DNA of 64,000 nucleotides from Parcubacteria bacterium C7867-005 (lineage in GTDB: Bacteria > Patescibacteriota > Minisyncoccia > Phycocordibacterales > Zambryskibacteraceae). This document shows positions 1 to 64,000 of this stretch, piece after piece. The position numbers were made by a program, and so were the translations under genes. The notes below the pieces were generated by a model. The model was not told the origin of the DNA. It saw nothing but the letters and a program-made list of their open reading frames with translations, and searched no databases. The first letter of the stretch is position 1, and the number at the start of each line of letters is the position of its first letter. Location: positions 190,984 to 254,983 of the forward strand of contig LFCO01000003.1 in the NCBI GenBank assembly GCA_001189165.1, given 5' to 3'.

Positions 1-42
1 CGGGCAACAGGCCGGTCACTTCACAGTGATCGGTCTCTTCTT

Positions 43-1449
43 TTATAAATTTATTGCTTTGGGCAGGTTCACACTCTGGAAATAATCCAATGTTTTTTCT
101 GAATCACCCTCACCAAGAACTTTTTTCGTATCAACTATTTCTGTATGTAGATTTTCTGGTTTACCGTTTAATAAATTCAAGAAGTGAGACAAGAAAGTGG
201 TGGCATATTCACCTTTACCCAAAGAGAAACTCACTATGATACCCTCGTTCACTACTTCGACACCGAATATTTCGGGTCTATCTTTGGTCATAATGTCCCT
301 CTTGGTGATGATGATACTGCGAAAGGGGCGTAGGTTATTCCAGTTTGGAGGGAAGATGCCGACACTCTCCATATCATCTGCATATGGGAGCCAGTCGTTC
401 TTATCGGCGCTTGTGAAGAGAGGTAGGCTTTTTGGAGGTTCTATACCAGCCATGATGTATGAGCTGATCTTTCTGTTGTATAGATAGGATGCGAGAGCGC
501 TCACCCATAGATTTACTTGCTCTTCGATCTTTAATAGTGCCCCGACAAAATCCTGTGGTTTGTCTACGAGGTGTTCTACTACTTTTATCTCACTGGGGAA
601 TATGAGAGGGAATTCGTTCAATCTCTCTAGAACCATACCCCAGTTGGGAGCGAGGCTTATGATCTCTTTTCTTCGTTCGATAAAGTAGGGGATTTCGCGC
701 AGACCAGCATCGGCTATGAGCCCCCTGATCGCTTTCTCATAATCGCCCTTGAGTATAGAGAGGGCCCATTTGTAGTTATTTAGTCTAGGAGCACCAAAAC
801 GCTGGAGGTAAAAGAAATTATAAAAACCATTTTGTTCTACACGCTTCACGGCCTCAAGGGCATTTTTCATCTTGGTCTCATCGTGTATATCTTCTCCGAT
901 GCGGAGCAGGATGGTGAATTTGTTGCCTTTCAGCGTGCCTTTTTGCATCACTCCTTTACCTGCATGTATATCTTTTAGGATGAAGTGCGGGGATTTGATG
1001 CTCAGCACTCTTTCCTTGGGTATTCCTCTAAAAGAAAGGATCTGTGCCGTAAGTGCGTCTTTGTCTTTGATCCCTGCATATTGGATTTTATCTTTGGTTG
1101 TTTCTAACAATTTGGACAGTTCTTCTACTGCTTCAATAGTAGACAAGCCACATTTGATCAAGGTGGCATATACGGTTCCACCCTCCTCATCACCAACTCC
1201 ATCTCCGATGATTGATATGTTGGTTTGTTTCCCGTCTAAAGAGGTTTCTTCTACTATAAAGTCACTGGGCATGAATTTCAGGAAGGCTCTGGGTAGATTG
1301 TCTTTGCCTGGTATATGAATACCCAGTTTTTCTAGGGTTTCTCTGTCATCCACCCAAGTCGTTTCAGGGAAAAGTTCTGGTTTAAGTGCTTTTTCTTTCG
1401 CCAATTTCTCCATCTCCAGAGCTTTGAGGTGTATGAGGTCTGATTTCAT
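43..1449 (-). CDS. truD: tRNA pseudouridine(13) synthase TruD
   Basis: 468 aa ORF; TruD-type motifs (FMPSDFIVEE; catalytic GxKD as YAGIKDKDA). Confidence 0.8.
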   Translation of the reverse strand: MKSDLIHLKALEMEKLAKEKALKPELFPETTWVDDRETLEKLGIHIPGKDNLPRAFLKFMPSDFIVEETSLDGKQTNISIIGDGVGDEEGGTVYATLIKCGLSTIEAVEELSKLLETTKDKIQYAGIKDKDALTAQILSFRGIPKERVLSIKSPHFILKDIHAGKGVMQKGTLKGNKFTILLRIGEDIHDETKMKNALEAVKRVEQNGFYNFFYLQRFGAPRLNNYKWALSILKGDYEKAIRGLIADAGLREIPYFIERRKEIISLAPNWGMVLERLNEFPLIFPSEIKVVEHLVDKPQDFVGALLKIEEQVNLWVSALASYLYNRKISSYIMAGIEPPKSLPLFTSADKNDWLPYADDMESVGIFPPNWNNLRPFRSIIITKRDIMTKDRPEIFGVEVVNEGIIVSFSLGKGEYATTFLSHFLNLLNGKPENLHTEIVDTKKVLGEGDSEKTLDYFQSVNLPKAINL

Positions 1450-1545
1450 GGGGTCATAATAACACGTAAACCGCCCTGGTTTGACATTACAGCCTGATTT
1501 ATATACTATATCTTCCTAAGCTCTCTCCGAGCTTCTTTATTTCTC

Positions 1546-1887
1546 ATGACCCGATCTTCGAAGAAAGGCCCATATGTTGACCCTCGTGTTTTGAAAAAGA
1601 TAGAGGGCAAGAAACCCAGTACTACTGGGGTTATTAAGACATGGGCCCGTGCCTGCCAGATCTCTCCGGAGATGCTCGGTTTCACCTTCGGAGTTCACAA
1701 CGGCAAGGACCATATAGAGGTTTTCGTCACTGAGGACATGATCGGCCACAGACTAGGTGAATTTTCTCTAACCAGGAAGTTCGTCAAACACGGTGGTAAG
1801 ATGCAAAAAGACCTAGAAATCAAGAAGAAGGAGTCAGAAATCGCCGCAGCTAAGGCAGTTAAAGGCGCCGACGCATCAAAGAAATAA
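1546..1887 (+). CDS. rpsS: 30S ribosomal protein S19
   Basis: N-terminal KKGPYVD...; conserved S19 core; position ahead of rplV. Confidence 0.95.
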
Positions 1888-1896
1888 TCCACTATC

Positions 1897-2289
1897 ATGG
1901 CCGAAGCAAAAGCAACACTCTCAGATTATCGTCAGTCACCCCGCAAGGTCCGCATAGTTGCTGATATGGTTCGTGGCAAGAAAGTCGAGGATGCGATCGT
2001 CACTTTGTCTTTTGTGCCAAAGCGTTCCGCTCTTCCTCTACAGAAACTCATCGCCTCCGCTCTGGCCAACGCCAAGAGCCTCTCTATCCCCGTAGAAAAC
2101 TTGGTCGTCAAAGAGATCAGAGTGGACGGAGGCAAAATCCTTTACAGGAGGATGGCCATGTCTCGTGGACGTGCATTCGTGATGAGAAAAAGGACAACCC
2201 ACGTCAATGTCACTTTGGCAGAAGGAGCACCAAAGAAAATAAAGAAAGCCAAGACTACTTCTAAAAAGGTAGCTAAAACCACTAAATAA
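1897..2289 (+). CDS. rplV: 50S ribosomal protein L22
   Basis: L22-like sequence, operon order. Confidence 0.9.
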   Translation: MAEAKATLSDYRQSPRKVRIVADMVRGKKVEDAIVTLSFVPKRSALPLQKLIASALANAKSLSIPVENLVVKEIRVDGGKILYRRMAMSRGRAFVMRKRTTHVNVTLAEGAPKKIKKAKTTSKKVAKTTK

Positions 2290-2290
2290 T

Positions 2291-2968
2291 ATGTCACACA
2301 CAGTTCACCCATACTCACATCGTTTAGGAATCCTCCGTGACTGGAAGTCTAGGTGGTTCTCGACTAAAGACAAATACAAAGAATTTCTCCGTGGAGATAT
2401 TTTGATCCGCGGATTTCTCGAGAAGAAGCTCAAGGGATTTTTCGTATCAGATATAGAAGTAGAGAGGAGTGAGAAGGCGGTCAGAGTTATCATCTCTACC
2501 TCACGTCCGGGTATGATCATCGGCAGATCAGGGGACGGTGCCACAAAACTACGAGAAAGTATCACTAAACTATTGAACAAGCACAAACTACTTGATCCAA
2601 AAGTAGAGATAAAGCTCGACATCAAAGAAATCCGCTCTCCAGAATCAAATGCAACCATAGTCTCTCAGATGGTGGTTGAAGGTCTCGAAAAGAGATTGCC
2701 TTTCCGTCGTGTGATGAAGTCCACCCTTGAGAAGGTCATGGCGAACAGGGATGTCTTGGGTGTTCGCGTTCTGTGTTCTGGTAGACTCGGAGGTGCGACT
2801 ATGTCTCGTTCAGAAGACAGAAAGCTCGGCCGTCTACCACTCCAGACATTTAGAGCAGATGTCGACTATGCATGCACCAAAGCGGTTATGCCTTATGGTA
2901 CTTTGGGTGTAAAGGTTTGGATCTACAAGGGAGACATTTTCGATAAGGATATTCTTCTCAAGAAATAA
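2291..2968 (+). CDS. rpsC: 30S ribosomal protein S3
   Basis: KH-like IGRSGDGATKLRE motif and S3 C-domain; operon order. Confidence 0.95.
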   Translation: MSHTVHPYSHRLGILRDWKSRWFSTKDKYKEFLRGDILIRGFLEKKLKGFFVSDIEVERSEKAVRVIISTSRPGMIIGRSGDGATKLRESITKLLNKHKLLDPKVEIKLDIKEIRSPESNATIVSQMVVEGLEKRLPFRRVMKSTLEKVMANRDVLGVRVLCSGRLGGATMSRSEDRKLGRLPLQTFRADVDYACTKAVMPYGTLGVKVWIYKGDIFDKDILLKK

Positions 2969-2979
2969 TTTTTAATATC

Positions 2980-3399
2980 ATGTTAGCTCCCAAAAAAGTT
3001 AAATACAGAAAGTGGCATACGATGAGGAAAAACCCTAAGAAGGTTGGTCCTGCTACGCGTGGTACGACAGTGTCGTTTGGTTCTTTTGGCATCAAAGCTA
3101 CAGCACCAATGCGCATCAAATCAAATCAGCTCGAAGCAGCTAGAAAAGTTCTATCCAAATCTATAGGCAAGTCTGGTCGTCTTTGGATTCGTATTTTCCC
3201 TGACATGCCTTATACTGCGAAGCCAGCAGAAGTGAAGCTCGGTAAGGGTAAGGGAGACCTCCAGGGGTATGTCGCTCCGGTTCGAGCGGGGACAGTGATC
3301 TTCGAGGTAGACGGAGTAGCAGAGGCGATAGCCAGAGAGGCCCTAAGAAAAGCGGGGACGAAACTTCCAGTAAAGACCAAGATCGTCTCACGCATATAA
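2980..3399 (+). CDS. rplP: 50S ribosomal protein L16
   Basis: MLAPKKVKYRK... typical L16 N-terminus. Confidence 0.95.
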   Translation: MLAPKKVKYRKWHTMRKNPKKVGPATRGTTVSFGSFGIKATAPMRIKSNQLEAARKVLSKSIGKSGRLWIRIFPDMPYTAKPAEVKLGKGKGDLQGYVAPVRAGTVIFEVDGVAEAIAREALRKAGTKLPVKTKIVSRI

Positions 3400-3403
3400 A
3401 TAT

Positions 3404-3589
3404 ATGAAAAAAATAAGCTACAAAGATAAAGATCAGAAGGATTTACAGAAAGCACTCTCAGAAAAGAGAGTGACTCTAAGAGACTTCAGATTTGCGGTGG
3501 CTGGTTCAAAGACGAGGAACGTCAAGGAAGGCAAGGCAGCCAAGAAAGATATCGCCCGAATCCTCACTGAGCTAAACCACAACAAGTAA
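3404..3589 (+). CDS. rpmC: 50S ribosomal protein L29
   Basis: 61 aa, L29-like, operon position. Confidence 0.85.
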   Translation: MKKISYKDKDQKDLQKALSEKRVTLRDFRFAVAGSKTRNVKEGKAAKKDIARILTELNHNK

Positions 3590-3593
3590 TACC

Positions 3594-3836
3594 ATGACCA
3601 AAAAAACCGAAACAAAGAAAAAAATTTTTGAAGGAATAGTCGTCTCTGACAAGATGAAAGACACTGTGGTTGTCCTTATCGAACGATACGAGAAGCATCC
3701 AAAGTACGGCAAATTCATCAAACACAAGAAAAAGTTCAAAGCTCATGATGCTGGTAACACCAAGAAGATCGGTGACAAGGTGAGGATCGCAGAAACCAAA
3801 CCGATATCGAAAGATAAGAAGTTTGTGATAGTATAA
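3594..3836 (+). CDS. rpsQ: 30S ribosomal protein S17
   Basis: 80 aa, S17-like (GxVVSDKMxKT...), operon position. Confidence 0.9.
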   Translation: MTKKTETKKKIFEGIVVSDKMKDTVVVLIERYEKHPKYGKFIKHKKKFKAHDAGNTKKIGDKVRIAETKPISKDKKFVIV

Positions 3837-3842
3837 TCCGCC

Positions 3843-4214
3843 ATGGTACAACCACAATCCATCGTCCAAATCGCAGACAACTCCGGAGGCAAGATCGGCA
3901 GAGTTTTCAAAGTGCTCGGCAGTTCAAAGAAGCGATACGCTTCGATCGGAGAGATCGTGGTTCTCTCAGTCCAGAAAGCAGAACCCAGAAAAGCGGTCAA
4001 GAAAAAGGACATCCTCTATGCAGTGGTGGTCCGCCAAAAGGCACCTTTCAGGCGAGCAGACGGTACCCACATTCGCTTTGATGAGAACGCGGTAGTGATC
4101 CTCGACAAAGCCAAAAAAGAGCCACAAGCAGGACGTGTGTTCGGTCCCATCCCTCGAGAAATAGGAGAGAAGGGTTTCCAGAAAATTATTTCTTTGGCTC
4201 AAGAAGTCGTATAA
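3843..4214 (+). CDS. rplN: 50S ribosomal protein L14
   Basis: MVQPQSIVQIADNSG... canonical L14. Confidence 0.95.
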   Translation: MVQPQSIVQIADNSGGKIGRVFKVLGSSKKRYASIGEIVVLSVQKAEPRKAVKKKDILYAVVVRQKAPFRRADGTHIRFDENAVVILDKAKKEPQAGRVFGPIPREIGEKGFQKIISLAQEVV

Positions 4215-4219
4215 AATTT

Positions 4220-4528
4220 ATGAAAATCAAGAAAAACGACACAGTATTCATACGCTCAGGCAAAGACAAAGGCAAGACTGGTAAGGTCTTGAAGTCCTTT
4301 CCTCGTGACGCCAAGGTTCTGGTCGAAGGCGTGAATCTCCGCAAGAGACACAACAAAGCCAAGAAGTCAGGGGGTAAGGGTGAGATAGTGGAACTCGCTT
4401 TCCCAATCCCTGTATCAACCGTTTCTCTACTTGATCCAAAGACCAAGAAGCCAACCCGTGTAGGGATGAAGATGGTCGGAGGTAAAAACGTTCGTGTGGC
4501 CAAGAAGTCTGGAGCAAGTATCGAATAG
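4220..4528 (+). CDS. rplX: 50S ribosomal protein L24
   Basis: KOW-type L24 sequence, operon order. Confidence 0.9.
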   Translation: MKIKKNDTVFIRSGKDKGKTGKVLKSFPRDAKVLVEGVNLRKRHNKAKKSGGKGEIVELAFPIPVSTVSLLDPKTKKPTRVGMKMVGGKNVRVAKKSGASIE

Positions 4529-4555
4529 TTCAAATCCTTCACTATAAATAAAATT

Positions 4556-5089
4556 ATGGAAACTCTAAAACACAAAACAGAAAAAGCGTTCGAAGTTCTG
4601 AAAACCAAAGCAGGTTATAAGAACAAGATGCAAGCACCCAAGGTCACCAAAGTAGTTATCTCTGTTGGTATTGGATCACTCAAGGATAAAGCCAAGATCA
4701 AATTGATCGACAACCGCCTAGCTTTGATCACCGGACAGAAAGCTGCTCCTCGTACAGCGAAGGTGGCTATCGCTAACTTCAAATCAAGAGAGGGTGACCA
4801 CATAGGTTACCAGGTGACTCTACGTGGTGCTCGTATGCACGACTTCCTCGAGAGGTTGATCCATATCGCCCTTCCTAGAACCAAAGACTTCCGTGGCATT
4901 TCTAAGAACTCCGCAGATGAGATGGGCAACTACACCCTAGGTATCAAAGAGCACACCATCTTCCCAGAGACAGCGGACGAAGAGCTCAAAGACGTATTCG
5001 GTATGGCTATCACCGTGGTCACCACAGCCAAATCCAAAACAGAAGTTCAAGATTTCCTCGAACACCTCGGTTTTCCTTTCAAGAAATAG
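4556..5089 (+). CDS. rplE: 50S ribosomal protein L5
   Basis: L5-like, operon order. Confidence 0.9.
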   Translation: METLKHKTEKAFEVLKTKAGYKNKMQAPKVTKVVISVGIGSLKDKAKIKLIDNRLALITGQKAAPRTAKVAIANFKSREGDHIGYQVTLRGARMHDFLERLIHIALPRTKDFRGISKNSADEMGNYTLGIKEHTIFPETADEELKDVFGMAITVVTTAKSKTEVQDFLEHLGFPFKK

Positions 5090-5117
5090 TCCAAAAAATT
5101 TATTACACACATCAAAA

Positions 5118-5141
5118 CCCCGCCAAAAGCGGGGATTTCTT
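5118..5141 (+). terminator. intrinsic terminator after rplE
   Basis: Stem CCCCGC/GCGGGG with loop CAAAA, followed by ATTTCTT. Confidence 0.6.
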
Positions 5142-5165
5142 GATAAGTGCAGTTTTTAAAGATAC

Positions 5166-5194
5166 TTGACAAAGTATACACTTATGACATTATT
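5166..5194 (+). promoter_or_regulatory. putative sigma70-like promoter for the GC-rich insert
   Basis: TTGACA, 17 nt spacer, ATTATT, upstream of CDS 5253. Confidence 0.35.
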
Positions 5195-5252
5195 ACGGGC
5201 GGAACATAGGCAGTAGTCCTTTACACCACCCAATCCATTCGAGGCACCGTAT

Positions 5253-5804
5253 ATGAGCAACTCTGTTGCGTTGGTCGCCATTGATCGTGTGGCGAAAGAT
5301 GTTCGCGGGGAGATCAGCGTCAGCGATCGACTGGTCACGCGAATCGCTGCAAAAAGGAATATCACGCCCGGCGAAGCGAGGGAACGAATCATCGCTTCTA
5401 CGGTGCGTTCGGCATTGAAGTTGTCGAACAACGACGAGAAGATCGCCACGACAGCGCTCGTGATCGTCCACGGAAAGTCGAATCGACTGCCGCAGTGCAC
5501 CAGGCTTCTTCGGAAGCATGATGCAAGTACGGTGTCCGTGGCGTATGAGGTGAAGGGCGAGCTCGCGATGTCGAATGTCTCACTCCGTGTGCTCTGTCAG
5601 TTCGTGGATTTCACTGACAGAGATATGGAGGGTGAGGTGTCCGAGCTTCGAGACGTGCTTGAAGAGATCGCGATGAAAGTGCCGTCGAAAGAGTACGAGT
5701 GGTCTCTCCATCATCGTCTGCGCGAAGGTCTTGAGCGGGGTCGCCCTCTCGCGGCCATGCGTGATGAGATCATGGATGAGATCGATCGCAGGATTTCTCC
5801 ATGA
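5253..5804 (+). CDS. hypothetical protein in the GC-rich insert
   Basis: 183 aa ORF, markedly higher GC than flanks; no recognisable domain. Confidence 0.55.
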   Translation: MSNSVALVAIDRVAKDVRGEISVSDRLVTRIAAKRNITPGEARERIIASTVRSALKLSNNDEKIATTALVIVHGKSNRLPQCTRLLRKHDASTVSVAYEVKGELAMSNVSLRVLCQFVDFTDRDMEGEVSELRDVLEEIAMKVPSKEYEWSLHHRLREGLERGRPLAAMRDEIMDEIDRRISP

Positions 5805-6793
5805 GGAATCCTATCGATGTCTTGTTTGGATCTCGTGTCATCTTCCATCTCAGGCGTCAACCAGCGGCGTTGAAACGCATCGCTGAGAGGATCAAGCCGT
5901 TGCTCATGGCGGCGGTTCATCCGGATCGCAACCATGACATCGGCCCAGAGGAAGCGGCTGAGATCAGTGAGGCGTATCAACGTCTCGTCTCTATGGCGCC
6001 GGAAGATCTTGAACCTCTCATCGCCGAGTTCTTGCGTCAGGATCGTGGAGAGGCGCTAAGGATCCAAATTCGAGATCTCCAGCAGTCAAAGGTTGGTCTT
6101 GAATTGGTTACAAGGAAGCAAGAAGCGAAGATCAAGGACCTTTCGGAAGAACTGTTTCGAGAGCGCGACGGGCGCAACAGATCCTTTGCCGCAGCGTTGC
6201 TCTGGTTCCAGTCCAGCTCAACATTCGAGCCAAGGGGTCTCGAGATGCTCGATGAAAATGCCATTCCTCGCGGGGCTATCCCCCGTGGGATGTTGCATCA
6301 TTATCGAGTTGTCGTCGAGCTAAATGACGGCAAGTTCAGATCTTACCAATTTGATCTTGCTGGCAGGGTTCGGCTCACAGTCTCTACGAGAAACATCCGT
6401 GATGCACGGGAAGCGTATCTTTTCCAAAACCACCCGCTTCCAAATAGCCGGATAAAGGTCAGTTCGAAGCGGGACAACCTTATCCTCATTGGATCTGCGA
6501 AGCGCCTTCCGAAGGGGATCGTTTTGTCACGTGCAATTGAAGATGGCTGGGCGAAGCCTTATGTCGAGAAGGGGATGCAGCCAGTTTTTGTATCCCTGAA
6601 TCGTCATGGCGTGCTCGAGATCGATCCGCTCAACAACCCTCTGTTGGATGGGGTTGGTACAATTGTTGACCTGATCGATCTGGATAGTGCCCGACGGAAA
6701 CTGGTCGGGCCGGGTGGTCGGGGGAGTGGAAATAGGGATAACCTTAAAACCCGTCTTGCAGAGCACAAGCAACGCAAGCGCCAGAAGAAGTAA
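5801..6793 (+). CDS. J-domain (DnaJ-like) protein, C-terminal region unknown
   Basis: LLMAAVHPDRNHDIGPEEAAEISEAYQRL matches the J-domain helix II-III region with HPD motif; overlaps the previous ORF by 4 nt (ATGA). Confidence 0.65.
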   Translation: MRNPIDVLFGSRVIFHLRRQPAALKRIAERIKPLLMAAVHPDRNHDIGPEEAAEISEAYQRLVSMAPEDLEPLIAEFLRQDRGEALRIQIRDLQQSKVGLELVTRKQEAKIKDLSEELFRERDGRNRSFAAALLWFQSSSTFEPRGLEMLDENAIPRGAIPRGMLHHYRVVVELNDGKFRSYQFDLAGRVRLTVSTRNIRDAREAYLFQNHPLPNSRIKVSSKRDNLILIGSAKRLPKGIVLSRAIEDGWAKPYVEKGMQPVFVSLNRHGVLEIDPLNNPLLDGVGTIVDLIDLDSARRKLVGPGGRGSGNRDNLKTRLAEHKQRKRQKK

Positions 6794-6807
6794 TCTGGCG
6801 CTTTTTT
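6778..6807 (+). terminator. intrinsic terminator after the J-domain gene
   Basis: GCGCCAG / CTGGCGC stem followed by TTTTTT; overlaps the stop codon. Confidence 0.7.
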
Positions 6808-6944
6808 AATATAAAACATGAGCAAGATCACCCTGCCATGACTATCGTGGTTATAGTGGGGAGGAGGGTAAGAGCCTTATTTGACAAGGGGGGACTGGGC
6901 TGATAAGCTGAATTACCAGCTTTTCGAAGCTATTTTTATTAAAT

Positions 6945-7130
6945 ATGGCAAAAACATCAGTAATCGCAAGGTCAAAAAAGATCCCCAAGTTCAGCACTCG
7001 GGCTACTCATCGTTGCTTCAAGTGTGGCCGTGGAAGGGGTTTTATGAGGGACTTTGATCTTTGCCGTATTTGTTTCAGAGAACTTGCGAACGAAGGCAAG
7101 ATTCCTGGAGTTAAAAAATCTTCCTGGTAA
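6945..7130 (+). CDS. rpsZ: 30S ribosomal protein S14 type Z (zinc-binding)
   Basis: 61 aa with CxxC...CxxC, S14-like. Confidence 0.9.
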
Positions 7131-7141
7131 TTTCATTTTCT

Positions 7142-7528
7142 ATGGATCCTATCGCAAACATGCTCGTACAGTTAACCAACGCAGGCTCAGCCGGCAGGGA
7201 TACTGTTTCTGTTCCTTACTCTCAAATCAAAGAAAATATCGCTAATGTTCTAAAAGCAGAAGGTTTTATAAAGGGCGTAGAAAAGAAAATGGAATCCAAG
7301 AAACCAGTTCTCTCCATAGAACTCATTCTTGAAAATCGTATTCCAAAGATCAAAGGGATCAAGAGACTTTCTAAAACATCCAAACGTGTCTACAAGAAAT
7401 CTGCAGAAATCCGCCCAGTGAAAAATGGATATGGCGCGATCGTTCTATCCACTCCAAAAGGAGTCATGTCAGGCAGAGATGCCAAGAAACAGAAACTTGG
7501 AGGCGAAGCGCTTTTCAATATCTGGTAG
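7142..7528 (+). CDS. rpsH: 30S ribosomal protein S8
   Basis: MDPIANMLVQLTNA... canonical S8. Confidence 0.95.
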   Translation: MDPIANMLVQLTNAGSAGRDTVSVPYSQIKENIANVLKAEGFIKGVEKKMESKKPVLSIELILENRIPKIKGIKRLSKTSKRVYKKSAEIRPVKNGYGAIVLSTPKGVMSGRDAKKQKLGGEALFNIW

Positions 7529-7552
7529 ACCGAGAAGCTCAAAAATAAATAT

Positions 7553-8086
7553 ATGTCACGTATAGGCAAACAAATCATCACCCTTCCAGAAAAAACCGAG
7601 ATCTCATTCTCAGGTTCTACTGTCTCAGTCAAAGGACCACTTGGAGATCTTTCCAAAATTTTCAATCCAATCATCGAAGTAAAGGTAGAAGGCAAAGAAG
7701 TCACTCTAAAACCAAAACGAGAAACTTTAGAATCCAGAGCATTGTGGGGATCATACGCTTCACATCTAAAGAACATGGTCTCAGGGGTAAACAAACCATT
7801 TGAGAAGAAACTCATCCTAGAAGGCATCGGTTATAAATCAGAAGTAAAAGGCGACACTATCGTACTCGCACTCGGATTTTCTCACCCAGTAAATGTTTCT
7901 GTACCAAAGGGACTAAAGGTCACCGCTGAAAAAAACATCATCACTGTATCTGGTATAGACAAAGAAGCGGTTGGAGAATTTACAGCCAAGCTCAGAGCCC
8001 TAAAGAAACCAGAACCTTATAAGGGTAAGGGCATGAGGTATGAGGGCGAAGTGATCAAACGCAAGCAGGGCAAGAAATCTGCATAG
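7553..8086 (+). CDS. rplF: 50S ribosomal protein L6
   Basis: MSRIGKQIITLP..., L6 two-domain pattern. Confidence 0.95.
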   Translation: MSRIGKQIITLPEKTEISFSGSTVSVKGPLGDLSKIFNPIIEVKVEGKEVTLKPKRETLESRALWGSYASHLKNMVSGVNKPFEKKLILEGIGYKSEVKGDTIVLALGFSHPVNVSVPKGLKVTAEKNIITVSGIDKEAVGEFTAKLRALKKPEPYKGKGMRYEGEVIKRKQGKKSA

Positions 8087-8110
8087 CTCAACAAGTTCAA
8101 TACAAATAAA

Positions 8111-8425
8111 ATGGCTACTACATCAGAAAAAAGAATACGCAATCACAGAAAAATCCGAACAACAGTTTCTGGTACTTCAGAACGCCCACGTCTTTCTGTT
8201 TTCAAGTCAAACACCACCATATACGCACAGCTCATCAATGATGATGCGGGCATTACTCTCGCAGCAGCCAAAGGTACTGATGCAATAAAGGTAGGCAAAG
8301 ACATAGCCAAGGCAGGAATGAGCAAGAAGGTAGAAGCAGTTGTTTTCGACAGAGGTGGATATGTGTACACAGGCAAAGTAAAAGCTTTGGCCGACAGCGC
8401 CAGGGAATCCGGACTTAAATTTTAA
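8111..8425 (+). CDS. rplR: 50S ribosomal protein L18
   Basis: L18-like ([10 protein letters not shown]...). Confidence 0.9.
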
Positions 8426-8430
8426 TTATC

Positions 8431-9075
8431 ATGGACGAAACACTAAACACAACAGAAGAGAAAGTTATCAGCACTGATACACCGGTGGTCTCTGATGTTG
8501 TACCCGGAGTTGTTCCTGCAGCAGCAGATAAGCCAGCTTTTAATCGAGGAGATAGAGGGGGAGACAGGGGTCGCGGTAAAAACAATAATCGCAGATCACC
8601 AAGGAGAGATGGTCAGAGGAGTAAACCAGAATTTGATCAGAAGATCGTCAGTCTTCGTCGAGTGACCCGTGTGACCTCCGGAGGACGCCGTTTCGCTTTC
8701 TCTGCTTGTGTTGTAGCTGGTAATAAGAAGGGTATGGTAGGCGTAGGACAAGGTAAGGCATCTGACACACCACTAGCTATAGAGAAGGCTTTCAGAGATG
8801 CTCGCAAGAATATGATAACCGTGAATATGACAAAAAATATGTCTATTCCCCACGAAGTAGATGCCAAGTATTCTGCCTCTGTGGTCAAGATCATGCCGGC
8901 TCCAGGCAAAGGTATCCTCGCAGGAAGTTCTGTCCGTACAGTGATCGAACTTGCAGGACTCAAAGAGATTTCTTCTAAACTACTTTCAAGATCCAAGAAC
9001 ACCGTGAACAATGCATATGTAGCTATCGCTGCTTTGAAAAAGCTCGATCATACTAAGATAAGACATTCCAAATAA
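8431..9075 (+). CDS. rpsE: 30S ribosomal protein S5 with low-complexity R/G/D-rich N-terminal extension
   Basis: S5 core (VTRVTSGGRRFAFSACVVAGNKKGMVGVG); N-terminal 70 aa repetitive RGDRGGDRGRG. Confidence 0.9.
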   Translation: MDETLNTTEEKVISTDTPVVSDVVPGVVPAAADKPAFNRGDRGGDRGRGKNNNRRSPRRDGQRSKPEFDQKIVSLRRVTRVTSGGRRFAFSACVVAGNKKGMVGVGQGKASDTPLAIEKAFRDARKNMITVNMTKNMSIPHEVDAKYSASVVKIMPAPGKGILAGSSVRTVIELAGLKEISSKLLSRSKNTVNNAYVAIAALKKLDHTKIRHSK

Positions 9076-9079
9076 ATTT

Positions 9080-9520
9080 ATGCAACTCCATACACTAAAA
9101 GCAAAGACAAAACGAGTCACATCACAGCAGGTTGGTCGTGGTGGTAAACGAGGTAAAACTTCTGGTAAAGGTACCAAGGGCCAGAACGCTCGTGCTGGAC
9201 GTAAGAAGCGCCCAGAGCTCAGAGACTTCATCAAACGATTTCCTAAACTTCGTGGACGTGGAGTTTCTCCCTTCAAGTCAAGACAAGTTAAACCCCTCGC
9301 AGTTAATCTGGGTTCAGTGGAGGCGATGTTTGCCCTCGGTGAAGTAGTGAACAAAGATTCGATTATCTCAAAAGGTATAGTTTCAGCTAAAAAAGCTAAG
9401 GGTTCCACAATAAAAATTCTAGGTAACGGAGATTTCACCAAAAAACTTTCTTTCGAAGGAGTTTTGGTTTCTGAATCAGCCAAAAAAGCTATAGAGGGAG
9501 CAGGGGGAAGTATAAAATAA
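9080..9520 (+). CDS. rplO: 50S ribosomal protein L15
   Basis: L15-like glycine/arginine-rich N-terminus; follows rpsE directly, with no L30 gene between. Confidence 0.9.
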   Translation: MQLHTLKAKTKRVTSQQVGRGGKRGKTSGKGTKGQNARAGRKKRPELRDFIKRFPKLRGRGVSPFKSRQVKPLAVNLGSVEAMFALGEVVNKDSIISKGIVSAKKAKGSTIKILGNGDFTKKLSFEGVLVSESAKKAIEGAGGSIK

Positions 9521-9524
9521 TACG

Positions 9525-10796
9525 ATGAAAGAGTTTGTACAAAAATTGCGTTTGATTTTCTCTGAACCAATTTTGAGAAAAAGGATTTTTATCACCTTAG
9601 CTATCTTGGTGACCTTCAGGATACTTGCCGCGATCCCCATTCCCGGCATAGATACACTCAGACTCGAAAGTTTGTTTGCAGATAATCAATTCCTCAGTCT
9701 CTTGAATGTGTTCTCAGGTGGGGGACTCTCTACTCTTTCTATAGTGATGCTCGGAGTCAGTCCATATATTACTGCTTCTATCATCATGCAGCTCCTTACG
9801 CTCATGGTCCCCAAATTTAAATCCATGTATCAAGAAGAAGGAGATGCAGGTAGAAGGAGATTTTCCCAATACTCTAGGATACTCGCTGTACCACTCGCGG
9901 TCATCCAAGCATATAGCTTCATCGTACTCTTCCAGAGACAGGGAGTATTGCCACCGTTGTCCCTCATCTCTTTCATCGTCGACATGTCGGTTATCGTAGC
10001 TGGTTCCATGCTTTTGGTCTGGATCGGTGAATTGGTCACAGAGTTTGGGGTTGGTAACGGAGTGTCACTTATTATCTTTGCTGGTATCGTCTCTGCACTC
10101 CCCGCAAGTATCGGCCAGCTCATTTTCACTTTCAGTGTTGCCCAGATACCTGTCTACCTAGTTTCTCTTGTTGTGGTGCTTTTGGTGATTTATGGAGTGG
10201 TGTTTGTTACAGAAGCAGAGAGACCTATACCGATCACTTACGCCAAACAGGCGAGAGGCGGAGCTTCTACTGGGGGCATCTCTACATACCTTCCCTTGAG
10301 GGTTAACCAAGCTGGAGTGATACCTATTATTTTTGCCTTGTCTATACTTCTGTTCCCACAGATGATTCTTCAGTTTTTGAATACTTCGAAGATTGCAGCC
10401 GTAGCGGACACAGCTTCAAAGCTTCTTGCTCTACTAGCAAACCAGTGGTTCTACGGTATAGCGTATTTCGTACTAGTATTTTTGTTCACTTACTTCTATA
10501 CCGCGGTTACCGTGGATCCAGATCAGATGTCTACAAACCTACAAAAATCCGGTGCTTTTATCCCCGGTATCCGTCCTGGTCAATCTACAGCCGAGTACCT
10601 TTCTAAAGTGATCACACGACTCACGCTGGTTGGAGCATTGTTCCTCAGCTTCGTCGCTGTTCTGCCTCTTATATTGCGAGGTATAACAGGTATCCAATCA
10701 TTGGCTATCGGTGGTACAGGACTCCTCATCGTCGTTTCTGTGGTTATTGATCTTATGAAGAAGATCAACGCTCAAGTTTCTGTGAGGGAATATTAG
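9525..10796 (+). CDS. secY: preprotein translocase SecY
   Basis: 423 aa, 10 TM pattern, SecY motifs. Confidence 0.95.
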   Translation: MKEFVQKLRLIFSEPILRKRIFITLAILVTFRILAAIPIPGIDTLRLESLFADNQFLSLLNVFSGGGLSTLSIVMLGVSPYITASIIMQLLTLMVPKFKSMYQEEGDAGRRRFSQYSRILAVPLAVIQAYSFIVLFQRQGVLPPLSLISFIVDMSVIVAGSMLLVWIGELVTEFGVGNGVSLIIFAGIVSALPASIGQLIFTFSVAQIPVYLVSLVVVLLVIYGVVFVTEAERPIPITYAKQARGGASTGGISTYLPLRVNQAGVIPIIFALSILLFPQMILQFLNTSKIAAVADTASKLLALLANQWFYGIAYFVLVFLFTYFYTAVTVDPDQMSTNLQKSGAFIPGIRPGQSTAEYLSKVITRLTLVGALFLSFVAVLPLILRGITGIQSLAIGGTGLLIVVSVVIDLMKKINAQVSVREY

Positions 10797-10810
10797 GGTA
10801 GAATAGGGGG

Positions 10811-11416
10811 GTGGATTTACAGACTTTTATTTTTATAGGACGCTCTGGTTGTGGCAAGGGCACACAAGCTACCTTGCTCAAGGACCGGATTCATAACCAC
10901 GATCTGGAGAAACGACAGATACTCTACATAGAGACCGGGGATAAGTTCAGAGAGTTTATCCGAGGTAGAGGTTTTTCTGCGCTCCTTTCAAAAGAAATTT
11001 ATGACAGGGACGACCGACAGCCGGATTTCCTTGCGTGTTTTATGTGGTCTAACATGCTCCTTGAAGAACTCGAGGACAACATGCATCTTGTTTTCGATGG
11101 AGCTCCACGATCTCTTTCGGAAGCGAGGTTGCTTACTACCGCATTAGCATTCTACAAAAGGAAAAACACGGTGGTTATACATTTGAATGTTAGTCGCAAA
11201 TGGTCCGAGGAGAGATTATTGTCCAGAGGTAGATCTGATGACGCGAGTCTCTCTAAGATAAACAAAAGATTGGATTGGTTTGATAAAGATGTAGTTCCTG
11301 CTTTAGATTTTTTTAAAAATACTCCAGGTTTCAAATTTATAGAAGTGAATGGAGAACAGAGTATAGAGAATGTGCATAGAGAGATTGTTTCAAAATACGA
11401 CAATGATAAAGCTTAA
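10811..11416 (+). CDS. adk: adenylate kinase (GTG start)
   Basis: P-loop GRSGCGKGTQA; position after secY. Confidence 0.8.
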   Translation: MDLQTFIFIGRSGCGKGTQATLLKDRIHNHDLEKRQILYIETGDKFREFIRGRGFSALLSKEIYDRDDRQPDFLACFMWSNMLLEELEDNMHLVFDGAPRSLSEARLLTTALAFYKRKNTVVIHLNVSRKWSEERLLSRGRSDDASLSKINKRLDWFDKDVVPALDFFKNTPGFKFIEVNGEQSIENVHREIVSKYDNDKA

Positions 11417-12170
11417 AACCAAAGAAGAAATAGAGACATTAAAGGCCGGAGGCAAGAGGCATGGAGAAATATTGCGGGAACTTTCGAAGATGGTTGCTCC
11501 AGGTGTTTCCACACTTATCCTAGAAGAGGAGGCCAGGCGCATGATCAGAGAAGGGGGAGATAAGCCTGCGTTTTTGGGCTATACACCAGCTGGGGCCGGC
11601 CGGGCATTCCCTGCTGCTCTTTGTGTTTCTATAAACCAAGAAATTGTCCACGGTATACCCAATGAGGCTTCTAGGATCATAAATGATGGAGACATCGTTT
11701 CTCTTGATTTGGGCTTAGTACACGGCGGTCTGATAACTGATGCGGCGATCACGGTTCCTGCTGGGGCCATAGATGATGAATCCAGAAAGTTAATCGAAGT
11801 GGCCCGTAACGCACTCGTCGCTGGTATAAACGAAGTACATCCTGGGGGATTTGTCGGAGATATCAGTCAGGCGATATCTGATGTGGTGAGGAAGTCAGGG
11901 TTTTCTTTGGCTGAAGATTTGGCTGGGCACGGAGTTGGTTATGCCGTGCACGAAGATCCATTTGTGCCAAATGTCGGACGAAGGGGTACTGGAGAACAGT
12001 TGGTCCCGGGGATGGTGATTGCCATAGAGCCGATGGTGAATGCAGGCAAGTCGGGGATCAAACTTTCTAAGGATGGTTACACGATTCGTACTAAAGATGG
12101 TTTACGTAGTGCACATTTTGAACACACAGTAGCTGTCACAGATGAAGGGTGTGTGATCCTCACGGCCTAA
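11403..12170 (+). CDS. map: methionine aminopeptidase type I
   Basis: MAP fold motifs (GIPNEASRIINDGDIVSLD; HGVGYAVHEDP); ATG at 11403 chosen over the longer 11370 ORF. Confidence 0.85.
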   Translation: MIKLKTKEEIETLKAGGKRHGEILRELSKMVAPGVSTLILEEEARRMIREGGDKPAFLGYTPAGAGRAFPAALCVSINQEIVHGIPNEASRIINDGDIVSLDLGLVHGGLITDAAITVPAGAIDDESRKLIEVARNALVAGINEVHPGGFVGDISQAISDVVRKSGFSLAEDLAGHGVGYAVHEDPFVPNVGRRGTGEQLVPGMVIAIEPMVNAGKSGIKLSKDGYTIRTKDGLRSAHFEHTVAVTDEGCVILTA

Positions 12171-12226
12171 ATTTGCTTTGGTTTCTATAATAATTTTCTA
12201 TGCTATACTCTTCTCACTTATAATTT

Positions 12227-12835
12227 TTGTATATGAATCATCCAAAAAAAGAAAGGAGTTTTGTAGCAGTTAAGCATGACGGAGTGCAGAGGACTCTGGT
12301 GGGAGAGGTTATTAAGCGCATAGAGAGGACTGGACTGAAGATCGTCGCTCTCAAGATGTTTGTACCAACAAGGGACAGGGCTATAGAGCATTACGGTAAG
12401 GACGATAAGTGGTGCGAGGAGAAAGGGTCTTACTTAATTGAAGGGATGAAGGCCAAGGGAGAGACTCCAAATAAACCTGCTCAAGAATATGGTCGAGAGA
12501 TTGTGGAGACTGTTATCAAGTACTTCACAATGGGTCCAGTGGTGGGGTTTGTGGTTGAGGGGGCTCATGCTGTAGACGTTGTAAAGAAGTTGGCCGGAAG
12601 TACCGAGCCAAGCAAATCGGACGTTGGTACTATTAGAGGAGATTACAACATAGACTCTTATCTTTCCGCTAATCTAAATGGTAGAGCAGTAAGAAATATC
12701 ATGCATTGCTCAGACAAACCAGAGGAGGCCGAGAGGGAAATAAAAATTTGGTTCAAAGACGAAGAAATCATAAACTACAAATCAATCCAAGAGGCGATGT
12801 TGTATGATGTGAATCTTGACGGTATTTTGGAGTAA
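12227..12835 (+). CDS. ndk: nucleoside diphosphate kinase (with internal insertion)
   Basis: ERSFVAVKHDGVQRTLVGEVIKRIERTGLKIVALKM and active-site HCSD (HGSD); about 50 aa insertion relative to canonical NDK. Confidence 0.75.
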   Translation: MYMNHPKKERSFVAVKHDGVQRTLVGEVIKRIERTGLKIVALKMFVPTRDRAIEHYGKDDKWCEEKGSYLIEGMKAKGETPNKPAQEYGREIVETVIKYFTMGPVVGFVVEGAHAVDVVKKLAGSTEPSKSDVGTIRGDYNIDSYLSANLNGRAVRNIMHCSDKPEEAEREIKIWFKDEEIINYKSIQEAMLYDVNLDGILE

Positions 12836-12935
12836 TGCTCGAGTTCGTGAGGTTTTAAGCCTCTTTTCAAAATATTTGGAGTAATCAACAGATTTTATTT
12901 GTGCAGTTTTTATTTATGAGGAGTATAATCTGTGA

Positions 12936-13093
12936 AGGGTTATTTGAGGTATTATCTAGCAAACAATTTTCAGGGAGCCTCACATTACTCGAGACCTTGG
13001 TCTCCAGTTGCGGGCACCCACCTAGTATCACTACTAGGGTATACTGAAAATAACCCTACCAAAGCTCCTGACCACGGTCAGGATTTTTGTTTC
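12936..13093 (+). ncRNA. candidate small RNA or small ORF (43 codons) with its own promoter and terminator
   Basis: TTGTGC(12899)-19nt-TATAAT(12924); internal perfect hairpins (CCTAGTA/TACTAGG; GAGACC/GGTCTC); terminator CCTGACC-ACG-GGTCAGG plus T-run at 13067-13093. Confidence 0.3.
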
Positions 13094-13125
13094 AAGAGCA
13101 TTTAACCGTCTGTTATAATAGATCA

Positions 13126-13521
13126 GTGGTACACAAAACTCTTTCACGCGCATTCGGACTCCTGATTCTGCTCCTCGCCCTACACCTTATGGGTAGTATT
13201 TTTTATTATTATTGGGAATTCTGGTGGTTTGATAACTTCATGCATTTCCTCGGGTCTTTCGCCCTCGGTTTATTTATCATTTGGTTTGTTTTCCTGTCGG
13301 AACTTTTTTGGAAGTCTGTGCCGAACAAGAAAACCATTTTCTTTGCAGTCATACTCTCCATGATCGTCATCGGTGGTGTTTGGGAGTTGTTCGAATATAC
13401 AAATAACCTTACAGAATCCACAGAGGGTTATACCAAAGATGTCGTGCATGACATGATCTCCGTGTTTGTCGGCGCAGTGCTCGCTGGATATGTCGGCAGT
13501 AGAGAAAATAAAAATGTCTAA
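13126..13521 (+). CDS. hypothetical small membrane protein
   Basis: Hydrophobic/aromatic-rich ORF; extended -10 TGTTATAAT at 13111-13119 then GTG 13126; alternative ATG at 13189. The TTG 13087 start is rejected because it overlaps the upstream terminator. Confidence 0.5.
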   Translation: MVHKTLSRAFGLLILLLALHLMGSIFYYYWEFWWFDNFMHFLGSFALGLFIIWFVFLSELFWKSVPNKKTIFFAVILSMIVIGGVWELFEYTNNLTESTEGYTKDVVHDMISVFVGAVLAGYVGSRENKNV

Positions 13522-14878
13522 GCCAACACTATCTTGTTTCGGTGGGGTTGGATATGTTACTGGTGCTAACTTTTTATTAGAGACAGAAACGAGCAAATCC
13601 CTAATCGATTGCGGTCTGCTCCAAGGAGTAGAGAATTCTGATGGTATAAATGCAGATAAGTTTGATTATGATCCAGCCACTATAGATTTTTTGTTTATAA
13701 CCCATGCGCACATAGACCACATCGGCAGAGTACCAAAATTAGTGAAGGATGGTTTTAAGGGGGTGATATATTCGACAAAGGAGACCAAGGAACTATCCCG
13801 CCTCATGCTAGAAGATATGGCCAGGATAAACGAGTCGAATGCGCAAGAGAGAGGGGTTGAACCGATCTATACCAACATACACGCTGAGCAGGCTCTTAAT
13901 CTATGGCAAGCAATCCCATATCATGAGTCCAAAAAATTTGCTGACTTTAGTCTAGATTTATTTGATGCGGGCCATATCCTCGGTTCTGCCATGTATAAAT
14001 TCACCTTCCCTAGTGGCAAGTCCATGCTGTTCACTGGAGATTTGGGTAATTCGCCCTCACCATTGCTCCGAGATACAGAGAAAATTGTTGGGGTTGATTA
14101 TATATTGATGGACTCCGTTTATGGAGATAGGAATCATGAGGACCACTCCGAGAGAGATCGCCGATTCAAGGAGATAGTTAATGAAGTCATAGCAAAAAAG
14201 GGGACACTACTCATCCCAGTTTTCTCTTTAGAGCGTACTCAGGTGCTTCTTTTTGAACTTGATAATCTACTCGAATCGAAACAGATTGCCCCTGTGTCTG
14301 TATTCCTTGATTCACCACTGGCTATTCGTATAACCGCGGTTTATGAGAGAACGGATAGTGAGTACAACAAAGATGTCCAAAAAGAACTTTCTGGCGGAGA
14401 TGATATTTTTAGGTTCCCCAAACTTCGCATGACGGGCAAAGTGAGGGATTCTATGCAGATCGCAAACGAAAATGGCCCAAAGATTATCCTCGCTGGTTCA
14501 GGGATGTCTACTGCTGGACGAATACTTGGGCACGAAGCAAATTTCCTCCCAGATCCGAATGCCACACTTTTGTTGGTTGGCTATCAGGCACCGGGAACTC
14601 TGGGTCGGGTGATAGAAGAGGGGGCCAAGCAAGTAACAATCAAAGGACAAAATATACCTGTCCGTGCTCGTATAGAAAAAATAGATGGCTTCTCCGCTCA
14701 TAAGGGGTCAGATGGTTTGGTAGACTTTGTGGCAGACACCAAAGATTCCGTCAAGAAAGTTTTTGTCACTATGGGTGAACCCAGGTCGTCTATCTTTCTA
14801 GCCCAACGCCTAAAGGATGAATTGGATGTAGATGCTCTGGTGCCAGAGAGGGGAAAGAGATATGAACTAGATCTATAA
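13514..14878 (+). CDS. MBL-fold (beta-CASP type) metallo-hydrolase, probable ribonuclease
   Basis: HAHIDHIG metallo-beta-lactamase motif, D/H-rich downstream region typical of the RNA-metabolising beta-CASP family. Confidence 0.7.
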   Translation: MSKPTLSCFGGVGYVTGANFLLETETSKSLIDCGLLQGVENSDGINADKFDYDPATIDFLFITHAHIDHIGRVPKLVKDGFKGVIYSTKETKELSRLMLEDMARINESNAQERGVEPIYTNIHAEQALNLWQAIPYHESKKFADFSLDLFDAGHILGSAMYKFTFPSGKSMLFTGDLGNSPSPLLRDTEKIVGVDYILMDSVYGDRNHEDHSERDRRFKEIVNEVIAKKGTLLIPVFSLERTQVLLFELDNLLESKQIAPVSVFLDSPLAIRITAVYERTDSEYNKDVQKELSGGDDIFRFPKLRMTGKVRDSMQIANENGPKIILAGSGMSTAGRILGHEANFLPDPNATLLLVGYQAPGTLGRVIEEGAKQVTIKGQNIPVRARIEKIDGFSAHKGSDGLVDFVADTKDSVKKVFVTMGEPRSSIFLAQRLKDELDVDALVPERGKRYELDL

Positions 14879-14880
14879 AA

Positions 14881-14910
14881 AAACTCCGGAGAGATCCGGA
14901 GTTTTTTTAT
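14881..14910. terminator. bidirectional intrinsic terminator between convergent genes
   Basis: AAACTCCGG-AGAGAT-CCGGAGTTTTTTTATTTT. Confidence 0.7.
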
Positions 14911-15272
14911 TTTGTTTTGATTGCAGATGCTACGGCTTTCTCTAGAACTTTCTTGAATATGGCTGGGTGATTCTCTGCGAGGTCAGCGAGGACTTTGCGG
15001 TCGAGGGCGATATCGTTTTTCTTGAGGTTTGCGATGAATTTAGAGTATGTAGTGCCGAGTTCACGGAGAGCGGCGTTCATGCGTACGTTCCAAAGTCTGC
15101 GGAAATCACCTTTCTTATCTTTCCTGTGAGCAAATGAGTAAGTACCAGCATGGAAGATAGCTTCATTTGCCTGGCGTTCCTTAGTTGATCTGCCGTGTCT
15201 GTAGCCCTTAACTTTGCGGAGGATATTCTTTCTGGATTTGAGGGCATTAACACCCTTTTTGACTCTGGTCAT
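14907..15272 (-). CDS. rplT: 50S ribosomal protein L20
   Basis: MTRVKKGVNALKSRKNILRKVKGY... canonical L20. Confidence 0.95.
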   Translation of the reverse strand: MTRVKKGVNALKSRKNILRKVKGYRHGRSTKERQANEAIFHAGTYSFAHRKDKKGDFRRLWNVRMNAALRELGTTYSKFIANLKKNDIALDRKVLADLAENHPAIFKKVLEKAVASAIKTK

Positions 15273-15276
15273 GGTT

Positions 15277-15468
15277 TTATAGGTTTACTAGGTATCTGCT
15301 CCTTTCTTTATTCGACATATGGAATTCTACTTTGCCCCCCTTACCACCCTTGGCAGCATGCCTCTCTTTGGAGTTGAAGTGGTTCTGACCGGTTTTACGT
15401 GCCAAAATCTTGCCATTTTTGGTGACCTTGAGGCGCTTTGAGTAGGATTTATTGGTCTTCATGGCCAT
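15277..15468 (-). CDS. rpmI: 50S ribosomal protein L35
   Basis: 63 aa basic protein, L35-like, between infC and rplT. Confidence 0.9.
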   Translation of the reverse strand: MAMKTNKSYSKRLKVTKNGKILARKTGQNHFNSKERHAAKGGKGGKVEFHMSNKERSRYLVNL

Positions 15469-15554
15469 AAATATGTGGGTTTGCCGAGTAGGCTAGGTGT
15501 CTTATATTACTTATTTATCAGAGAATGTCCAGCCTTGAGTCCGAGCTAGCCTGT

Positions 15555-16064
15555 CTAGGCCTTCTCCAAGATAGTGGTCATGCCTTTTGGGCTTTTTTTA
15601 GCTGGATCTGCAACTTTGTACTCGACGGTCACTAACTTGAGCATCCTTTCCAGGCGTTCCTTGAGGAATTTTTCATCTAGGTATTTAGCCCTACCAGGTA
15701 AGAATAGGTCGATTTTGACCCTATTTCCTTCACCGAGCCACTCAGATGTTTTCCTGGCCTTGAGGTTTAGGTCGTGGTCACCTGTACCTAGTTTGACCTG
15801 AACTGTCTTTACTTCCACGGAGTGAGACTTGGATTTGGCTTGCTTCTGCTTCTTGTTTTCCTCGTACTGATACTTACCAAAGTCGGCTATCTTGGCGACT
15901 GGGGGAGTTGCGTTGGGGGATATCTCTATTAAATCTAGATCAAGATCTCGGGCATTTTTTAAGGCTTCTTCGAGGGTGACTACACCAAAATTCTCTCCTT
16001 TTGGACCTATGACACGGAGTTCTCGTGCCCTGATCTGCATATTAACTCTGACTTGTGTACTCAA
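15555..16064 (-). CDS. infC: translation initiation factor IF-3
   Basis: IRARELRVIGPKGE... IF3 N-domain and C-domain; exact start uncertain (TTG 16064 or ATG 16040). Confidence 0.85.
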   Translation of the reverse strand: MSTQVRVNMQIRARELRVIGPKGENFGVVTLEEALKNARDLDLDLIEISPNATPPVAKIADFGKYQYEENKKQKQAKSKSHSVEVKTVQVKLGTGDHDLNLKARKTSEWLGEGNRVKIDLFLPGRAKYLDEKFLKERLERMLKLVTVEYKVADPAKKSPKGMTTILEKA

Positions 16065-16169
16065 AATCTTTATTCTGCGGTTTATTTCTAATTGGGCAAA
16101 TTATACCAGTGAGGAGGCCTTCCCACAAGGAAGGAGGGGATTCGAGTATTTGGTGTAGAGCAATTTTGC

Positions 16170-16640
16170 ATGTACAATTTTTGTATGGAACTAAAACACA
16201 AAACGCCAACCCTTGATGAAGTGAAGGAAAAGAGACCGATCCTCCGCAACCCCGTAAGAGAAACCAAGCTCTCTTTGCCGTACTTGGACGCATTCGCGCT
16301 TGTCATCACACGCAAGGTGGGTTCGATGGGTTTCTTTTTCTTGCTTTGTTTATGGACGGTTGCCTGGCTTCTGTGGAATGTTTATGCACCGATCGAATTG
16401 AGGTTTGATCCAGCGCCCGCATTTGTCATCTGGTTGTTTATTTCTAACCTCATACAGTTAGTACTTTTGCCTATGGTTATGGTGGCACAGAATATCGAAG
16501 GGAGGGTTGCTGATCAGAGAGCACAAGATGATTTTGAGATAAACAGTAGATCAGAAAAAGAAATAGAAGTTATCCTCGCTCACCTTGAAAATCAAAACGA
16601 ACTCCTCATGGAGCTTTCTAAGAAGATAGATAAAAAATAA
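16170..16640 (+). CDS. DUF1003-like membrane protein
   Basis: Two TM helices followed by conserved FDPAPAFVIWLFISNLIQLVLLPMVMVAQN, coiled-coil tail. Confidence 0.6.
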   Translation: MYNFCMELKHKTPTLDEVKEKRPILRNPVRETKLSLPYLDAFALVITRKVGSMGFFFLLCLWTVAWLLWNVYAPIELRFDPAPAFVIWLFISNLIQLVLLPMVMVAQNIEGRVADQRAQDDFEINSRSEKEIEVILAHLENQNELLMELSKKIDKK

Positions 16641-16705
16641 GATAGACAAAATAAACAAGAAAGTCGCACTACGTGCGACTGGTATCTATCCGGTATCCCA
16701 CTGAC

Positions 16706-16757
16706 CCCCGTGTCAACCTGCCAGGTTGACACGGGGGCTACTGTTTTTGCTTTTCCT
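16706..16757. terminator. strong hairpin/terminator (second hairpin at 16663-16681)
   Basis: Perfect 14-bp stem CCCCCGTGTCAACC/GGTTGACACGGGGG followed by CTACTGTTTTTGCTTTT; a second perfect hairpin AGTCGCAC-TAC-GTGCGACT lies upstream. Confidence 0.6.
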
Positions 16758-17013
16758 TTCCCAACACCTTGATTCTGAGATCGAGACCGATCGACTTGAG
16801 GTTTGCCTGAAGCTTGCCGAGAGCGGTGAACGATAGTCCAGTCGCCGTGCCGGTGATGGCTATCCATGGACCATCGTCTTTTTCGAACTCCGTGCCAAAG
16901 GCGGCGTCTATATCGCCCATGGGCCACTTACCTCTGCCGACGGTGACAGGCGCAAAGTCACGCTTTGCATCAAAGAACACAACTTCGAGGGGAAGGTTCA
17001 CCCGGTATCGCAT
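16738..17013 (-). CDS. hypothetical protein (GC-rich module, downstream partner)
   Basis: 91 aa ORF in a GC-rich segment; no domain recognised. Confidence 0.45.
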   Translation of the reverse strand: MRYRVNLPLEVVFFDAKRDFAPVTVGRGKWPMGDIDAAFGTEFEKDDGPWIAITGTATGLSFTALGKLQANLKSIGLDLRIKVLGKEKQKQ

Positions 17014-17108
17014 GTCGTTCTCTGGGTTGGAGTGGTCTATGTTCGATACTATGCTTGTGGTTAATCAGTGTCAATGAAGAAGCGCACACCGTGAGGTGTG
17101 CGCTGTTG

Positions 17109-17657
17109 CTACCGAGGAATCGGTGCTGAGTCGGGCATGGTGGACGTCTCGATTTGATCGAGGATCTTCTGCTCATCCTGCGGACCGATCTCACCTCGGT
17201 TCACCAGGCGATAGAGGGCTTCCCTCGCGCCGGCCTTGGTGTTGGCCTCAGTGCCCTCCACCACCTGGTCGTTCTTGAGGATCGCGCTTTTCGGCGGATC
17301 CCCATCAGCCATGAGGAATTCGTACGAGCTCTTCTGGGGGGAGACGGCCGGGGCCAAGATCACGATGATTGCCCTGATTCCCTTGACTTCATCGAGGGAT
17401 GTGCGGTGGGGGAGGCCGGACGAGCGGATGTCGTTCTCGATTGCCGCTTTGTCTTTCAGCGGGATTCTTCCGGCGCGGAGGTTCTTCTCAAGGTGTTCGA
17501 TGGCCTGGCTCTGGCTTGTGTATGGGCCAGAAGCGGGCATCCCCTCCGGATCGAAGTAGTGCCCGTGCCGTGTGTGCAGATTGCAGGGCTCGCATCGACG
17601 GAAGCTGTGCCTCCCGGTAAAATCGGTGCCGGCTGCTGCTATTGCCAAACTCGCCAT
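17109..17657 (-). CDS. hypothetical protein with Cys/His-rich motif (GC-rich module)
   Basis: ORF with GAGGAC RBS before ATG 17657; motif FRRCEPCNLHTRHGHYFDPEG; higher GC than flanks. The antisense ORF 17154..17687 is judged spurious. Confidence 0.5.
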   Translation of the reverse strand: MASLAIAAAGTDFTGRHSFRRCEPCNLHTRHGHYFDPEGMPASGPYTSQSQAIEHLEKNLRAGRIPLKDKAAIENDIRSSGLPHRTSLDEVKGIRAIIVILAPAVSPQKSSYEFLMADGDPPKSAILKNDQVVEGTEANTKAGAREALYRLVNRGEIGPQDEQKILDQIETSTMPDSAPIPR

Positions 17658-17753
17658 GGGCAGGTCCTCAGAGTAGGAGACGCGTGAGATTCTAATTAAG
17701 AGCTGGTTTGAGAATACGATAATATACTTTCGAAGATGTGTCAATTAAACAAA

Positions 17754-17777
17754 AACCACCATCTGGTGGTTTTTGTT
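17754..17777. terminator. bidirectional terminator downstream of ssrA
   Basis: AACCACC-ATCT-GGTGGTT flanked by an A-run and a T-run. Confidence 0.6.
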
Positions 17778-17801
17778 TAAGGTTGTTAGACCTTTATTCT
17801 G

Positions 17802-18202
17802 TGGAGGTGGTGGGATTGAACCCACGTCCATGAGGATATTTGAAACGGGTCTACAAGGCGTAGTTTAGCTTGGTGTTTAGATCTATGAACTAAAAGCTAG
17901 ACAAAACATTCATAGATCGAGCTCGATCTTAGATCCTGAAGTGAGCAGTTTCCGGATTGGAGTCAGGCAGATTATGCGCCCCCTAACTCATGCCTGGCAG
18001 TGAGGATAGAGAACGTTCGGTACGAAGAGTATTAAGCTCTTACGTATGCGAATGCGAAATCGTTTGCTCCATAAAATGGAGAAACTATTGACTTCGCCTG
18101 TGCAAGAGTTGATTTTGCACTTAGGGTTCCAACCTTTTAAAGAGTTGTTGGAGCTCTGCCTCGCACGGGTCAAAGATGTCTCGTGTCAAAACTGACACCC
18201 CC
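17802..18202 (-). ncRNA. ssrA: transfer-messenger RNA (tmRNA)
   Basis: Minus strand: 5' GGGGGUG pairs with 3' CACCUCC including the G3:U70 wobble; T-arm GGGUUCAAUCCCACC and discriminator A; lies immediately downstream of smpB; candidate tag reading frame ANDFAFAYVRA ending in TAA around 18032-18067. Confidence 0.75.
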
Positions 18203-18211
18203 ATATTTAAA

Positions 18212-18649
18212 TTACAACGATCGTTTCAGGTCCCTTTCGACATCGCGTTTTTTGATACTCTCCCGTTTGTCGAATTTCTTCTTTCCACGGGCGATAGCGA
18301 GGTCGAGCTTCAGGAACCTACCTTTATTATACACCGAAATAGGCACTATTGTCAATCCTCCTGTTCCCTCCGCATTTTTTAGTATTTCTATCTCTGGTTT
18401 GGATAATAGGAGTCTGCGGGCACGAAGTGGATCATAGTCCTTTGGAGCATTATTCGGTTGATGAGGTTCGATGTTCGCATTCAATAAATAAGCTTCATCT
18501 CCACGGATACCCACATAAGCCCCGGCCAGAGAGAGTTTACCTTCGCGGACAGACTTCACTTCGGTACCAGAAAGTTCGAGCCCTGCGTGCAGATGCTCGA
18601 GGATCTCATAGTTGAACTTGGCTTTGCGGTTTGTCGCATTCGTAGTCAT
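18212..18649 (-). CDS. smpB: SsrA-binding protein SmpB
   Basis: 145 aa; SmpB-like sequence (GTEVKSVREGKLSLAGAYV...). Confidence 0.9.
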   Translation of the reverse strand: MTTNATNRKAKFNYEILEHLHAGLELSGTEVKSVREGKLSLAGAYVGIRGDEAYLLNANIEPHQPNNAPKDYDPLRARRLLLSKPEIEILKNAEGTGGLTIVPISVYNKGRFLKLDLAIARGKKKFDKRESIKKRDVERDLKRSL

Positions 18650-18694
18650 ACGGCCATCATAGCAAAATCCAGATTTTTCGGTATAATACGGTCC

Positions 18695-20659
18695 ATGTCG
18701 AAGCCTAATCTCCCAGGTAAAGATTCCAAAAAGAACGGCAAGAAACTTTTCAAGGTTGTTATTAAAGAAGTCAAAGGCAAGAACCCGCTTGGAGGTATAG
18801 GTGGCGGTTTTTTGAACCAGGGCGTACTTTCGATTTTGATTTTCTTCTTGCTTATAACTTCATATTCGTATCTATCTGGTAATGCTGATAAAAAGGAATC
18901 TATCTCGCTCTCTGTTCTCTCACAGAATGTAAGTGCAGAACTCGTCACCTCTATCACTGTAAAGGGAGATGAACTCGAAGCTCTCTACAAAGATGGTTCA
19001 GTGAAAACTTCAAAGAAAGAAGAGGGCACTGCGCTCACTACTACGTTCAGCAACTACGAAGTGTCCAAAGAGGCTCTGTCTAAAGTAGAGATAGAAGTCA
19101 AAAATGACAGAGGTTTTATGTATTGGATACTTTCACTTGCACCAATACTCTTGCCGATCGCTTTTATAGTTTTCTTTATTTGGTTCCTTTCTAGGCAGAT
19201 GAAGGGTGCAGGTATGCAAGCGATGTCCTTTGGACAATCCAAGGCACGTATGACCTTGCCCGACGACAAGACAAACCTGGTGACATTCAAAGACGTGGCC
19301 GGTGCAAAGGAAGCCAAAGAAGAATTGTCAGAGATCGTGGATTTCTTGAAAAATCCTAAAAAGTTTTTGGACATAGGTGCACGCATACCTAAAGGAATAC
19401 TCCTCATGGGAGCACCTGGTACTGGTAAGACATTACTCGCACGTGCTGTTGCCGGAGAGGCTGGTGTAGCTTTCTTTTCTATCTCCGGATCAGAATTCGT
19501 AGAGATGTTCGTCGGTGTTGGTGCTTCTCGTGTAAGAGATTTATTTGATATAGCCAAGAAATCTTCTCCAGCGATTATTTTCGTGGATGAGATAGATGCG
19601 GTAGGTCGTGTTCGAGGAACGGGGGTCGGGGGAGGGAACGATGAGCGCGAACAGACTTTGAACCAGATTTTGGTAGAGATGGATGGGTTCGAGCCAAACG
19701 AGAAAGTGATAGTGATGGCAGCGACGAACAGGCCGGACGTACTCGACCCAGCGCTCTTGCGCCCAGGCCGTTTTGACAGACGAGTGACACTCGATCTTCC
19801 GGACCGCGCAGATCGTGAAGAGATTTTGAAAATACATGCACGCAAGAAACCATTTGCAGAAGATGTGCACCTCCCACTCATCGCAGAACGTACGCCCGGA
19901 TTTTCTGGCGCTGATCTGTATTCACTCATGAACGAAGCGGCGATTCTCGCCGCGAGAGAAGACAGAACCAAAGTCGGTCAGTTCGATCTTATCCGTTCTA
20001 TAGAGAAGGTGATGCTCGGACCAGAACGTCGTTCGCATATACTTTCTAAGACAGAAAAAGAATTAACCGCATATCACGAAGCTGGTCATGCTGTACTCGC
20101 ATCAGTGCTCCCATACGCAGATCCTGTCCACAAAATCTCTATCATTTCTCGAGGTAGGGCTGCTGGTTATGTCCTCAAACTTCCACTCGAAGATAGAAAG
20201 CTTCAATCCAAAAAGGAATTCATAGATGACATCACTGTCGCTCTCGGTGGATATGTAGTAGAGAAGATGGTTTATGGAGATTTGACCACTGGTCCATCCA
20301 ATGACTTGCAGGTTTCTACTGCACTCGCGAGAGACATGGTCACTAAATATGGGATGAGTGAAAAGCTTGGACCAATCGCCCTCGAATCCGCAGGCGGACG
20401 AGTTATCTATGGTGCTGGGGTTGAAGACAAAGGGTATTCAGAGAGAGTGAGTGCAGAGATCGACGCAGAGGTGTCGAAGATCATGAGCGAAGCGATGAAG
20501 AATGCGGAGAAGATTATCAAAGAGCACAAAAAACTTTTGGAAGTGATCGCTAAACGTCTGGTTGAAAAGGAATCAATAGAACAAAAAGAATTCGAAGAGA
20601 TACTCATAGCAAATGGTATCACTCCGAAAAAGAAAAAAGACATCGAGCATCAAATATAA
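18695..20659 (+). CDS. ftsH: ATP-dependent zinc metalloprotease FtsH
   Basis: AAA+ Walker [21 protein letters not shown], second region of homology, HEAGHA zinc motif; TATAAT at 18682 only 7 nt before ATG 18695. Confidence 0.95.
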
Positions 20660-20665
20660 ATAAGG

Positions 20666-20693
20666 TCCCCCGAGCGTTAGCTCGGGGGATTTG
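20666..20693 (+). terminator. intrinsic terminator after ftsH
   Basis: TCCCCCGAGC-GTTA-GCTCGGGGGA then TTTGA. Confidence 0.6.
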
Positions 20694-21108
20694 ATACCAC
20701 GTAGTGGTCGAAGATATCCTCGCCCACTCGGGCGAGGAACCATGGTCGGCGATTCGTCCGGCAGTCGTGAAGGTCGATGAATCCGGGTTGATCCGCGATC
20801 CTCCGCCACCACTGATCCTTCTTACCGACACGCACGAAGGCTCTCATGGCACCGTGGAAGTCGCTCCACTCGCTGAACTTGTACCAAGTCTGCATGTCTG
20901 TCGCCACAGAGATGAGCACGATGATCCGTGCCTTACCCTCTGGGGGACAACTCACTCTGACAAGCTCGACGAGCTCTCCGCCCCCATGACGGTAGGAGAA
21001 GATCATCTGTGGCCTGAAGCGCAGGTTCCCGGTCTTCTGCCCTCCATCGGTCAGATGGCTGACCGTTTCCACCGCCTGGACAGCCGACGTTTCCATGGTT
21101 TGGGGCAT
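20677..21108 (-). CDS. hypothetical protein (GC-rich mini-island next to a tRNA)
   Basis: 143 aa ORF in a GC-rich stretch; strand choice uncertain because the antisense ORF 20704..21237 is also open. Confidence 0.35.
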   Translation of the reverse strand: MPQTMETSAVQAVETVSHLTDGGQKTGNLRFRPQMIFSYRHGGGELVELVRVSCPPEGKARIIVLISVATDMQTWYKFSEWSDFHGAMRAFVRVGKKDQWWRRIADQPGFIDLHDCRTNRRPWFLARVGEDIFDHYVVSNPPS

Positions 21109-21196
21109 GTGGGTCTCGGTTCGAGTGGGTACATCTCTCCTCTGAACCTATCAAAAACAGGTATACATGTCCACTTCCAACCATCCACAATACGTG

Positions 21197-21270
21197 TCCA
21201 CCCTCTTGGATTCGAACCAAGGACCCCCGAGGTATAAGCTCGATGCTCTAACCAACTGAGCTAAGGGTGG
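21197..21270 (-). tRNA. tRNA-Ile (anticodon UAU)
   Basis: Cloverleaf: acceptor CCACCCU/AGGGUGG, D-arm UAGCUCAGUUGGUUAGAGC, anticodon stem UCGAG/CUCGG with loop CUUAUAC (UAU), T-arm CUUGG-UUCGAAU-CCAAG, discriminator A73; no encoded CCA. Confidence 0.8.
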
Positions 21271-21299
21271 AGATAGAGATACTATAACAAACCAGAGCT

Positions 21300-23456
21300 T
21301 TATTCAAAATGGATTTTTTGGCCCTTGGTTTCTATGTAGAGTTTTAGGTTTGGATGTTTGGAGAGTTTTGGGTCGGACTCTATGATTTTGGTCGCTTCTG
21401 TGCGGGCAGCTTCGACCATTTTGATATTCTTGATCGCTTCCATTGCGAGGTCGGAGATACCCCATTGTTTACGTCCATACAGTTCGCCACCACCACGCTG
21501 TTTCAAATCGAACTCTGCAAGTTCGAATCCGTTTTTGGCGGTTTTCAACGCCCTTAATCTTTCAAGAGTTTTATCTGTTTTTGTTTCTGCAAAGACGAAG
21601 CAGTATGGTTGATGTGTGCCTCGGAGCACTCGACCACGGAGTTGGTGTAGTTGGGCGAGCCCGAATCTCTCTGCACCTTCGATGATGATGAGCGAAGCAT
21701 TCTCCACATTCACTCCAACCTCGACAACAGATGTGGCCACGAGGATGTCGAGTTTCTTATCTTTGAATTCGAGCATGATTTTTTCTTTCTCTGATGGTTT
21801 CATTTTCGAATGTAAAATCCCTATCTCGTATTCAGGGAAGATTTTTTTCTTTACTCTCTTAGCCTCTTCTTTGACTGACTTGGCGAGGATAGCCGTCTCT
21901 TTATCTGGATCTGGTTCGTCTATGCGTGGACAGATGATGTAGAGTTGCCTACCGGCCTCCAATTCTTTTCTGATTTGTTCGTAAGTATTTTTTCTTTGTC
22001 CTGGTAAAACTATCTCGGTGATTATTTGTTTCCTGCCCTCGGGCATTTGGTCGAGGAGTGAGAGGTCGAGGTCGCCGTATAGTGTGAGTGCGAGTGTGCG
22101 GGGGATCGGGGTGGCGGTCATAGATAGTAGATGTGGTACGAGCGCGTCTTTTTGTACTAGCTTTTGTCTTTGGGCTGTGCCGAATCTGTGCTGTTCGTCT
22201 ATGATGGCAAAGGCGAGGTGTTTGAACTTCACTGATTTTTGGATGAGTGCGTGAGTGCCGATGAGGATAGAGATCTCTCCGCTCGCGACCCATTTGAGTA
22301 GTTGCGTGCGAGATATGTCTGTCCACCCATCTGGATTTACTTTGGAGGGGAACTTACGACAACCGCTCCCGGTGATGAGCGCGATGTTGATCGGCATGTG
22401 TTTAAAATATTTGATGAAGGATTCAAAATGTTGTTGGGCGAGGATTTCTGTGGGGACCATGTAGGCGGTTTGGAGTGTCCCAAAGTTTTGACCTTTCGGA
22501 CGAGAAGTGGTCGCCGCATAAGCCGTCGCTGCCGCGACGGCGGTTTTGCCAGAGCCTACGTCTCCTTCAAGCAGACGGGCCATCGGGTGACCTCGACGAA
22601 AATCTGTGAGGATGTCTTCGATAGTTTTTTTCTGTCCCTCGGTAGCTTTGAAAGGGAAACGGTCGATGAATTTGTTTATATCTTCAATGCTTTTGTCTAT
22701 GACGAAAGCATTGCTTTCTTTGAATTCGTATTTGGTTTTTTGTTTGTCTAGCTGGATGAAGAATATTTCTTCGAAGGCGAATCTTTTCCTCGCCGCTTCT
22801 GCATCAGATTCTTTTTGGGGTGTGTGTATCCAGACGAGAGCCGTACGGAGAGTGGGGAGGTTGTATTTGTCTCTGATTTCCTTGGGTATCGGATCCTCGA
22901 TCGTATCTAAAATTTTGGAAGAAAAGATAGTTTGAATTTTATGAAATATCCAATTCGAACTTACACCTCTTGTCTCTGGATAAACTGGATACAGGGTATG
23001 AACATCACTTCCTTCACCAAATAGTGAATCACCTACTCCGATGGGGAGTTTGGTCACCGGCTCTATCTTGGGGTTAGAGAAATACAGGTCACCTTTGCGG
23101 TCACTCACCTTACCCTCGACACGGACAAACGATCCTTCGACGAGCATCTTGGCCAAGTACGCTTGGTGGAACCAGACGATTTTCATCCGGCCCGTCTCAT
23201 CCTCTACGAATCCTTCGGACATGGGGATTTTGGATCTGTATCCCTTAGAAGTTTTTAGCCCGGAGATTTGTCCAAAGACTACTGCCTGGTCACCCTTGGA
23301 TAAGGTGCTGATGTGGGTGACTTTAGCCGTGTCTCCGTACCTCGTGGGGAAGTAGTAGAGCAGGTCCTCTATAGTATCCACGCCTATTTTCTTCAGCGCC
23401 ACGGCCTGTGCGGGTAGTATCCGGAAGGTGTCAGTCAGTCGGTCGGAGAGGTTCAT
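21300..23456 (-). CDS. recG: ATP-dependent DNA helicase RecG
   Basis: 718 aa; N-terminal wedge domain, helicase motifs GSGKTAVAA, DEQHRFG. Confidence 0.9.
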   Translation of the reverse strand: MNLSDRLTDTFRILPAQAVALKKIGVDTIEDLLYYFPTRYGDTAKVTHISTLSKGDQAVVFGQISGLKTSKGYRSKIPMSEGFVEDETGRMKIVWFHQAYLAKMLVEGSFVRVEGKVSDRKGDLYFSNPKIEPVTKLPIGVGDSLFGEGSDVHTLYPVYPETRGVSSNWIFHKIQTIFSSKILDTIEDPIPKEIRDKYNLPTLRTALVWIHTPQKESDAEAARKRFAFEEIFFIQLDKQKTKYEFKESNAFVIDKSIEDINKFIDRFPFKATEGQKKTIEDILTDFRRGHPMARLLEGDVGSGKTAVAAATAYAATTSRPKGQNFGTLQTAYMVPTEILAQQHFESFIKYFKHMPINIALITGSGCRKFPSKVNPDGWTDISRTQLLKWVASGEISILIGTHALIQKSVKFKHLAFAIIDEQHRFGTAQRQKLVQKDALVPHLLSMTATPIPRTLALTLYGDLDLSLLDQMPEGRKQIITEIVLPGQRKNTYEQIRKELEAGRQLYIICPRIDEPDPDKETAILAKSVKEEAKRVKKKIFPEYEIGILHSKMKPSEKEKIMLEFKDKKLDILVATSVVEVGVNVENASLIIIEGAERFGLAQLHQLRGRVLRGTHQPYCFVFAETKTDKTLERLRALKTAKNGFELAEFDLKQRGGGELYGRKQWGISDLAMEAIKNIKMVEAARTEATKIIESDPKLSKHPNLKLYIETKGQKIHFE

Positions 23457-23470
23457 TTACCCATTATATC

Positions 23471-24556
23471 CTAGAGGAACCTGAGTACGTCTTGTTCGGT
23501 CAGGTTTCTCCTCGTTGTTTCTTCTTTGGTTTTCTGTTTGTCCCATGGATAGTTTTCAAAATAGCTCGAGTGGTGGAGGTGTGACCTCAGTATGCTGAGC
23601 GAGACTATAACTTCACCGAGCTTTCTGTTTCCTTTTTTCTGATAGTATTCGATCAGTATTTTTTCTAGGGCCCTTTGATAAGTCTTACTTTTCCACGCTC
23701 TGGAGTGTAGGTTTCCAAAGTCAAAAACCATCGCGATCGCTTTGTTTGGATAGACGCCAACCCACTCGAGGTCGAGTAACTCTACATCACCAGAGTCAAA
23801 GACATACAGATTATTCGGAGCCATGTCTCCGTGGTACAGGCATGAACCCTTGTTCTCTTTGGTGTTTATGTATCCTGCGGATGATTTGAAAAGTTGGTTT
23901 ATTTTGTTTTTGATATCTGTGATCCCGAGTCTCTTCTCGATGATCTTATAGAACGCTTCTTTCCTTTTATTCTTGGCATCTAGGGGTAGAACCTTTTTAT
24001 TTAAATCTCTGATCAGGTGTTTTCTAAAATTATCCAGGTCAAATTTTTTCTTGACCAATATCTTTTTGAGTTTTTGTGGTAGCTGTCCAAACTGGATCTC
24101 GTGTATTTTGAGTAGCTCGCGCATGGTTGCCTCCGCCTCCTTTTCTCCGAGCAATTCTGCGCCATCGTTCCCCTCTATGAATCCAATCTTTGAATGATCA
24201 GTGGGGAAGGTTTCCATGATGACGAACGGCACCCCCTTCTTTGGATCAGCGTTGGATTCGATGATTCCTCGGGTGCTGATCACTTTGTTTTGTTTTACAT
24301 ATTTGGCGAATTCTATTTGTCGTTCGAATGGGAGGAGTAGTTTCTTGGTATTGTTCACAGGGATTTTGATGAAGCGGTCGACTACTTCACTACCTTCTTT
24401 TCTACGGCAGACCATGAAGAAATATCTGCGTCCGTTTGATATCCGTTTTTCTATAATTTCCTTTTCCTTTTCTCCTAAGACAAAATCGTTATCCAAGAGA
24501 ACTTTGTAGACTCTTTTTCTGTATTTATCTTTTTGTGTTTTGGTCAGCTCGCTCAT
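23471..24556 (-). CDS. phosphotransferase-family (APH/choline-kinase-like) protein
   Basis: Kinase-fold catalytic loop LYHGDMAPNNLYV and downstream D-x-E region. Confidence 0.6.
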   Translation of the reverse strand: MSELTKTQKDKYRKRVYKVLLDNDFVLGEKEKEIIEKRISNGRRYFFMVCRRKEGSEVVDRFIKIPVNNTKKLLLPFERQIEFAKYVKQNKVISTRGIIESNADPKKGVPFVIMETFPTDHSKIGFIEGNDGAELLGEKEAEATMRELLKIHEIQFGQLPQKLKKILVKKKFDLDNFRKHLIRDLNKKVLPLDAKNKRKEAFYKIIEKRLGITDIKNKINQLFKSSAGYINTKENKGSCLYHGDMAPNNLYVFDSGDVELLDLEWVGVYPNKAIAMVFDFGNLHSRAWKSKTYQRALEKILIEYYQKKGNRKLGEVIVSLSILRSHLHHSSYFENYPWDKQKTKEETTRRNLTEQDVLRFL

Positions 24557-24602
24557 GGCTCTAGTATACCCTGTGGTTCTGTGGCTGTACCTCGGTATTT
24601 GG

Positions 24603-25076
24603 TCAGATAATTTTTATTTCTTGTCCCAAGACAACATCTCCTTCACCGAATTTGAATCGTGCCTCTAGTAGTTTTCCTTCAAGTGTTTTAGGTAACCAAA
24701 ATATGTCATCGGGCCACATCTCGCTGAAGGGGATTGCACCTACTTTAAACCATTCGGGGCGCATCTCCTCGCTTTCTGTTGGTTCACCGGACCACTCCTC
24801 TGCAAAATAGACATGCACTACCTGGTCCCATGATGAGTTGTGGGGAAATATAAATTCTAGTTTGGCCACCTTGGATATTTTATCTAGGGTGACACCTATT
24901 TCTTCATCTGCTTCTCTTTTGGCCGCCTCTTCTATAGATTCACCTTCGGTCACCTTGCCACCCACCCCATTCCATCTATTCACACCAAAACCTCTTTTCT
25001 TCATCGCAAGACAGATATCTTCTATCCTCTGGGCCTCGTTTCTTTTTATCAGGAATACTAGAGTTGCGTCTCGCAT
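24603..25076 (-). CDS. NUDIX hydrolase
   Basis: Nudix box GGKVTEGESIEEAAKREADEEIGV. Confidence 0.85.
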   Translation of the reverse strand: MRDATLVFLIKRNEAQRIEDICLAMKKRGFGVNRWNGVGGKVTEGESIEEAAKREADEEIGVTLDKISKVAKLEFIFPHNSSWDQVVHVYFAEEWSGEPTESEEMRPEWFKVGAIPFSEMWPDDIFWLPKTLEGKLLEARFKFGEGDVVLGQEIKII

Positions 25077-25089
25077 ATTAGTAGTTTGT

Positions 25090-25383
25090 TTACCTAAATA
25101 AAGTGAGACCGAAGATGAGGGTGATGAATGCGAAGGTGCCGAGAGTCTTCAAGAAGAAGGTCACAGCTTCTTGCTTCCTGTTGTCGATGAAGAGTTGTAG
25201 TGGCTCGAAGACGAAGAGATAGAACATCACTCCAGCAGAGAGGGTGAAGAGTGAGATCATGGTGACAGGTGCGAAGAATGTGTCCGGCTTGTCGCCGAGT
25301 AACCTCGTGCCATAAAACATCCCCAGACCCAGGATAGTGATGTACAAGGATGCGCACACTGCATTTATGTATGGATTTTTCAT
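25090..25383 (-). CDS. hypothetical small membrane protein
   Basis: 97 aa, 3 predicted TM helices. Confidence 0.5.
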   Translation of the reverse strand: MKNPYINAVCASLYITILGLGMFYGTRLLGDKPDTFFAPVTMISLFTLSAGVMFYLFVFEPLQLFIDNRKQEAVTFFLKTLGTFAFITLIFGLTLFR

Positions 25384-25510
25384 GTAGCCATTATATCAGT
25401 AGTGGGGGATGTGCAACTTATATGAAATTAGCCCGGTTTTACCAACTTGACAGAGCCACTCAAGTATGATATGATGTAAAAAGGCTTAAGTCCCACACCC
25501 CATCTGGAGG

Positions 25511-25753
25511 TTGGCCATGAATGAATTTGTTGGCTTGCTCATCGTGAGCCTCGCCATGTGGCTCTCCGGATACGGAGCGGCCATGATGATGGGCCAGCAC
25601 GGGCGGTACGTCTCGTACAGCAAGAGGGTCGCCCGGTGGTTCGGCTCACAGGCCGTGTCGGCGACTCGCTTCATGTGGAGGCGCTATCCCACCCAGATAG
25701 TCTGGGCGACGATCGGATTCTTCCTTGCTCTTGTTCTCCTCGGGCCCCGCTGA
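25511..25753 (+). CDS. hypothetical small membrane protein (GC-rich)
   Basis: 80 aa, 2 TM helices, GC-rich; GC hairpin GGGCCCCGC...GCGGGGCCC overlaps the stop codon at 25742-25767. Confidence 0.4.
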   Translation: MAMNEFVGLLIVSLAMWLSGYGAAMMMGQHGRYVSYSKRVARWFGSQAVSATRFMWRRYPTQIVWATIGFFLALVLLGPR

Positions 25754-25783
25754 AACTAGCGGGGCCCAGTTCGTATCGTATTT

Positions 25784-26692
25784 TTATATCCCAGATGTAT
25801 TTATCAATTCTATAAATCTTCCTTCAGTTTCTGGTGTTATCCCCTGAAAGAATAATGTCATACCATTATCCATTCCTGTGTCATCAATATAGTGTGTTCG
25901 CGCATAATCTAGGTGCGCTTGAGTAAACTTCTCATCGGCTTTGAATCCAAAATAGTTTTTTAGCTGCGACATTCTTTCGGCAATCTCCATGCCGGTGAAT
26001 AGATAATGGTTCAAATATGTTTGCCTCATATCATCTAGTGATAATTCTAGTTCTGAATCTTCTGGCTTGTCCGTACGATTCTCACTGTTTCTTTTCAAGA
26101 GGTCGTAATACTCTTGAGTAAATTGGACTTTAGAAAGATCGAATCCCTGTTGCAGTGTGTCTGTGGCAGTATCATAAAACCGGGTCCGGTGTCCTTTTTC
26201 ATGAGCTTCGATAATACTCATTTGCTTTGGGGTAGCCCTCTCGCCGGTCCAAGGCACAGTCCAATTTAATGGTATGGAGCTAATCGTCGGTTCGTTAGTG
26301 GTGTAATCTACTTCCGTCACACTTTCTATCTGTCTGATGTCTTCGTCTAATTCCTTTTCGATTTTTTCTCTACTGGGGCCTGAACCTTGCTTCAATCTTT
26401 CTTCTAGGTCATCCGCGCTGATTATCTTTCCTGATGTTTTTCCTTTTAATAATTTGAACTTCTCTTCTCCAGTCCATCCATCTGGTAGGTGGGGGAGCCA
26501 CTCTTCATTTCTTATTTGGTTTAAATAATTAAGCTCCTGTTCATACAGTATGTTTATAATTTGCTGTCTAATCACCGGGTGTCGTAAGCGGCTAATCAGC
26601 ACCTCAGTATCATTACCTTCAAAATTCGCCTCACCCTCGACGGGGTTAGATTCCGATCCGCTCTCAGCTGAATGTGTAGAGAAATTGTTCAT
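25784..26692 (-). CDS. hypothetical protein with HExxH zinc-metallopeptidase motif
   Basis: ATG at 26692 (MNNFSTH...); motif SIIEAHEKGHRT. The longer ORF to 26863 is rejected because it runs through the tRNA and its repeat. Confidence 0.55.
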   Translation of the reverse strand: MNNFSTHSAESGSESNPVEGEANFEGNDTEVLISRLRHPVIRQQIINILYEQELNYLNQIRNEEWLPHLPDGWTGEEKFKLLKGKTSGKIISADDLEERLKQGSGPSREKIEKELDEDIRQIESVTEVDYTTNEPTISSIPLNWTVPWTGERATPKQMSIIEAHEKGHRTRFYDTATDTLQQGFDLSKVQFTQEYYDLLKRNSENRTDKPEDSELELSLDDMRQTYLNHYLFTGMEIAERMSQLKNYFGFKADEKFTQAHLDYARTHYIDDTGMDNGMTLFFQGITPETEGRFIELINTSGI

Positions 26693-26711
26693 ACAGTAAT
26701 AATAACTAAAA

Positions 26712-26733
26712 TTGCGGAGAGAGCGAGATTGAA
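26712..26733. repeat. direct repeat of the tRNA 3' end (copy distal to tRNA 26830-26916)
   Basis: TGCGGAGAGAGCGAGATTGAAC vs TGCGGAGAGAGCGAGATTCGAAC at 26828-26850. Confidence 0.85.
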
Positions 26734-26827
26734 CACTTGGGAAACCCACGGTTTTCCCAGTCCTTCCTCCACGGAAGAGGATGCTCCTCTCCCGACCCCA
26801 CTCCTGTTCGAATCTCGCCAAACACAG
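26734..26827 (-). ncRNA. conserved structured element, copy A (between tRNA and its 3'-end repeat)
   Basis: About 85% identical to 51252-51345 (copy B); shared hairpins, one with compensatory substitutions (A: CGGGAGAGGA-GCAU-UCCUCUUCCG; B: CGGGGAGA-AGCAGGGCG-UCUCCCCG). Confidence 0.4.
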
Positions 26828-26829
26828 AT

Positions 26830-26916
26830 GCGGAGAGAGCGAGATTCGAACTCGCGGTTCCAATTAAGGAACGACGGTTTAGTAAACCGTTGATTTAAAC
26901 CACTCATCCATCTCTC
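26830..26916 (-). tRNA. type II (long variable arm, Ser-like) tRNA with apparent anticodon ACU
   Basis: Acceptor GGAGAGA/UCUCUCC, discriminator G, D-arm UGGAUGAGUGGUUUAAAUC, anticodon stem ACGGU/ACCGU with loop UUACUAA, long variable arm, T-arm GCGAG-UUCGAAU-CUCGC; anticodon is one base from GCU. Confidence 0.6.
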
Positions 26917-26995
26917 CAAGGATTGGCCCTAATATCCTACCAGAATTTAGGCCCAAAATAAGCCCATCCTCATTTGTGCTATCCTGTATGAGAAA

Positions 26996-27235
26996 TTGAC
27001 CTTTCCCACACCCCACCTGCTGGAGGCCCTCGTGAAGTGGTTCGGCATGACAGCTATTGGTATCATCGTCTCCCTCGGTCTCATCTGGGCCAAGGTGAAG
27101 AGGGTCTTGCTTGTCGATTGGGATACCGTGTGGACGACACTCGGCGCGTGCCTCCTCATCTGCCTTGTCATCGATGGTGGGGTGTACCTGATTTATAGGG
27201 CGAGCAGGAAGCACGGCAACAGCCCGGACGCTTAG
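26996..27235 (+). CDS. hypothetical small membrane protein (GC-rich)
   Basis: 79 aa hydrophobic ORF in a GC-rich patch between two tRNAs; the opposing ORF 26879..27253 overlaps the tRNA and is rejected. Confidence 0.35.
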   Translation: MTFPTPHLLEALVKWFGMTAIGIIVSLGLIWAKVKRVLLVDWDTVWTTLGACLLICLVIDGGVYLIYRASRKHGNSPDA

Positions 27236-27312
27236 CACAAGCGACCGGGCCATCTTTTTGTCTATGCGCCATTAGAAAAAAGGGTCAAAACGTGTTAGTT
27301 TGGGCAAGATAT

Positions 27313-27404
27313 GGAGACGTGTCAGAGTGGTCTAACGTACCTCTTTGCTAAAGAGGCAGGTCCCTTAAAAGGCCTCGAGGGTTCGAATCCCTCCGTCTCC
27401 GCCA
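27313..27404 (+). tRNA. tRNA-Ser (anticodon GCU), CCA encoded
   Basis: GGAGACG...; anticodon stem CCUCU/AGAGG with loop UUGCUAA; long variable arm; T-arm GAGGG-UUCGAAU-CCCUC; 3' CGUCUCC-G-CCA. Confidence 0.9.
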
Positions 27405-27442
27405 GATGTCCAAGTTCGAACCGAAGCAAAATAAGGGTTTTT
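27398..27442 (+). repeat. att-like repeat, copy 1 (tRNA-Ser 3' end plus downstream leader); further copies at 31390-31436 and 33370-33402
   Basis: ccgccagatgtccaagttcgaaccgaagcaaaataagggttt vs caccgccagattggcaactttgaacccaagcaaaataagggttt (31390-31436); degenerate third copy ctccgcagtttgtgac at 33370-33402. Confidence 0.8.
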
Positions 27443-27460
27443 AGGCTAAAATAAGGCAAC

Positions 27461-28135
27461 ATGAAAATTATTAACACATATTCATTTAAAGGTGGAGAGA
27501 AATTCCTCAAGACCAAACACCCTAAAGAACTCAAGGAAGTTCAAGATGCTATCAAAGCATTGGATGCCACTCTTTGCTTAACCAAAGAGAGTAAAGAGAA
27601 AACTAAAAAAGGTCAGGTTTTGTTTTCTCCTGTAGATATGAATAATTATCTGAAACTGGTCTGTCATCAGAAAGGATGGACGACAAAAGCCGAGGAAGGC
27701 AAAAAGAGAAAGTTTGTAGAGCCACGTCACGCTTTTGGCAAAGGACGATTTCGTGAAATGGACGGTATCAAGAATAAAGTTGGTCTTGAGATTCAATTTG
27801 GGAAATACGCCTTCATGGGTTATGACATCTTTTCAAAGATGATCATTTTCAAAAACTTAAAATACATTGAGTGTGGTATAGAGATTGTTCCAAGTAATGA
27901 ATTGGTAAAATTCATGTCCACAGGAGTCTCATCTTTCGAGCAACTTCTTGTTGATTTTGAACACAGAGGAGAAAGTAATATTGATATCCCTGTTTTTGTA
28001 ATGAGTATTGGTCTTACAGATGAGGAAAAAACAAAGTCTCAAACTTTGAGAGAACTTTTCCGTACTGACAAGAAAGAAGCGCTCACGAAAATCAAGTTGC
28101 GTAAGTATAATGGATCAGCCCCTGGCCCCAAATAA
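27461..28135 (+). CDS. type II restriction endonuclease, BglII/BamHI family
   Basis: Similarity to the BamHI core (VGLEIQFGK ~ VGMEFETGN; GIEIVPS ~ LAIILMP; GVSSFEQLLVDFE ~ RVTNFEELEPYFE); catalytic spacing D-x8-E-x-Q (REMDGIKNKVGLEIQ) as in BglII; 3' end overlaps the MTase gene by 21 nt on opposite strands. Confidence 0.65.
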   Translation: MKIINTYSFKGGEKFLKTKHPKELKEVQDAIKALDATLCLTKESKEKTKKGQVLFSPVDMNNYLKLVCHQKGWTTKAEEGKKRKFVEPRHAFGKGRFREMDGIKNKVGLEIQFGKYAFMGYDIFSKMIIFKNLKYIECGIEIVPSNELVKFMSTGVSSFEQLLVDFEHRGESNIDIPVFVMSIGLTDEEKTKSQTLRELFRTDKKEALTKIKLRKYNGSAPGPK

Positions 28136-29707
28136 ACTCTCTCGAGCTTTTTTAAATTCGTCTGGCAACTCAGCAAGTTTTACACTACTGGTTGGTTGAT
28201 ACACCGGAGTCCCCATCATTCGACGGTTTAATGTTCCATCAGCGGCCGCTCTCACTCTTTCCTCAGCGATATCTAAATATTCTTTCATAATATCTGATCC
28301 ATATCCTTTGCGATCATGAATCACTGCTGCACAAACTGAGCTTCCTACGCCAAGATAGGGATCAAGTACTGCATCACCTGGGTTGGTCATGGATAACACC
28401 AATCGTTCAATAAGCTCGATCGGGAATTGACATGGATGGTCTGTTTTTTCCGGGTGATTATTTTTAACATTCGGAATATCCCAAACATCTTCGGGGTTTT
28501 TACCTAAAGGGTTACCGGACAAAGTTCCGTATTTTTCGTTTTTCTTAAAATTCTTTTTACCTGGGTACTTTTGGGGTACTCGTACAGGGTCAAGATTGAA
28601 GGTGTAATTGTCGCCTTTAGTGAACCAGACGATTGTTTCGTGTCGTCCTGAAAATCGCTTGGTGCAATGTAGACCATGGCCAAATCGCCAGATGATACGA
28701 TTGCGAAGCTTCAATCCATACTTTTTACCTATCTGATAAATCAAGGCATCTAGCGGAAAGACTTCGCCGTCTTTTGCGATATGGTTTCCGACCTGCCAGC
28801 AGATACTTCCGTCATCAGTAAGTATTCGAACTGCTTCTTCAAAGGTTTGCTCTTGTGCAGCCAGATATACATCTAAGCTTGTTCGTTTTTCGTACTCCTT
28901 ACCAATGTTATAGGGTGGTGATGTAACTATTAGTTTTACCGATTTATCTGGAATAGATTTCATTAAATCGAGGCGATCTCCTTGGAATAAAACCACATCC
29001 GCATCCGCGCTGTATTTATTTGCGATTTTAATTTTCTTCTTCCGATTGAACAGTGAGTGCTGATCTACAGCGATCACGGGTTTTTGTTTTTTTACCTCTT
29101 TTTGTTCAGTCTCCTCGCTAGTCTTTACAACATCTAAAACAATTCCCTGAATTGTTAAACGTGAAGGGTGAATAAACTTTGGCTGGAGGTCAGGATTAGC
29201 TGGCTGTAGTCTTATTTGCCCTTTTTCTTTATAGTATTTTTTGAGAGTAGCTTCGTTTTCATCTATCAAAGCAACAATTTTCTGCCCATTCTCAGCTGTT
29301 GATTGATTTCGTACAACTACCAAATCCCCATCATCAATATTTTCATCAATCATACTTGTACCTGATACACGAAGGGCATAAACTTCACCACCTTTTGGCA
29401 TTTTTGATTTTGGAATAGCTATAGTTTCTCTTTCTTGAATTGCCTCAATTGGCTCTCCTGCGGCTATAGTGCCAAGCAGAGGAATCTTTACCCAAGGTTC
29501 GTCGCTTGCAACACTGATCGCACGAGCTTTGTTATCCACCTTATCCAGATAACCCCCTTCTTTGAGCTTTGCTATGTGAAAATGTGCAGTGGAAACGGAG
29601 GCAAGCTTAAATTTCTTTTGGATATTTTCCAAAGAGGGAGCGTAACCCTTCTTTTCTAGGTAGTTTTTAATGAAGTCGAGGACTTCTTTTTGACGTTTTG
29701 TAAGCAT
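28115..29707 (-). CDS. LexA-like repressor/S24 peptidase fused to N4/N6 DNA methyltransferase (beta class)
   Basis: N-terminal 200 aa align along the whole of LexA (wHTH; cleavage-site-like IAAGEP; S24 motif GTSMIDENIDDGDLVVV; catalytic-Lys region ATLKKY). C-terminal 330 aa carry MTase motif IV LIVTSPPYNIG ahead of motif I DPYLGVGSS (beta order, SPPY). Confidence 0.75.
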   Translation of the reverse strand: MLTKRQKEVLDFIKNYLEKKGYAPSLENIQKKFKLASVSTAHFHIAKLKEGGYLDKVDNKARAISVASDEPWVKIPLLGTIAAGEPIEAIQERETIAIPKSKMPKGGEVYALRVSGTSMIDENIDDGDLVVVRNQSTAENGQKIVALIDENEATLKKYYKEKGQIRLQPANPDLQPKFIHPSRLTIQGIVLDVVKTSEETEQKEVKKQKPVIAVDQHSLFNRKKKIKIANKYSADADVVLFQGDRLDLMKSIPDKSVKLIVTSPPYNIGKEYEKRTSLDVYLAAQEQTFEEAVRILTDDGSICWQVGNHIAKDGEVFPLDALIYQIGKKYGLKLRNRIIWRFGHGLHCTKRFSGRHETIVWFTKGDNYTFNLDPVRVPQKYPGKKNFKKNEKYGTLSGNPLGKNPEDVWDIPNVKNNHPEKTDHPCQFPIELIERLVLSMTNPGDAVLDPYLGVGSSVCAAVIHDRKGYGSDIMKEYLDIAEERVRAAADGTLNRRMMGTPVYQPTSSVKLAELPDEFKKARESLFGARG

Positions 29708-29795
29708 ACTATTGACTTGATTATTGTACTTAGAGTATACTAGAAAGAAAATAGAAAATCAAAGTCGACTTATCCACAATTAATATTTAAACATT

Positions 29796-30008
29796 ATGCC
29801 CAAGTACATTAGGAACGCAGGTAAACAATGGACTTCTCAGGAAGAGAAAAGGCTTGTTCAATTAGCAAAAGAAAACACTCCGACCAGAGTAATCGGTTTA
29901 AAACTTGGAAGGCCAGCTGGTGGAGTGAGAGGAAAGGCTCAAGAATTAGATATTAGTTTGCGACCAACAAACCAATCCCCATACAATCGCACCAAGTCTG
30001 GGAAATAA
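29796..30008 (+). CDS. hypothetical small protein divergent from the LexA-MTase gene
   Basis: 70 aa basic ORF; shares the 88-bp intergenic region containing palindrome AGTATACT. Confidence 0.45.
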   Translation: MPKYIRNAGKQWTSQEEKRLVQLAKENTPTRVIGLKLGRPAGGVRGKAQELDISLRPTNQSPYNRTKSGK

Positions 30009-30019
30009 TTTAACAATCT

Positions 30020-31210
30020 ATGGAGCAAATTGAAGAATTAATTAAAAAAGCAAAAGACGACTCGGTTAACGTATCCAGCCTGCTCAGGGATATAAAGATG
30101 TTGCTCAGTGAACTTAATCAACCATTGCCAGAGTGGGTAGCTTCTGAGCTCGAAGGATATGGTAAGGCAAAGGTACCGAAGTACAGGCAGATAAAAGGAC
30201 AAATGAAAGCATGGAATCCTTTTTATGGATGGGTTCCTGTGATTCATAAGAGTTCTGAAATTGAAAATAAGGTATGTACTAGAGGTTCAGGCCAATCGAT
30301 TCGAGAATTAGAGGAATTACTTGCTGACAAATCTTCTAGTAGTTACGAGATGCCTTACCCAGCATCATTTGCAGATCAAATAATTGAAGGCGGCACGAGA
30401 ACAAAAGTGTCTCTATTTATTAGCCGCACCTCACTCACGCATATTTTAGAAACAGTAAGAAACAAGATTCTGGATTTGTTACTTGAGCTTAAGAAAAGTG
30501 ATGGTGCTGTTGAGAGAACGACAGGCGAGGTTCAGAAGGCTGTCGGAGGTATGAGATTGCCAGGTGGAATTGCACTCGGCCCATTGATGTTTAGTAAAGA
30601 TGGGAAGACAGCGAGCACAATAATGGGTCCAGCAATTATCCCATTTGATTACGGTATTACTAATTCACTCAACAATCTAAATAGAACTGATCTACCACAC
30701 GATGAGTTCCAATCAGCTTTTAATTCTCAAGTAGAAGATTTGATTGCCGAAACGCTTATATATTTTCAAAACCGACTGAAGCCTGTAGTCAAAGGAAACT
30801 CGGGGCAATTTAATAGTATCGATCGATGTATTAAGGAATATGAAAAATGCGAAATTGATGTAAAGAATTTGTGTGATGCCGAATTTCTTTTAAAAGTTGA
30901 TCAGGTACGTGGTAGAAAACACCATTCAGACAGGCGTTATGACGCTGATTACTCCATAGGTGAAGTCAGCTATGATTCAGTTGAAAAACTAAGAGAACTG
31001 AATCGTAAGGTACATACAATAATTCACGCCTTGAATGACAGTCTAGCTGTAACTCATAAAGACTACGACGTTAAGGTCACTCAGACAGCGAATAGCGTAT
31101 CAATCGAATTTACTGCAACAAGTCATGCTTTTGACTTAACTCGTGGCGGAAAGACTGTTCCTAAGAAGGAGAAGGACTCTGGTGACGAAGGGTTGGCTGG
31201 TAAGAGTTAA
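30020..31210 (+). CDS. hypothetical 396-aa protein in the R-M island (possible HEPN-like Abi protein)
   Basis: No recognisable family; weak Rx4H motif RGRKHH near the C-terminus; location next to the R-M pair. Confidence 0.5.
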   Translation: MEQIEELIKKAKDDSVNVSSLLRDIKMLLSELNQPLPEWVASELEGYGKAKVPKYRQIKGQMKAWNPFYGWVPVIHKSSEIENKVCTRGSGQSIRELEELLADKSSSSYEMPYPASFADQIIEGGTRTKVSLFISRTSLTHILETVRNKILDLLLELKKSDGAVERTTGEVQKAVGGMRLPGGIALGPLMFSKDGKTASTIMGPAIIPFDYGITNSLNNLNRTDLPHDEFQSAFNSQVEDLIAETLIYFQNRLKPVVKGNSGQFNSIDRCIKEYEKCEIDVKNLCDAEFLLKVDQVRGRKHHSDRRYDADYSIGEVSYDSVEKLRELNRKVHTIIHALNDSLAVTHKDYDVKVTQTANSVSIEFTATSHAFDLTRGGKTVPKKEKDSGDEGLAGKS

Positions 31211-31231
31211 ATCATTATAAGGCAGGTTTTT

Positions 31232-31404
31232 AGACAGAATAATCCACCGCATTCTGTCCTTTGTCCGACTTCGGTTTTGGTACCTCGAACCATTGAGGGT
31301 GAGCTTTGAATATAGCCCTCAATTCTTGTATACTTTTATCAATATCCTTGAATTTGAGCCACGTTTTCGGTTCAAACTTCGGGACATCGCCACCGCCAGA
31401 TTGG
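31232..31404 (-). repeat. about 170-bp repeat R1 (second copy R2 at 33236-33402) encoding on the minus strand the C-terminal ~45 codons of a lost or absent gene
   Basis: Minus-strand translation R1 ...TWLKFKDIDKSIQELRAIFKAHPQWFEVPKPKSDKGQNAVDYSV* vs R2 ...TAQIQDLDKSIQKLRAIYKVHPEWFEVSNLNSSKDKNEVEYPKL*; about 80% nt identity in the core. Confidence 0.75.
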
Positions 31405-31451
31405 CAACTTTGAACCCAAGCAAAATAAGGGTTTGTGCCAAAATTATCAAC

Positions 31452-31748
31452 ATGAAATTCAAGAACGACAAATTTCGCAAAAATAGAGGTGGCTATACGA
31501 GACTGCTGAAAATCAGTTGTGAAAAGTGTAGTTCTTCAATTTGCCTCTATCAGAAAGACGGCCCGGGTAACCTGCGCCGAATGTATATTGATCGAATGAT
31601 CGATCCGACAGTTTCCATTTTCCGAAAAGATCTTTCTTGTCCGAAAGGCCATCTGCTTGGAGTCAAAATAATTTACGAAAAGGAAAAGCGCCCAGCTTTT
31701 CGGCTCTTTGTGGATTCTGTAACAAAGAAGGTTGTTAAGAATAAATAA
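31452..31748 (+). CDS. hypothetical small Cys-containing protein
   Basis: 98 aa from ATG 31452 (the longer 31293 ORF runs through the repeat); the leader is shared with the REase gene leader (caacATGaaa). Confidence 0.45.
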   Translation: MKFKNDKFRKNRGGYTRLLKISCEKCSSSICLYQKDGPGNLRRMYIDRMIDPTVSIFRKDLSCPKGHLLGVKIIYEKEKRPAFRLFVDSVTKKVVKNK

Positions 31749-32298
31749 CATGTCAATCAAAATTACTTATTTCGTACACGGCACCACAACTGACAACGAA
31801 CAGCATATTTCTTCCGGTTGGAAGGATGTTGAGCTTTCCGAGCTCGGTGTACAGCAATCAATCGCACTCAAAGATCAGACTAAAGATCAAAAATTTGATG
31901 TTGTCTTTTGTTCTGACTTAAAGCGTGCTCACGACTCTGCAAAACTTGCATGGGAAGGAATATACGAAATTATTCCTGACGCTAGATTGCGTGAATGCAA
32001 CTACGGGAAACTGAATGGTGCGTCATCAGACATTGTCGAGCCGATGCAGGAAGAAGAATGTATTGAGAAGTCATTCCCTGAAGGCGAAAGTTACGAGGAT
32101 GTAAAAGCTCGCGTGGCTGATTTTCTTGAGTTTTTAAAGCAAGACTACGATGGCAAGCATATAGCTATTATCGCTCACAAGGCACCGCAATTGTCTCTTG
32201 ATGTGCTTCTTAAGGGTAAGGCTTGGGAAAAGGCTCTCGCAGAAGATTGGCGAAAGACCAAGACTTGGAAGCCTGGGTGGGAATATGAGTTGAAATAG
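31732..32298 (+). CDS. histidine phosphatase (phosphoglycerate mutase family) protein
   Basis: N-terminal ITYFVHGTTTDN (RHG-like motif) and downstream His-containing segment. Confidence 0.55.
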   Translation: MLRINNMSIKITYFVHGTTTDNEQHISSGWKDVELSELGVQQSIALKDQTKDQKFDVVFCSDLKRAHDSAKLAWEGIYEIIPDARLRECNYGKLNGASSDIVEPMQEEECIEKSFPEGESYEDVKARVADFLEFLKQDYDGKHIAIIAHKAPQLSLDVLLKGKAWEKALAEDWRKTKTWKPGWEYELK

Positions 32299-32299
32299 C

Positions 32300-33235
32300 A
32301 TGACAGAACACATTGAAAGTGAAGCAAATAAAAGACTTAGAGCGAAGTTTGATTTCGAGAAGAATGGGTTTTATGCCGTAACGCCGTACATTGACGCTCA
32401 AATTGGTTTTGGCTGTAAAAAGAAACTGAACGCACAAGACACGAAAAATGTATCGGGTATCGGGTTCTACATTTCCAATCAGACACTTAGCGACTCCAGC
32501 TCTACAAGAAAAACTTTTTACATAACGGCTACATATGGCGAGGAATTAGCCGAGGGTATTCGGATGCGAACCAAAAAGAATTTTTGCGAGCCACTCGACT
32601 TAGAGTTTCGAGATGAATTTTTCTATGATACGAAAACAGAAAAGATTTATAAGAAAGAAAAAGAGGTTGATACGAATAGTGTATTGCTAGAAGTTTACAG
32701 AAAGCATATCAAGACAACACGACCCATTATAGGTGTAATACTTCGTACCAGACTTAGATTTTGGAGAATGTGGCTGCCTTGGATTCCAAAATCACTATCC
32801 TTCTTGTCTCACTATTTCCTATGTCTAATTTCTGGTGACAGATATACCTATGAGTTTTTGTTTCAGGAAGAAACTCTAAATGGAGAAATTATTAGTTCAC
32901 AAATGGAGGGAAGGGTTGGGCGAGGAAAGAATTCGGCAAAAGTTAAAGAGGAAGATAAGGAGGCAAAACAAATTGACTTTTTTGGGAACAAAGTGCCCCA
33001 GTGGGCAATTGTATTTTACTCAATTTTACATTTGGGCGTTTGGTTCACCCTCAAGTATTTTAGTGTCAACACTGATAATTTCGAGAAATTTTTCGGTAAT
33101 AATTTCCTCTTGGTTTTGTACGTGATCGTGTCTTTTTGGATTGTTGGAACGGTTATTCCGTTTTTGCTTAAAAAGATGGTCAAATGGTTCTCAACTCTAG
33201 CTTTTCGCTCAGCCAGTAAAGCTGTCAAAGTTTAG
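32300..33235 (+). CDS. hypothetical membrane protein
   Basis: 311 aa, several TM helices in the C-terminal half. Confidence 0.5.
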   Translation: MTEHIESEANKRLRAKFDFEKNGFYAVTPYIDAQIGFGCKKKLNAQDTKNVSGIGFYISNQTLSDSSSTRKTFYITATYGEELAEGIRMRTKKNFCEPLDLEFRDEFFYDTKTEKIYKKEKEVDTNSVLLEVYRKHIKTTRPIIGVILRTRLRFWRMWLPWIPKSLSFLSHYFLCLISGDRYTYEFLFQEETLNGEIISSQMEGRVGRGKNSAKVKEEDKEAKQIDFFGNKVPQWAIVFYSILHLGVWFTLKYFSVNTDNFEKFFGNNFLLVLYVIVSFWIVGTVIPFLLKKMVKWFSTLAFRSASKAVKV

Positions 33236-33417
33236 GGTACTCCACCTCGTTCTTATCCTTGCTTGAATTCAAGTTGGACACTTCAAACCATTCAGGATGC
33301 ACTTTGTAGATAGCCCTTAGTTTCTGTATACTTTTATCAAGATCTTGAATTTGAGCCGTACTTTTGGGTCAAAGTTCCGTGCATTGTCTCCGCAGTTTGT
33401 GACTCTATAATATAGAA

Positions 33418-33660
33418 ATGAAAATATGGGTTAAGGCGCGGACGGGGGCGAAGGAGGATAAAGTGCTGGCACCACAGCCTAGGTTAATACCTGAGGAAGA
33501 GGAATGGTACATCGTGAGGACGAAGGCCTTGCCCGTGGAGGGGAAGGCGAACGAAGCCATCACAAAACTTTTGGCAGAGCATTTTAAAGTTTCTAGGTCA
33601 CAAGTAAGATTAATCCGTGGCGCCACATCCAAACAAAAAGTTTTTGATATAAAGATGTAA
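33418..33660 (+). CDS. DUF167 (YggU-like) protein
   Basis: [35 protein letters not shown] matches the DUF167 signature; TATAAT at 33406, 6 nt before the ATG. Confidence 0.7.
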
Positions 33661-33670
33661 AATAGAAGGA

Positions 33671-34159
33671 ATGAATAAAAAAATTGTACTAGCGGGTGGG
33701 TGCTTCTGGGGACTCGAAGATCTGATCAGGAAACAACCAGGAGTAGTGAATACCGAAGTGGGTTACACCGGCGGGGATAATACGGATCCAACATACGCGA
33801 ATCACTCCGGCCATGCGGAAGCGGTGGAGATAGAGTATGACCCGACTGTGACGACATACAAAAAGCTTTTGGATTTCTTCTTCCAGATACATAACCCTAC
33901 AACTCTAAATCAGCAGGGGAACGACATTGGTACCTCGTATAGGTCTGCAATATTTTATGCGAATGAGGAGGAGAGAGGGGAGGCGGAGAAATTTATAGAG
34001 ATCGTGAACGAGTCGAAGAGGTGGCCAAAGCCTGTGGTCACGAGTCTCGAGCCACTCACGAAGTTCTATAAAGCCGAGGATTATCACCAGGACTATCTGC
34101 AGAAGAATGTTGGAGGATATACCTGTCACGCCATATATTTCGATAGTTACCTAAAATAA
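33671..34159 (+). CDS. msrA: peptide methionine sulfoxide reductase MsrA
   Basis: Active-site GCFWG, conserved MsrA core. Confidence 0.9.
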
Positions 34160-34174
34160 TTTGGAGACTAAAAA

Positions 34175-34198
34175 GGTTGAGTGACGGATCACTCAACC
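34175..34198. terminator. terminator hairpin between convergent genes
   Basis: GGTTGAGTGA-CGGA-TCACTCAACC with an A-run upstream (a T-run on the minus strand). Confidence 0.55.
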
Positions 34199-34558
34199 TG
34201 TGGGGGCATCGAAGGGGGAAGGTTCCCTGCTCACCACTTCACCGCGGCGGAGCTTGGCGACGATCTCATTGATCATGTCGTGGCTGAGCATCGCCTCGTG
34301 GCCCGCTCCGTTCTCGAGCATACACACGGAGCACTCTTCGTAGATCGCTTCGAGTATTTCTCGGGTCTCGCCGACCGCGCTGTCGAAGTTGTCGGAGATA
34401 TCCGTTGCTTCCCAGATGCCCTTGAAATGACCAGACTTGCCGTGGCCGAAGTAGAGGGTGTAGTTCCTCTCACTTGGACTCTTGCCGATCCAGATCTCGA
34501 GCTCGCCTGTATTCAAAAAGATCACCTTCATCAACTCCTTACTGGGGCGCTGCATCAT
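34193..34558 (-). CDS. hypothetical protein (GC-rich mini-island)
   Basis: 121 aa; GC-rich; the antisense ORF 34181..34588 is also open, so the strand is uncertain. Confidence 0.35.
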   Translation of the reverse strand: MMQRPSKELMKVIFLNTGELEIWIGKSPSERNYTLYFGHGKSGHFKGIWEATDISDNFDSAVGETREILEAIYEECSVCMLENGAGHEAMLSHDMINEIVAKLRRGEVVSREPSPFDAPTG

Positions 34559-34647
34559 TCGCTCCTTGTACAGAGGGTTGCACTATGATCGATCCTATAC
34601 CTATAGTCTGAAATTGCAAGAATTCTTTGTGCTAAAATAATTAGGTC

Positions 34648-35073
34648 ATGAAATACACACAAAAACAAAAGAATCTTTTAATAGTTGGTGGTGCAGTTGT
34701 CGTCCTTATCCTCATTATTTTATTCGTCAAAGGGGGACCTGACGCTGCGGTGAATAGTTATCTAAAAGAATCCCAAGGCACTGTCGCCCTCGAAGGAGGC
34801 AAGATCAAAGTGACGGGCAAGTTCGACTGCCTCCCATACAAGAACGGCAAGGATGTGACCGAAGCGAACTGCGTACTCGGCCTAAAGAACAACGACGGAC
34901 TCTACTACGCTCTGAACACTTCCAAGGCCACATCAAATGCAGAAACCATGACCCCAGATGATTATGTAGTGATGACCGGTTCACTTGTCCGAGTAGAAGC
35001 AGCGGCCAATGTCATGTGGAAAGAATACAAGATCGAGGGGATACTCGCGGTTGACCTCATCTCTGCAGAATAG
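34648..35073 (+). CDS. hypothetical membrane-anchored protein
   Basis: N-terminal TM helix, 141 aa. Confidence 0.5.
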   Translation: MKYTQKQKNLLIVGGAVVVLILIILFVKGGPDAAVNSYLKESQGTVALEGGKIKVTGKFDCLPYKNGKDVTEANCVLGLKNNDGLYYALNTSKATSNAETMTPDDYVVMTGSLVRVEAAANVMWKEYKIEGILAVDLISAE

Positions 35074-35739
35074 TTAGTGGGCGACAGCCAAGCAAAGTAT
35101 TTTCTTTGCACCAGCTTTCTTTAGTGCACGTCTGGCTTCTCCAAACGTAGATCCAGAAGTAGTCACATCGTCGAGGACCACCACACATCTGCCTCTCACT
35201 CTTTCAGTGTTCAACACCACGATCGAGTTTACGAGGTTTTCTTCTCGCTCACGTTTGGTGGCGTGGCTCCGTGCCTGACTATCCGAATGTTTTGTTTTGG
35301 ACAATATGTCTTTGGAGTATTCAAACGCATCACTGTCTATATTTTGCATCACCTCGCCGAGCATCTCTGTTTGATTCCATCCCCGGTCCCTCCGTCGTTT
35401 GTTTGAGATGGGTATAGGGAGGAGGAGTGGGGTGTTGCTCCACAGAGATTCAAACAAAGCTTTGTCAGCTATCTCTGACTTCAAAACATCCACCAAGATA
35501 GAACCGAGTTTTAGAGCGATCTTTTTATTACCTTTGTACTTGAGTTCCCAGATTATTTCTTTGACCGTCTTGTCCTTGTAGCTCCATACGGCCAGGATAT
35601 TCTCATCTTTCAAATCTGTGGCGGGGGAGAGTGTCTCGAGGAGCATTTGGTTCGACATACCCTCTATCTCTATAAGTGATATTGTCTTTGGGAAAAGAAA
35701 ATCCAAGAAATACTCCACTGTTTCTCGGATAATGTGCAT
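35074..35739 (-). CDS. comFC: ComF-family protein (phosphoribosyltransferase domain)
   Basis: C-terminal PRTase motif VVLDDVTTSGSTFGEA; sits beside the T4P genes. Confidence 0.7.
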   Translation of the reverse strand: MHIIRETVEYFLDFLFPKTISLIEIEGMSNQMLLETLSPATDLKDENILAVWSYKDKTVKEIIWELKYKGNKKIALKLGSILVDVLKSEIADKALFESLWSNTPLLLPIPISNKRRRDRGWNQTEMLGEVMQNIDSDAFEYSKDILSKTKHSDSQARSHATKREREENLVNSIVVLNTERVRGRCVVVLDDVTTSGSTFGEARRALKKAGAKKILCLAVAH

Positions 35740-35783
35740 TCGTACATCATAAACAAATAAAGACGCATGTTATACTCATATAT

Positions 35784-36911
35784 ATGGGATTGTTCTCAAA
35801 ATTTTTCTCCAAAAGTGAGCCAAGTGTCTTGGGTATCGACATAGGTTCCTCTGCGATCAAGATAGTCCAGATCAAAAAACAGAACGGCCAAGCCGTTCTA
35901 GAGACATATGGTGAGCTAGCGCTCGGACCATACGCCGGGGGCAATGTCGGACAAGCGGTCGTCCTCCCACACGACAAGATATCCGTGGCCTTGGTGGACC
36001 TCATGTCTGAGAAGGAAGTAAATATCAGTACCAACAAATGTGGGATGTCGATCCCATTTGCTTCGAGTCTCATGTCAGTGATCGAGTTTCCACAAGTTTC
36101 TCCTAAGCAACTCGGGGTGATGGTGCCCATAGAAGCGCGCAAATATATCCCTGTTCCCATATCCGAAGTGATGCTCGACTGGTCCGTCATCCCTAAATCA
36201 GAAGTAAGACCAGAAAACACCGAAGAAAAGATGCTCGGACCTGATGGTAAAGAAGTCGTACCATCTGCACCAAAGATAGATGTGCTCGTCGTGGCGATCC
36301 ACAACGACACCATAGCCAAATACCAAGACATAGTCGCCAAGTCCGGACTCGAAGCAGGATTTTTTGAGATAGAAATATTCTCTACCATGCGTGCAGTACT
36401 CGACGAATCTCTAGCACCGGTGATGATCATGGACATGGGGGCTGCTTCGACCAAACTTTATCTGATTGAGCGGGGGATCATCAAAGCGTCTCACACCGTT
36501 AATCGTGGTTCACAGGACATAACTTCTACAATTTCCAAATCCCTGGGCCTCCCCATGGAGAGGTCAGAGGTGATGAAGCGCACAATCGGTGCAGACGGCT
36601 CGGACAAGACTCTGACCGAAGTGATCAGCCTCACCCTCGATTATATTTTCGAAGAAGCGAACAGGACCATCCTCGCCTTCGAGAAAAAATATAACAAAAC
36701 AGTTTCCAAAGTGATCTTGGTTGGAGGTGGGGCGGCTCTAAAGGGTCTACCAGCACTCGCCAAGGCGAGTTTCAAAACTGAAGCCGTCGCAGGTAACCCA
36801 TTTGGCAAGCTCGCCACTCCTGCATTCCTTGAAAATATTCTGAAAGAGACTGGCCCAGAGTTCGCAGTGGCTATAGGTGTGGCACTTCGAAAGTTGGCCG
36901 AGCAGGAATAG
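35784..36911 (+). CDS. pilM: type IV pilus assembly protein PilM
   Basis: Actin-like ATPase fold pattern, VLGIDIGSSAIKIVQI; first gene of the pilMNO block. Confidence 0.85.
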   Translation: MGLFSKFFSKSEPSVLGIDIGSSAIKIVQIKKQNGQAVLETYGELALGPYAGGNVGQAVVLPHDKISVALVDLMSEKEVNISTNKCGMSIPFASSLMSVIEFPQVSPKQLGVMVPIEARKYIPVPISEVMLDWSVIPKSEVRPENTEEKMLGPDGKEVVPSAPKIDVLVVAIHNDTIAKYQDIVAKSGLEAGFFEIEIFSTMRAVLDESLAPVMIMDMGAASTKLYLIERGIIKASHTVNRGSQDITSTISKSLGLPMERSEVMKRTIGADGSDKTLTEVISLTLDYIFEEANRTILAFEKKYNKTVSKVILVGGGAALKGLPALAKASFKTEAVAGNPFGKLATPAFLENILKETGPEFAVAIGVALRKLAEQE

Positions 36912-36978
36912 CTGTTATAAACACCTGAAGCAACAAATTTCTTTTAAAGCTACCATTTTTGTTCTATAATTTTCCCAG

Positions 36979-37692
36979 ATGGATCCTAAATTCCAATCAT
37001 CATTTATACCCAAAGGCCCCATAGCTACTTCGGCCACTCTCGGAAGAGAGAGAAGTGGTGAACGAGGTCTTTTCGGCAACATCGCCTTATTTGTTTTTGT
37101 CCTATCTCTCTTATCTGCGGGTGGTGTTTGGGCTTATGGTCAATACTTGGAGAACAATATCGCCAAGAAAGGCAAAGACCTCGAAGCCGCTCGTTCGACA
37201 CTCGAACCGGAGTCCATCAAAGAACTCACCAGACTGAACTCTAGACTCGTGTCAACACAGTCTATTTTGTCCAAGCACACTATCCTCTCACCACTCTTTG
37301 AATTCTTAGAAAGCTCAACATATAAAACCGTTCGCTTCACCGACTTTAGATATGAGATGACGAACAAAGGCCTCACTCTGGCCATGAAGGGTCAAGCTAG
37401 GGGTTATAGTGCTGTCGCTCTACAAGCAGATGAGTTTGCCAAGAGCAAATATATCAAAAACCCTATTTTCTCCGATCTTAACCTCGACGAACGCGGTAAC
37501 GTAGTATTTTCCTTTAGAGCAGACCTCGATCCATCTATCATCTCCTACAAGAGCAAGATAGAAGCTCAAGAAGCCATAGACAAAGCGAATGCACCAACAG
37601 TTGTCCCAGTCACACCTGTCGAGACCAAGCCAGCCACGAGCACAGCGACGACAACTACTACAACCGCCACTTCGTCTAAACCTTCAAATTAA
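36979..37692 (+). CDS. pilN: PilN-like fimbrial assembly protein
   Basis: Single TM, coiled-coil periplasmic domain; Thr-rich C-terminal tail. Confidence 0.6.
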   Translation: MDPKFQSSFIPKGPIATSATLGRERSGERGLFGNIALFVFVLSLLSAGGVWAYGQYLENNIAKKGKDLEAARSTLEPESIKELTRLNSRLVSTQSILSKHTILSPLFEFLESSTYKTVRFTDFRYEMTNKGLTLAMKGQARGYSAVALQADEFAKSKYIKNPIFSDLNLDERGNVVFSFRADLDPSIISYKSKIEAQEAIDKANAPTVVPVTPVETKPATSTATTTTTTATSSKPSN

Positions 37693-37697
37693 ATTTT

Positions 37698-38240
37698 ATG
37701 AAATCTACAACCTCACTCACGCTCCTTCTCATCTCCATCGGCATTTTCTATACATTTATCGATCCAAAGTATAAAGAAGTCAAAATCCTGCGTTCGAATG
37801 CAGAGCAGTTTGAAAGCATTCTCAGTAATGTAGAAGAATTGAAAGAGAAGAGGAGTGACTTGTTGATCAAATACCAATCCATACCCAGAGTAGAAGTAGA
37901 TCGTCTGGCCAAGATGTTACCAGACAACATAGACACGGTCAGACTGGCTATAGATTTTGATTCTATCGCTGCCCAGTACGGTATTTCGATCAAAGGTATT
38001 CAGGCAGACAGTTCTGGGGTAGATAATTCCGCAGCGATCATCCAGACGGGTAGTGGTGCACCATACGAAGAAGTGAGTGTTTCATTCAGATTCGTTGCTT
38101 CTTATGACAATTTTAGGAAATTCATGGAGGACATAGAGCAGAGCCTCCGAGTGATAGATGTAAAAAGTGTCACTTTCCAAGCTACAGATAACGGTTTGTA
38201 CGAATATAGCGTTGCCATCCAGACCTACTGGCTGAGATAA
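37698..38240 (+). CDS. pilO: PilO-like pilus assembly protein
   Basis: Single TM and periplasmic domain; gene order. Confidence 0.55.
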   Translation: MKSTTSLTLLLISIGIFYTFIDPKYKEVKILRSNAEQFESILSNVEELKEKRSDLLIKYQSIPRVEVDRLAKMLPDNIDTVRLAIDFDSIAAQYGISIKGIQADSSGVDNSAAIIQTGSGAPYEEVSVSFRFVASYDNFRKFMEDIEQSLRVIDVKSVTFQATDNGLYEYSVAIQTYWLR

Positions 38241-38250
38241 ACTGAAAAAT

Positions 38251-38547
38251 ATGAAATTACTTCAAAAAAACAAAGGGTTTCTGATCATCATCGCAGTTTT
38301 TATCTTGGTTATCTTTATTTATAAAAACTTCTTCCAAGCCCCGGGCGCAGGACTCGCCGGAGAGGAAATACCTACAGTCAATGTCGGCAGTGATGTTCTC
38401 GAATTAAACAATAGCTTGGAATCAGTTACTTTGGATCAATCAGTATTCGCTACCAGGGCTTATAGAAATCTCATAGATTTCAGTACAGAGGTGATGGAAC
38501 AACCAAAGGGCAGGAGAAATCCTTTTGGTTTGATCGGGGTGGAATAA
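38251..38547 (+). CDS. hypothetical pilus-cluster protein (PilP-like position)
   Basis: 98 aa, N-terminal TM; position between pilO and pilB. Confidence 0.45.
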   Translation: MKLLQKNKGFLIIIAVFILVIFIYKNFFQAPGAGLAGEEIPTVNVGSDVLELNNSLESVTLDQSVFATRAYRNLIDFSTEVMEQPKGRRNPFGLIGVE

Positions 38548-38559
38548 TTTAAATTACTC

Positions 38560-40284
38560 ATGAGCATACTCGATGTCCTTCGAGACAAAAAGATCATCAA
38601 AGCTGATGAAATACCAGCCATAGAAGCTGAAGCCAAAAGCTCTGGCATGTCTTTGGAGCAGGTACTGGTTGCTCGTGGTATCCCCCCAGAGAAAATCCTC
38701 GAAGGCAAGGGAACTGAACTCGACATCCCTACTAGGAGCCTCAAGAACGTAGACATCCCAGGCAAAATCCTTGAATACATCCCAGAAGAATCTGCTTCGC
38801 ACTATAGATTCATACCGATCGGAGTTAAGGACGGAGTGCTCGAGGTGGGCATAGTAGATCCACACGACATAGAAGCGAGGGATGCTTTGAATTTTATTTC
38901 TTCGCGTATCAGCATGCCTTACAAGTTGTTTTTAGTGAGTGAAGAAGATCTTTCGAGTGCCCTCGATCTGTACAAAGGTCTTTCTGGAGAGGTGACCAAA
39001 GCCCTTTCCGAACTGGAGACAGAACTCACTCAGAGCATCGCCGAACAAGAAGAAAAGAGTGGTAATGAATCAGGTGAAAAGAAAAAAGTAGAAACCAAAA
39101 TAGTCGAAGACGCTCCGGTGACCAAAATAGTCGCCACTATCCTCTCATATGCATCAGATGGTAATGCTTCGGACATCCACATCGAACCGATGCACGACAG
39201 TATCCGGGTTCGTTTCCGTGTGGACGGCACGCTCAACACATCCTTGGTTTTGCCGATCAAAGTTCATTCTGCTGTTGTCGCACGTATCAAAATCTTGTGC
39301 AACATGCGTTTGGATGAAAAACGAAAACCTCAGGACGGTCGTTTCTCTGCAAAGATAGAAGGCAGGAAAGTCGATTTCCGTGTCTCTACATTCCCAACAT
39401 ATTATGGAGAAAAGATCGTGATGAGAATTCTCGATCAGAATAAGGGCGTTAAAAAGCTGGATGATTTGGGTATTTCTGAAAAAAATCTCAAACTAATCAG
39501 AGCGGCGATAAAAAAACCATACGGTTTGATACTTATCTCAGGTCCTACTGGTTCGGGTAAATCTACTACTCTGTATTCGATGTTGAATGAAGTAGACAGG
39601 GATCATATGAACGTATTGTCCCTAGAAGATCCAGTCGAATACAACATGGAAGGGGTTTCTCAGTCCCAAGTTCATCCAGAGATCGACTACACATTTGCTA
39701 CAGGTTTGCGCACCACCCTTCGTCAGGACCCAGACATCATCATGGTTGGAGAGATTCGAGACAAAGAGACTGCACAGCTCGCTATCCAGGCTGCACTTAC
39801 AGGTCACTTGGTTTTCTCTACAATCCACACCAACAATGCCATCGGTGTTATCCCACGTCTGATAGACATGGGTGTTGATCCGTACCTCATCGCTCCAACT
39901 CTCGTTTTGGCTATGGCTCAGCGCTTGGTCAGAACATTGTGTCCAGGAGGGGGTAAGTCTGTGCCAGTAGAGGACAGTATCAAGATGATGATCGAAAGTC
40001 AGTTCTCTGATCTACCAGCCCAATACAGAAAAGACGTGGTCTTCGGCAAAGAGGTTTATGAGATAGAGCCCACTCCTACGTGCATAAACGGGACATCTGG
40101 TCGAGTGGCGGTGATGGAAGTGTTGGCCATGGAGAAGAATGTGGAGGCAGTTATCTTGAAAAACCCAACAGAGATAGAGCTCTTCAAGGCAGCAAGGTCG
40201 AACGGCATGCTCACTATGAAAGAAGACGCCATCCTCAAAGCCTTTGACCGTGTCATTCCATTTGAAGAGGTAAATACGCTATAA
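38560..40284 (+). CDS. pilB: type IV pilus assembly ATPase PilB (GspE family)
   Basis: N-terminal GSPII_E_N-like domain; Walker A GPTGSGKSTTLYSML; Asp/His boxes. Confidence 0.9.
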   Translation: MSILDVLRDKKIIKADEIPAIEAEAKSSGMSLEQVLVARGIPPEKILEGKGTELDIPTRSLKNVDIPGKILEYIPEESASHYRFIPIGVKDGVLEVGIVDPHDIEARDALNFISSRISMPYKLFLVSEEDLSSALDLYKGLSGEVTKALSELETELTQSIAEQEEKSGNESGEKKKVETKIVEDAPVTKIVATILSYASDGNASDIHIEPMHDSIRVRFRVDGTLNTSLVLPIKVHSAVVARIKILCNMRLDEKRKPQDGRFSAKIEGRKVDFRVSTFPTYYGEKIVMRILDQNKGVKKLDDLGISEKNLKLIRAAIKKPYGLILISGPTGSGKSTTLYSMLNEVDRDHMNVLSLEDPVEYNMEGVSQSQVHPEIDYTFATGLRTTLRQDPDIIMVGEIRDKETAQLAIQAALTGHLVFSTIHTNNAIGVIPRLIDMGVDPYLIAPTLVLAMAQRLVRTLCPGGGKSVPVEDSIKMMIESQFSDLPAQYRKDVVFGKEVYEIEPTPTCINGTSGRVAVMEVLAMEKNVEAVILKNPTEIELFKAARSNGMLTMKEDAILKAFDRVIPFEEVNTL

Positions 40285-40292
40285 TCAATACT

Positions 40293-40682
40293 ATGAAAAA
40301 GCAATATTCGATACTCATAGTAGATGATGACAAGTTTCTCCTGGACATGTATGTGAAAAAGTTTGAGAAGTTCGGCATCCAACCAGATCTATCAGTTGGT
40401 TCTGCAGGAGCCCTGGAGAAACTCAGAGGTGGGGTTACTCCAGATGTTATTGTTCTCGACATCATCATGCCGGGTATGGATGGTCTAGAACTCCTAGAGA
40501 CTATCCGCAAAGAAAACCTTTCTCCAAGCTCTATAGTGATTATGCTCACCAATGAAGGTGAGTCCCAGAAGATAGAAAAAGCAAAATCACTCGGCGTTGT
40601 TGGCTATATAGTCAAAGCGACCAGTATCCCATCTGAAGTAGCAGATGAGATTATCAGAATCGCGGATGAGAATATTAAATAA
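40293..40682 (+). CDS. response regulator receiver-domain protein
   Basis: CheY-like: DD at residues 11-12, phospho-acceptor D in VIVLDIIMPGMDG, conserved K in YIVK. Confidence 0.8.
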   Translation: MKKQYSILIVDDDKFLLDMYVKKFEKFGIQPDLSVGSAGALEKLRGGVTPDVIVLDIIMPGMDGLELLETIRKENLSPSSIVIMLTNEGESQKIEKAKSLGVVGYIVKATSIPSEVADEIIRIADENIK

Positions 40683-40691
40683 ATACAACCA

Positions 40692-41756
40692 ATGGCATCT
40701 TCAGAAAAACTTTTAAGCGAATTAGTAGACATCGTGTTCAAAGAAGGAGCTTCCGATCTCCATCTGTCCGAAGGTAGATCACCGGTCATCAGAGTTTCTG
40801 GTTTCTTGATCCCCCTTGTGAAAATCCCATCCCTTACAGCAGAAGATTTGGAGGGTTTTGTGTCTATTTTCCTCACAGCAGATGACAAGCTTGAATTTAA
40901 AGAACAAAAAGAAGCTAACTTTGCTTATGAACACAAAGATGTTGGGAGGTTCCGTGGCAATGTCTTTCAAGAATTAGGCAAAATCTCTATTGCCCTACGC
41001 CTGATTCCTTCTAAGGTTAAAACTCTTGAAGAACTTAATCTGCCTCCTATACTTTCTTCTTTCTCCAAACGACAACAAGGGTTTTTCCTCGTCGTCGGTC
41101 CAGCTGGGCAAGGTAAATCTACAACACTTGCTAGTTTGATCGAACTTATAAACCAGGAGAGACTCGAACACATCATCACTATCGAGGATCCTATCGAATT
41201 TATCTTTGAGCCAAAGAAAGCCCTCATAGATCAAAGAGAGGTGAAGACAGATACACCAGATTTCAAAACGGCCTTGCGTGGTGTTTTCAGACAGGATGCC
41301 GATGTGGTGATGGTTGGAGAAATGCGTGATGCAGAGACTATCTCTACTGCGGTTACCGCAGCGGAGACCGGTCACCTTATCATGTCTACTTTGCACACCA
41401 ACACAGCGTCTCAGACTGTCGATCGTATTATCGACTCATTCCCTCCATCCCAACAAGATCAGATCAGAATCCAGCTCTCAGGAAGTCTGCTCGGGATCTT
41501 TTCTCAGCGTTTGATCCCTCGCATTTCTGGTGGACTCATACCTGCATATGAATTACTCATCAACAACAATGCTGTCGGTAACCTCATCAGAGAGAAGAGA
41601 ACACATGAGATCAATACAGTTATAGAGACAGGATCAGAAGATGGGATGATCGATCTCAACAGATGTCTCGCTGCGCTCGTCAAAGCGGGGGAGATCACAG
41701 TAGAAAACGCATTCTTGTATTCAGCTAATCCTCGAACACTAGAGAGGATGATATAA
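40692..41756 (+). CDS. pilT: twitching motility ATPase PilT
   Basis: 354 aa; Walker A GPAGQGKSTT; PilT-length protein without the GspE N-domain. Confidence 0.85.
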   Translation: MASSEKLLSELVDIVFKEGASDLHLSEGRSPVIRVSGFLIPLVKIPSLTAEDLEGFVSIFLTADDKLEFKEQKEANFAYEHKDVGRFRGNVFQELGKISIALRLIPSKVKTLEELNLPPILSSFSKRQQGFFLVVGPAGQGKSTTLASLIELINQERLEHIITIEDPIEFIFEPKKALIDQREVKTDTPDFKTALRGVFRQDADVVMVGEMRDAETISTAVTAAETGHLIMSTLHTNTASQTVDRIIDSFPPSQQDQIRIQLSGSLLGIFSQRLIPRISGGLIPAYELLINNNAVGNLIREKRTHEINTVIETGSEDGMIDLNRCLAALVKAGEITVENAFLYSANPRTLERMI

Positions 41757-41760
41757 AACC

Positions 41761-42969
41761 ATGCTCTATCTCTATAAAGCACTCGAAAGCTCTGGCGCAA
41801 GGAAAGAAGGCTCTATCGAAGCTGTTTCTATAGACATAGCCATAGATAGTCTCCAGAAAAGGGGGCTGATCATCGCAGAGATAGAGCCAGCAGAAAAAGA
41901 AGCTTGGTACAACCAATTTTCAATAGGTACTGGAGTGTCCAACAAAGAGATCGTCATCCTATCAAGGCAGATGGCAACACTTTTTGATGCTCAAATCAGT
42001 GCCCTCAAGATATTTTCTCTTCTATCTGCGGAGGTAGAGAATGATACCTTGCGCAAAAAGCTCGCGGTGATCACTGATGATTTGCAAGCGGGTAGTTCTA
42101 TCTCCAAATCACTTTCTAGGCATCCAGAAATCTTCTCTGAATTTTATGTGAACATGGTTAAGTCAGGTGAAGAGACGGGTAAGTTGAACGAAACCTTCAA
42201 TTACCTAGCAGATTATCTGGATAGGAGTTATGAAGTTGTGTCCAAGGCCAAAAACGCACTGATTTACCCAGCCTTTGTCATTTCTGTGTTCATCGCAGTT
42301 ATGGTGCTCATGTTCACTTTCATTATCCCTAAAATCAGTGTGATCTTGGTTGATTCTGGTCAGCCTGTACCTTTCTATACCCAAATTGTTTTTGGGATAT
42401 CTGATTTCTTTTTGAACTACGGGGTCCTACTCCTGGCCGGTCTTGTGGTAGCTGTCTTTTTGTTCATTCGGTACATAAGAACAGAGGCTGGAGCCAGGGC
42501 CTTTGCCAAATTTAAACTGGAGGTCCCTTATGTTGGTGATCTTTATAAAAAGCTCTACCTTTCCATCATCGCAGATAACATGAACACTATGGTTTATTCA
42601 GGAATTCCCATGGTTAGAGCCATAGAAGTCACCGCGTCAGTGGTAGGGAACGATGTTTATAAGGATATTTTGCTCGAGAGTCTGACTGCGGTGAAGGGGG
42701 GGAGCTCGTTCTCTCAGTCCCTGTCTCAGTATGAAGAGATGCCGGGGATGCTCATCCAGATGATCCGTGTGGGTGAAGAGACTGGGGAGCTCGGCAGTAT
42801 CCTCAAAACTATGGCCAAATTTTATCAAAGAGAGGTCGTAAATGCCGTGGATACCATGGTTAGCTTGATCGAGCCTATCATGATCGTGATGCTCGGTTTG
42901 GGTGTGGGTACACTGCTCGCTTCTGTGCTCATCCCTATATACAATATTGCTAACTCGGCTGGGGCCTGA
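41761..42969 (+). CDS. pilC: type IV pilus platform protein PilC (GspF family)
   Basis: 402 aa, two T2SSF repeats, 3 TM. Confidence 0.85.
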   Translation: MLYLYKALESSGARKEGSIEAVSIDIAIDSLQKRGLIIAEIEPAEKEAWYNQFSIGTGVSNKEIVILSRQMATLFDAQISALKIFSLLSAEVENDTLRKKLAVITDDLQAGSSISKSLSRHPEIFSEFYVNMVKSGEETGKLNETFNYLADYLDRSYEVVSKAKNALIYPAFVISVFIAVMVLMFTFIIPKISVILVDSGQPVPFYTQIVFGISDFFLNYGVLLLAGLVVAVFLFIRYIRTEAGARAFAKFKLEVPYVGDLYKKLYLSIIADNMNTMVYSGIPMVRAIEVTASVVGNDVYKDILLESLTAVKGGSSFSQSLSQYEEMPGMLIQMIRVGEETGELGSILKTMAKFYQREVVNAVDTMVSLIEPIMIVMLGLGVGTLLASVLIPIYNIANSAGA

Positions 42970-43060
42970 TTCGGACCGAGGAAGACAGTTATCCACAAGC
43001 TTATTTAAAAAGGCTAGCTATGGGTATATAATCAATAGGTAACTAAAAGTAATAATAATT

Positions 43061-43513
43061 ATGTCAAAAAGGTTAAATAACAAAAAGGGTTTTACCCTCA
43101 TCGAACTTCTGGTCGTCATCGCTATCATCGGTATTCTTTCTTCTGTTGTGCTTGCATCTTTGAACACAGCTCGAGGCAAGGGTAATGATGCCAAGGTCAA
43201 AGCTCAGCTTTCTGGACTTCGCGCAGCAGCCGAGATTTACTATGACAACCAAACTCCAAATAGCTACGGAGCAGCTGGAGTCGCGTGTGGAGCAGGTATG
43301 TTTGCAGATGCAGTCATGCTTCCTTACACAACACAAGCTAACTATCCTTCAGGAGCAACTCTTGAATGTATCTCAACAGGTACAGGATACGCAGTGTCAG
43401 CTCTACTTCCAGGAGCAGGAGGCACAATTAACTGGTGTGTGGACAGTGCGGGTGCTTCAAAGCAGAATGCAACTGACCTCATCGGTGCAGGTGGTACAGA
43501 CATCACTTGTTAG
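43061..43513 (+). CDS. pilA: type IV pilin (major pilin candidate)
   Basis: Class III signal: KKGFTLIELLVVIAIIGILSS; Cys pair near the C-terminus. Confidence 0.85.
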   Translation: MSKRLNNKKGFTLIELLVVIAIIGILSSVVLASLNTARGKGNDAKVKAQLSGLRAAAEIYYDNQTPNSYGAAGVACGAGMFADAVMLPYTTQANYPSGATLECISTGTGYAVSALLPGAGGTINWCVDSAGASKQNATDLIGAGGTDITC

Positions 43514-43534
43514 TATCTTAGTTTGATTCTACTC

Positions 43535-43562
43535 AAAAAACCGCCTTCTGGGCGGTTTTTTT
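43535..43562 (+). terminator. intrinsic terminator after the pilin gene
   Basis: AAAAAACCGCC-TTCTG-GGCGGTTTTTTT. Confidence 0.75.
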
Positions 43563-43578
43563 GTTATACTTAAACATA

Positions 43579-44373
43579 ATGTTTATATTGATTTGTCTTT
43601 TTATCCTCGGTGCGATAGTCGGTAGTTTCTTAAATGTAGTTGGTCTGCGTCTTAACTCTGGACTAACTTTAGGAGGGAGGTCGTTTTGCCCAGTTTGTCA
43701 TAAACAACTCTCCTGGCACGAACTTATCCCTATAGTGAGCTACCTATTGCTCGTTGGTAGGTGCAGTAAATGTAAGTGTGCTATCTCTGCACAGTATCCA
43801 CTCATTGAATTCTTTACTGGCCTCGTGTTTGTTACCGTGTATCAATCTATCCTGGTTCCCATTACTCCGATCGTGGTTGCTCTGTATGCACTTTTGTTAA
43901 TAGTTTTCTGTCTATACATCGCTATCCTCATTTATGATTCTAGGCACAAGATAATCCCAGATCAGCTAGTGTATGCATCCATTATATTCGCATTGATCTA
44001 CAGATTTATAAACGGAGGTACCCTTTTTGATTGGCTCGCTGGGCCGATTATGTTTATGTTCTTTGCTGCGATCTGGTATTTTTCCCTTGGCCGGGCGATG
44101 GGTTTCGGAGACGCGAAGCTCGCACTCTCTATCGGGCTCCTCCTCGGTGCCCCCATGGGGTTTTCTGCGTTCGCTCTTTCGTTTTGGATAGGGACTCTCT
44201 GTGTCCTGTCTATCATGATTTTGTCTAGGATGGGTTATTCTTTGTTTGGTAAAGCAAAAAGACTTACAATGAGTAGCGAGATCCCATTTGCACCATTCCT
44301 TATTTTTGGTTCTTGGATAAGTCTTATCTATAAACTCGACCTTTTTCATGTCATCAGTCTCACTATCAAATAA
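43579..44373 (+). CDS. pilD: prepilin peptidase PilD (A24 family)
   Basis: N-terminal CxxC...CxxC zinc motif (CPVCHKQ...CSKCKC), multi-TM peptidase domain; ATG 43579 preferred over TTG 43561. Confidence 0.85.
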   Translation: MFILICLFILGAIVGSFLNVVGLRLNSGLTLGGRSFCPVCHKQLSWHELIPIVSYLLLVGRCSKCKCAISAQYPLIEFFTGLVFVTVYQSILVPITPIVVALYALLLIVFCLYIAILIYDSRHKIIPDQLVYASIIFALIYRFINGGTLFDWLAGPIMFMFFAAIWYFSLGRAMGFGDAKLALSIGLLLGAPMGFSAFALSFWIGTLCVLSIMILSRMGYSLFGKAKRLTMSSEIPFAPFLIFGSWISLIYKLDLFHVISLTIK

Positions 44374-44983
44374 AAAAGGATTTACACTAGTTGAGTTGGT
44401 GGTCTCTATAGGGATCATGGTGATAGTTATCGGCATCATCGCGTTGAATCAAAGCAAGTATTCTTCTGGTGCTGGTTTAAAAAACATGGCCAATAATCTG
44501 AGCCTCTCTCTCCGGCAGGCACAAGTGTACGGCGTTAGTGTCAAAGAATTTTCTCCAGGGTCGAGTGACTTCAGTGCTGCTTATGGTGTAGCTTTTGATA
44601 AATCCGTGAATGGCAGTAATAACTCTTATATATTCTTTGCTGACAGGGATCTCCCAATCCTCGACGGAGTTTATAATGGAACTTGGGCCTGCGCAGGCGG
44701 TACTCCGCCTGAATGCATAGAGAAGATAACCCTAACCCAGGGAGCTACTATAAATAGAATCTGTGCAGTCAGTAATACAAACATTGAGTTCGACTGCACT
44801 CTGGCTAAGGCTTACATCACCTTCACTAGACCGTCGAACGATGCGAGGATTCTCCTCTACGAAGCTTCTGGTTCACAAGTAGATGTTGATGCTGTTAAAG
44901 CAGTGAGGCTAGAATTAACCATGACAAACGGAGAGATAAATTCGGTAGTGGTAAACAAGAGCGGCCAAATATCCGTCAGATAA
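44348..44983 (+). CDS. minor pilin / pseudopilin
   Basis: Prepilin N-terminus NKKGFTLVELVVSIGIMV. Confidence 0.7.
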   Translation: MSSVSLSNKKGFTLVELVVSIGIMVIVIGIIALNQSKYSSGAGLKNMANNLSLSLRQAQVYGVSVKEFSPGSSDFSAAYGVAFDKSVNGSNNSYIFFADRDLPILDGVYNGTWACAGGTPPECIEKITLTQGATINRICAVSNTNIEFDCTLAKAYITFTRPSNDARILLYEASGSQVDVDAVKAVRLELTMTNGEINSVVVNKSGQISVR

Positions 44984-44985
44984 AT

Positions 44986-45549
44986 ATGTTTAGAAAACAA
45001 AAAACAAATCGAGGATTTACCCTGATAGAGATCATGACCTCTCTTTCTGTTTTTCTGATAGTCATGACTATCAGTATGGGAGCTATCTTGGGTATCTTTG
45101 ATGCGAATCGCAAATCAGAATCATTGAAGGAAGTCATGGATAACCTGAATTTTGCTCTAGATTCTATGTCCAGAGAGATAAGATTCGGTGAGAACTATCA
45201 CTGTGGCGAAGATGTAGATGTCACCGGCCCACAGAATTGTCCTGGTGGAGATAGCTTCATCAGTTTCCTTTCGAGTGATGGATTACAAATATCTTATAAA
45301 TTAGAGAGTGGTGCCATCAAGAAAACAACAAACGGAGCCAATGAGAACCCTACGTTCGTTGAAGTAACTGCACCGGAGATGCTCATAGAGAGTTTGGATT
45401 TCTATGTCATAGGTACTGGTGTTGTGCCTTCTAATACACTCCAGCCCAAGGTCCATATAAAACTTACAGGTAGAGCGGGCTCTAAAGCAAAAACTCAAAG
45501 TACTTTCACCATTCAAACACTTGTCTCTCAGAGGTTACTAGATATCTGA
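44986..45549 (+). CDS. minor pilin / pseudopilin
   Basis: NRGFTLIEIMTSLSVFLIV prepilin signal. Confidence 0.7.
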   Translation: MFRKQKTNRGFTLIEIMTSLSVFLIVMTISMGAILGIFDANRKSESLKEVMDNLNFALDSMSREIRFGENYHCGEDVDVTGPQNCPGGDSFISFLSSDGLQISYKLESGAIKKTTNGANENPTFVEVTAPEMLIESLDFYVIGTGVVPSNTLQPKVHIKLTGRAGSKAKTQSTFTIQTLVSQRLLDI

Positions 45550-45550
45550 T

Positions 45551-46080
45551 ATGAAAAAAAATATATACAAAAAAGGATTCACGCTTGTAGAAACATTGGT
45601 TGCTATAGGTATTTTGGTTTTGGCCGTAAGTGGTGCGTTCAGCGCTGCTCAAAGTGGACTTTCATCTTCGGTGTTTTCTAAAGATCAGGTGATCGCTTTT
45701 TACTTGGCTGCAGAAGGGGTAGAACAGATTAGAAATATCAGAGACAATAATGGTTTGGCAGATCAACCATGGCTGACGGGGCTCACCGCTTGCTATCCGA
45801 ACAGAACATGTACTGTGGACACAGTTAATACTGTGAGTGATCAGCCAGTGATAACCAACTGCGCCGGTGGACAGAACTCTTGTCCGAATCTGAGGCAAGA
45901 TACTACAAATGGATACTACGGTTATGAACCTAGCTGGCCCGTATCGAACTTTAAAAGGGAGATAACCATGGCTCCAGTGGGTGGTGGTGGAAATGAAGTC
46001 TCTATCTCTGTGCGAGTTATCTGGTCCAAGGGTTTGGTCACCAGGCAGTTTAATGTGAGGGAGAATATAATGGACTGGCA

Positions 46081-46084
<4 letters not shown>
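45551..46084 (+). CDS. minor pilin / pseudopilin
   Basis: KKGFTLVETLVAIGILVLAV prepilin signal. Confidence 0.7.
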
Positions 46085-48556
<2,472 letters not shown>

Positions 48557-48560
48557 GTTT

Positions 48561-48851
48561 ATGGACAGAGAAAAAGTCATAGCCCTATCTAAGCTCGCCA
48601 GAGTTGATATAAGTCAGGAAGAAGCAGAGAACCTCGCCGGTGAGTTCGAGGCGATTTTGGGTTATGTAGGTGAGGTAAAACAAGCATATAAAGGTGAAGA
48701 TATGGGTACACCACAAAGTGATATGGCTTTGAAAAATATTCTTCGAGAAGATGCAGAACCACACGAAAGTGGCCTGTATACCAAAAACCTCTTGGCACAA
48801 GCGCCAGAAACAGAGGGTGAGTATATTAAGGTAAAGAAAATACTCGGATGA
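48561..48851 (+). CDS. gatC: aspartyl/glutamyl-tRNA amidotransferase subunit C
   Basis: 96 aa; GatC-like; directly upstream of gatA and overlapping it. Confidence 0.8.
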   Translation: MDREKVIALSKLARVDISQEEAENLAGEFEAILGYVGEVKQAYKGEDMGTPQSDMALKNILREDAEPHESGLYTKNLLAQAPETEGEYIKVKKILG

Positions 48852-50272
48852 TTGATTTAAATTCACTTACTATTTCTTCTGCTAGAGAAGCTTTGAAGGC
48901 GCGGAAGTTTTCTGCGCGTGAATTGATGGAAGCCTCTATCCAAACAATCAAAGATAAAGATTCGGATATTCATGCATTTCTTGAGGTATTTGAAGATGCT
49001 CTAGGTCTAGCAGATGAAGCAGATAAAAAAATAAAAGAAGGGGTAGATCTACCTTTGCTTGGCGTACCTATCGCTCTCAAAGACAACATGCTTGTTTCTG
49101 GACATAAGGTGTCTGCTGGATCGAAAATTTTGGAAAATTTTACTGCACCGATAGACAGCACTGCTGTTCGTAAATTAAAGGACGCGGGGGCCATCATCAT
49201 CGGTAGGACAAACATGGATGAGTTTGCTATGGGTAGCTCCACAGAGAATTCTTCGTATGGTCCAACCAAGAACCCGATCGATCCTACCCGTGTTCCTGGG
49301 GGTTCTTCTGGTGGCTCTGCTGCAGCAGTAGCTTCTGGGATGGTGATCGGCGCTCTCGGGTCAGACACGGGCGGTTCTATCAGGCAACCCGCTGCCTTTT
49401 GTGGACTCGTGGGTTTAAAGCCTACTTATGGTCGAGTGTCCCGCTCTGGCTTGATCGCTTATGGCTCGTCGCTTGATCAGATCGGGCCATTGGTCAAAAC
49501 TGTTTCTGATGCAGAGATTTTATATGACGTGTTGAAAGGGCAGGATCCCATGGACAGTACGACGATAGGTGATCAGTCTTATCCTAAGAAAAAAGATTTC
49601 AAAAAGATAATTGGAGTGCCCAGAAGTTTTGTAGAGAGTGAAGGGGTGAGTCCAGAGATTAAGAAAAATTTCCAAGAAACAGAAAAAAGATTTCGCGACC
49701 TTGGTTATGAGGTTCGTGACATAGAATTGGAGCATTTGAGATTTTCATTGTCCGTTTATTATATTGTCGCCTTGGCTGAATCTTCTTCAAACCTGGCGCG
49801 TTTCGATGGGGTTAAATACGGACTCCATGTAGATGGCGATAATGGTATTGATGATTATTTTAAAACGCGCGGGGCTGGTTTTGGTCAAGAGGTTCGGAGG
49901 AGAATCATCCTAGGTACCTACGTACTTTCTTCTGGATACTATGATGAGTACTACAATACGGCTCTGAAGGTTCGAAAACTTATAACTGATGAGTTTAGAA
50001 AAGTGTTTATGGAAGTCGATTTGATACTCACGCCAACCACTCCAACTTCAGCATGGAAGATGGGTGAGAAAAGTACCAGCCCACTGGAGATGTATCTTGA
50101 AGATATTTTTACTGTGCCTGCTAACACCACTGGTTGTCCGGCGATATCGCTCCCATCAGGTCATGAGGAGATTAACCAAATAAAACTGCCATTAGGTATC
50201 GAGCTAACTGCTGATCTAGGCAGAGAGGATAATCTACTAAAAGCAGGTAAAGAATTTTTGGGAGAGAAGTAG
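48848..50272 (+). CDS. gatA: aspartyl/glutamyl-tRNA amidotransferase subunit A (amidase)
   Basis: Amidase signature GGSSGGSAAAVA; 474 aa. Confidence 0.9.
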   Translation: MIDLNSLTISSAREALKARKFSARELMEASIQTIKDKDSDIHAFLEVFEDALGLADEADKKIKEGVDLPLLGVPIALKDNMLVSGHKVSAGSKILENFTAPIDSTAVRKLKDAGAIIIGRTNMDEFAMGSSTENSSYGPTKNPIDPTRVPGGSSGGSAAAVASGMVIGALGSDTGGSIRQPAAFCGLVGLKPTYGRVSRSGLIAYGSSLDQIGPLVKTVSDAEILYDVLKGQDPMDSTTIGDQSYPKKKDFKKIIGVPRSFVESEGVSPEIKKNFQETEKRFRDLGYEVRDIELEHLRFSLSVYYIVALAESSSNLARFDGVKYGLHVDGDNGIDDYFKTRGAGFGQEVRRRIILGTYVLSSGYYDEYYNTALKVRKLITDEFRKVFMEVDLILTPTTPTSAWKMGEKSTSPLEMYLEDIFTVPANTTGCPAISLPSGHEEINQIKLPLGIELTADLGREDNLLKAGKEFLGEK

Positions 50273-50288
50273 GCTGTATAATAATACT

Positions 50289-50972
50289 ATGGCAGATTTC
50301 AAAAAAGAGGCACCAAAGATGAATCTCTTTACTGAGCTTGTATTTTTCCTTGTAGCTATTTATTTTCTTTTGATCGTAGTCTACAGACTGTATGACTATG
50401 TGCTGTATTGGGGAGTAGATAATTTTTGGGCGGCAGTCGTCGTGTTCTTTGTAGAGAATCTATGGCCGGCCATAAGGCTGCTTGGAGCGGGGATGGTGAT
50501 TGCTTCAGTATTTGGGATAGTATATAACCAAGGACGTTTAAAAAAGTTGGTTAAAGAAGAACAGGCGATTTATAACCCCATAGCATCAAGCCGGGTGAAT
50601 GAGGAGGTTTTGATCCGAACGAATCCAAAGTGGGAAACAGTTCTAAAACATATTAACTCAGTGAATGTTTCAGATTGGAAGCTGGCTATTATTGAAGCGG
50701 ACATCATGCTTGATGAGCTTTTGCAGGTATCTGGTTACCATGGAGACAGTTTGGGGGAAATGTTGAAATCGGTAGAGAAGAGTGATTTCTTAACTATCGA
50801 ATCTGCGTGGGAGGCACATAAGATAAGAAACCAAATCACACACCAAGGAGCTGATTTTAACTTGAGCGAGAGAGAGGCGAAGAGGATTGTAGCACTTTAC
50901 GAATCAGTTTTTAGAGAATTTAGAATTATTGACTCGAGTGAGCCATTGCAAAATCCTATAAAAGGTGTATAA
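50289..50972 (+). CDS. hypothetical membrane-anchored protein
   Basis: 227 aa, 2-3 N-terminal TM helices. Confidence 0.5.
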   Translation: MADFKKEAPKMNLFTELVFFLVAIYFLLIVVYRLYDYVLYWGVDNFWAAVVVFFVENLWPAIRLLGAGMVIASVFGIVYNQGRLKKLVKEEQAIYNPIASSRVNEEVLIRTNPKWETVLKHINSVNVSDWKLAIIEADIMLDELLQVSGYHGDSLGEMLKSVEKSDFLTIESAWEAHKIRNQITHQGADFNLSEREAKRIVALYESVFREFRIIDSSEPLQNPIKGV

Positions 50973-50981
50973 TTCAGGAAA

Positions 50982-51052
50982 TAGCGGGTTGGAGGAGTAG
51001 TACCTCGACAGGCTCATAACCTGTAGGCATCCGTGCAAATCGGGTACCCGCA
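50982..51052 (+). tRNA. probable initiator tRNA-fMet (anticodon CAU), non-canonical D-loop
   Basis: Cloverleaf with A1:A72 mismatch over six G-C/A-U pairs, U8, A11:U24, anticodon arm ACAGG-CUCAUAA-CCUGU, T-arm AUCCG-UGCAAAU-CGGGU, discriminator A73; D-loop lacks GG; CCA not fully encoded. Confidence 0.5.
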
Positions 51053-51126
51053 ACATTTCTGTCCTCGTTTTTGCTCCCTCGTTGAATAAAGGTGGTTTTC
51101 GTACTATAGTATTTTGGTTTTAACAC

Positions 51127-51203
51127 GTCGGCGTAGCTCAGTTGGTTAGAGCGTGGGACTCATAAGCCCAAGGTCGGAGGTTCGATCCCCCCCGCCGACA
51201 CCA
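51127..51203 (+). tRNA. tRNA-Met (anticodon CAU, elongator-type acceptor), CCA encoded
   Basis: GUCGGCG/CGCCGAC acceptor (G1-C72), D-arm UAGCUCAGUUGGUUAGAGC, loop CUCAUAA, T-loop UUCGAUC, A73-CCA; could alternatively be tRNA-Ile2 if lysidinylated. Confidence 0.8.
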
Positions 51204-51251
51204 AACATAAAATACCTCGCTTTATGTGGGTTGTTTTATGTTTGATTTTGG

Positions 51252-51345
51252 GAGATCGAACAGGAGAGGGGGTCGGGGAGAAGCAGGGCGTCTCCCCGTG
51301 GAGGAAGGTCTGGAAAAACCGTGGGTTTCCCAAGAGTGAGATCAG
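51252..51345 (+). ncRNA. conserved structured element, copy B (3' of tRNA-Met), followed by repeat of the tRNA 3' end at 51346-51359
   Basis: About 85% identity to copy A (26734-26827, minus strand); the distal repeat CCCCCGCCGACACC duplicates 51187-51202. Confidence 0.4.
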
Positions 51346-51403
51346 CCCCCGCCGACACCCCAGATTGATTTAGGGCCATAAGTCTGCTATTTTATAGACC
51401 ATT

Positions 51404-51475
51404 GCGGCTGTAGCTCAACGGTAGAGCACTCCCCTGTCACGGGAGAGGCCGTGGGGTCAGCACCCATCAGCCGCG
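51404..51475 (+). tRNA. tRNA-Asp (anticodon GUC)
   Basis: GCGGCUG/CAGCCGC acceptor, G73, anticodon stem CUCCC/GGGAG loop CUGUCAC; unusual T-loop GUCAGCA; no encoded CCA; followed by hairpin AAAGAGTCC...GGACTCTTT. Confidence 0.75.
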
Positions 51476-51536
51476 CTAGCGAAAAGAGTCCTAGAAATGG
51501 GACTCTTTCCTGTGCGGGTCTATAAGACATGGAGCT

Positions 51537-51545
51537 GGTATAATT
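51537..51545 (+). promoter_or_regulatory. extended -10 promoter TGGTATAAT (leaderless arrangement); identical element at 52325-52333
   Basis: TGGTATAAT ends 6 nt before ATG 51552; the second copy ends 6 nt before ATG 52340. Confidence 0.5.
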
Positions 51546-51551
51546 TTTTGT

Positions 51552-51914
51552 ATGAGAGACTATAAAGAGTTAATTTTTGAGCTAGAAAATAAGCTTCAGC
51601 ATCCAGAGGTTCGGAAATCTGTGCAGGAGCTTGATGGGTTAATATCAAATGATCTAATTGAGTTTGGAAGTTCTGGGCAAGTCTATACGAAGAAAGATGT
51701 GCTTGTGAATCTTCCAAGCTCTACAGAGATCAAATTTAACATGACTGATTTCGATGTTATTGCTCTGGGTCCAGACATTGTTCAGTCGCGTTTCAAGACC
51801 GAAAAGACAAATTTGCAGACAGGAGAAATTACCAGATCGCAGAGAAGTTCTCTTTGGCGAAATGAGAATGGAAAATGGAAAATGATATTTCACCAAGGCA
51901 CACCCACGAAGTGA
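51552..51914 (+). CDS. NTF2-like/SnoaL-like (DUF4440 family) protein
   Basis: C-terminal NGKWKMIFHQGT motif typical of DUF4440. Confidence 0.55.
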   Translation: MRDYKELIFELENKLQHPEVRKSVQELDGLISNDLIEFGSSGQVYTKKDVLVNLPSSTEIKFNMTDFDVIALGPDIVQSRFKTEKTNLQTGEITRSQRSSLWRNENGKWKMIFHQGTPTK

Positions 51915-51968
51915 CTATCGGATGATTGAGTATCACCGTAATCCTATCCATCTGTTACAATTAAACAA

Positions 51969-52268
51969 ATGCCTGAAGGAACACCAGACCAAGAAAGTAC
52001 AGAATCGCTCAGACAAAGAGTGGTCGAAGCACTTAGGCAGAGTACAGAAGATCTGTCTTTGTTGAATGAATTCCTTGATAGACGACAACTTGAAGTGGGG
52101 GACAGCAGACAGGGTATGATGCTGAATGTTGAGGTTGCTCATATGTATAAAGAAGCAGGTTTAAAAGAATTAGCTAAAGAGGCTTTCCTGGATGCAGCAG
52201 AACAAGCATGGCATGAAAGAGACGATGATCTGTTTGAGAAATTAACCGAAGAGGCAAACGCACTTTAA
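51969..52268 (+). CDS. hypothetical acidic protein
   Basis: 99 aa ORF; no domain recognised. Confidence 0.4.
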   Translation: MPEGTPDQESTESLRQRVVEALRQSTEDLSLLNEFLDRRQLEVGDSRQGMMLNVEVAHMYKEAGLKELAKEAFLDAAEQAWHERDDDLFEKLTEEANAL

Positions 52269-52339
52269 CTACCACAGGTATCGCTAGGCCTTGTCTAATA
52301 CATTAGATTTACGAGGTCTGGAACTGGTATAATTTGTGT

Positions 52340-52921
52340 ATGAAGAAAGTTATTTTGGTTCATGGATGGGATGGCTCGCCACAAAATGATTGGTTTCCTT
52401 GGGCAGCAAAAGAATTAAATAAAATGGGGTATGACGTGGTTGTACCTCTTATGCCTAACCCAGCGCGGCCCGAGATAGAATCTTGGTTAAACAAGTTATC
52501 TGACGTCGTGGGCGATGTTGATGAGGAAACTGTTTTTATTGGACACAGTATAGGTTGTCAGGCTGTATTGAGGTTTATGGAAAGATTGGAAAAACATAAA
52601 AAAGTTTCCAAGATAATTTTGGTGGCTCCGTGGATGGCTTTGGACGAGGAAACAATCAAAGAGGAAGGAGAGGAATCAATAGAGATTTCTAAGCCCTGGA
52701 TAGAAACACCAATTGATTTTAATAAGGTAAAAATTCATGCGGACAAATTTGTCGCTTTGTTTTCAGATGATGATCCGTTTGTTCCTCTCAATCAAAAAGA
52801 TGTATTTGATAAAGCGTTGTCGGCTAAAATAATGGTTCAGCACGGTATGGGACATTTTACTCAGTCAGATAACGTATATGATCTGCCTATAATCTTGGAT
52901 TTAGTCTCAGTTCAGGGATAA
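52340..52921 (+). CDS. alpha/beta-fold serine hydrolase (YdeN/RBBP9-like)
   Basis: Nucleophile elbow GHSIGC, HGW at the N-terminus; ATG 52340 preferred over TTG 52334. Confidence 0.65.
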   Translation: MKKVILVHGWDGSPQNDWFPWAAKELNKMGYDVVVPLMPNPARPEIESWLNKLSDVVGDVDEETVFIGHSIGCQAVLRFMERLEKHKKVSKIILVAPWMALDEETIKEEGEESIEISKPWIETPIDFNKVKIHADKFVALFSDDDPFVPLNQKDVFDKALSAKIMVQHGMGHFTQSDNVYDLPIILDLVSVQG

Positions 52922-52979
52922 TTTATTATTTTTAGTTCTAAATTATCCACTAGCTCTACTCATTTGCTATAATGAATAG

Positions 52980-53684
52980 ATGACACATACAAAGAAGCCG
53001 CAGTGGTCGCTTATCTCCATGCTCGTTATTTTGGCTGTAGGCGTAGTGATATTCTTTAGACCAGGAGGCATAGAAGATAGTTACCCAGTAGCCACATCTA
53101 CTCCGTCTGTCGTAGGACAGAGCACAAATACTTTTCCAACCAAGGAACCTCTTTATGGGGCGATAGCTTTACGAATTGGTGAAGTCGGAGTGTTTAGGAA
53201 TCTATCTATCACCCCCAAAGTAGTTGTAGAAGATAGCAGGTGCCCTATGGATGCTCAGTGTATTTGGTCCGGTAGGTTTAGGGTTGCTGTAGAGGTGGTG
53301 TCGGCTATGGGTACGAGTACCCAGACGATGGAAGTTGGTGATTCTATGACCACGGAAGCAGAGGAAATAAAATTTGTGAATGTGATACCTGGAAATAAAT
53401 CTGCCTCAGGAATCTCTCTTGGCGAATACCGTATGACATTTGAGGTGTCCAAAAAAGAGATAAGTACAAAACCTACTCCGGCACCTATAAGTAAGAAGTG
53501 TTTTGTGGGTGGATGCTCTGGGCAGATATGTTCGGACAGAACCGACATGGTGTCTACGTGTGAATGGAGGTCAGATTATGCTTGCTATCAAACAGCGAAA
53601 TGTGAAGTACAGGCGGGAGGTCAGTGTGGTTGGACACAGACAAATGAGCTTCAAATGTGTTTAGAGAATCCGCCCGCACTTTGA
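52980..53684 (+). CDS. hypothetical secreted/membrane-anchored protein with C-terminal eight-Cys module
   Basis: N-terminal TM/signal anchor; C-terminal CFVGGCSGQICSD...C..C..C...C..C. Confidence 0.5.
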   Translation: MTHTKKPQWSLISMLVILAVGVVIFFRPGGIEDSYPVATSTPSVVGQSTNTFPTKEPLYGAIALRIGEVGVFRNLSITPKVVVEDSRCPMDAQCIWSGRFRVAVEVVSAMGTSTQTMEVGDSMTTEAEEIKFVNVIPGNKSASGISLGEYRMTFEVSKKEISTKPTPAPISKKCFVGGCSGQICSDRTDMVSTCEWRSDYACYQTAKCEVQAGGQCGWTQTNELQMCLENPPAL

Positions 53685-53722
53685 TAAGAGGTCGGTTTTA
53701 TAATAGTATATGACCTGTCTTG

Positions 53723-53798
53723 GCCAAGATAGCTCAGTCGGTAGAGCACTTCCATGGTAAGGAAGAGGTCCCCGGTTCGATCCCGGGTCTTGGCTCCA
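53723..53798 (+). tRNA. tRNA-Thr (anticodon GGU), CCA encoded
   Basis: GCCAAGA/UCUUGGC acceptor, loop AUGGUAA, T-arm CCCGG-UUCGAUC-CCGGG, U73-CCA. Confidence 0.9.
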
Positions 53799-53821
53799 CT
53801 GATAACAAGTTGGTCAATACT

Positions 53822-53894
53822 GCCAAAGTAGCTCAGTTGGTAGAGCAACCCCTTCGTAAGGGGTAGGTCGTGAGTTCGATTCTCACCTTTGGCT
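53822..53894 (+). tRNA. tRNA-Thr (anticodon CGU)
   Basis: GCCAAAG/CUUUGGC acceptor, loop UUCGUAA, T-arm GUGAG-UUCGAUU-CUCAC, U73. Confidence 0.9.
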
Positions 53895-53900
53895 CCGTAT

Positions 53901-54779
53901 ATGAATACAAAAGAAGAAATACAAAATAGAATAAATGCCATAGAAGAGAGGATGACTCGTCCAGATTTTTGGAACGATAAGGACGCAGCACAGGGTGCCA
54001 TAAAGGAACTGCAGAGCTTGAAGGATGAACTTGAGGGGGTGGGTAAGTACGACAAGGGGGATGCGGTGGTGACCATTTTCTCTGGAGCTGGTGGAGATGA
54101 TGCAGAAGATTTCTCCGGGATTCTGTTACAGATGTATCTAAAATTTTTCGATAGAAAAGGTTGGAATTATTTTGTGTTGCATAAAAATGAGAATGACCAC
54201 GGAGGCTACAGGAACATCACCTTGGAGGTTGGGGGTAAGGGTGTATACGGCACTTTGAAAAACGAATCCGGCGTGCATCGCTTGGTCCGCATCTCTCCAT
54301 TCAATGCCAAACAACTCCGTCACACTTCTTTCTCTATGGTAGAGGTCATCCCCAAATTCGAAAAACCAGATGAGATAGATATCCCCCCAGACGACATCCG
54401 CGTCGAGTATTCCAAATCTTCTGGTCCAGGAGGACAAAATGTGAACAAGAGAGAGACGGCTGTGAGGGTTGTGCATATACCCACTAACCTCGCTGTTCAT
54501 GTGGAGACAGAGAGGTCCCAAGCACAAAATAAGGAGAGGGCTCTTGCGATGTTGTCTGCAAAACTCTACAAGCTTCAAGACGAAGAGCGCAAAGCCAAAG
54601 AGAGGGGCATGTATGTATCCAAAACTACCCAGATAGAATGGGGGAGTCAAATTCGTTCGTATGTACTCCATCCGTACAAGATGGTGAAGGACCACCGTAC
54701 TGATGTAGAAGTAAGGGATGTGGAGAAAGTTTTGGACGGTAACCTCGATGAGTTCATCGAAGCAGAAAAGAATCTATAG
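53901..54779 (+). CDS. prfB: peptide chain release factor 2 (no programmed frameshift, short N-terminal domain)
   Basis: SPF tripeptide (RISPFNAK) and GGQ (SGPGGQNVNK); ATG 53901 (the ORF-track TTG 53889 lies inside the tRNA). Confidence 0.85.
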   Translation: MNTKEEIQNRINAIEERMTRPDFWNDKDAAQGAIKELQSLKDELEGVGKYDKGDAVVTIFSGAGGDDAEDFSGILLQMYLKFFDRKGWNYFVLHKNENDHGGYRNITLEVGGKGVYGTLKNESGVHRLVRISPFNAKQLRHTSFSMVEVIPKFEKPDEIDIPPDDIRVEYSKSSGPGGQNVNKRETAVRVVHIPTNLAVHVETERSQAQNKERALAMLSAKLYKLQDEERKAKERGMYVSKTTQIEWGSQIRSYVLHPYKMVKDHRTDVEVRDVEKVLDGNLDEFIEAEKNL

Positions 54780-54818
54780 GAACTTGGCCCATCTCTCTTT
54801 GGATGATAAAATAGAAGG

Positions 54819-55499
54819 ATGATTTTCTTTGACCGAGTAAGTAAGGTTTACCCGGATAGTTCGATAGCTCTTGAAAATGTCACTTTCTCTATAGAGCCGA
54901 GTGAGTTTGTCTCTATCGTGGGTCAATCTGGAGCGGGCAAGACCACTCTCCTGAAGATGTTCTTGGCTGAAGAGAAACCGAGTCAGGGCAAGGTATTTTA
55001 TGAATCTACAGATGTTCATACTCTGAGGAAAAATGAGATAAACAAGTTTCGACGCAAGGTGGGGATGATATTTCAAGATTTCAGACTGCTTCCAGACAAA
55101 ACTGTTTATGAGAACATCGCCTTCACCATGGAAGCAGCGGGCAGACCAGATCATGAGATAGAAGCAGACGTGCCATACGTCCTCGAGTTAGTAGACCTTT
55201 CGTCCAAAATCTGGAATTTCCCCAGCGAGCTTTCAGGTGGGGAGAAACAACGCGTGGCCATCGCTCGTGCTCTGGTGAACAATCCGGACATCATCATCGC
55301 CGATGAACCTACAGGGAACCTCGATCCGATGAATACTTATGATATCGTCCAGATCCTAAAGAAAATAAACGACCTCGGCACCACAGTCATACTGACTACC
55401 CACAACAAGGGGATCATAGATTCACTCGGCAAACGTGTTATTGCCATAGAAAAGGGTAAAATAATAAGGGACGACAAAGACGGCAAATATTTTGCCTAA
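54819..55499 (+). CDS. ftsE: cell division ATP-binding protein FtsE
   Basis: ABC ATPase: Walker [10 protein letters not shown], signature [15 protein letters not shown]; adjacent to ftsX. Confidence 0.85.
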
Positions 55500-55513
55500 T
55501 TTATTTTAAAAAG

Positions 55514-56440
55514 ATGTTTTGGACAAATATCAAAAGAATAATCAGGACCGGTTTCTTTAACTTCTGGAGGAATGGGACAGTCTCCCTCGCCTCTGTTTTG
55601 GTCATGATGGTTACTTTGTTAGTCATTGGTTTTTTGATTTTTGGTAGTGCTATTTTGAATACATCACTTTCTGAACTTAGGGATAAAGTAGATATCAATG
55701 TCACTTTCGTACCCGAAGCAGTCGAATCAGACATATTAAACATCGAACATTCCCTCGAAGGTTTACCCGCCGTATCTATGGTCACTTATGTTTCTAGAGA
55801 ACAAGCTCTAGAGGATTTCAAGATCAGGCACGCAAATGACCAGTCAATCCTCGCCGCCTTGGATGAACTTCGGGATAACCCGCTTGGTGCCACACTAAAT
55901 ATAAAAGCCAAAGATCCATCACAATACGAATCCATTGCTTTATTCCTTGAGGGCAAGAACACACTGTCTTCTTCTGGAGTTACCATCGTCGACCATGTAA
56001 ATTATTATCAGAACAAAATAGCCATAGATAAACTCACCAAGATAATAGATTCTACAAACAGATTAGGATTTGCGGTCACTATCGCATTCATTATCCTATC
56101 TGTTCTGATCGCATTTAATACAATTCGTCTCACTATCTATATAGCCAAGGAAGAAATCGCCGTGATGCGTCTTGTCGGTGCCTCGAATCTATACATTCAA
56201 GGTCCATTTGTGGTTCTCGGGGTTATTTATGGCCTGGTGGCGGGGATTACTACCTTGTTTGTTTTCCTCCCTATAACTTATTGGATAGGGCAGATAACTA
56301 CGAATTTCTTCGTCGGATTTAACCTTTTCCACTACTACCTCAAGGAGTTTCCACAGATATTCGTTCTGATCCTCCTGTCTGGGGTGTTCGTGGGTGCCCT
56401 GTCGAGTATCTTGGCTATTCGTAGGTATTTGAGGGTATAA
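55514..56440 (+). CDS. ftsX: cell division permease FtsX
   Basis: 4-TM FtsX topology with a large first periplasmic loop. Confidence 0.85.
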   Translation: MFWTNIKRIIRTGFFNFWRNGTVSLASVLVMMVTLLVIGFLIFGSAILNTSLSELRDKVDINVTFVPEAVESDILNIEHSLEGLPAVSMVTYVSREQALEDFKIRHANDQSILAALDELRDNPLGATLNIKAKDPSQYESIALFLEGKNTLSSSGVTIVDHVNYYQNKIAIDKLTKIIDSTNRLGFAVTIAFIILSVLIAFNTIRLTIYIAKEEIAVMRLVGASNLYIQGPFVVLGVIYGLVAGITTLFVFLPITYWIGQITTNFFVGFNLFHYYLKEFPQIFVLILLSGVFVGALSSILAIRRYLRV

Positions 56441-56481
56441 TAAGTAGGTATTAAATTTATATTAAATTCTAAAGTTAAAGT

Positions 56482-56937
56482 ATGAAAAAGAACAAAGCCG
56501 GATTCACCCTTATTGAACTTTTAGTGGTTATAGCTATCATCGGGATATTATCATCTGTAGTTCTCTCTTCTTTAAATCAGGCGCGCGCGAAGGGTAAGGA
56601 TGGTGCAGCCAAGGCAGATTTGGCCAGTATCAGATCTCAAGCAGCTCTTTATTTTGATGATAACAACCAGAGTTATGGAACCGCGGGTATCGCCTGTGAC
56701 ACGGCCGGCAGTGTGTTCGATCCACTTGCCACAAGTAACCTGAACGGCATAATCCTCGATGCAGAGGGCAAGGTGAATGCGACAGCAACCTGTGCAAACG
56801 ACGATGTTTCTTATGTAGTCGCCCTACCGCTCTTGAGTGGGGATGTGTGGTGTGTAGACTCTACTGGGGTGGCCAGTACAACCTCTCTTGCCCTTACAGG
56901 CACTGGAAGTGTCGAGGAGTTGATTGCTTGCCAGTAG
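56482..56937 (+). CDS. type IV pilin paralog
   Basis: NKAGFTLIELLVVIAIIGILSS prepilin signal. Confidence 0.8.
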   Translation: MKKNKAGFTLIELLVVIAIIGILSSVVLSSLNQARAKGKDGAAKADLASIRSQAALYFDDNNQSYGTAGIACDTAGSVFDPLATSNLNGIILDAEGKVNATATCANDDVSYVVALPLLSGDVWCVDSTGVASTTSLALTGTGSVEELIACQ

Positions 56938-57008
56938 GCTCTAATTCTTGAAATAGAGGCCGATTTGGGCTATTGTTTCTTCGTATTGGCCTAGTTCGCC
57001 TTTATTAT

Positions 57009-57079
57009 TGCCGATTCGTCTAATGGTAGGACGACCGCCTCTGGAGCGGTTAATTGGGGTTCGAGTCCCTGATCGGCAG
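57009..57079 (+). tRNA. tRNA-Gln (anticodon CUG)
   Basis: UGCCGAU/AUCGGCA acceptor, D-arm GUC-UAAUGGUAG-GAC, anticodon arm ACCGC-CUCUGGA-GCGGU, T-loop UUCGAGU, G73; no CCA. Confidence 0.8.
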
Positions 57080-57092
57080 CTCGTGATATTCT
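57079..57092 (+). repeat. leader/att-like motif GCTCGTGATATTCT, copy 1; longer and degenerate copies of the tRNA-Gln 3' half at 57799-57837, 58625-58661, 59641-59670, 60130-60152 and 60447-60475
   Basis: Exact 14-mer repeated at 58648-58661 and 60139-60152, each 6-7 nt before an ATG; copy 2 (aaattcgaacatcgtaccagacgggcagctcgtgatattct) resembles the tRNA 3' half ggttcgagtccctgatcggcagctcgtgatattct. Confidence 0.8.
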
Positions 57093-57098
57093 GAGTAT

Positions 57099-57782
57099 AT
57101 GGAGGACGTAGATTTAGCATTAATAGATGCTTGTGAATATTTTAAAGATCGTGGGGTGGTTTCTGCGTATCGATGGGGTTCTTCTGTTCGGAATGATTAT
57201 CGTCCGGGGATCAGTGATTTTGATAACCTCATAATTGTTGATGATGTTAAACGCCCCCCAACAGAAACAGAGTTCAAGGAATATATTGATAGAAACTACC
57301 CCCAATTGTTTCGTTTTCATGTTAACTATCTTTCGCTCGATGAGATAGAAGGTAACACACCACATAATAAGCTTATTAAATTATTTCCTGTCGATTATCT
57401 TCTTGATCAATTTCACACCTGGAAATATGTTTGGGGAAGGAGATTTAGTAGAGAAGATTTTAAAATTAATCCGTGGAATACTGAAGAAATTATTCAATAC
57501 CACAAGAAATTCGCCCTGGATCAATTTAAGGACATTGAATCAAAATACTCCACGGGCCTCCACTATCTTCCAGTAAAAAGCTGTATCGTTCTCTGTTACC
57601 ATCTTCATAAGAAAATTAAAGGAGATCATGAATATAATTATTTAACCATATTAAACAACGTAACTGACCAAACCAAAGATATGTTACCGCTTCTTATGGA
57701 TCTTCGGGCAGAGCAGTATCCTGTAGAGAAGGTCAGGGTTTCAGTGTCGGCGATTATAGAGTGGTTAGAGAAAAAAGTTTAA
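57099..57782 (+). CDS. nucleotidyltransferase-fold protein (ANT/Lnu-like)
   Basis: Pol-beta-type NTase motif GSSVRNDYRPGISDFDNLIIVDD. Confidence 0.6.
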   Translation: MEDVDLALIDACEYFKDRGVVSAYRWGSSVRNDYRPGISDFDNLIIVDDVKRPPTETEFKEYIDRNYPQLFRFHVNYLSLDEIEGNTPHNKLIKLFPVDYLLDQFHTWKYVWGRRFSREDFKINPWNTEEIIQYHKKFALDQFKDIESKYSTGLHYLPVKSCIVLCYHLHKKIKGDHEYNYLTILNNVTDQTKDMLPLLMDLRAEQYPVEKVRVSVSAIIEWLEKKV

Positions 57783-57865
57783 GCTTTTTTGAATAAGGGT
57801 TCCCAACTTCGTACCATGAGGTCAGTTAGCTTGACAGGGATTAAGTTTAAATGTAAACCAGATAT

Positions 57866-58621
57866 GTGAACAAATCGGAACTAAAAGTGGTTTTAATCTG
57901 CGGGGGGAAGGGGACCAGAGTCTCTGAGCTTACAGGTGCTGTAAGCCCTAAATCGTTAATCAGGTTAAGTAAAAAGGTGTCTAGGCCTCTTGTTGCGTAT
58001 CAACTAGACCAACTAAAGAGGGCCGGAGTTAAGAGTGTTCTACTCGTACTCGAGAATGATTGGCAGGTTCCAATTTTCAAACACTCGATAAGATCGGGAG
58101 AGTTTCCTGGTATGAACTACTCTTTTAGCACCTGTTTTACTCTCCATCCTTTTTCTATCTTTTCCCATCCAGACATAACAAAATTTATAGGCCGATCTAA
58201 TTTCCTGGTCTCCTACGGGGATATCTACTACTCTCTAGACATTCTAGGAAAAATGAAAAAATTGTTATCAAGGAACAACACTTCAGTCGCATGTGGTATG
58301 TATTCAAAAAGTAAGCGCTGGAGAAAGGGTAAAAAATTTATAACCTTCTCTAAAAATAATAAAGGAGAAGTGGTCAATATAGGGTATTCGGACAAGGCAG
58401 ATTTTACAATCCACGCCCCCTTTTTATTCAAACACAAAGCACTGGGGACAATTTTAAGACGGGCAAAGCTTAACTCGGCCAGAACTATTCCGATCCTTTC
58501 CGACCTCATAGGAACGAGTAATTTGTCTGTGGTTACCCCACGGCGGTTGGTTAATTTAACTACTTTGCAGGATGCTAAAAATGTTGAAGGAGCAATAAGA
58601 GAAGGGCATTTAAACCAATAA
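57866..58621 (+). CDS. sugar-phosphate nucleotidyltransferase-family protein (GTG start)
   Basis: N-terminal LICGGKGTRV (GGxGTRL motif). Confidence 0.55.
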   Translation: MNKSELKVVLICGGKGTRVSELTGAVSPKSLIRLSKKVSRPLVAYQLDQLKRAGVKSVLLVLENDWQVPIFKHSIRSGEFPGMNYSFSTCFTLHPFSIFSHPDITKFIGRSNFLVSYGDIYYSLDILGKMKKLLSRNNTSVACGMYSKSKRWRKGKKFITFSKNNKGEVVNIGYSDKADFTIHAPFLFKHKALGTILRRAKLNSARTIPILSDLIGTSNLSVVTPRRLVNLTTLQDAKNVEGAIREGHLNQ

Positions 58622-58668
58622 AATTCGAACATCGTACCAGACGGGCAGCTCGTGATATTCTAGAGATA

Positions 58669-59631
58669 ATGGAAAAAACCAAATTTCAACTCATTATTGA
58701 AGCCACGAAAGAAATAGATGATCTATTTGAAAATACCTCAACAATGAATGAGAAGTTTTCTCTTGTGTTTCCAGTTCCCAAAAGTGGAAACCATAGAGAG
58801 ACAATAGATTCTTACCTATATCGCTCCAGTGAGATAGAAAACCTGGATCTTGGTAATTCTTTTGTAATCTGCGACGAGAATCTTAAAAATACTTTTGTTA
58901 ATGAAGTATTAAATGGTAAAGATATTTACTATATAAATTCTGCAGAGGGGGATATAAAAGAAATTGGAACCTTGGGTAAATTTATCGACGGTCACCAAAA
59001 TGAAATTGTTGATAAGAGCAGAATTGTAGCCATGGGTGGTGGAATTATTTTAAATATCACTGCATATATTGCGGAAAAGTTTACCAAAGATTTGGTATAT
59101 ATACCCACAACAATAATATCAATGTCTGATGGAAGCATGGGTGGAAAAGTAAGAGTGAATAAAATTGAAGGTAACATATTCATTAAACACTTCTATAAAA
59201 GCTTTTATGAGCCCAATGAAATTTTAATCGATAAGAGGTTTCTTAACTCTCTGTCTGAAGAGGGAATAAGGGTGGGCGTGGCTGAAGTTGTTAAACACGG
59301 GGTATACCAATCAGCAAAACTCTTAGAGTACCTGAATTCACAGAAATTTAACCCCCATGAAGATAAAGATAGTTTATGGAAAGCGATTCTGTGGACGGCC
59401 TCATTGAAAAAAGTTTGCTTAGATATTGATTACGAAGAAACAAAAGAAGGGTCGAATATTATTCTAAGGGGTGGGCATGATATCTCGGATAAGATTGAGG
59501 AGGAGTCTCGTTTTACTATTCACCACGGCAGGGCGGTAACTATGGGAATGTGGCAAGATTTAGAGTCAGCTAACTCGATTACTCCAGCTATTGAAGCGAT
59601 TTATTCTAAATTAGGTCTCGCCAAGGCCTAG
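58669..59631 (+). CDS. 3-dehydroquinate synthase-like sugar phosphate cyclase
   Basis: IVAMGGGIILNITAYIA and VYIPTTIISMSDGSMGGKVRVN match DHQS-family NAD/metal-binding motifs. Confidence 0.6.
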   Translation: MEKTKFQLIIEATKEIDDLFENTSTMNEKFSLVFPVPKSGNHRETIDSYLYRSSEIENLDLGNSFVICDENLKNTFVNEVLNGKDIYYINSAEGDIKEIGTLGKFIDGHQNEIVDKSRIVAMGGGIILNITAYIAEKFTKDLVYIPTTIISMSDGSMGGKVRVNKIEGNIFIKHFYKSFYEPNEILIDKRFLNSLSEEGIRVGVAEVVKHGVYQSAKLLEYLNSQKFNPHEDKDSLWKAILWTASLKKVCLDIDYEETKEGSNIILRGGHDISDKIEEESRFTIHHGRAVTMGMWQDLESANSITPAIEAIYSKLGLAKA

Positions 59632-59736
59632 AAAAGTTTCAACTTCGTATTACAATGTCATTAAATTGACTTCTATCTTTTTGTGTGATTTTATCTTGAA
59701 AGAGTACGGTTAAGTCACCCTTACCGCCAAGGTTCT

Positions 59737-60075
59737 ATGCCGAATACCAAGAAGAGGAGACCGTCCGTTCGAAGTAAGAGGAAGATCGAATTCGTGAGCC
59801 ATGAATACAAGCTCTGTGACCCCATGTCCTCCGATGGCCCCATTTTCGGGGAGGTGACAACGGTCAGGGTTCGTGAGGGAACTATCCTCTACCTTCAATG
59901 CTGGAATGGCGAAAGGTCTAGTGAGTACGGGCTAGTGCCTGGCTTCATCGCTTCTCCCTGGTACAAAAGGGGGAGCAGGAGAGCCGCGCTAGTGAACCCG
60001 CTCACAGAAGCCGGCAGGAAGAAGTACGCGAAGAAGTTCGGCAAGCTTCTCAGGGGGAATGTCAATTTCTGGTAA
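59737..60075 (+). CDS. hypothetical basic protein (GC-rich cassette)
   Basis: 112 aa, markedly GC-rich relative to neighbours. Confidence 0.4.
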   Translation: MPNTKKRRPSVRSKRKIEFVSHEYKLCDPMSSDGPIFGEVTTVRVREGTILYLQCWNGERSSEYGLVPGFIASPWYKRGSRRAALVNPLTEAGRKKYAKKFGKLLRGNVNFW

Positions 60076-60158
60076 TCCGCCCGGCATAATGCTGGCGGTT
60101 CTTTTTAAAATAAGCCACAGGCTCATTCTAAGTGGTAGGCTCGTGATATTCTTAAAAT

Positions 60159-60440
60159 ATGAACAAAGAAAATCTTACCAAGAAGCTGAAAGAGGAAGGG
60201 TTTGTAAATGTGTACGAGTGGCATGATGAACCCGATACTGAGTACCCCGAACATGCTCACAAAGGAGCTGCCGCACTTTATATTCTTGAAGGGGGTGTAG
60301 CACTCGACATTGGAGATGAAAAAATAGAATTAAGAGAAGGTGACCGTTTCGATGTCCCTGCAGGGAAAAGTCATACTGCTAAGGTAGGGTCTACCGGATG
60401 TATCTTTCTTGTTGGGGAGATGATCGAGGGTGATTCATGA
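60159..60440 (+). CDS. cupin-domain protein
   Basis: Cupin motifs HAHKGAAALYILEGG and DRFDVPAGKSH. Confidence 0.65.
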   Translation: MNKENLTKKLKEEGFVNVYEWHDEPDTEYPEHAHKGAAALYILEGGVALDIGDEKIELREGDRFDVPAGKSHTAKVGSTGCIFLVGEMIEGDS

Positions 60441-60501
60441 ATGGATTTCAACTTTGTATCAGACAGCCGATCTTTAAATCTATTTCTGATAATATAAATC
60501 T

Positions 60502-60939
60502 ATGGACATTAAACCAAAAATACTTGAAGTTTTGGACAAAGGTCATCTCATGAGTTTGGCTACCGTTGGAGCAGTTGGAGTTTGGGTTTCTGACGTTGTT
60601 TATATTTATGATGAAGATCTAAATATTTATTGGATGTCAGATCCAGATGTTAGACATTCGGGTGCCATCAAAGAAAACAAAAACGTGGCTGGGTCGATCA
60701 CTATCAGTAATAAAAGCAAAGAATTGAATCTCGGTATTCAATTTTCTGGAGTTGCAGAAAAAATAGATGGTCCGAGGTTTGATTTGGCCAAGAAACATCT
60801 AAGGAAACGAAGCCATCCAGAACCCAAGGAAGAGGACGACGTGCTTCAGGGTGATTCTTGGTACATGCTGAGACCCTCCAGAATCGACCTGATTGATGAG
60901 GAGAACTGGGGTTATGAGAAGAAGAGCCTGGATCTATAA
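60502..60939 (+). CDS. pyridoxamine 5'-phosphate oxidase-family (FMN-binding split-barrel) protein
   Basis: N-terminal GHLMSLATVGAVGVWVSDVVYIYDEDLNIYWMS pattern. Confidence 0.55.
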   Translation: MDIKPKILEVLDKGHLMSLATVGAVGVWVSDVVYIYDEDLNIYWMSDPDVRHSGAIKENKNVAGSITISNKSKELNLGIQFSGVAEKIDGPRFDLAKKHLRKRSHPEPKEEDDVLQGDSWYMLRPSRIDLIDEENWGYEKKSLDL

Positions 60940-61003
60940 AAACTAAAACCCCTATATTTGATCGCATACTCGCAAAATTTCGTCATTTCTGTAGTATTGA
61001 TTT

Positions 61004-61630
61004 ATGGATAAAATAATTGACCTTATTAACCTTCTTCAAGTTTCACGTATCCAGCCTCAGTATGGCTATGCCGTGGCTGGTGGGAACGAAAGGATTGGCG
61101 ATCTTGCTCAGCATCATTATTTAGTTACTATGCTTGGGTGGCAACTTTCTGAATTAGTAAATAGTAAGGGGGCAAGTATAGATATTTCAAAAGTCATCAA
61201 ATTTTGCTTGATACATGACATCGGGGAACTATTCGGAGGAGATATTGGAATGTATTATGCCAAGGCAAATCCAGCCGCTCGTAATTTTGCAAAACGTTTT
61301 GAAGAAGAAAATCAAAAATTCCTCGGGAGTTATTTCAGTAATCAAGAAGAATACACGGAACTGACGAGAGAGATAATGGGCTCTGAGTCAAACGAGGCCC
61401 ACATATCAAAAATAGCTGACTATCTGGAGGTTACTCACTACAAGTTATTTAGCGGGCAATTAAAAAGGAAAGATGTAGAGCTAATTGCACCAAAGCTTGC
61501 TGAAAAGATTGAAAAGCTAACTGACAGAGTGGCCAAAGAAGAGTTGTTTAAGTTTGTGGAGACGTGGAAAGAGAAAATGGTCAAGTACGACTCTTTCTTA
61601 GATGCTTCTACAGATGCCCTTAGGGTTTAG
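61004..61630 (+). CDS. HD-domain phosphohydrolase (YfbR-like)
   Basis: LAQHHYLVTMLGW ... LIHDIGE HD motif. Confidence 0.65.
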   Translation: MDKIIDLINLLQVSRIQPQYGYAVAGGNERIGDLAQHHYLVTMLGWQLSELVNSKGASIDISKVIKFCLIHDIGELFGGDIGMYYAKANPAARNFAKRFEEENQKFLGSYFSNQEEYTELTREIMGSESNEAHISKIADYLEVTHYKLFSGQLKRKDVELIAPKLAEKIEKLTDRVAKEELFKFVETWKEKMVKYDSFLDASTDALRV

Positions 61631-61812
61631 ATTTTAGGGTTTCAACTAAGTGGTTTTTGATAAGGAGACGATGGGTGAACCATACGAATCAACCTGGAAG
61701 GAAGAAGTAGAAAGGGTTAAGGATCAGAATCTATAAAAATTCCAATTCTGGGTCCGCCACGCCGATTCCTGTCGGTGAATTGGGAAGGAGTAAACTTTTT
61801 AGTATTTCTATT

Positions 61813-62838
61813 TTATTTGGTTATTTCTTCGTAAATTGTAAGAGATATTTTGGCTATAATTGATCTCAGATCGTCGAAGTCTTGTCCTTCGGTCATGATG
61901 CAGAAAGTATATGGCTCCATGCCGTCTTTGGCATATACGATCCCACAGTCATGTAATTGTTTTGTCACTGTTCGTCCAGTTTGCTCGTCCACTAGTGAGC
62001 GTTCGCCAAATTTGTGGGCGACCACAACATCCTTAGGTATGTTTTTTCTAGCACCATCACTAAAGATACTTTTTGAAAGTATATCCAACATCTCATTTGA
62101 AAGCTCTCTGTTTAGGAATGAGGAGTTATAAAGTGTTCGAAATACAGATGCATATGATCTGGCGGTCACCAGGTTCTCTGTGATGTTACCGCTCCTTAGT
62201 TGGAGGCCCAAAGCCTGTAGTATTTTTTGTAGATAATCAAAAGAGACAAAATTTTCTGACAATATTTCAGCGGCAGCATTGTCAGAATAAGCCAATGACC
62301 TAAATATCAGATCTCTTATGGTGTATTCATTACCATTGACGAGCTTTTCTGGTGATACGATGCTTTGGATAGAATAGTCATCTGAGCCACGGCTGTATTT
62401 AACCTTTTGGTCTAAAATATCCGGTGTTATTTCAGAAAGTCTAAAATAAGCTATGGCCAGTGGTACTTTGAGTAGGCTAGCCATAAAAAAGGTGTCGGCG
62501 TCGTTCACTCCGACATACCTAAGACTTGATAGGTCACGGGCGAATGCTGATATTCTCTCTGCTCTACCACTACTTAAATAAGCCTCGATTTCAAGATCAA
62601 GTCTTTTTTGTAGGGCACTCATCTGGCTTAGTTTTTGTTCGAATAATTCGCACCCCGGGTTTGGGTTGATGAATTCCAGGTTTGATAGACAGGGCTTGTT
62701 CCTATCCCCAAAATCTTTAGAGACGCCCCTTCCTGATAGAAATCCAATAGAAAAAAGAATAACCACTAAAGTGGAGAAAAATAGTATCTGTTTTTTATTA
62801 TATATACCCTTCAGCATGTTTATTAAATAGTAGCACAA
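61813..62838 (-). CDS. class A beta-lactamase-family serine hydrolase
   Basis: SxxK (MASLLK), SDN (YSDNAAA), K[ST]G-like AHKFGE; N-terminal TM anchor. Confidence 0.6.
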   Translation of the reverse strand: MCYYLINMLKGIYNKKQILFFSTLVVILFSIGFLSGRGVSKDFGDRNKPCLSNLEFINPNPGCELFEQKLSQMSALQKRLDLEIEAYLSSGRAERISAFARDLSSLRYVGVNDADTFFMASLLKVPLAIAYFRLSEITPDILDQKVKYSRGSDDYSIQSIVSPEKLVNGNEYTIRDLIFRSLAYSDNAAAEILSENFVSFDYLQKILQALGLQLRSGNITENLVTARSYASVFRTLYNSSFLNRELSNEMLDILSKSIFSDGARKNIPKDVVVAHKFGERSLVDEQTGRTVTKQLHDCGIVYAKDGMEPYTFCIMTEGQDFDDLRSIIAKISLTIYEEITK

Positions 62839-62898
62839 AACTTTATCATTATGTCAAAAGTGGTCAAACATTTTTTAAGTAGTATAATTATCTTTGAT

Positions 62899-63396
62899 AT
62901 GAAAAAAAGAGGTTTTACCTTGATTGAACTTTTGGTCGTGATAGCCATTATCGGACTTCTCTCTTCTGTGGTCCTTGCCAGCCTAAGCATTGCCAGGACT
63001 AAATCTCGAGATGCAAGTATTGTATCCGGCGTACTAGAATTCAGGAAACTCATGGAGCTTGAGTATAGCAATGTAGGTAGTTACACGAACTTAAACCAGG
63101 GTTGGGTGGGCACAACAGTAAACCCAACCTGTGCATTAAGGGGTTATTCTGGTGTAAACGCTGCTCAAGCCGTATCTATGTGTGGAGAGATCCAAAAAAA
63201 CATAACAAGCAAAAGTGCTAACGATTTCCACACAGGAGTAGATATCAGTTTGGGCTTCAGTAACTCTAGGCAGTATTCAATCATGGCCCGCCTATCCACT
63301 GGCCAATATTTCTGTGCTGGTTCTAGTGGCAAGACAAGCAAACAAGGGAATAGTGGGAACGGTTGGACAGGTACAGGTTGTTACGGCAATCCATAA
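62899..63396 (+). CDS. type IV pilin paralog
   Basis: KKRGFTLIELLVVIAIIGLLSS prepilin signal; ATG 62899 preferred over 62851. Confidence 0.75.
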   Translation: MKKRGFTLIELLVVIAIIGLLSSVVLASLSIARTKSRDASIVSGVLEFRKLMELEYSNVGSYTNLNQGWVGTTVNPTCALRGYSGVNAAQAVSMCGEIQKNITSKSANDFHTGVDISLGFSNSRQYSIMARLSTGQYFCAGSSGKTSKQGNSGNGWTGTGCYGNP

Positions 63397-63413
63397 ACTG
63401 CAAGAGAAAGTTC

Positions 63414-64000
63414 ATGAGCATCGTATTCATCACTATTCCAGGAGATATTAAAAGGCACTTTGCCAACACCTTATATGAGGAGACGGGAGGTGCTCTCAAG
63501 GTTGTGATAGTGCAAAGACCCAAGAAACTTTCCTTTTTTATGCGCCTCAAAAGACTTTTTAGGAGAGTGGGTCTTTTAAATTTACCAAAAGAATTTTTTT
63601 ATGGAGTTTTGCTTCGGATTAATCGTGCGAGGCATGCCTTAGAATATTTTAGGACTTATTCCGATCGACACGTTGGTGATCATTTGTCTGAAGTAATAGA
63701 AGTAGATTCGGTTAATGATGATGAGGTTTTTAATATTTTAAAAAAAATCTCTCCAGATCTACTGGTTATCTGGGGGAGTACCGTACTTGAACCACGTATC
63801 TATACAGTGGCCAAAAAAGCTATTAACCTCCACATGGGCTATTGTCCACACTACAGAGGGGCTTTAGCTAATCACACTGCGGTACTAATGGATGACTTTT
63901 CTAATATCGGTGCCACTATCCACTATGTGGCAGAAAAGGTTGACGCAGGTGAAATACTCCTCTCATTAAGAGGTAATACTGATTTGGGCCCCAAAAGAAT
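63414..64000 (+). CDS. formyltransferase-domain protein (partial, runs off the window end)
   Basis: Open frame to the window end; formyl-transferase motif LHMGYCPHYRGALANHTAVL (HxxxLPxxRG-like). Confidence 0.5.
   Translation, partial: MSIVFITIPGDIKRHFANTLYEETGGALKVVIVQRPKKLSFFMRLKRLFRRVGLLNLPKEFFYGVLLRINRARHALEYFRTYSDRHVGDHLSEVIEVDSVNDDEVFNILKKISPDLLVIWGSTVLEPRIYTVAKKAINLHMGYCPHYRGALANHTAVLMDDFSNIGATIHYVAEKVDAGEILLSLRGNTDLGPKR

Follow-up and report, generated by a model that had tools for sequence, protein, structure and literature searches.

A 1.78 kb segment (~5090–6872) parts rplE from rpsZ in the ribosomal-protein operon of Parcubacteria bacterium C7867-005, and is predicted to form an autonomous bicistronic accessory module comprising a promoter, orfA, an ATGA-overlapped orfB, and a terminator. 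The orfB product appears to belong to a rare family of divergent J-domain proteins, and rplE/rpsZ is, as a new observation, the sole variable junction of 13 in 43 related Parcubacteria genomes. The best explanation of the data as a whole, which we hold to be reasonably probable though well short of assured, is an autonomous, DnaK-recruiting J-protein module residing in a lineage-wide hotspot upstream of an older rpsZ promoter. All positions refer to the window, the whole 64,000 nt stretch of DNA analysed (Table 1).

Table 1. Positions of features at and around the rplE/rpsZ junction.
Feature	Position	Strand	Basis
rplE (L5), conserved left flank of the hotspot	4556..5089	+	ORF listing
GC-rich hairpin 3' of rplE, terminator-like, T tail weak	5118..5134	+	dG -14.4 kcal/mol, z -3.9
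Promoter-like site of the cassette, TTGACA-N16-(TG)CATTAT	5166..5193	+	10/12 matches
Ribosome-binding region GAGGCACCGTAT 5' of orfA	5238..5252	+	DNA-level conservation between cassettes
orfA, 183 aa, NRLPQC motif	5253..5804	+	ORF listing, family comparison
orfB, 330 aa	5801..6793	+	ORF listing
orfB residues 1–66, putative divergent J-domain; HPD = residues 40–42, nt 5918–5926	5801..5998	+	Family profile, HPD invariance, model
orfB residues 67–140, single long helix, probably coiled-coil or spacer	5999..6220	+	AF2 model
orfB residues 141–302, beta-rich basic domain without recognisable relatives	6221..6706	+	AF2 model
orfB residues 303–330, Lys/Arg-rich C-terminal helix, plus stop codon	6707..6793	+	Net charge +7.8
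Intrinsic terminator of the cassette, hairpin across the orfB stop codon	6776..6803	+	dG -17.0, z -4.0
Ancestral rpsZ promoter: TTGACA (6881–6886), 17-nt spacer, TGA-TAAGCT (6901–6909)	6881..6909	+	Conservation in relatives
Small leader hairpin AGCTT-TTCG-AAGCT then T-run, just 5' of the rpsZ ATG	6918..6931	+	Recurs in relatives, stem sequences differ
rpsZ (type-Z S14), conserved right flank of the hotspot	6945..7130	+	NF005974, E=1.1e-29

Layout and composition of the cassette

An earlier, sequence-only reading of this DNA had described two ATGA-coupled ORFs of 183 and 330 amino acids, bracketed by terminator-like hairpins, and both the ORFs (overlapping at ccATGAgg) and the hairpins lie where it placed them. 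A hairpin followed by a T-run also ends most of the other cassette copies examined. The promoter-like sequence claimed for the segment is likewise present, with a TTGAC-type hexamer found upstream in most copies examined, however the site taken alone does not exceed chance (2 found vs 3.8 expected). The ribosome-binding region of orfA is conserved at the DNA level, with GAGGCACCGTwT/ATGAGC found in the window, L001, L006, L012, and L013, and near variants in L003 and L005, although the proteins of those cassettes share only 40–50% identity.

The cassette has a GC content of 53.9% (orfA 55.6%, orfB 52.9%, with 300-nt peaks up to 56.7%), compared with a window mean of 44.0% (sd 2.9, same-size windows), 38–49% in the flanking ribosomal genes, and a published genome value of 42% (PMC4508563), and it is the GC maximum among same-size windows of the 64 kb (top 0.16%). 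The compositional contrast reported previously, 55–60% against about 40%, is therefore real but was overstated. The two genes also have elevated GC3 (0.65 and 0.57 against 0.31–0.54), so that amino-acid composition is not the sole cause of the high GC. Cassette GC is ~50–54% in almost all hosts, whatever the GC of the host, and exceeds that of the host in nine of ten other cassette loci. A foreign origin is plausible, but it remains unproven since this steady composition could be an intrinsic property of the cassette.

Neither a transposase or integrase, nor terminal inverted repeats, nor a target-site duplication, by which mobile elements are recognised, was found in the insert, which consists of two ORFs only, with the search for direct or inverted repeats and target-site duplication around it returning chance-level short matches. 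None of these features is thus on hand to account for movement, which counts against mobility. An Rfam scan of 4000–8000 returned no RNA family.

A recurrent insertion site between rplE and rpsZ

The L5 protein of the window shares 64–82% identity with L5 of 46 Parcubacteria genomes. Scoring of 13 ribosomal-cluster junctions in 43 related Parcubacteria genomes gave rplE–rpsZ gaps of 24–119 nt in 22 genomes and 266–2064 nt in the other 21, with gaps at the other 12 junctions never above 201 nt; two further loci also carry cargo at the junction. This cargo is of at least eight types, including RelE/YafQ/HigB-like toxin pairs, small membrane proteins, an amidase-like gene, and PaaX_M/Cas2-like proteins (E=1e-18 to 1e-20), and on a tree built from seven ribosomal proteins the genomes with long gaps are scattered among those with short ones. 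Homologues of orfA/orfB are present at this junction in none of the 43 relatives, the closest on the tree (L022 and L020) included, with L022 sharing the truD/rpsS break of the window. Of the sequence between the two genes, only the ~72 nt next to rpsZ (6873–6944) can be aligned to the intergenic DNA of relatives.

Judged by these alignments, the 1.78 kb segment is an insertion relative to the related genomes, which upholds the insertion between rplE and rpsZ proposed earlier. The same conserved flanks enclose differing cargo at this junction alone of 13, and comparison of the genomes identifies rplE/rpsZ as an insertion hotspot. The accompanying claim, that this operon seldom contains foreign DNA, is true of bacteria generally, but in this clade the site is recurrently occupied (21/43). 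An assembly artefact, in which a GC-richer fragment from a different organism was spliced into the ribosomal operon, would be in keeping with a genome recovered as a metagenome bin (PMC4508563) and with the abrupt GC shift at both ends of the insert. Such a chimera is nevertheless exceedingly improbable, with the pair lying on a 257.7-kb contig between Parcubacteria-type flanks, both boundaries falling exactly where independent assemblies of 21–23 related genomes carry inserts, and homologous cassettes occurring amid housekeeping genes in other CPR-like contigs.

The rpsZ promoter and leader

The extended -10 element of a promoter with the form TTGACA-N17-TGnTAAGCT precedes rpsZ in 40 of the 43 genomes (3.8% background) and is accompanied by a -35 element in 24 (0.56% background), lying at -42 to -44 in most longer-gap relatives and at -18 to -21 where the gap is 24–27 nt. 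As the promoter occurs in 40/43 relatives with or without an insert, it appears to be older than the insertions, and its retention in both groups indicates that upstream DNA does not cut off expression of rpsZ-rpsH-rplF. The sequence-only reading had deduced from the insertion a separate promoter for these genes at TTGACA 6881; the promoter is there, but its presence in relatives shows that the insertion did not bring it about. This internal promoter probably explains why cargo is tolerated at this one junction of 13. RNAalifold returned no consensus structure for the rpsZ leader, and no covariation is therefore claimed for the leader hairpin.

OrfB and the J-domain assignment

The Pfam J-domain model PF00226 finds no match in full-length OrfB at E≤10, and scores 14.3 bits (E=0.046) against the N-terminus alone, under the gathering threshold of 27.8 bits, with single-sequence scans of Pfam, PHROGs, PADLOC, and NCBIfam also giving nothing significant. 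The "recognisable" J-domain of the sequence-only reading thus fell short in the Pfam test, but was recovered by the family profile and by the invariance of HPD. Individually, 13 of 20 family members match PF00226 (best E=1.2e-4). The only invariant columns in the 22 very divergent members are H40-P41-D42 and A58, making HPD the sole invariant motif, and the SEA motif that follows it is near-invariant. A family N-terminal profile (79 positions, 20 members), searched against 177,635 PDB sequences, ranks ~40 solved J-domain chains first (E 1.5e-5 to 0.02), with the first unrelated match at E=0.56 and the alignments in register on HPD and on EAY..L of helix III. In the AF2 model of OrfB (pLDDT 87.6), HPD lies in the loop between helices H21–38 and H49–64, and the top fold match in BFVD is the DnaJ/Hsp40 protein of Cafeteria roenbergensis virus (probability 0.94).

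As it rests on the family profile and HPD invariance, the J-domain call stands only at the level of the family. At that level, OrfB and its relatives are assigned by sequence to a rare, fast-evolving group of class C (type III) J-domain proteins, with the helix II-HPD-helix III signature preserved in the ~65 N-terminal residues. The opposing view, in which the HPD match is coincidental and OrfB is no J-domain protein and is unrelated to Hsp70, draws on the silence and sub-threshold score of PF00226 and on a Foldseek search of OrfB against the PDB, which returned no J-domain among its top matches. Coincidence is very unlikely, however, given the conservation of HPD and SEA alone across such divergent members, the ~40 bona fide J-domains that outrank every other fold in HPD-aligned register, the 13 members that match PF00226 on their own, the helix-loop-helix of the model with HPD in its loop, and the viral DnaJ as top fold match.

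OrfB has no DnaJ_C or DnaJ_CXXCXGXG Pfam match, and in place of the G/F-rich linker of class A/B DnaJ (Hsp40) proteins a 74-residue helix (10-residue block means of pLDDT 85–98) succeeds the J-domain; these findings set OrfB outside classes A and B. The beta-rich basic domain has a pI of 9.8 and gave only matches with E>0.6 in a Foldseek search of the PDB, with a profile of the C-terminal domain finding nothing in the PDB or Pfam. About half of the family members have a Lys/Arg tail like that of OrfB. No DnaK signature was found within the 64-kb window.

OrfA

Upstream of the J-protein gene, orfA is its obligate partner, and the two are always adjacent. Single-sequence and profile searches with OrfA gave no significant match in Pfam, PHROGs, PADLOC, NCBIfam, or the PDB, the best in PADLOC being a non-significant match to DpdD (E=0.022, 11 bits). 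Charge calculation gives a mostly acidic protein. GrpE and CbpM were considered as identities for OrfA and dropped, with no match of any kind.

Family distribution and genomic contexts

An exhaustive HMM search of 1.84 billion cluster representatives returned only 22 relatives of OrfB, and searches of IMG/VR, INPHARED phages, PLSDB plasmids, and JGI metagenome contigs yielded no cassette homologue. The orfA-orfB pair occurs in at least five contexts, with stop and start codons overlapping or closely spaced: rplE/rpsZ; after smc; thrS/dnaE; between a hisS-like gene and ybeY-ftsA-ftsZ; and beside an Exo_endo_phos gene. All copies sit among housekeeping genes, and no phage genes were seen near the cassette. 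A ribosome-associated (zuotin-like) role, prompted by the ribosomal-operon site, was dropped as other copies adjoin dnaE, smc, or ftsZ.

The thrS/dnaE position is common to L003, L006, and L007, whose DnaE proteins are 77% identical. Between L003 and L006/7 the neighbouring genes are mostly 68–89% identical, compared with 49% for OrfA and 32% for OrfB, and these syntenic OrfA and OrfB proteins are no closer to each other than to non-syntenic copies. The similar GC in most hosts and the stable site in this one lineage also fit long vertical residence and intrinsic composition.

One alternative is accordingly that the two proteins are lineage-specific co-chaperones of old standing, passed on vertically, whose genes simply moved to a place beside rplE, with a GC excess arising from their own amino-acid and codon constraints and not from a foreign origin. 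The shared thrS/dnaE site, the host-independent GC, the absence of mobility genes and repeats, and the housekeeping surroundings of all copies speak for this account. We nonetheless consider it unlikely, as the pair is found at the junction in none of the 43 relatives, occupies at least five unrelated contexts, numbers only 22 clusters in 1.84 billion representatives although public Parcubacteria genomes run into the thousands, has raised GC3 and not GC1 alone, and shows no greater similarity between syntenic than between non-syntenic copies.

Proposed function

Under the preferred reading of a DnaK-recruiting module, we infer that OrfA and the basic C-terminal part of OrfB together specify the target to which the cassette would direct DnaK. 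The J-domain would dock on host DnaK (Hsp70) and trigger its ATPase, with the 74-residue helix either dimerising OrfB or serving as a spacer. The beta-rich basic domain may, along with the Lys/Arg tail, bind a polyanion, which could be nucleic acid or else OrfA, itself mostly acidic. Charge complementarity of the two proteins favours this reading. Translational coupling would deliver OrfA in fixed stoichiometry, and by analogy with the action of CbpM on CbpA, OrfA could be a target-defining adaptor or a modulator of OrfB. The rarity, patchy context, and rapid divergence of the pair, together with the toxin-antitoxin-like cargo found at this junction in other genomes, suggest that the role is accessory, possibly selfish or defensive, and not housekeeping.

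The pair could instead be a conflict module, for abortive infection or defence, or a toxin-antitoxin-like addiction system, in which one product is harmful and the J-domain ties activation or neutralisation to DnaK. RelE-family toxin pairs as well as Cas2-like proteins occupy the same hotspot, orfA and orfB are bicistronic and translationally coupled, their divergence is very fast relative to their neighbours, and their distribution is rare and patchy. Furthermore, a bacterial NLR-related protein that senses phage in a DnaJ-dependent manner indicates that the Hsp70 system can feed immunity (PMC12169576). However, PADLOC, PHROG, and Pfam give no match to a toxin, nuclease, or defence domain, both proteins exceed typical type II toxin-antitoxin components in size, and no other defence genes lie beside other copies, leaving the conflict module doubtful. 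It is a similarly speculative proposal that OrfA-OrfB is an undescribed two-component conflict system commandeering DnaK via a cryptic J-domain, with rplE/rpsZ a miniature "defence islet" inside the bacterial gene cluster that is conserved above all others, made viable by the internal rpsZ promoter.

Comparison with known systems

Bacterial class C (type III) J-domain proteins include DjlA and HscB of E. coli, with the CbpA-CbpM pair providing a further comparison. As in class C proteins, OrfB is predicted to begin with an HPD-bearing J-domain and to continue into unrelated targeting regions, however its J-domain is too divergent for the Pfam threshold and its C-terminal domain has no known relatives. 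OrfB resembles CbpA in being basic, and the module resembles cbpAM in having a small partner, predicted to be co-transcribed, that could modulate it. OrfB lacks a G/F region and a zinc finger as well as the C-terminal domains of DnaJ, and OrfA is not similar to CbpM, with the gene order also reversed so that the partner comes first. In contrast to DjlA, HscB, and CbpA, the OrfB family is confined to a handful of CPR-like genomes. Phage RB43 Rki is a J-domain protein carried by a phage. Similarly to Rki and the DnaJ-like proteins of giant viruses, OrfB is accessory and probably horizontally distributed, and would exploit host Hsp70, but it differs from viral J-proteins in having no homologue in the viral and plasmid collections searched and no phage genes nearby. 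J-domain proteins, reviewed generally elsewhere (PMC10410713, PMC13254874), decide where Hsp70 acts, and OrfB, with its obligate partner, would represent a new architecture. The family is invisible to standard Pfam annotation and would be missed by large J-domain surveys, and its hosts have minimal genomes in which each accessory gene is notable.

CPR phylogenomics and binning use the ribosomal-protein block as a marker on the assumption that it is rigid, syntenic, and single-copy, yet one of its junctions frequently takes toxin-antitoxin-like and other cargo, apparently licensed by an internal promoter, which bears on operon evolution and, in practice, on marker extraction, on chimera checks that flag GC shifts, and on accessory-gene finding in CPR genomes. 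Like integration hotspots and variable islets at core genes, rplE and rpsZ flank differing, partly toxin-antitoxin-type cargo with repeated independent gain or loss. Unlike usual islets, rplE/rpsZ lies within the spc ribosomal-protein operon, normally among the most rigid gene arrays, and has no tRNA, integrase, or repeat, with tolerance seemingly stemming from the pre-existing internal promoter. Alterations of ribosomal-protein operon clusters are documented in Gammaproteobacteria and Bacilli, and the rplE-rpsN-rpsH segment is a known site of recombinational S14 replacement, as in the S. pneumoniae case (PMC8046335). Those cases likewise involve few genes inserted at a transcription-unit boundary, but are sporadic and largely between operons, whereas here a single intra-spc junction has been hit in roughly every second species sampled from one CPR clade.

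Insertion at the rplE-rpsZ junction

The ribosomal-protein cluster of Parcubacteria bacterium C7867-005, a groundwater metagenome bin of 563 kb and 42% GC (PMC4508563), runs on the forward strand from rpsS through rpsE, rplO, secY, adk, and map, with rplE and rpsZ separated by 1855 nt rather than the usual few tens of nucleotides. The intervening cassette consists of orfA and orfB (protein records AB200_02710 and AB200_02715), which share an ATGA stop-start overlap, and the extents of both ORFs, their own promoter-like site, and two hairpins are as described in the sequence-only reading. No integrase, transposase, or flanking repeats were found in or around the insert. The cassette, with a GC content of 53.9%, is the highest-GC segment of its length across the 64 kb, where the mean is 44.0% (sd 2.9); GC3 is 0.65 for orfA and 0.57 for orfB, compared with 0.31-0.54 for the ribosomal genes. 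The contrast noticed earlier is real, although its proposed size (55-60% against 40%) was too large.

An L5 scan of GTDB species representatives recovered 46 Parcubacteria/Zambryskibacteria loci (L014-L058 among them; L5 identity 64-82%), and none of the 43 relatives' junctions compared encodes OrfA or OrfB, confirming the insertion. The rplE-rpsZ distance in these relatives is bimodal: 22 genomes have 24-119 nt and 21 have 266-2064 nt, whilst none of the remaining 12 junctions between rpsS and rpsE is longer than 201 nt in the same genomes. The hotspot is thus specific to the rplE-rpsZ junction, and insertion here is common in the clade, which corrects, for this clade, the earlier view that foreign DNA in this operon is unusual. 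That the insert is an assembly chimera is unlikely, given inserts at exactly this junction in independent assemblies.

In a neighbour-joining tree from the concatenation of seven ribosomal proteins, long-gap and short-gap genomes are intermixed, and sister taxa often differ (94 nt in L014 and 1220 nt in L021; 25 nt in L047 and 1214 nt in L052), which argues for many independent events. The genomes closest to the window, L022 and L020, together with L058, have gaps of 371, 630, and 1057 nt with content other than the cassette. The long gaps carry cargo of unrelated kinds, including antitoxin-like and RelE/YafQ/HigB-like toxin pairs in three non-sister genomes (toxin matches below threshold yet coherent, at E=7e-5 and 2.5e-4), genes of PaaX_M/Cas2-like type in two genomes and in opposite orientations, and several ORFans. 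That one cargo type recurs in distant lineages suggests that cargo is exchanged between hotspots.

Features of the window and of the loci compared with it
Locus	Feature	Position	Strand	Evidence or remark
Window	truD-like gene	43-1449	-	pseudouridine synthase match, TIGR00094 E=2e-36
Window	rpsS	1546-1887	+	
Window	rplE	4556-5089	+	left flank of insert
Window	hairpin downstream of rplE	5118-5134	+	dG -14.4, z -3.9
Window	promoter-like TTGACA-N16-(TG)CATTAT	5166-5193	+	sequence match, ahead of orfA
Window	orfA	5253-5804	+	ORF, 183 aa
Window	orfB	5801-6793	+	ORF, 330 aa
Window	hairpin spanning orfB stop codon, then T6	6776-6803	+	dG -17, z -4.0
Window	predicted rpsZ promoter, -35 TTGACA	6881-6886	+	17-nt spacer
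Window	predicted rpsZ promoter, TGA-TAAGCT	6901-6909	+	
Window	leader stretch ahead of rpsZ, with short hairpin	6910-6944		
Window	rpsZ, type Z	6945-7130	+	NF005974 E=1e-29
Window	tmRNA gene	17799-18202	-	Rfam 79.8 bits
Window	690-aa ORF	18587-20659		
Window	tRNA-Ile, anticodon TAT	21196-21270	-	ARAGORN
Window	tRNA-Ser, anticodon ACT	26830-26917	-	ARAGORN
L021	antitoxin-like ORF + toxin	5154-5651		
L051	antitoxin-like ORF + toxin	4532-5090		
L055	antitoxin-like ORF + toxin	4402-4954		
L049	PaaX_M/Cas2-like	4608-5177	-	E=1e-18 to 1e-20 (with L057)
L057	PaaX_M/Cas2-like	472-1038		
L041	amidase-like gene	4538-5776	-	412 aa
L031, L035, L044	membrane protein			66-68 aa
L054, L055	CxxC protein			
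L003	thrS	8102-9838		578 aa
L006	thrS	6041-7264		407 aa

Predicted promoter and leader of rpsZ

Only ~72 nt ahead of rpsZ (6873-6944) can be aligned to the intergenic DNA of relatives. Where the gap is at least 48 nt, most relatives have an extended -10 element, TGnTA(A/G)nnT, at -42 to -44 relative to the rpsZ ATG; where it is 24-27 nt, the element sits at -18 to -21 and overlaps the rplE stop codon. It is present in 40 of the 43 genomes (3.8% of background 90-nt windows), and is joined by a correctly spaced TTGAMW -35 in 24 (0.56% of background), so that the predicted promoter is older than the insertions and, on this comparison, ancestral. The separate promoter proposed earlier for rpsZ-rpsH-rplF is accordingly found at 6881, but is no consequence of the insertion. 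Inserts placed after the rplE stop but ahead of this promoter would leave rpsZ-rpsH-rplF transcription intact, and the internal promoter plausibly makes the junction permissive to inserts. Described ribosomal-cluster insertions in Gammaproteobacteria and Bacilli lie mostly between transcription units (PMC8046335); those of this clade also fall at a transcription-unit boundary, however the boundary here is inside the equivalent of the E. coli spc operon. Our literature search found no description of a junction-specific hotspot within the ribosomal-protein cluster, and we regard as new both this hotspot and the architecture of the J-domain protein, together with its partner.

In the minimal-gap genomes (L023, L027, L028, L032, L037, L038, L040, L043, L046, L047, and L053) the extended -10, TAATGTGTTAAAAT, ends ~10 nt ahead of the rpsZ ATG, which implies that rpsZ mRNA would be leaderless or near-leaderless, with the -35 inside the rplE coding sequence. 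A short hairpin also lies between promoter and ATG, within the ~35 nt before rpsZ, in the window and in L014-L058. Its stems vary (AGCTT/AAGCT, GGCT/AGCC, AAGGC/GCCTT), a T5-6 run follows it, and a Shine-Dalgarno sequence is not evident; no consensus structure for this leader emerged from RNAalifold. The hairpin could be a leader/attenuator or an S1-type loading site.

OrfB as a divergent J-domain protein

Full-length OrfB has no match to PF00226 even at E≤10, and its BLASTP alignment to the J-domain of E. coli DnaJ covers just 31 residues, around the His-Pro-Asp (HPD) signature. A word-indexed search found two homologues among 5.8 billion proteins, and an exhaustive HMM search gave a family of 22 among 1.84 billion cluster representatives, in which H40, P41, D42, and A58 are the sole invariant residues and E57 is nearly so; the conserved positions correspond to the HPD loop and, in helix III, to "(S/T)EA". 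When the N-terminal 79 positions of the family profile are compared with all PDB sequences, the top ~40 matches are J-domains, among them those of DNAJA1, Sis1, T. thermophilus DnaJ2, E. coli DnaJ, CbpA, Jac1, and Tim14 (E 1.5e-5 to 0.02, aligned on HPD), and the earliest match to anything else is at E=0.56. PF00226 is touched individually by 13 of 20 members (best E=1.2e-4), every one under the gathering score. The J-domain assignment made earlier thus holds for the family profile but not at the Pfam level, and we conclude that the domain is genuine, though highly divergent.

An AlphaFold model from the 22-sequence alignment is confident (pLDDT 87.6) and fits this conclusion in outline, with short helices at 4-8 and 11-16, a helix at 21-38, the HPD loop, and a helix at 49-64. 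Beyond these, residues 67-140 form one 74-residue helix, ~160-300 a beta-rich domain, and the C-terminus a basic helix. Foldseek returned a giant-virus DnaJ/Hsp40 as the best BFVD match (probability 0.94, E=0.17) and no significant match in the PDB, and the C-terminal domain matched nothing by profile against PDB or Pfam. As OrfB has none of the G/F, zinc-finger, or C-terminal domains that mark class A/B DnaJ, it is of class-C type. OrfB is strongly basic (pI 10.1, net charge +15), with a Lys/Arg tail in about half of the family.

OrfA and the portable gene pair

Searches of Pfam, PHROGs, PADLOC, NCBIfam, and the PDB with OrfA, either as a single sequence or as a 10-member profile, gave nothing significant; OrfA homologues are mostly acidic. 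An OrfA-like ORF (195-216 aa) lies directly 5' of the J-protein gene at all loci retrieved, usually with overlapping stop and start (ATGA or TGATG). Most copies have a TTGAC-type hexamer 5' and a terminator hairpin 3', and core copies retain the ribosome-binding region GAGGCACCGTwTATGAGC at the DNA level. Beyond rplE-rpsZ in the window, the cassette occurs 3' of smc (L001), between thrS and dnaE (L003, L006, L007), between a hisS-like gene and ybeY-ftsA-ftsZ (L013), and beside an Exo_endo_phos gene (L005), and exceeds host DNA in GC at 9 of 10 other loci. No relatives were found in IMG/VR, INPHARED, or PLSDB. The cassette is an autonomous module bearing a J-domain signature in OrfB, the pairing is obligate, and the OrfB family is rare and rapidly diverging. 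The earlier finding of a GC-rich, J-domain-encoding two-gene insertion inside the ribosomal-protein operon is real, and its interpretation stands for the most part, with three corrections: the J-domain shows at family-profile level, the downstream promoter is ancestral, and insertion at this junction is common in the clade.

Between L003 and L006/L007, with the cassette at the same site, neighbouring genes are mostly 68-89% identical, whereas OrfA and OrfB share 49% and 32%, no higher than with copies in other contexts, which indicates very fast evolution or in-situ replacement. The adjacent thrS genes of L003 and L006 are 46% identical, and the thrS-cassette-dnaE region may in its turn be prone to replacement.

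OrfB would recruit DnaK through its HPD motif, with the long helix dimerising or spacing the protein and the basic domain and tail binding a polyanion or OrfA. By analogy with CbpA-CbpM, OrfA may be an adaptor or modulator, however it is not homologous to CbpM and the two genes stand in the opposite order. The module may be selfish, defensive, or no more than accessory, a conflict-system role being rather unlikely.

Other features of the window

Upstream, rpsS is preceded by a divergent truD-like gene rather than rplB, breaking the S10-type operon, an arrangement found among the 46 relatives only in L022 and L058. No rpmD (L30) lies between rpsE and rplO, which are adjacent (8431-9520), consistent with the reported frequent lack of uL30 in CPR bacteria (PMC9297842). 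Apart from the cassette, GC exceeds 50% (1.5-kb windows) only at 16000-18600, which includes the tmRNA gene, and at 19550-21200, within the 690-aa ORF. Anticodons ACT (Ser) and TAT (Ile) are uncommon in bacteria, and the two such tRNA calls may be miscalls or modified-base decoders.

Follow-up and report, generated by a model that had tools for sequence, protein, structure and literature searches.

Morons are extra genes that lie between genes adjacent in relatives, each with a promoter and a terminator of its own and a GC content unlike that of its neighbours (PMC3594210), and this deviation in GC content implies horizontal transfer (PMC3594210). We analyzed a stretch of 64,000 nucleotides from Parcubacteria bacterium C7867-005 (hereafter the window) in which several short GC-rich islands interrupt the backbone. 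On balance, we lean towards reading these islands as horizontally acquired accessory islets in two classes, and neither as RNA genes nor as artefacts. Class 1 would consist of moron-like micro-cassettes (islands 2–7; genes B1, B2, C, D, E, F and G), and class 2 of a single two-gene operon (island 1; genes A1 and A2).

The window has a mean GC content of 0.440 (sd 0.048 across 300-bp windows), and seven GC peaks of 52–59% GC are present, at 5150–7000 (island 1; GC 0.519), 16700–17750 (island 2; 0.561), 20690–21130 (island 3; 0.587), 25440–25770 (island 4; 0.577), 26990–27240 (island 5; 0.570), 34190–34570 (island 6; 0.562) and 59700–60080 (island 7; 0.535). A preliminary description of this DNA had proposed that these segments deviate from the local background, and windowed GC confirms this for all seven; its figure of at least eight mini-islands in an AT-rich backbone stands as to the reality of the peaks, but the count is seven islands with nine genes, and the backbone, at 44% GC, is only mildly AT-rich. 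Each island has one or two small genes, in which three-base periodicity is strong, and the long open reading frames on both strands are indeed a composition artefact of high GC, those on the opposite strand being shadows. The GC3 of the island genes is 0.56–0.80, compared with a backbone median of 0.44 (sd 0.08; 89 ORFs), such that the stronger island genes are 3.5–4.5 sd above the median. Three further GC peaks were rejected as islands and correspond to the conserved gene ftsH (19580–19986), the gatA amidase gene (49142–49579) and a tRNA cluster (51143–51568). The density of GC peaks is 1.41 per 10 kb in the window and averages 0.67 over 100 related loci (rank 14 of 101); it is thus about twice the mean of related loci, without being unique. 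The strong GC hairpins previously noted at island bounds are found directly after the stop codon in B1, B2, C, D, E, F, G and A2.

Island 1 lies between rplE (L5; 4556–5089, with its stop at 5089) and rpsN (S14; 6945–7130), both identified by Pfam. It had been described as an insert in the ribosomal operon, which is correct for the ribosomal protein operon (L5/S14) and not for an rRNA operon. All of its features are on the plus strand. The left edge (5118..5193) has a terminator-like hairpin (5118–5134) after the rplE stop, followed by a promoter-like site at 5166–5193 (TTGACA, 16 nt, CATTAT, with a TG extension). A1 (5253..5804; 183 aa) is the upstream partner and A2 (5801..6793; 330 aa) follows; an intrinsic terminator (6776..6803; a 10-bp stem then TTTTTTAATATA) overlaps the A2 stop codon, and a TTGACA box at 6882 precedes rpsN. 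The A1-A2 operon thus interrupts the spc ribosomal operon at this point, having probably landed there together with its own promoter and terminators.

A1 has GC contents of 0.60, 0.42 and 0.65 at codon positions 1, 2 and 3, and its conserved residues include NRLPQC..LL and TD.D..GE; it is without a known domain, with no matches in Pfam, PHROG, NCBIfam, PADLOC or PDB. A2 is predicted to have a J-domain-like N-terminus containing H40-P41-D42, a long helix (residues 67–140) and a C-terminal beta-rich domain (AF2 model, pLDDT 80.5). The A2 family has 13 other representatives at E<1e-30, HPD is invariant throughout, and the flanking helices align with J-domain helices II and III. The family profile matches DnaJ J domains in PDB at E of about 1e-3, and Pfam DnaJ matches five of 16 members weakly, below the Pfam threshold; the long helix and beta-rich domain gave no significant structural match. 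A2 is presumably a DnaK co-chaperone or adaptor, judging from its putative J domain. Every A2 homologue examined has an A1 homologue (196–216 aa) encoded immediately before it. The other A1-A2 modules are in Patescibacteria-like contigs of 41–49% GC, in which the genes beside the module have their best matches in Patescibacteria loci; module GC is 0.46–0.54 compared with 0.41–0.49 for the flanks, and module GC3 exceeds host GC3 in five of six genomes. By these comparisons, island 1 is a conserved two-gene module common to Patescibacteria and locally GC-elevated elsewhere too.

Island 2 is immediately 3' of the tmRNA gene (17799–18202), and its features are on the minus strand. B2 (17109..17657; 182 aa, GC3 0.72) has a promoter-like site (17744–17716; TTGACA, 17 nt, TATCGT) that closely follows the tmRNA terminator, and a hairpin follows its stop codon (17104–17081). 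B1 (16738..17013; 91 aa, GC3 0.63) has a promoter-like site at 17074–17046, a hairpin with a 16-bp perfect stem after the stop codon (16705–16737) and a second terminator at 16680–16662. In island 3, C (20677..21108, minus strand; 143 aa, GC3 0.73) has the ftsH stop (20659) on one side and the 3' end of tRNA-Ile(UAU) (21196–21270) on the other, and is on the same strand as the tRNA, with a terminator hairpin at 20666–20689 (minus strand). A direct repeat, AAGG(T/A)CCCCCGAG, flanks the island at 20662–20674 and 21219–21231; it is short (13 nt) and was found post hoc, and the second copy, inside tRNA-Ile, corresponds to tRNA nucleotides 40–52 and not to the tRNA 3' end.

Islands 4 and 5 contain single genes on the plus strand. 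D (25517..25753; 78 aa, GC3 0.80), annotated in the public record as a 78-aa gene, has two hydrophobic segments, a near-consensus promoter (25447–25475; TTGACA, 17 nt, TATGAT, with TG), a GGAGG ribosome-binding site and a hairpin spanning the stop codon (25742–25767). Abutting island 4 is a 97-aa membrane protein gene (25090..25383, minus strand) with three hydrophobic segments and no match in family-library searches; with a GC3 of 0.66 it is a tenth GC3-rich gene, although its overall GC is just 0.47. E (27032..27235; GC3 0.79) encodes about 67 aa from a GTG at 27032, or 79 aa if it starts at the TTG at 26996, also with two hydrophobic segments; divergent tRNA-Ser(ACU) and tRNA-Ser(GCU) genes flank it, and a hairpin and T-run (27222–27250) come after it. 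D and E have in common the 5' motif TCCCACACCCCAYCTG..GGAGG, and D, E and the 97-aa neighbour are all predicted to be small membrane proteins. A 124-aa opposite-strand ORF of the public record (26879–27253) overlaps a tRNA and looks like a shadow ORF. A degenerate copy of the 3' part of tRNA-Ser was also found near the tRNA-linked islands.

In island 6, F (34193..34558, minus strand; 121 aa, acidic, GC3 0.76) has msrA and a 141-aa gene as neighbours and is antisense to both, with an AGGAG ribosome-binding site and a terminator at 34199–34174 (minus strand; an 11-bp stem plus TTTTT). In island 7, G (59737..60075, plus strand; 112 aa, GC3 0.69) encodes a very basic protein (23 K+R) and has a DHQ-synthase-like gene on one side and a cupin gene on the other, with a TTGACT box upstream (59667, plus strand) and a terminator-like hairpin after it (60081–60095, plus strand). 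A typical class 1 unit would thus comprise a sigma-70-type promoter (TTGAC(A/T)), usually a Shine-Dalgarno sequence, a single short ORF and an intrinsic terminator with a GC hairpin, the promoter-like and terminator-like sites around the island genes being pattern matches.

None of the seven proteins of islands 2–7 has a family match. B2 and C were searched against 5.8 billion (5.8e9) proteins, in which each matched only itself, and both are true ORFans. For the other five proteins (B1, D, E, F and G), the searches covered family libraries, local loci, phages, plasmids and, for close relatives only, IMG/VR. B1 is a singleton cluster at 90% identity and gave no match in family libraries, local loci or viral searches, and no match was found for F or for G, viral and PDB searches included. 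Cultured phages, plasmids and IMG/VR yielded no match to the island proteins, nor did 2.1 Mb of related loci, and these searches returned no donor, homologue or vehicle for any ORFan. The islands are not bounded by a recombinase, inverted terminal repeats or a clear att site.

The seven ORFan genes share one non-host codon usage. Their pooled RSCU correlates at r=0.84 between halves and at r=0.02 with the backbone, so that the earlier view of the islands as compositionally foreign is borne out at synonymous sites. The pooled RSCU correlates best with loci of 49–70% GC; from the pooled GC3 of 0.73, the GC content of the source genome is estimated at about 0.61, and from GC1 and GC2 at 0.45–0.58. 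Taken together, a source of about 55–62% GC is implied. Other Parcubacteria in the same sample have up to 53–56% GC (PMC4508563), and the implied source is therefore within their reach. We infer a horizontal origin for class 1, most likely by acquisition from one GC-richer gene pool, for which candidates would be mobile DNA or community members of higher GC content, which may include other Patescibacteria. That codon usage has not drifted to that of the host may reflect recent arrival or repeated replacement. Class 1 cassettes occupy intergenic slots that differ between related genomes: among 16 relatives, the nearest of which have just 64–75% identity in FtsH or SmpB, the ftsH..tRNA-Ile..recG and IF3..tmRNA/smpB slots vary in length and contain unrelated cargo. 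In one relative (L010), ftsH, tRNA-Ile, recG and tRNA-Ser(ACU) are in close succession and the gap from tRNA-Ser(ACU) to tRNA-Ser(GCU) is 70 bp; islands 3 and 5 occupy in the window junctions that are close-packed there.

An alternative explanation, which we consider possible but doubtful, is that the islands are native lineage-specific genes whose GC content is gene-intrinsic, through selection on mRNA stability or structure, expression or protein composition. The A1-A2 module has raised GC in six host backgrounds and in every module the A1-like gene is richer in GC3 than the A2-like gene, which argues for a cause intrinsic to the gene and against a donor signature, and could extend to the ORFans; isolated GC3-rich small genes also occur in other Patescibacteria loci (0.75 and 0.88 in L107, and a DUF2203 gene with GC3 of 0.81 in L056), and C has an unusually stable RNA (z=-5.9). 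Set against this, it would require seven unrelated ORFans to have arrived at one codon usage uncorrelated with that of the host, whereas ribosomal and other presumably well-expressed genes of the window have no such bias and the cargo of relatives in the same slots has host-like GC3. Apart from C, mRNA fold z-scores are unremarkable (-2.3 for B2, and between -1.1 and +0.5 for B1, D, E, F and G).

The preliminary description had instead raised the hypothesis that an epibiotic CPR cell acquired the islands repeatedly from a host lineage of high GC content, with Actinobacteria as an example. The coherent, GC3-rich codon usage, unlike that of the backbone, fits repeated input from a single GC-richer source, and among the loci compared the best RSCU correlations include Chloroflexi-type loci of 65–70% GC (r about 0.75), but high-GC Patescibacteria loci fit almost equally well (r=0.70–0.72). 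The searches described above returned no island-protein homologue in any high-GC lineage and, for B2 and C, none in any lineage. GC1 and GC2 are modest, and the implied source GC (about 0.61, or 0.45–0.58) is below that of typical Actinobacteria. Moreover, C7867-005 has no known host, and the closest homologues of island 1 are in low-GC Patescibacteria-like contigs, where they are likewise GC-elevated. An Actinobacteria donor is thus unsupported and fails for island 1, and we regard this origin as unlikely.

We think it very unlikely that some islands, chiefly island 3, are structured non-coding RNA genes or fossils with spurious ORFs. Island 3 folds far better than its shuffles on the tRNA strand (-238.8 compared with -195.9±7.3 kcal/mol, z=-5.9) and less so on the other (z=-3.3), C has no convincing promoter or ribosome-binding site of its own, its AF2 single-sequence model is uninformative (pLDDT 35), and spurious ORFs would also appear as ORFans. 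However, codon-position GC differences are significant in all seven ORFan genes (p from 5e-3 to 6e-8; C, 6e-6; F, 6e-8), no Rfam family matches the islands even at E<=1, good ribosome-binding sites (GGAGG or AGGAG) precede D, E and F, and five of the seven genes have the ordinary fold scores given above, those of C and B2 being lower. Assembly chimeras with co-assembled GC-richer Parcubacteria are scarcely credible, even though the metagenome contained such genomes and several islands adjoin conserved tRNA or tmRNA genes, at which an assembler can switch genomes, given that syntenic same-genome genes flank each island on both sides, promoters and terminators mark the island edges, no other genome, co-assembled ones included, has a relative of B2 or C, and a second, independent public assembly has 0 mismatches over 20,432 bp spanning islands 2–5.

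Acquired islets, the reading that we favour, can be compared with several known systems. As in genomic islands targeted to tRNA and tmRNA genes, islands 2 and 3 are immediately 3' of tmRNA and tRNA-Ile, island 5 is between tRNA-Ser genes, and a short direct repeat ties island 3 to the tRNA body, such that tRNA-directed integration may have had a role; in contrast, the C7867-005 islands lack an integrase and are only 0.25–1.1 kb, islands 1, 6 and 7 are away from tRNAs, and the island 3 repeat is internal to its tRNA. Integron gene cassettes are similarly small, mostly ORFan single-gene units with a hairpin-forming boundary, but the hairpins of the C7867-005 islands have short, perfectly paired GC stems and T-runs, with the anatomy of terminators and not of attC, and the units carry their own promoters and are scattered rather than arrayed, with no IntI. 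The A2 family resembles J-domain co-chaperones (DnaJ/Hsp40) in its invariant HPD with flanking helices, although it falls below the Pfam DnaJ threshold and the modelled remainder has no significant structural counterpart, and it resembles CbpA-CbpM-type pairs in always being encoded with a small partner protein. The A1-A2 module differs in that the partner is upstream; to our knowledge, the A1-type partner is unrelated to CbpM. Phage morons (Hendrix/Juhala) are defined in phage and prophage genomes, whereas these islands are among CPR housekeeping genes (ribosomal operon, ftsH, recG and tRNAs), with no phage genes or phage homologues found near them; islands 2–7 are nevertheless like morons in being single-gene, independent transcription units.

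The genome of C7867-005 is described by its authors as 563 kb in length with 42% GC, derived from Hanford groundwater, and sister Parcubacteria from the same sample span 36 to 56% GC (PMC4508563). GC content across the window is 44.0%, with a standard deviation of 0.048 over 300-bp windows. Seven GC-rich patches named in a preliminary description (islands 1 to 7, at 5150–7000, 16700–17750, 20690–21130, 25440–25770, 26990–27240, 34190–34570 and 59700–60080) are all local GC maxima (0.52–0.59 versus 0.44), and that observation is largely right. Island 1 contains genes A1 and A2 (5253–5804 and 5801–6793, plus strand), which we refer to as a two-gene module; the other six contain seven ORFan genes, B1 and B2 in island 2 and C, D, E, F and G in islands 3 to 7 respectively. 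GC at third codon positions (GC3) is 0.56–0.80 in the island genes compared with a backbone median of 0.44 (sd 0.08). Three further peaks are ordinary, corresponding to the AAA domain of ftsH (19580–19986), gatA (49142–49579) and a tRNA cluster (51143–51568). Peaks of island size occur at 1.41 per 10 kb, about twice the 0.67 per 10 kb in 100 related loci, and the window ranks 14th of 101. There is no rRNA in the window, and what had been called a ribosomal-operon insert (island 1) lies inside a ribosomal-protein operon, between the genes for L5 (4556–5089) and S14 (6945–7130).

Isolated small genes with GC3 of 0.75–0.88 are also present elsewhere in Patescibacteria, on backgrounds of 42–48% GC, at two of the related loci (L107, at 1008–1664 and 11635–12249, and L056, at 12986–13408); one encodes a DUF2203 protein, and Pfam gave no match for the other two. 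Because these loci have them too, GC3-rich mini-islands may be a broader trait extending across Patescibacteria.

One frame in each island has the pattern of a GC3-rich gene (GC1 0.45–0.63, GC2 0.40–0.49, GC3 0.56–0.80), its mirror frame on the opposite strand has a GC1 of 0.68–0.76, and GC differs among codon positions in every ORFan gene (p from 5e-3 to 6e-8). We therefore conclude that the island ORFs are protein-coding now, or were until recently, and that the long ORFs on the opposite strand are shadows. There is a lesson here for annotation, since GC3-rich genes generate shadow ORFs and the public record apparently includes at least one such wrong-strand call; this is a 124-aa ORF in island 5 (26879–27253, minus strand) that overlaps tRNA-Ser(ACU) and has the high-GC1 signature of a shadow. 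E, encoded on the plus strand, is probably the true gene of island 5.

Rfam covariance models gave nothing inside the islands at E ≤ 1, and gathering scores in the window were reached by tRNAs and tmRNA only. RNA fold stability is ordinary in five of the ORFan genes (z −1.1 to +0.5) and moderate in B2 (z = −2.3). Island 3 is an outlier, with a z of −5.0 for the ORF, −5.9 for the minus-strand segment from tRNA-Ile to the terminator (20660–21195; −238.8 kcal/mol versus −195.9 ± 7.3 kcal/mol for shuffled sequences) and −3.3 for the opposite strand, and it combines this strong fold with clear codon periodicity. The fold is rod-like. It is not that of a true long inverted repeat, since pairing involves about 65% of the positions in the arms and follows no fixed codon register. 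An AlphaFold2 (AF2) single-sequence model of C is unusable (pLDDT 35).

Pattern matches to promoters and terminators suggest that the islands are self-contained transcription units. TTGACA or TTGACT boxes precede A1–A2, B1, B2, D and G, no promoter was found at scanner level for C and F, and candidate terminators composed of a hairpin and a T-run lie 3′ of A2, B1, B2, C, D, E, F and G. The hairpins have perfect stems of 10–16 bp and loops of 1–8 nt followed by T-runs. The strong GC hairpins noted previously at the island bounds are thus present and, given this layout, can be read as putative terminators. In island 2, B2 is preceded by the tmRNA terminator, TTGACA-17-TATCGT and a GAGGA site, in that order, and a hairpin closes this unit; a second predicted unit has TTGACA-17-TAGTAT ahead of B1, with a perfect 16-bp hairpin and then another terminator behind it. 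In island 4, D is preceded by TTGACA-17-(TG)TATGAT and a GGAGG site and a hairpin spans its stop codon, and in islands 5, 6 and 7 a hairpin and T-run are located immediately 3′ of each stop codon. Island 3 is on the tRNA-Ile strand, directly 3′ of tRNA-Ile, and its 10-bp GC hairpin terminator abuts the ftsH stop codon. In island 1, the rplE terminator is followed by a promoter-like site and then by A1 and A2, which overlap; a strong terminator comes next, and a TTGACA box precedes rpsN.

The leaders of D and E share a 16-nt motif, TCCCACACCCCAYCTG (25491–25510 and 27004–27026), with GGAGG between the motif and the nearby start codon; the motif occurs nowhere else in the window. Both genes encode small two-segment membrane proteins that are barely similar to each other (BLASTP E = 0.012). 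Two clusters in the window are of other kinds: a low-GC (0.37–0.41) defence cluster beside island 5 (27461–31210), encoding a BglII-like endonuclease, an N6/N4 methyltransferase fused to LexA/S24 and an AbiTii-family protein, and a type IV pilus cluster of normal GC (35784–44373), encoding PilM-like and PilO-like proteins, two T2SSE ATPases, a T2SSF platform protein and a prepilin peptidase.

We searched for relatives of the island proteins. No significant family was found for any of them in Pfam, PHROGs, PADLOC or NCBIfam, and tblastn gave no match to cultured phages or plasmids. No relatives of B1, B2, C, F, G or the A2 family turned up in IMG/VR, PDB sequence searches with the same five proteins and the A1 family returned nothing, and the ORFan-island proteins have no match in 2.1 Mb of related loci. 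Among the ORFan proteins the deep homology search covered B2 and C, which gave only self-matches among 5.8 billion proteins. The seven ORFan genes nonetheless share one codon usage, with an RSCU correlation of r = 0.84 when the pool is split arbitrarily into two halves, versus r = 0.02 between the pool and the backbone. When codon-position GC is regressed on genomic GC across 96 loci, the implied GC of the ORFan source is 0.61 from GC3, 0.58 from GC2 and 0.45 from GC1.

These values are compatible with a source among GC-richer Patescibacteria (53–57% GC in the same sample and relatives) or in an unsampled mobile pool. Repeated acquisition from a GC-richer source, as proposed in the preliminary description, is a plausible hypothesis for the six ORFan islands, whose implied source GC is higher than the GC of the host and whose codon usage is shared. 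The accompanying suggestion of a high-GC host donor such as Actinobacteria is unsupported: the implied source GC is below that typical of Actinobacteria, B2 and C match nothing but themselves, and homologues of A1 and A2 are in Patescibacteria-like contigs of 41–49% GC. Assembly chimerism is an unlikely origin of the islands because a second public assembly is identical across 20,432 bp covering islands 2–5. Copies of a single repeat or MITE are ruled out, as blastn and tblastx comparisons between islands reveal no shared sequence with the sole exception of the D/E leader motif.

The nearest available genomes are Taylorbacteria-like and other Patescibacteria MAGs, with FtsH identities of 64–74% and SmpB identities up to 75%, and scans for closer relatives found none above 74% (FtsH) or 75% (SmpB). 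The conserved order in these relatives is secY through RNase J, L20, L35, IF3, a variable stretch, tmRNA and smpB, ftsH, a second variable stretch with tRNA-Ile(UAU), and recG. The length of both stretches varies from about 0.1 to 5 kb, and their cargo, which is unrelated and has host-like GC3, includes pilin-like proteins and a toxin-antitoxin-like pair. Locus L010 has a minimal layout of ftsH, 57 bp, tRNA-Ile, recG, tRNA-Ser(ACU), 70 bp and tRNA-Ser(GCU), and islands 3 and 5 occupy exactly its ftsH/tRNA-Ile and tRNA-Ser/tRNA-Ser junctions. Because recG abuts tRNA-Ser(ACU) in L010, the five-gene segment at 23457–26829, to which D belongs, is additional in comparison with that locus. A 13-nt direct repeat, AAGG(T/A)CCCCCGAG (12/13 identical), has one copy at island 3's far edge and the other at nucleotides 40–52 of tRNA-Ile, with no similarity extending beyond the 13 nt; this is a hint, not proof, of tRNA-directed integration. 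For islands 2 and 5, no convincing repeat emerged.

Just 3′ of tRNA-Ser(ACU) (26830–26917) there is a degenerate second tRNA-like copy (26712–26829, minus strand), the last 18–20 nt of which (TTCAATCTCGCTCTCTCCGC) exactly repeat the 3′ end of the true tRNA, together with an inverted 13-nt T-arm fragment at 26806–26818. This copy looks like an att-site duplication or an integration scar, and the 18-nt duplicate encloses only about 100 bp. ARAGORN assigns the ACU anticodon to this tRNA-Ser, which is present beside the usual tRNA-Ser(GCU) and recurs in at least two relatives (loci L006 and L010); an unmodified A34 would be unusual for bacteria. The tRNA-Ile(UAU) (21196–21270) keeps its place between ftsH and recG in every one of the 16 relatives examined.

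Island 1 behaves differently from what a high-GC donor predicts. An exhaustive search with A2 identified 13 other representatives (E < 1e-30, 34–44% identity), and in all five independent contexts retrieved an A1 homologue of 196–216 aa is located upstream of the A2 homologue, overlapping or adjacent. The module is flanked in these contexts by rpoD and uvrD, by SMC, by HisRS and dnaE, by a HisRS-like gene, ybeY and ftsA, and by fpg and murC, and the flanking genes best match Patescibacteria loci, in a comparison set that is biased towards Patescibacteria. The module has 46–54% GC versus 41–49% for its host contigs, and its GC3 exceeds that of the host in five of six genomes (0.74 and 0.54 versus 0.29 in L086). 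Closest homologues in other low-GC CPR genomes had been named beforehand as the finding that would refute a high-GC donor, and we conclude that island 1 is a gene pair shared between Patescibacteria and not a high-GC import. Furthermore, GC3 of the A1-like gene equals or exceeds that of the A2-like gene within the operon in all six genomes compared (0.52–0.74 versus 0.38–0.56, in L082, L084, L086, L087, L088/L089 and the window at 5253–6793), a pattern that a simple donor-composition model does not account for. The lasting GC excess of the module and the order of A1 over A2 could arise from mobility out of a GC-richer reservoir or from a constraint intrinsic to the genes.

A2 itself has no Pfam match, and Pfam and PDB searches with A1 detected no relative outside the module. 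A2 residues H40, P41 and D42 are invariant in 16 sequences, and an AF2 model places helices at 21–38 and 49–64 on either side of this HPD motif. Five of the 16 family members match DnaJ (PF00226) below the cut-off (best E 9.4e-4), and the best matches of an A2-family profile in PDB are DnaJ J domains (E = 1e-3 to 0.1). Foldseek reports a viral DnaJ with a probability of 0.87 and an E-value of only 0.24, and the long helix and beta-rich domain have no significant structural match. Because of the invariant HPD between helices and the PDB and sub-threshold Pfam matches, we read A2 as a putative divergent J-domain protein, predicted to be fused to a long helix and a beta-rich domain. The module is an uncharacterised two-gene family shared between Patescibacteria, the larger protein of which has an invariant J-domain motif. 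In this genome it breaks one of the most conserved operons of bacteria, and the split operon may affect ribosomal-protein marker pipelines that assume contiguous genes.

CPR genomes are tiny and streamlined, and their accessory content may therefore provide clues to interactions with hosts and mobile DNA. Our observations suggest that self-contained units of one gene each, foreign in codon style, make up a sizeable share of this content; they occupy a few recurrent slots, with no recognisable mobility gene alongside. A more ambitious proposal, which we regard as improbable when taken as a whole, is that Patescibacteria exchange a pool of self-expressing micro-cassettes, each with a promoter, a small ORF and a terminator. 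Such cassettes would move without a recognisable recombinase, retain their own GC3-rich codon usage regardless of host GC, and settle next to tRNA and tmRNA genes or even within the ribosomal spc operon. The J-domain module would then be a widespread example, and the ORFans described here would be strain-specific ones. If true, this pool would give ultra-small genomes a chromosome-level counterpart of phage morons.

Phage morons are extra genes that carry a promoter and a terminator of their own, differ in GC from their neighbours, and are located between genes that are adjacent in relatives (PMC3594210). The ORFan islands are alike in being single extra genes with deviant GC and, as far as compared (islands 2, 3 and 5), in being placed in this way. 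In both GC and GC3 the islands are unlike the genes flanking them, and at pattern level they have their own promoters and factor-independent terminators, with no scanner-level promoter for C and F. Islands 3 and 5 lie between genes that are adjacent in L010, and the same is broadly so for island 2, the IF3-smpB distance being 450–600 bp in L011 and L016. For island 1 the comparison rests on an adjacency of L5 and S14 that is, to our knowledge, near-universal. The ORFan islands nevertheless are not morons because they do not reside in a phage or prophage: the neighbours of the islands encode ribosomal proteins, FtsH, SmpB, RecG, MsrA and tRNAs, and PHROG, cultured-phage and IMG/VR comparisons gave no match. 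The islands also resemble tRNA-linked genomic islets, but lack an integrase, and no integrase or recombinase was found among the island ORFs with Pfam, NCBIfam, PHROG or PADLOC. Integron cassettes are rejected, since the island hairpins are perfect stems with T-runs, there is no attC and no integrase, and the islands are scattered singly whereas integron cassettes form arrays. Small horizontally acquired islets are already a known phenomenon, and what is new here is modest: the CPR setting, a coherent pool of GC3-rich ORFans, and a putative J-domain module that splits the spc operon.

Follow-up and report, generated by a model that had tools for sequence, protein, structure and literature searches.

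The window, that is the whole stretch of 64,000 nucleotides analysed here, carries genes for SecY, DNA ligase, GatA, type IV pilus components, SmpB and IF3/L35/L20, together with one tmRNA and nine tRNAs. Since it holds housekeeping genes, the tmRNA and nine tRNAs and has protein matches in sequence databases, it is chromosomal DNA of a member of the Patescibacteria (CPR) and not phage DNA. One of those matches is residue for residue: it concerns a RecG-like protein of the window and is found on contig DGYO01000002.1 (GCA_002396705.1) and in two Logan assemblies. NCBI lists another protein of the window under Parcubacteria bacterium C7867-005. Patescibacteria have tiny genomes in which few mobile elements have been recognised. 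When the window was scanned at the Rfam gathering thresholds, only the tRNAs and the tmRNA were returned.

Two of the tRNA genes, those for tRNA-Ser and tRNA-Met, are each followed by a copy of the same short element; we refer to these as copies A and B (Table 1). Read in the orientation of the element, its parts come in a constant order: the intact gene end (S1), a spacer, an arm that is antisense to the start of this gene end (IR-L), a core, in some copies a linker, and a second copy of the gene end (S2).

Table 1. Positions in the window of the two copies, their parts and their target genes
Feature	Positions	Strand	Basis
tRNA-Ser (anticodon called ACU), target gene of copy A	26830..26917	-	ARAGORN; Rfam tRNA, 57.4 bits
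Copy A, S1: in the intact tRNA-Ser, the T-loop, the 3' strands of T-stem and acceptor, and two more bases	26829..26851	-	sequence
Copy A, IR-L: GGCGAGAUUCGAAC, inverted, antisense to the T-loop and the 3' strand of the T-stem of tRNA-Ser	26806..26819	-	sequence; MFE fold
Copy A, core: purine-rich J1, hairpin 1 (26772-26794), GUGGAGGAAGG linker, hairpin 2 (26739-26758)	26736..26804	-	cmsearch, 81.7 bits, E 1.6e-19
Copy A, S2: orphan second tRNA-Ser 3' end (GUUC-AAUCUCGCUCUCUCCGCA)	26713..26734	-	sequence, BLASTN
tRNA-Met, target gene of copy B; S1 = 51180-51202	51127..51203	+	ARAGORN, Rfam
Copy B, spacer, 46 nt: palindrome and terminator-like hairpin	51204..51249	+	terminator-like site 51216-51230 with T tail; fold
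Copy B, IR-L: GGGAGAUCGAAC, inverted tRNA-Met T-loop and T-stem 3' strand, one mismatch	51250..51261	+	sequence
Copy B, core: hairpin 1 51274-51298, hairpin 2 51312-51331	51264..51334	+	cmsearch, 71.6 bits, E 6.6e-17
Copy B, S2: degenerate T-loop (GUGAGAUCAG), then exact 14-nt tRNA-Met 3' end (51346-51359)	51336..51359	+	sequence

The initial annotation of this DNA had described two elements of about 85% identity, one 3' of a Ser-type tRNA and one 3' of tRNA-Met, and BLASTN indeed aligns them with 84% identity over 94 nt. Both copies also match a 39-nt block in which no more than two positions are left free; in shuffled sequence it is expected 0.00 times. A covariance model trained on 70 copies, both copies of the window among them, places exactly two cores in the window, the next-best score being 11.6 bits. 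The direct repeats of the tRNA 3' ends that had been reported downstream of the elements are present as well: S2 of copy A is identical to S1 at 22 of 23 positions, and the repeat of copy B, exact over 14 nt, also reaches further back in a degenerate form. What had been overlooked is the inverted copy of the T-loop and T-stem that stands before each core, the terminator-like hairpin between tRNA-Met and copy B, and the systematic alteration of the start of the downstream repeat. In the MFE fold of copy A, IR-L pairs with the downstream repeat. The sequence of this IR-L, GGCGAGAUUCGAAC, pairs with GUUCGAAUCUCGCC.

These two copies belong to a large family. Among GTDB species genomes an 18-mer from hairpin 2 occurs at 16 places, ten of which are real copies, and all ten lie in Patescibacteria (Paceibacterota/Parcubacteria, Kaiserbacteria, Yonathbacteria and one Saccharibacteria). 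A 20-base motif gave at least 120 matches in metagenome contigs, and a profile search of the fetched loci (0.96 Mb) gave at least 146 matches, which correspond to at least 134 unique copies. A search for further copies had been proposed together with the original observation; every named source of the copies that it brought up is patescibacterial, and as far as sampled the element is confined to Patescibacteria. The core is 68 nt long, its mean column identity is 83%, and its consensus reads GGAAAGGGGUC-(hairpin 1)-GUGGAGGAAGGAAU-GGGAAAACCGUGGGUUUCCC-AG(G). Neither locus of the window matches a family of Rfam 15, even at E <= 10, tRNA-derived or chance matches aside; the classes without a match include hammerhead, twister, pistol, hatchet and HDV-like ribozymes and tRNA-like RNAs. 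An earlier description was found neither in Rfam nor in the searchable full-text literature, the coverage of which is incomplete, and a structured patescibacterial element of about 68 bases is, apparently, undescribed.

Core identity is 0.83 within contigs and 0.79 between them; with only three within-contig pairs, these figures do not support a grouping of cores by genome. As the cores cluster neither by contig nor by target, arms and cores seem to have been reshuffled many times. A phage origin was also considered and abandoned: two exact-motif scans of viral contigs gave chance matches only, and no phage genes were found.

The architecture holds across the family when compared with a permutation control, in which flanks were re-paired between loci and 106 copies were scored. 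The S2 region scored against the upstream sequence has a median of 13 versus 7 after permutation, with 72 of the 106 copies above the 95th percentile. IR-L scored against the reverse complement of the upstream gene end gives 12 versus 6 (68 of 106 above the 95th percentile), and IR-L against the start of S2 gives 6.5 versus 5 (39 of 106). The pairing of IR-L is stronger with S1 than with S2 in 96 of the 106 copies. An in-register alignment of S1, S2 and IR-L explains the weak score of the last comparison: it is low because the start of S2 is altered. The distal part of S2 is usually identical to S1, and its start is changed in a few stereotyped ways, namely UGA in place of UUC in the T-loop ('GUGAGAU', about 13 copies), UU in place of AA ('GUUCUUAUCC', about 9 copies; after tRNA-Gln, CCAAG becomes CCUUG) and insertion of GCGAAGCG (about 12 copies). 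A stem between IR-L and S2 does exist, with central T.T or A.A mismatches. The spacer between S1 and IR-L carries a terminator-like hairpin or a GARCGNAGYGA motif, and the linker sometimes found between core and S2 reads (A)GUGAGAUA, with or without GCGAAGCG. The insert measures about 110-250 bp, and tandem arrays occur (L130, L102, L157 and L140).

The initial annotation compared the downstream repeat with what site-specific integration leaves behind. A duplication of the gene end is certainly there; it is no simple target-site duplication, since its length varies from 14 to about 65 nt, it runs to the end of the gene, it is accompanied by an inverted copy, and in protein genes both of its copies are under purifying selection, as described below. 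S1 and IR-L together form a snap-back palindrome, often centred on the terminator, and one might therefore ask whether there is a mobile element at all, or just template switching during local replication, or fold-back repair, at gene ends that form hairpins. In our opinion this is very improbable. The same 68-nt core is present at more than 130 loci in many genomes with the column identity given above, and local repair cannot recreate it.

The targets are diverse. Among the 121 copies with enough left flank, 78 have a tRNA of the same strand 10-225 nt upstream, with 30 anticodons represented, and none of the 121 has a tRNA of the opposite strand upstream. The remaining 43 follow in part tRNAs that were missed by ARAGORN, in which remnants of group I introns are visible, and lie in part at protein genes. 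Group I introns of this sort occur commonly in the phylum (PMC13011429). Whether copies always sit 3' of tRNAs with a duplication, a question raised along with the original observation, can thus be answered for the 78, which do stand just after a same-strand tRNA; the protein-gene ends break the rule. The protein targets are the 3' end of rpmG (L33) at nine loci, the 3' end of rpsI (S9) at four, the 5' end of a GT4 glycosyltransferase gene, which lies on the opposite strand, at nine, and the 5' end of rnhA at two, one in each orientation. In total there are at least 34 distinct targets. In view of the protein-gene targets, a tRNA-specific element was abandoned as an explanation, and equally a mimic of the acceptor/T-arm minihelix of tRNA. 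IS91-like GAAC/CAAG boundaries were dismissed as well, GAAC being the complement of the T-loop and absent at protein-gene targets.

Integrative elements classically use the 3' ends of rpsI, rpmG and tRNA genes (PMC5357655). In its targets, in the flanking gene-end repeats, in the gene copy borne by the element and in tandem accretion, our element resembles the ICEs, IMEs and CIMEs that use such sites (PMC5357655); it differs from them in its size of about 110-250 bp, in the lack of an integrase, in its covarying hairpin core, in its inverted target copy and in the use of gene 5' ends too. The copies might then be decayed remnants of integrase islands, that is 'solo att' or CIME-like scars, with the core as a conserved attP arm. 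The targets are indeed well-known hot spots of integrases, at which direct repeats, long or short, and tandem accretion occur (PMC5357655); the copies themselves have gene-end repeats on either side that score above the permutation control, and tandem arrays are seen here too. Moreover, at one locus (L147) a 7.1-kb island with a large serine recombinase, a rolling-circle Rep (PF23343) and defence-type cargo lies between tRNA-Gln and the IR-L, core and S2, and such islands do leave repeats of tRNA 3' ends. However, a remnant gene end with a terminator stands directly to the left of IR-L at this locus, hence the island is nested in a tRNA that already bore the small element. Seven other loci with related Rep/recombinase islands, situated at tRNA-Gln, tRNA-His and tRNA-Ile(UAU) where the tRNA is seen, have no core (0 of 7), and one complete island of this kind ends in a plain 18-nt repeat. 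For these reasons the serine-recombinase and Rep island was rejected as the autonomous parent. Apart from the nested case, none of the 134 copies has an integrase inside, and no integrase-bearing parent was found. Integrase families keep to their own targets, and here a single core goes with at least 34; the covariation of hairpin 1 speaks for a structure of the single strand and not for protein-binding sites on duplex DNA; an inverted target copy is foreign to attL and attR; and insertions at gene 5' ends do not fit. We consider it unlikely that the copies are such scars.

As to the core, the initial annotation had noticed that the first hairpins of the two copies differ by changes that preserve pairing. 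These compensatory differences are real in both copies, and the family as a whole has double changes at 6 of the 9 pairs (63 cells), with 94% of cells paired. The observed values are reached in 0 of 500 column shuffles, and when the partner strand is slid by one column, pairing falls to 60-73%. Hairpin 1 is, in other words, a secondary structure conserved by compensatory changes. Its G-U pairs (about 12) outnumber A-C (about 4), which suggests folding of the sense strand. Hairpin 2 is invariant; it therefore lacks covariation and is uninformative either way. The conservation of its 3' strand is real, because the search pattern fixed only the 5' strand, and in several copies its tip bears an expansion of about 55 nt. 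Tentatively, the purine-rich 5' junction (J1) may offer hairpin 1 an alternative partner for its 3' strand; in this pairing 86% of cells are paired, and double changes number 22 versus 11 in shuffles.

As to orientation, the element's strand carries 73% of the flanking coding bases, counted over the 61 copies whose context reaches 6 kb or more. Co-orientation with the neighbours is also found in 5 of 5 copies at the glycosyltransferase gene, even though this target lies on the opposite strand. Copies A and B lie on opposite strands of the window, hence in opposite directions relative to its GC skew, which is positive over nearly the whole length and dips only weakly near 24-30 and 34-40 kb. 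In the window, orientation tracks local gene direction rather than clearly tracking replication. This is compatible with a strand-specific DNA mechanism linked to transcription, and equally with a role as RNA.

The duplicated ends of protein genes permit us to ask how the two copies have evolved. Over the nine rpmG loci, S1 and S2 can be compared at 129 codons: 55 are identical, 58 differ synonymously and 16 nonsynonymously, several of these 16 at the altered junction, and the rpmG orphans have kept frame and stop codon in 9 of 9 cases. The glycosyltransferase orphans show 51 synonymous versus 36 nonsynonymous differences and the rnhA orphans 8 versus 4; both keep the conserved N-terminal residues and, where the alignment reaches it, the start codon. 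A short WSKR-stop tail is kept in the rpsI orphans at two of four loci; this was read directly from the sequences, codon counts for rpsI being excluded because the automatic alignment took chance matches for L106 and L068. In a neutral orphan about three nonsynonymous changes would be expected for each synonymous one. Against this expectation the synonymous excess means that S2 was functional until recently or is functional periodically. Such a history fits an element that is repeatedly gained and lost and that carries its own gene end. Phage 21 and e14 likewise bring an icd 3' end.

S1 and S2 of one genome share the same genome-specific amino acids, yet differ synonymously in up to 10 of 15 codons; shared lineage-specific amino acids of this kind require either frequent gain and loss within a lineage or occasional gene conversion. 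At the rpmG loci the gene body has a GC3 of 0.61, S1 one of 0.48 and S2 one of 0.68, and S1 is lower than S2 at eight of the nine loci. Given these values, S2 is suggested to be the resident end and S1 the newcomer. A small ORF that would lead from an SD-like GGAGG and a NUG in the core into S2 is not tenable, as S2 is in frame at only five of nine rpmG loci, and the open frames in the core are due to its purine-rich composition. Template and variable repeats as in DGRs were rejected since the differences are not adenine-specific (L079 sequences). An intron or splicing was rejected too: the T-loop of the tRNA S2 is non-functional, and there is no group I or group II core.

Could the element act as RNA? 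It might be a cis-acting structured RNA, co-transcribed with the neighbouring gene and serving as a new self-cleaving ribozyme, a processing or insulator element or a guide-bearing RNA. IR-L would pair with the gene end or with S2 and close a three-way junction, and the duplications would be by-products of spread. We regard this as fairly unlikely, while acknowledging that a good deal of what is described above suits it: the covariation of hairpin 1, the excess of G-U over A-C on the sense strand, the conserved purine-rich junctions with their possible J1 pairing, the share of flanking coding bases on the element's strand and, in the window, an orientation that follows gene direction and not GC skew. 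About a third of the hairpin 1 loops are, in addition, GGGA, GAGA or GGUA; loops of the GNRA type would suit an RNA, which counts against a DNA element. On the other hand, in many copies an intrinsic terminator hairpin separates the core from the tRNA, IR-L cannot pair with the mRNA of the glycosyltransferase targets or of one rnhA target, since these genes lie on the opposite strand, no Rfam family matches, hairpin 2 lacks covariation, and the kept frame and codons of the orphan coding copies are left unexplained. The proposal of a tRNA-linked small RNA, one of the two options of the initial annotation, is weakened by the same terminators and by the use of protein-gene ends, including 5' ends on the opposite strand.

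The other option, a tiny non-autonomous integrative element, fits best, with more than 130 copies, many targets, tandem arrays, no gene inside, and absence of the element from the matching spacer in relatives. The family, its sampled host range, its targets, its architecture, the structure of hairpin 1 and the selection on both gene-end copies are, in our opinion, established. What we infer from here on is the mechanism, which of the two copies is the resident one, and that mobility is ongoing. We think it quite possible, if somewhat short of an even chance, that this is a miniature, gene-less and non-autonomous site-specific integrative element that carries a replacement gene end and integrates as a folded single strand. 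The mobile unit would consist of the distal part of S, the spacer, IR-L, the core and the altered start of S. In its single-stranded form IR-L and the S arm would fold into a stem that imitates the target, with a few central mismatches and with the core as the loop. If this stem underwent a single strand exchange with the chromosomal gene end, replication would then leave two direct copies and one inverted copy of the target. Put formally, a circle or segment made of arm a, loop l, arm a' and the rest G, exchanging within a' at dL|dR, would give dL-a'R - G - a - l - a'L-dR, where a corresponds to IR-L, l to the core and G to the spacer. S2 would then be composed of the element-derived altered start and the resident remainder, and S1 of the resident start and the element-borne remainder.

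As the element would supply a gene end of its own, often with a terminator, the target gene would stay intact. Upon loss of the element the displaced resident end, S2, would be functional again, and this would account for the purifying selection seen on both copies. Tandem arrays would arise because integration regenerates a usable target. Integration of a folded strand would explain why there is an inverted copy, why the stem is mismatched at its centre and why element-type motifs stand by S2 and in the spacer, as well as the preserved gene and the tandem arrays.

There is a precedent for much of this in CTX-phi. Its attP1 and attP2 have opposite orientations and lie about 90 bp apart, forming a forked hairpin with a mismatched centre, and its integration leaves one functional dif and two dif-like copies (PMC3089051). 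Like this IMEX, which uses XerCD at dif, our element has inverted target-like arms some 70-90 nt apart, an unpaired stem centre and tandem arrays; in the integrated state of both, a direct target-like copy is followed by the element, an inverted copy, the loop and another direct copy, which makes three copies in all (PMC3089051). S1, IR-L and S2 are found in the order that a CTX-type topology predicts, with the 68-nt core between IR-L and S2. In that system XerC/XerD recombine a single-stranded phage genome at dif; here the targets are the ends of tRNA, rpmG, rpsI, glycosyltransferase and rnhA genes and not dif, and phage genes are absent. Unlike CTX-phi, it uses at least 34 gene ends with matched arms, its 'genome' is gene-less and 0-100 nt long, and its single-stranded intermediate is hypothetical. 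Integron attC sites are similar in having an imperfect hairpin with central unpaired bases and strand specificity, recognition of the folded strand being only proposed for our element; they differ in that the element has no cassette array and no IntI, its arms copy the neighbouring gene instead of R''/L''-L'/R', and its loop is a conserved 68-nt sequence. Hairpin integration of CTX and of attC depends in each case on a single fixed site and on a recombinase specific for sequence or structure, unlike an element with at least 34 targets.

With MITEs and REP-like repeats (Correia, ERIC, REP/BIME, IS200/605-derived PATEs) the element shares that it is small, gene-less, multi-copy and hairpin-forming, and that it usually sits at gene ends, co-oriented with transcription. 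It differs in that its repeats derive from the target, its duplication is variable (14-65 nt) and no transposase-bearing parent is known. Intrinsic terminal inverted repeats and a short fixed TSD, as in MITEs, are absent, the arms being different for each target.

Several results weigh against integration of a folded strand or limit it. No recombinase, replication gene or free form belonging to the element was found at the fetched loci. No empty site was recovered from a close relative, and the insertion boundaries given here are putative; in the relatives L158 and L159 the matching spacer from tRNA-Met to tRNA-Asp is without the element, and at 50-58% protein identity both are too distant to define boundaries. 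At least 34 targets need matched arms, and we know of no mechanism by which arms could be re-tailored, which counts against this reading. So do the lineage-specific amino acids common to S1 and S2, in view of the history that they demand, and the opposite directions of copies A and B relative to GC skew. A bolder variant would make a virtue of the many targets: the inverted arm and the carried gene end could form an exchangeable 'address', with the folded strand around the 68-nt core, as DNA or RNA, guiding a patescibacterial enzyme to the site that the stem imitates. We find this distinctly unlikely. If it were true, integration in this system would be programmable and addressed by homology, and the system would stand apart from Xer/IMEX, integrons, IS110 bridge RNAs and group II introns.

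If the folded-strand mechanism that we prefer holds, single-strand site-specific integration would no longer be tied to one fixed site (dif, attI) and could reach many sites through matched arms, which would be relevant to the biology of mobile DNA and possibly as a targeting principle. Irrespective of the mechanism, the element has colonised the ends of the most conserved genes of Patescibacteria (any tRNA, L33, S9) without inactivating them, and as a motif it is widespread, well conserved and unannotated even if it should act as an RNA. It is also a hazard for the annotation of tRNA and gene ends in these genomes, where it creates pseudo 3' ends, orphan start and stop fragments and spurious ORFs; in the window, the open reading frame at 25784-26863 is an example of the latter.

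The core 5' junction, which reads GGAAA, GGGAA or GGAGU, varies in step with hairpin 1 (columns 1-5 versus 30-34 of alignment A2); set against the 3' strand of hairpin 1, the junction would be 86% paired, and double-change cells number 22 versus 11 in shuffles. This hints that the junction could instead pair with that 3' strand, and a two-state switch is possible.

In some copies (L045, L055, L063, L125 at 6279-, L137 and L140) the tip of hairpin 2 carries a conserved expansion of about 55 nt, with the sequence CGACCAAUUU...CGGUA.UCCGC...AUGAAGUACUC.UGUGGUG, while other copies have insertions of 60-100 nt in hairpin 1 (L034/L155, L098, L145, L115). A 'giant-virus MAG' contig, L012 (IMGVR GVMAG-S-1035112-41), contains GGGAAGGGGUCGUAGGGGAAACCGUGGGUUUCCCUA at about 385-430. 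It looks like the core 5' junction joined straight onto hairpin 2, and may represent a shortened relative or a Patescibacteria contig that was misbinned.

Outside the core, the heptamer GCGAAGC, a DNA mini-hairpin of exceptional stability, occurs repeatedly in the linker ahead of S2, the second gene-end copy (many copies, for example L087, L113, L130 and L041). It recurs as GARCGNAGYGA in the spacer behind S1, the intact gene end (spacers of L046, L072 and L135).

Because the purine-rich core has two frames without stop codons, gene callers may run open reading frames on through such elements. Copy A offers an example: a mechanical ORF begins within the tRNA-Ser, crosses the entire element and continues into the gene of the HExxH protein, the real start of which is the ATG at 26692.

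Features of the window around and between the two copies
Feature	Position	Strand	Remarks
tmRNA	17799-18202	-	standard one-piece; Rfam 79.8 bits
Mechanical ORF	25784-26863	-	359 aa
tRNA-Ser, target of copy A	26830-26917	-	anticodon call ACU, loop UUACUAA
tRNA-Ser(GCU)	27313-27404		normal; 400 nt from the ACU tRNA-Ser
Defence-like cluster	27461-31210		directly adjoins copy A
Type IV pilus gene set	35784-42969		PilM, two T2SSE ATPases, T2SSF platform protein; between copies A and B

The target of copy A would be an A34 serine tRNA, which is unusual; a tRNA-Ser with the same ACU call and the element behind it is also found in a second genome (L149). The adjoining cluster encodes a BglII-type restriction endonuclease, an AbiTii-domain protein and a 530-aa protein in which LexA DNA-binding and S24 peptidase domains are fused to an N6/N4 DNA methylase.

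In one family of Patescibacteria islands, a rolling-circle Rep (PF23343/RepSA-like) occurs together with a large serine recombinase (locus L147, 2227-4532, and loci L162-L175). These islands insert at tRNA 3' ends, those of tRNA-Gln, tRNA-His or tRNA-Ile(UAU), and their recombinase gene overlaps that end. The cargo includes DUF2726 in several of them and, in some, ThsB-TIR (accompanied by a SLATT protein) or Fic; one complete island spans 5.3 kb, and an 18-nt repeat marks its ends.

Type IV pilus machinery is thought to import DNA in these bacteria, which is relevant to any model in which the element enters as a single strand. The tmRNA is absent from the ARAGORN output for the window; an SmpB gene lies near it (gene list of locus L019).
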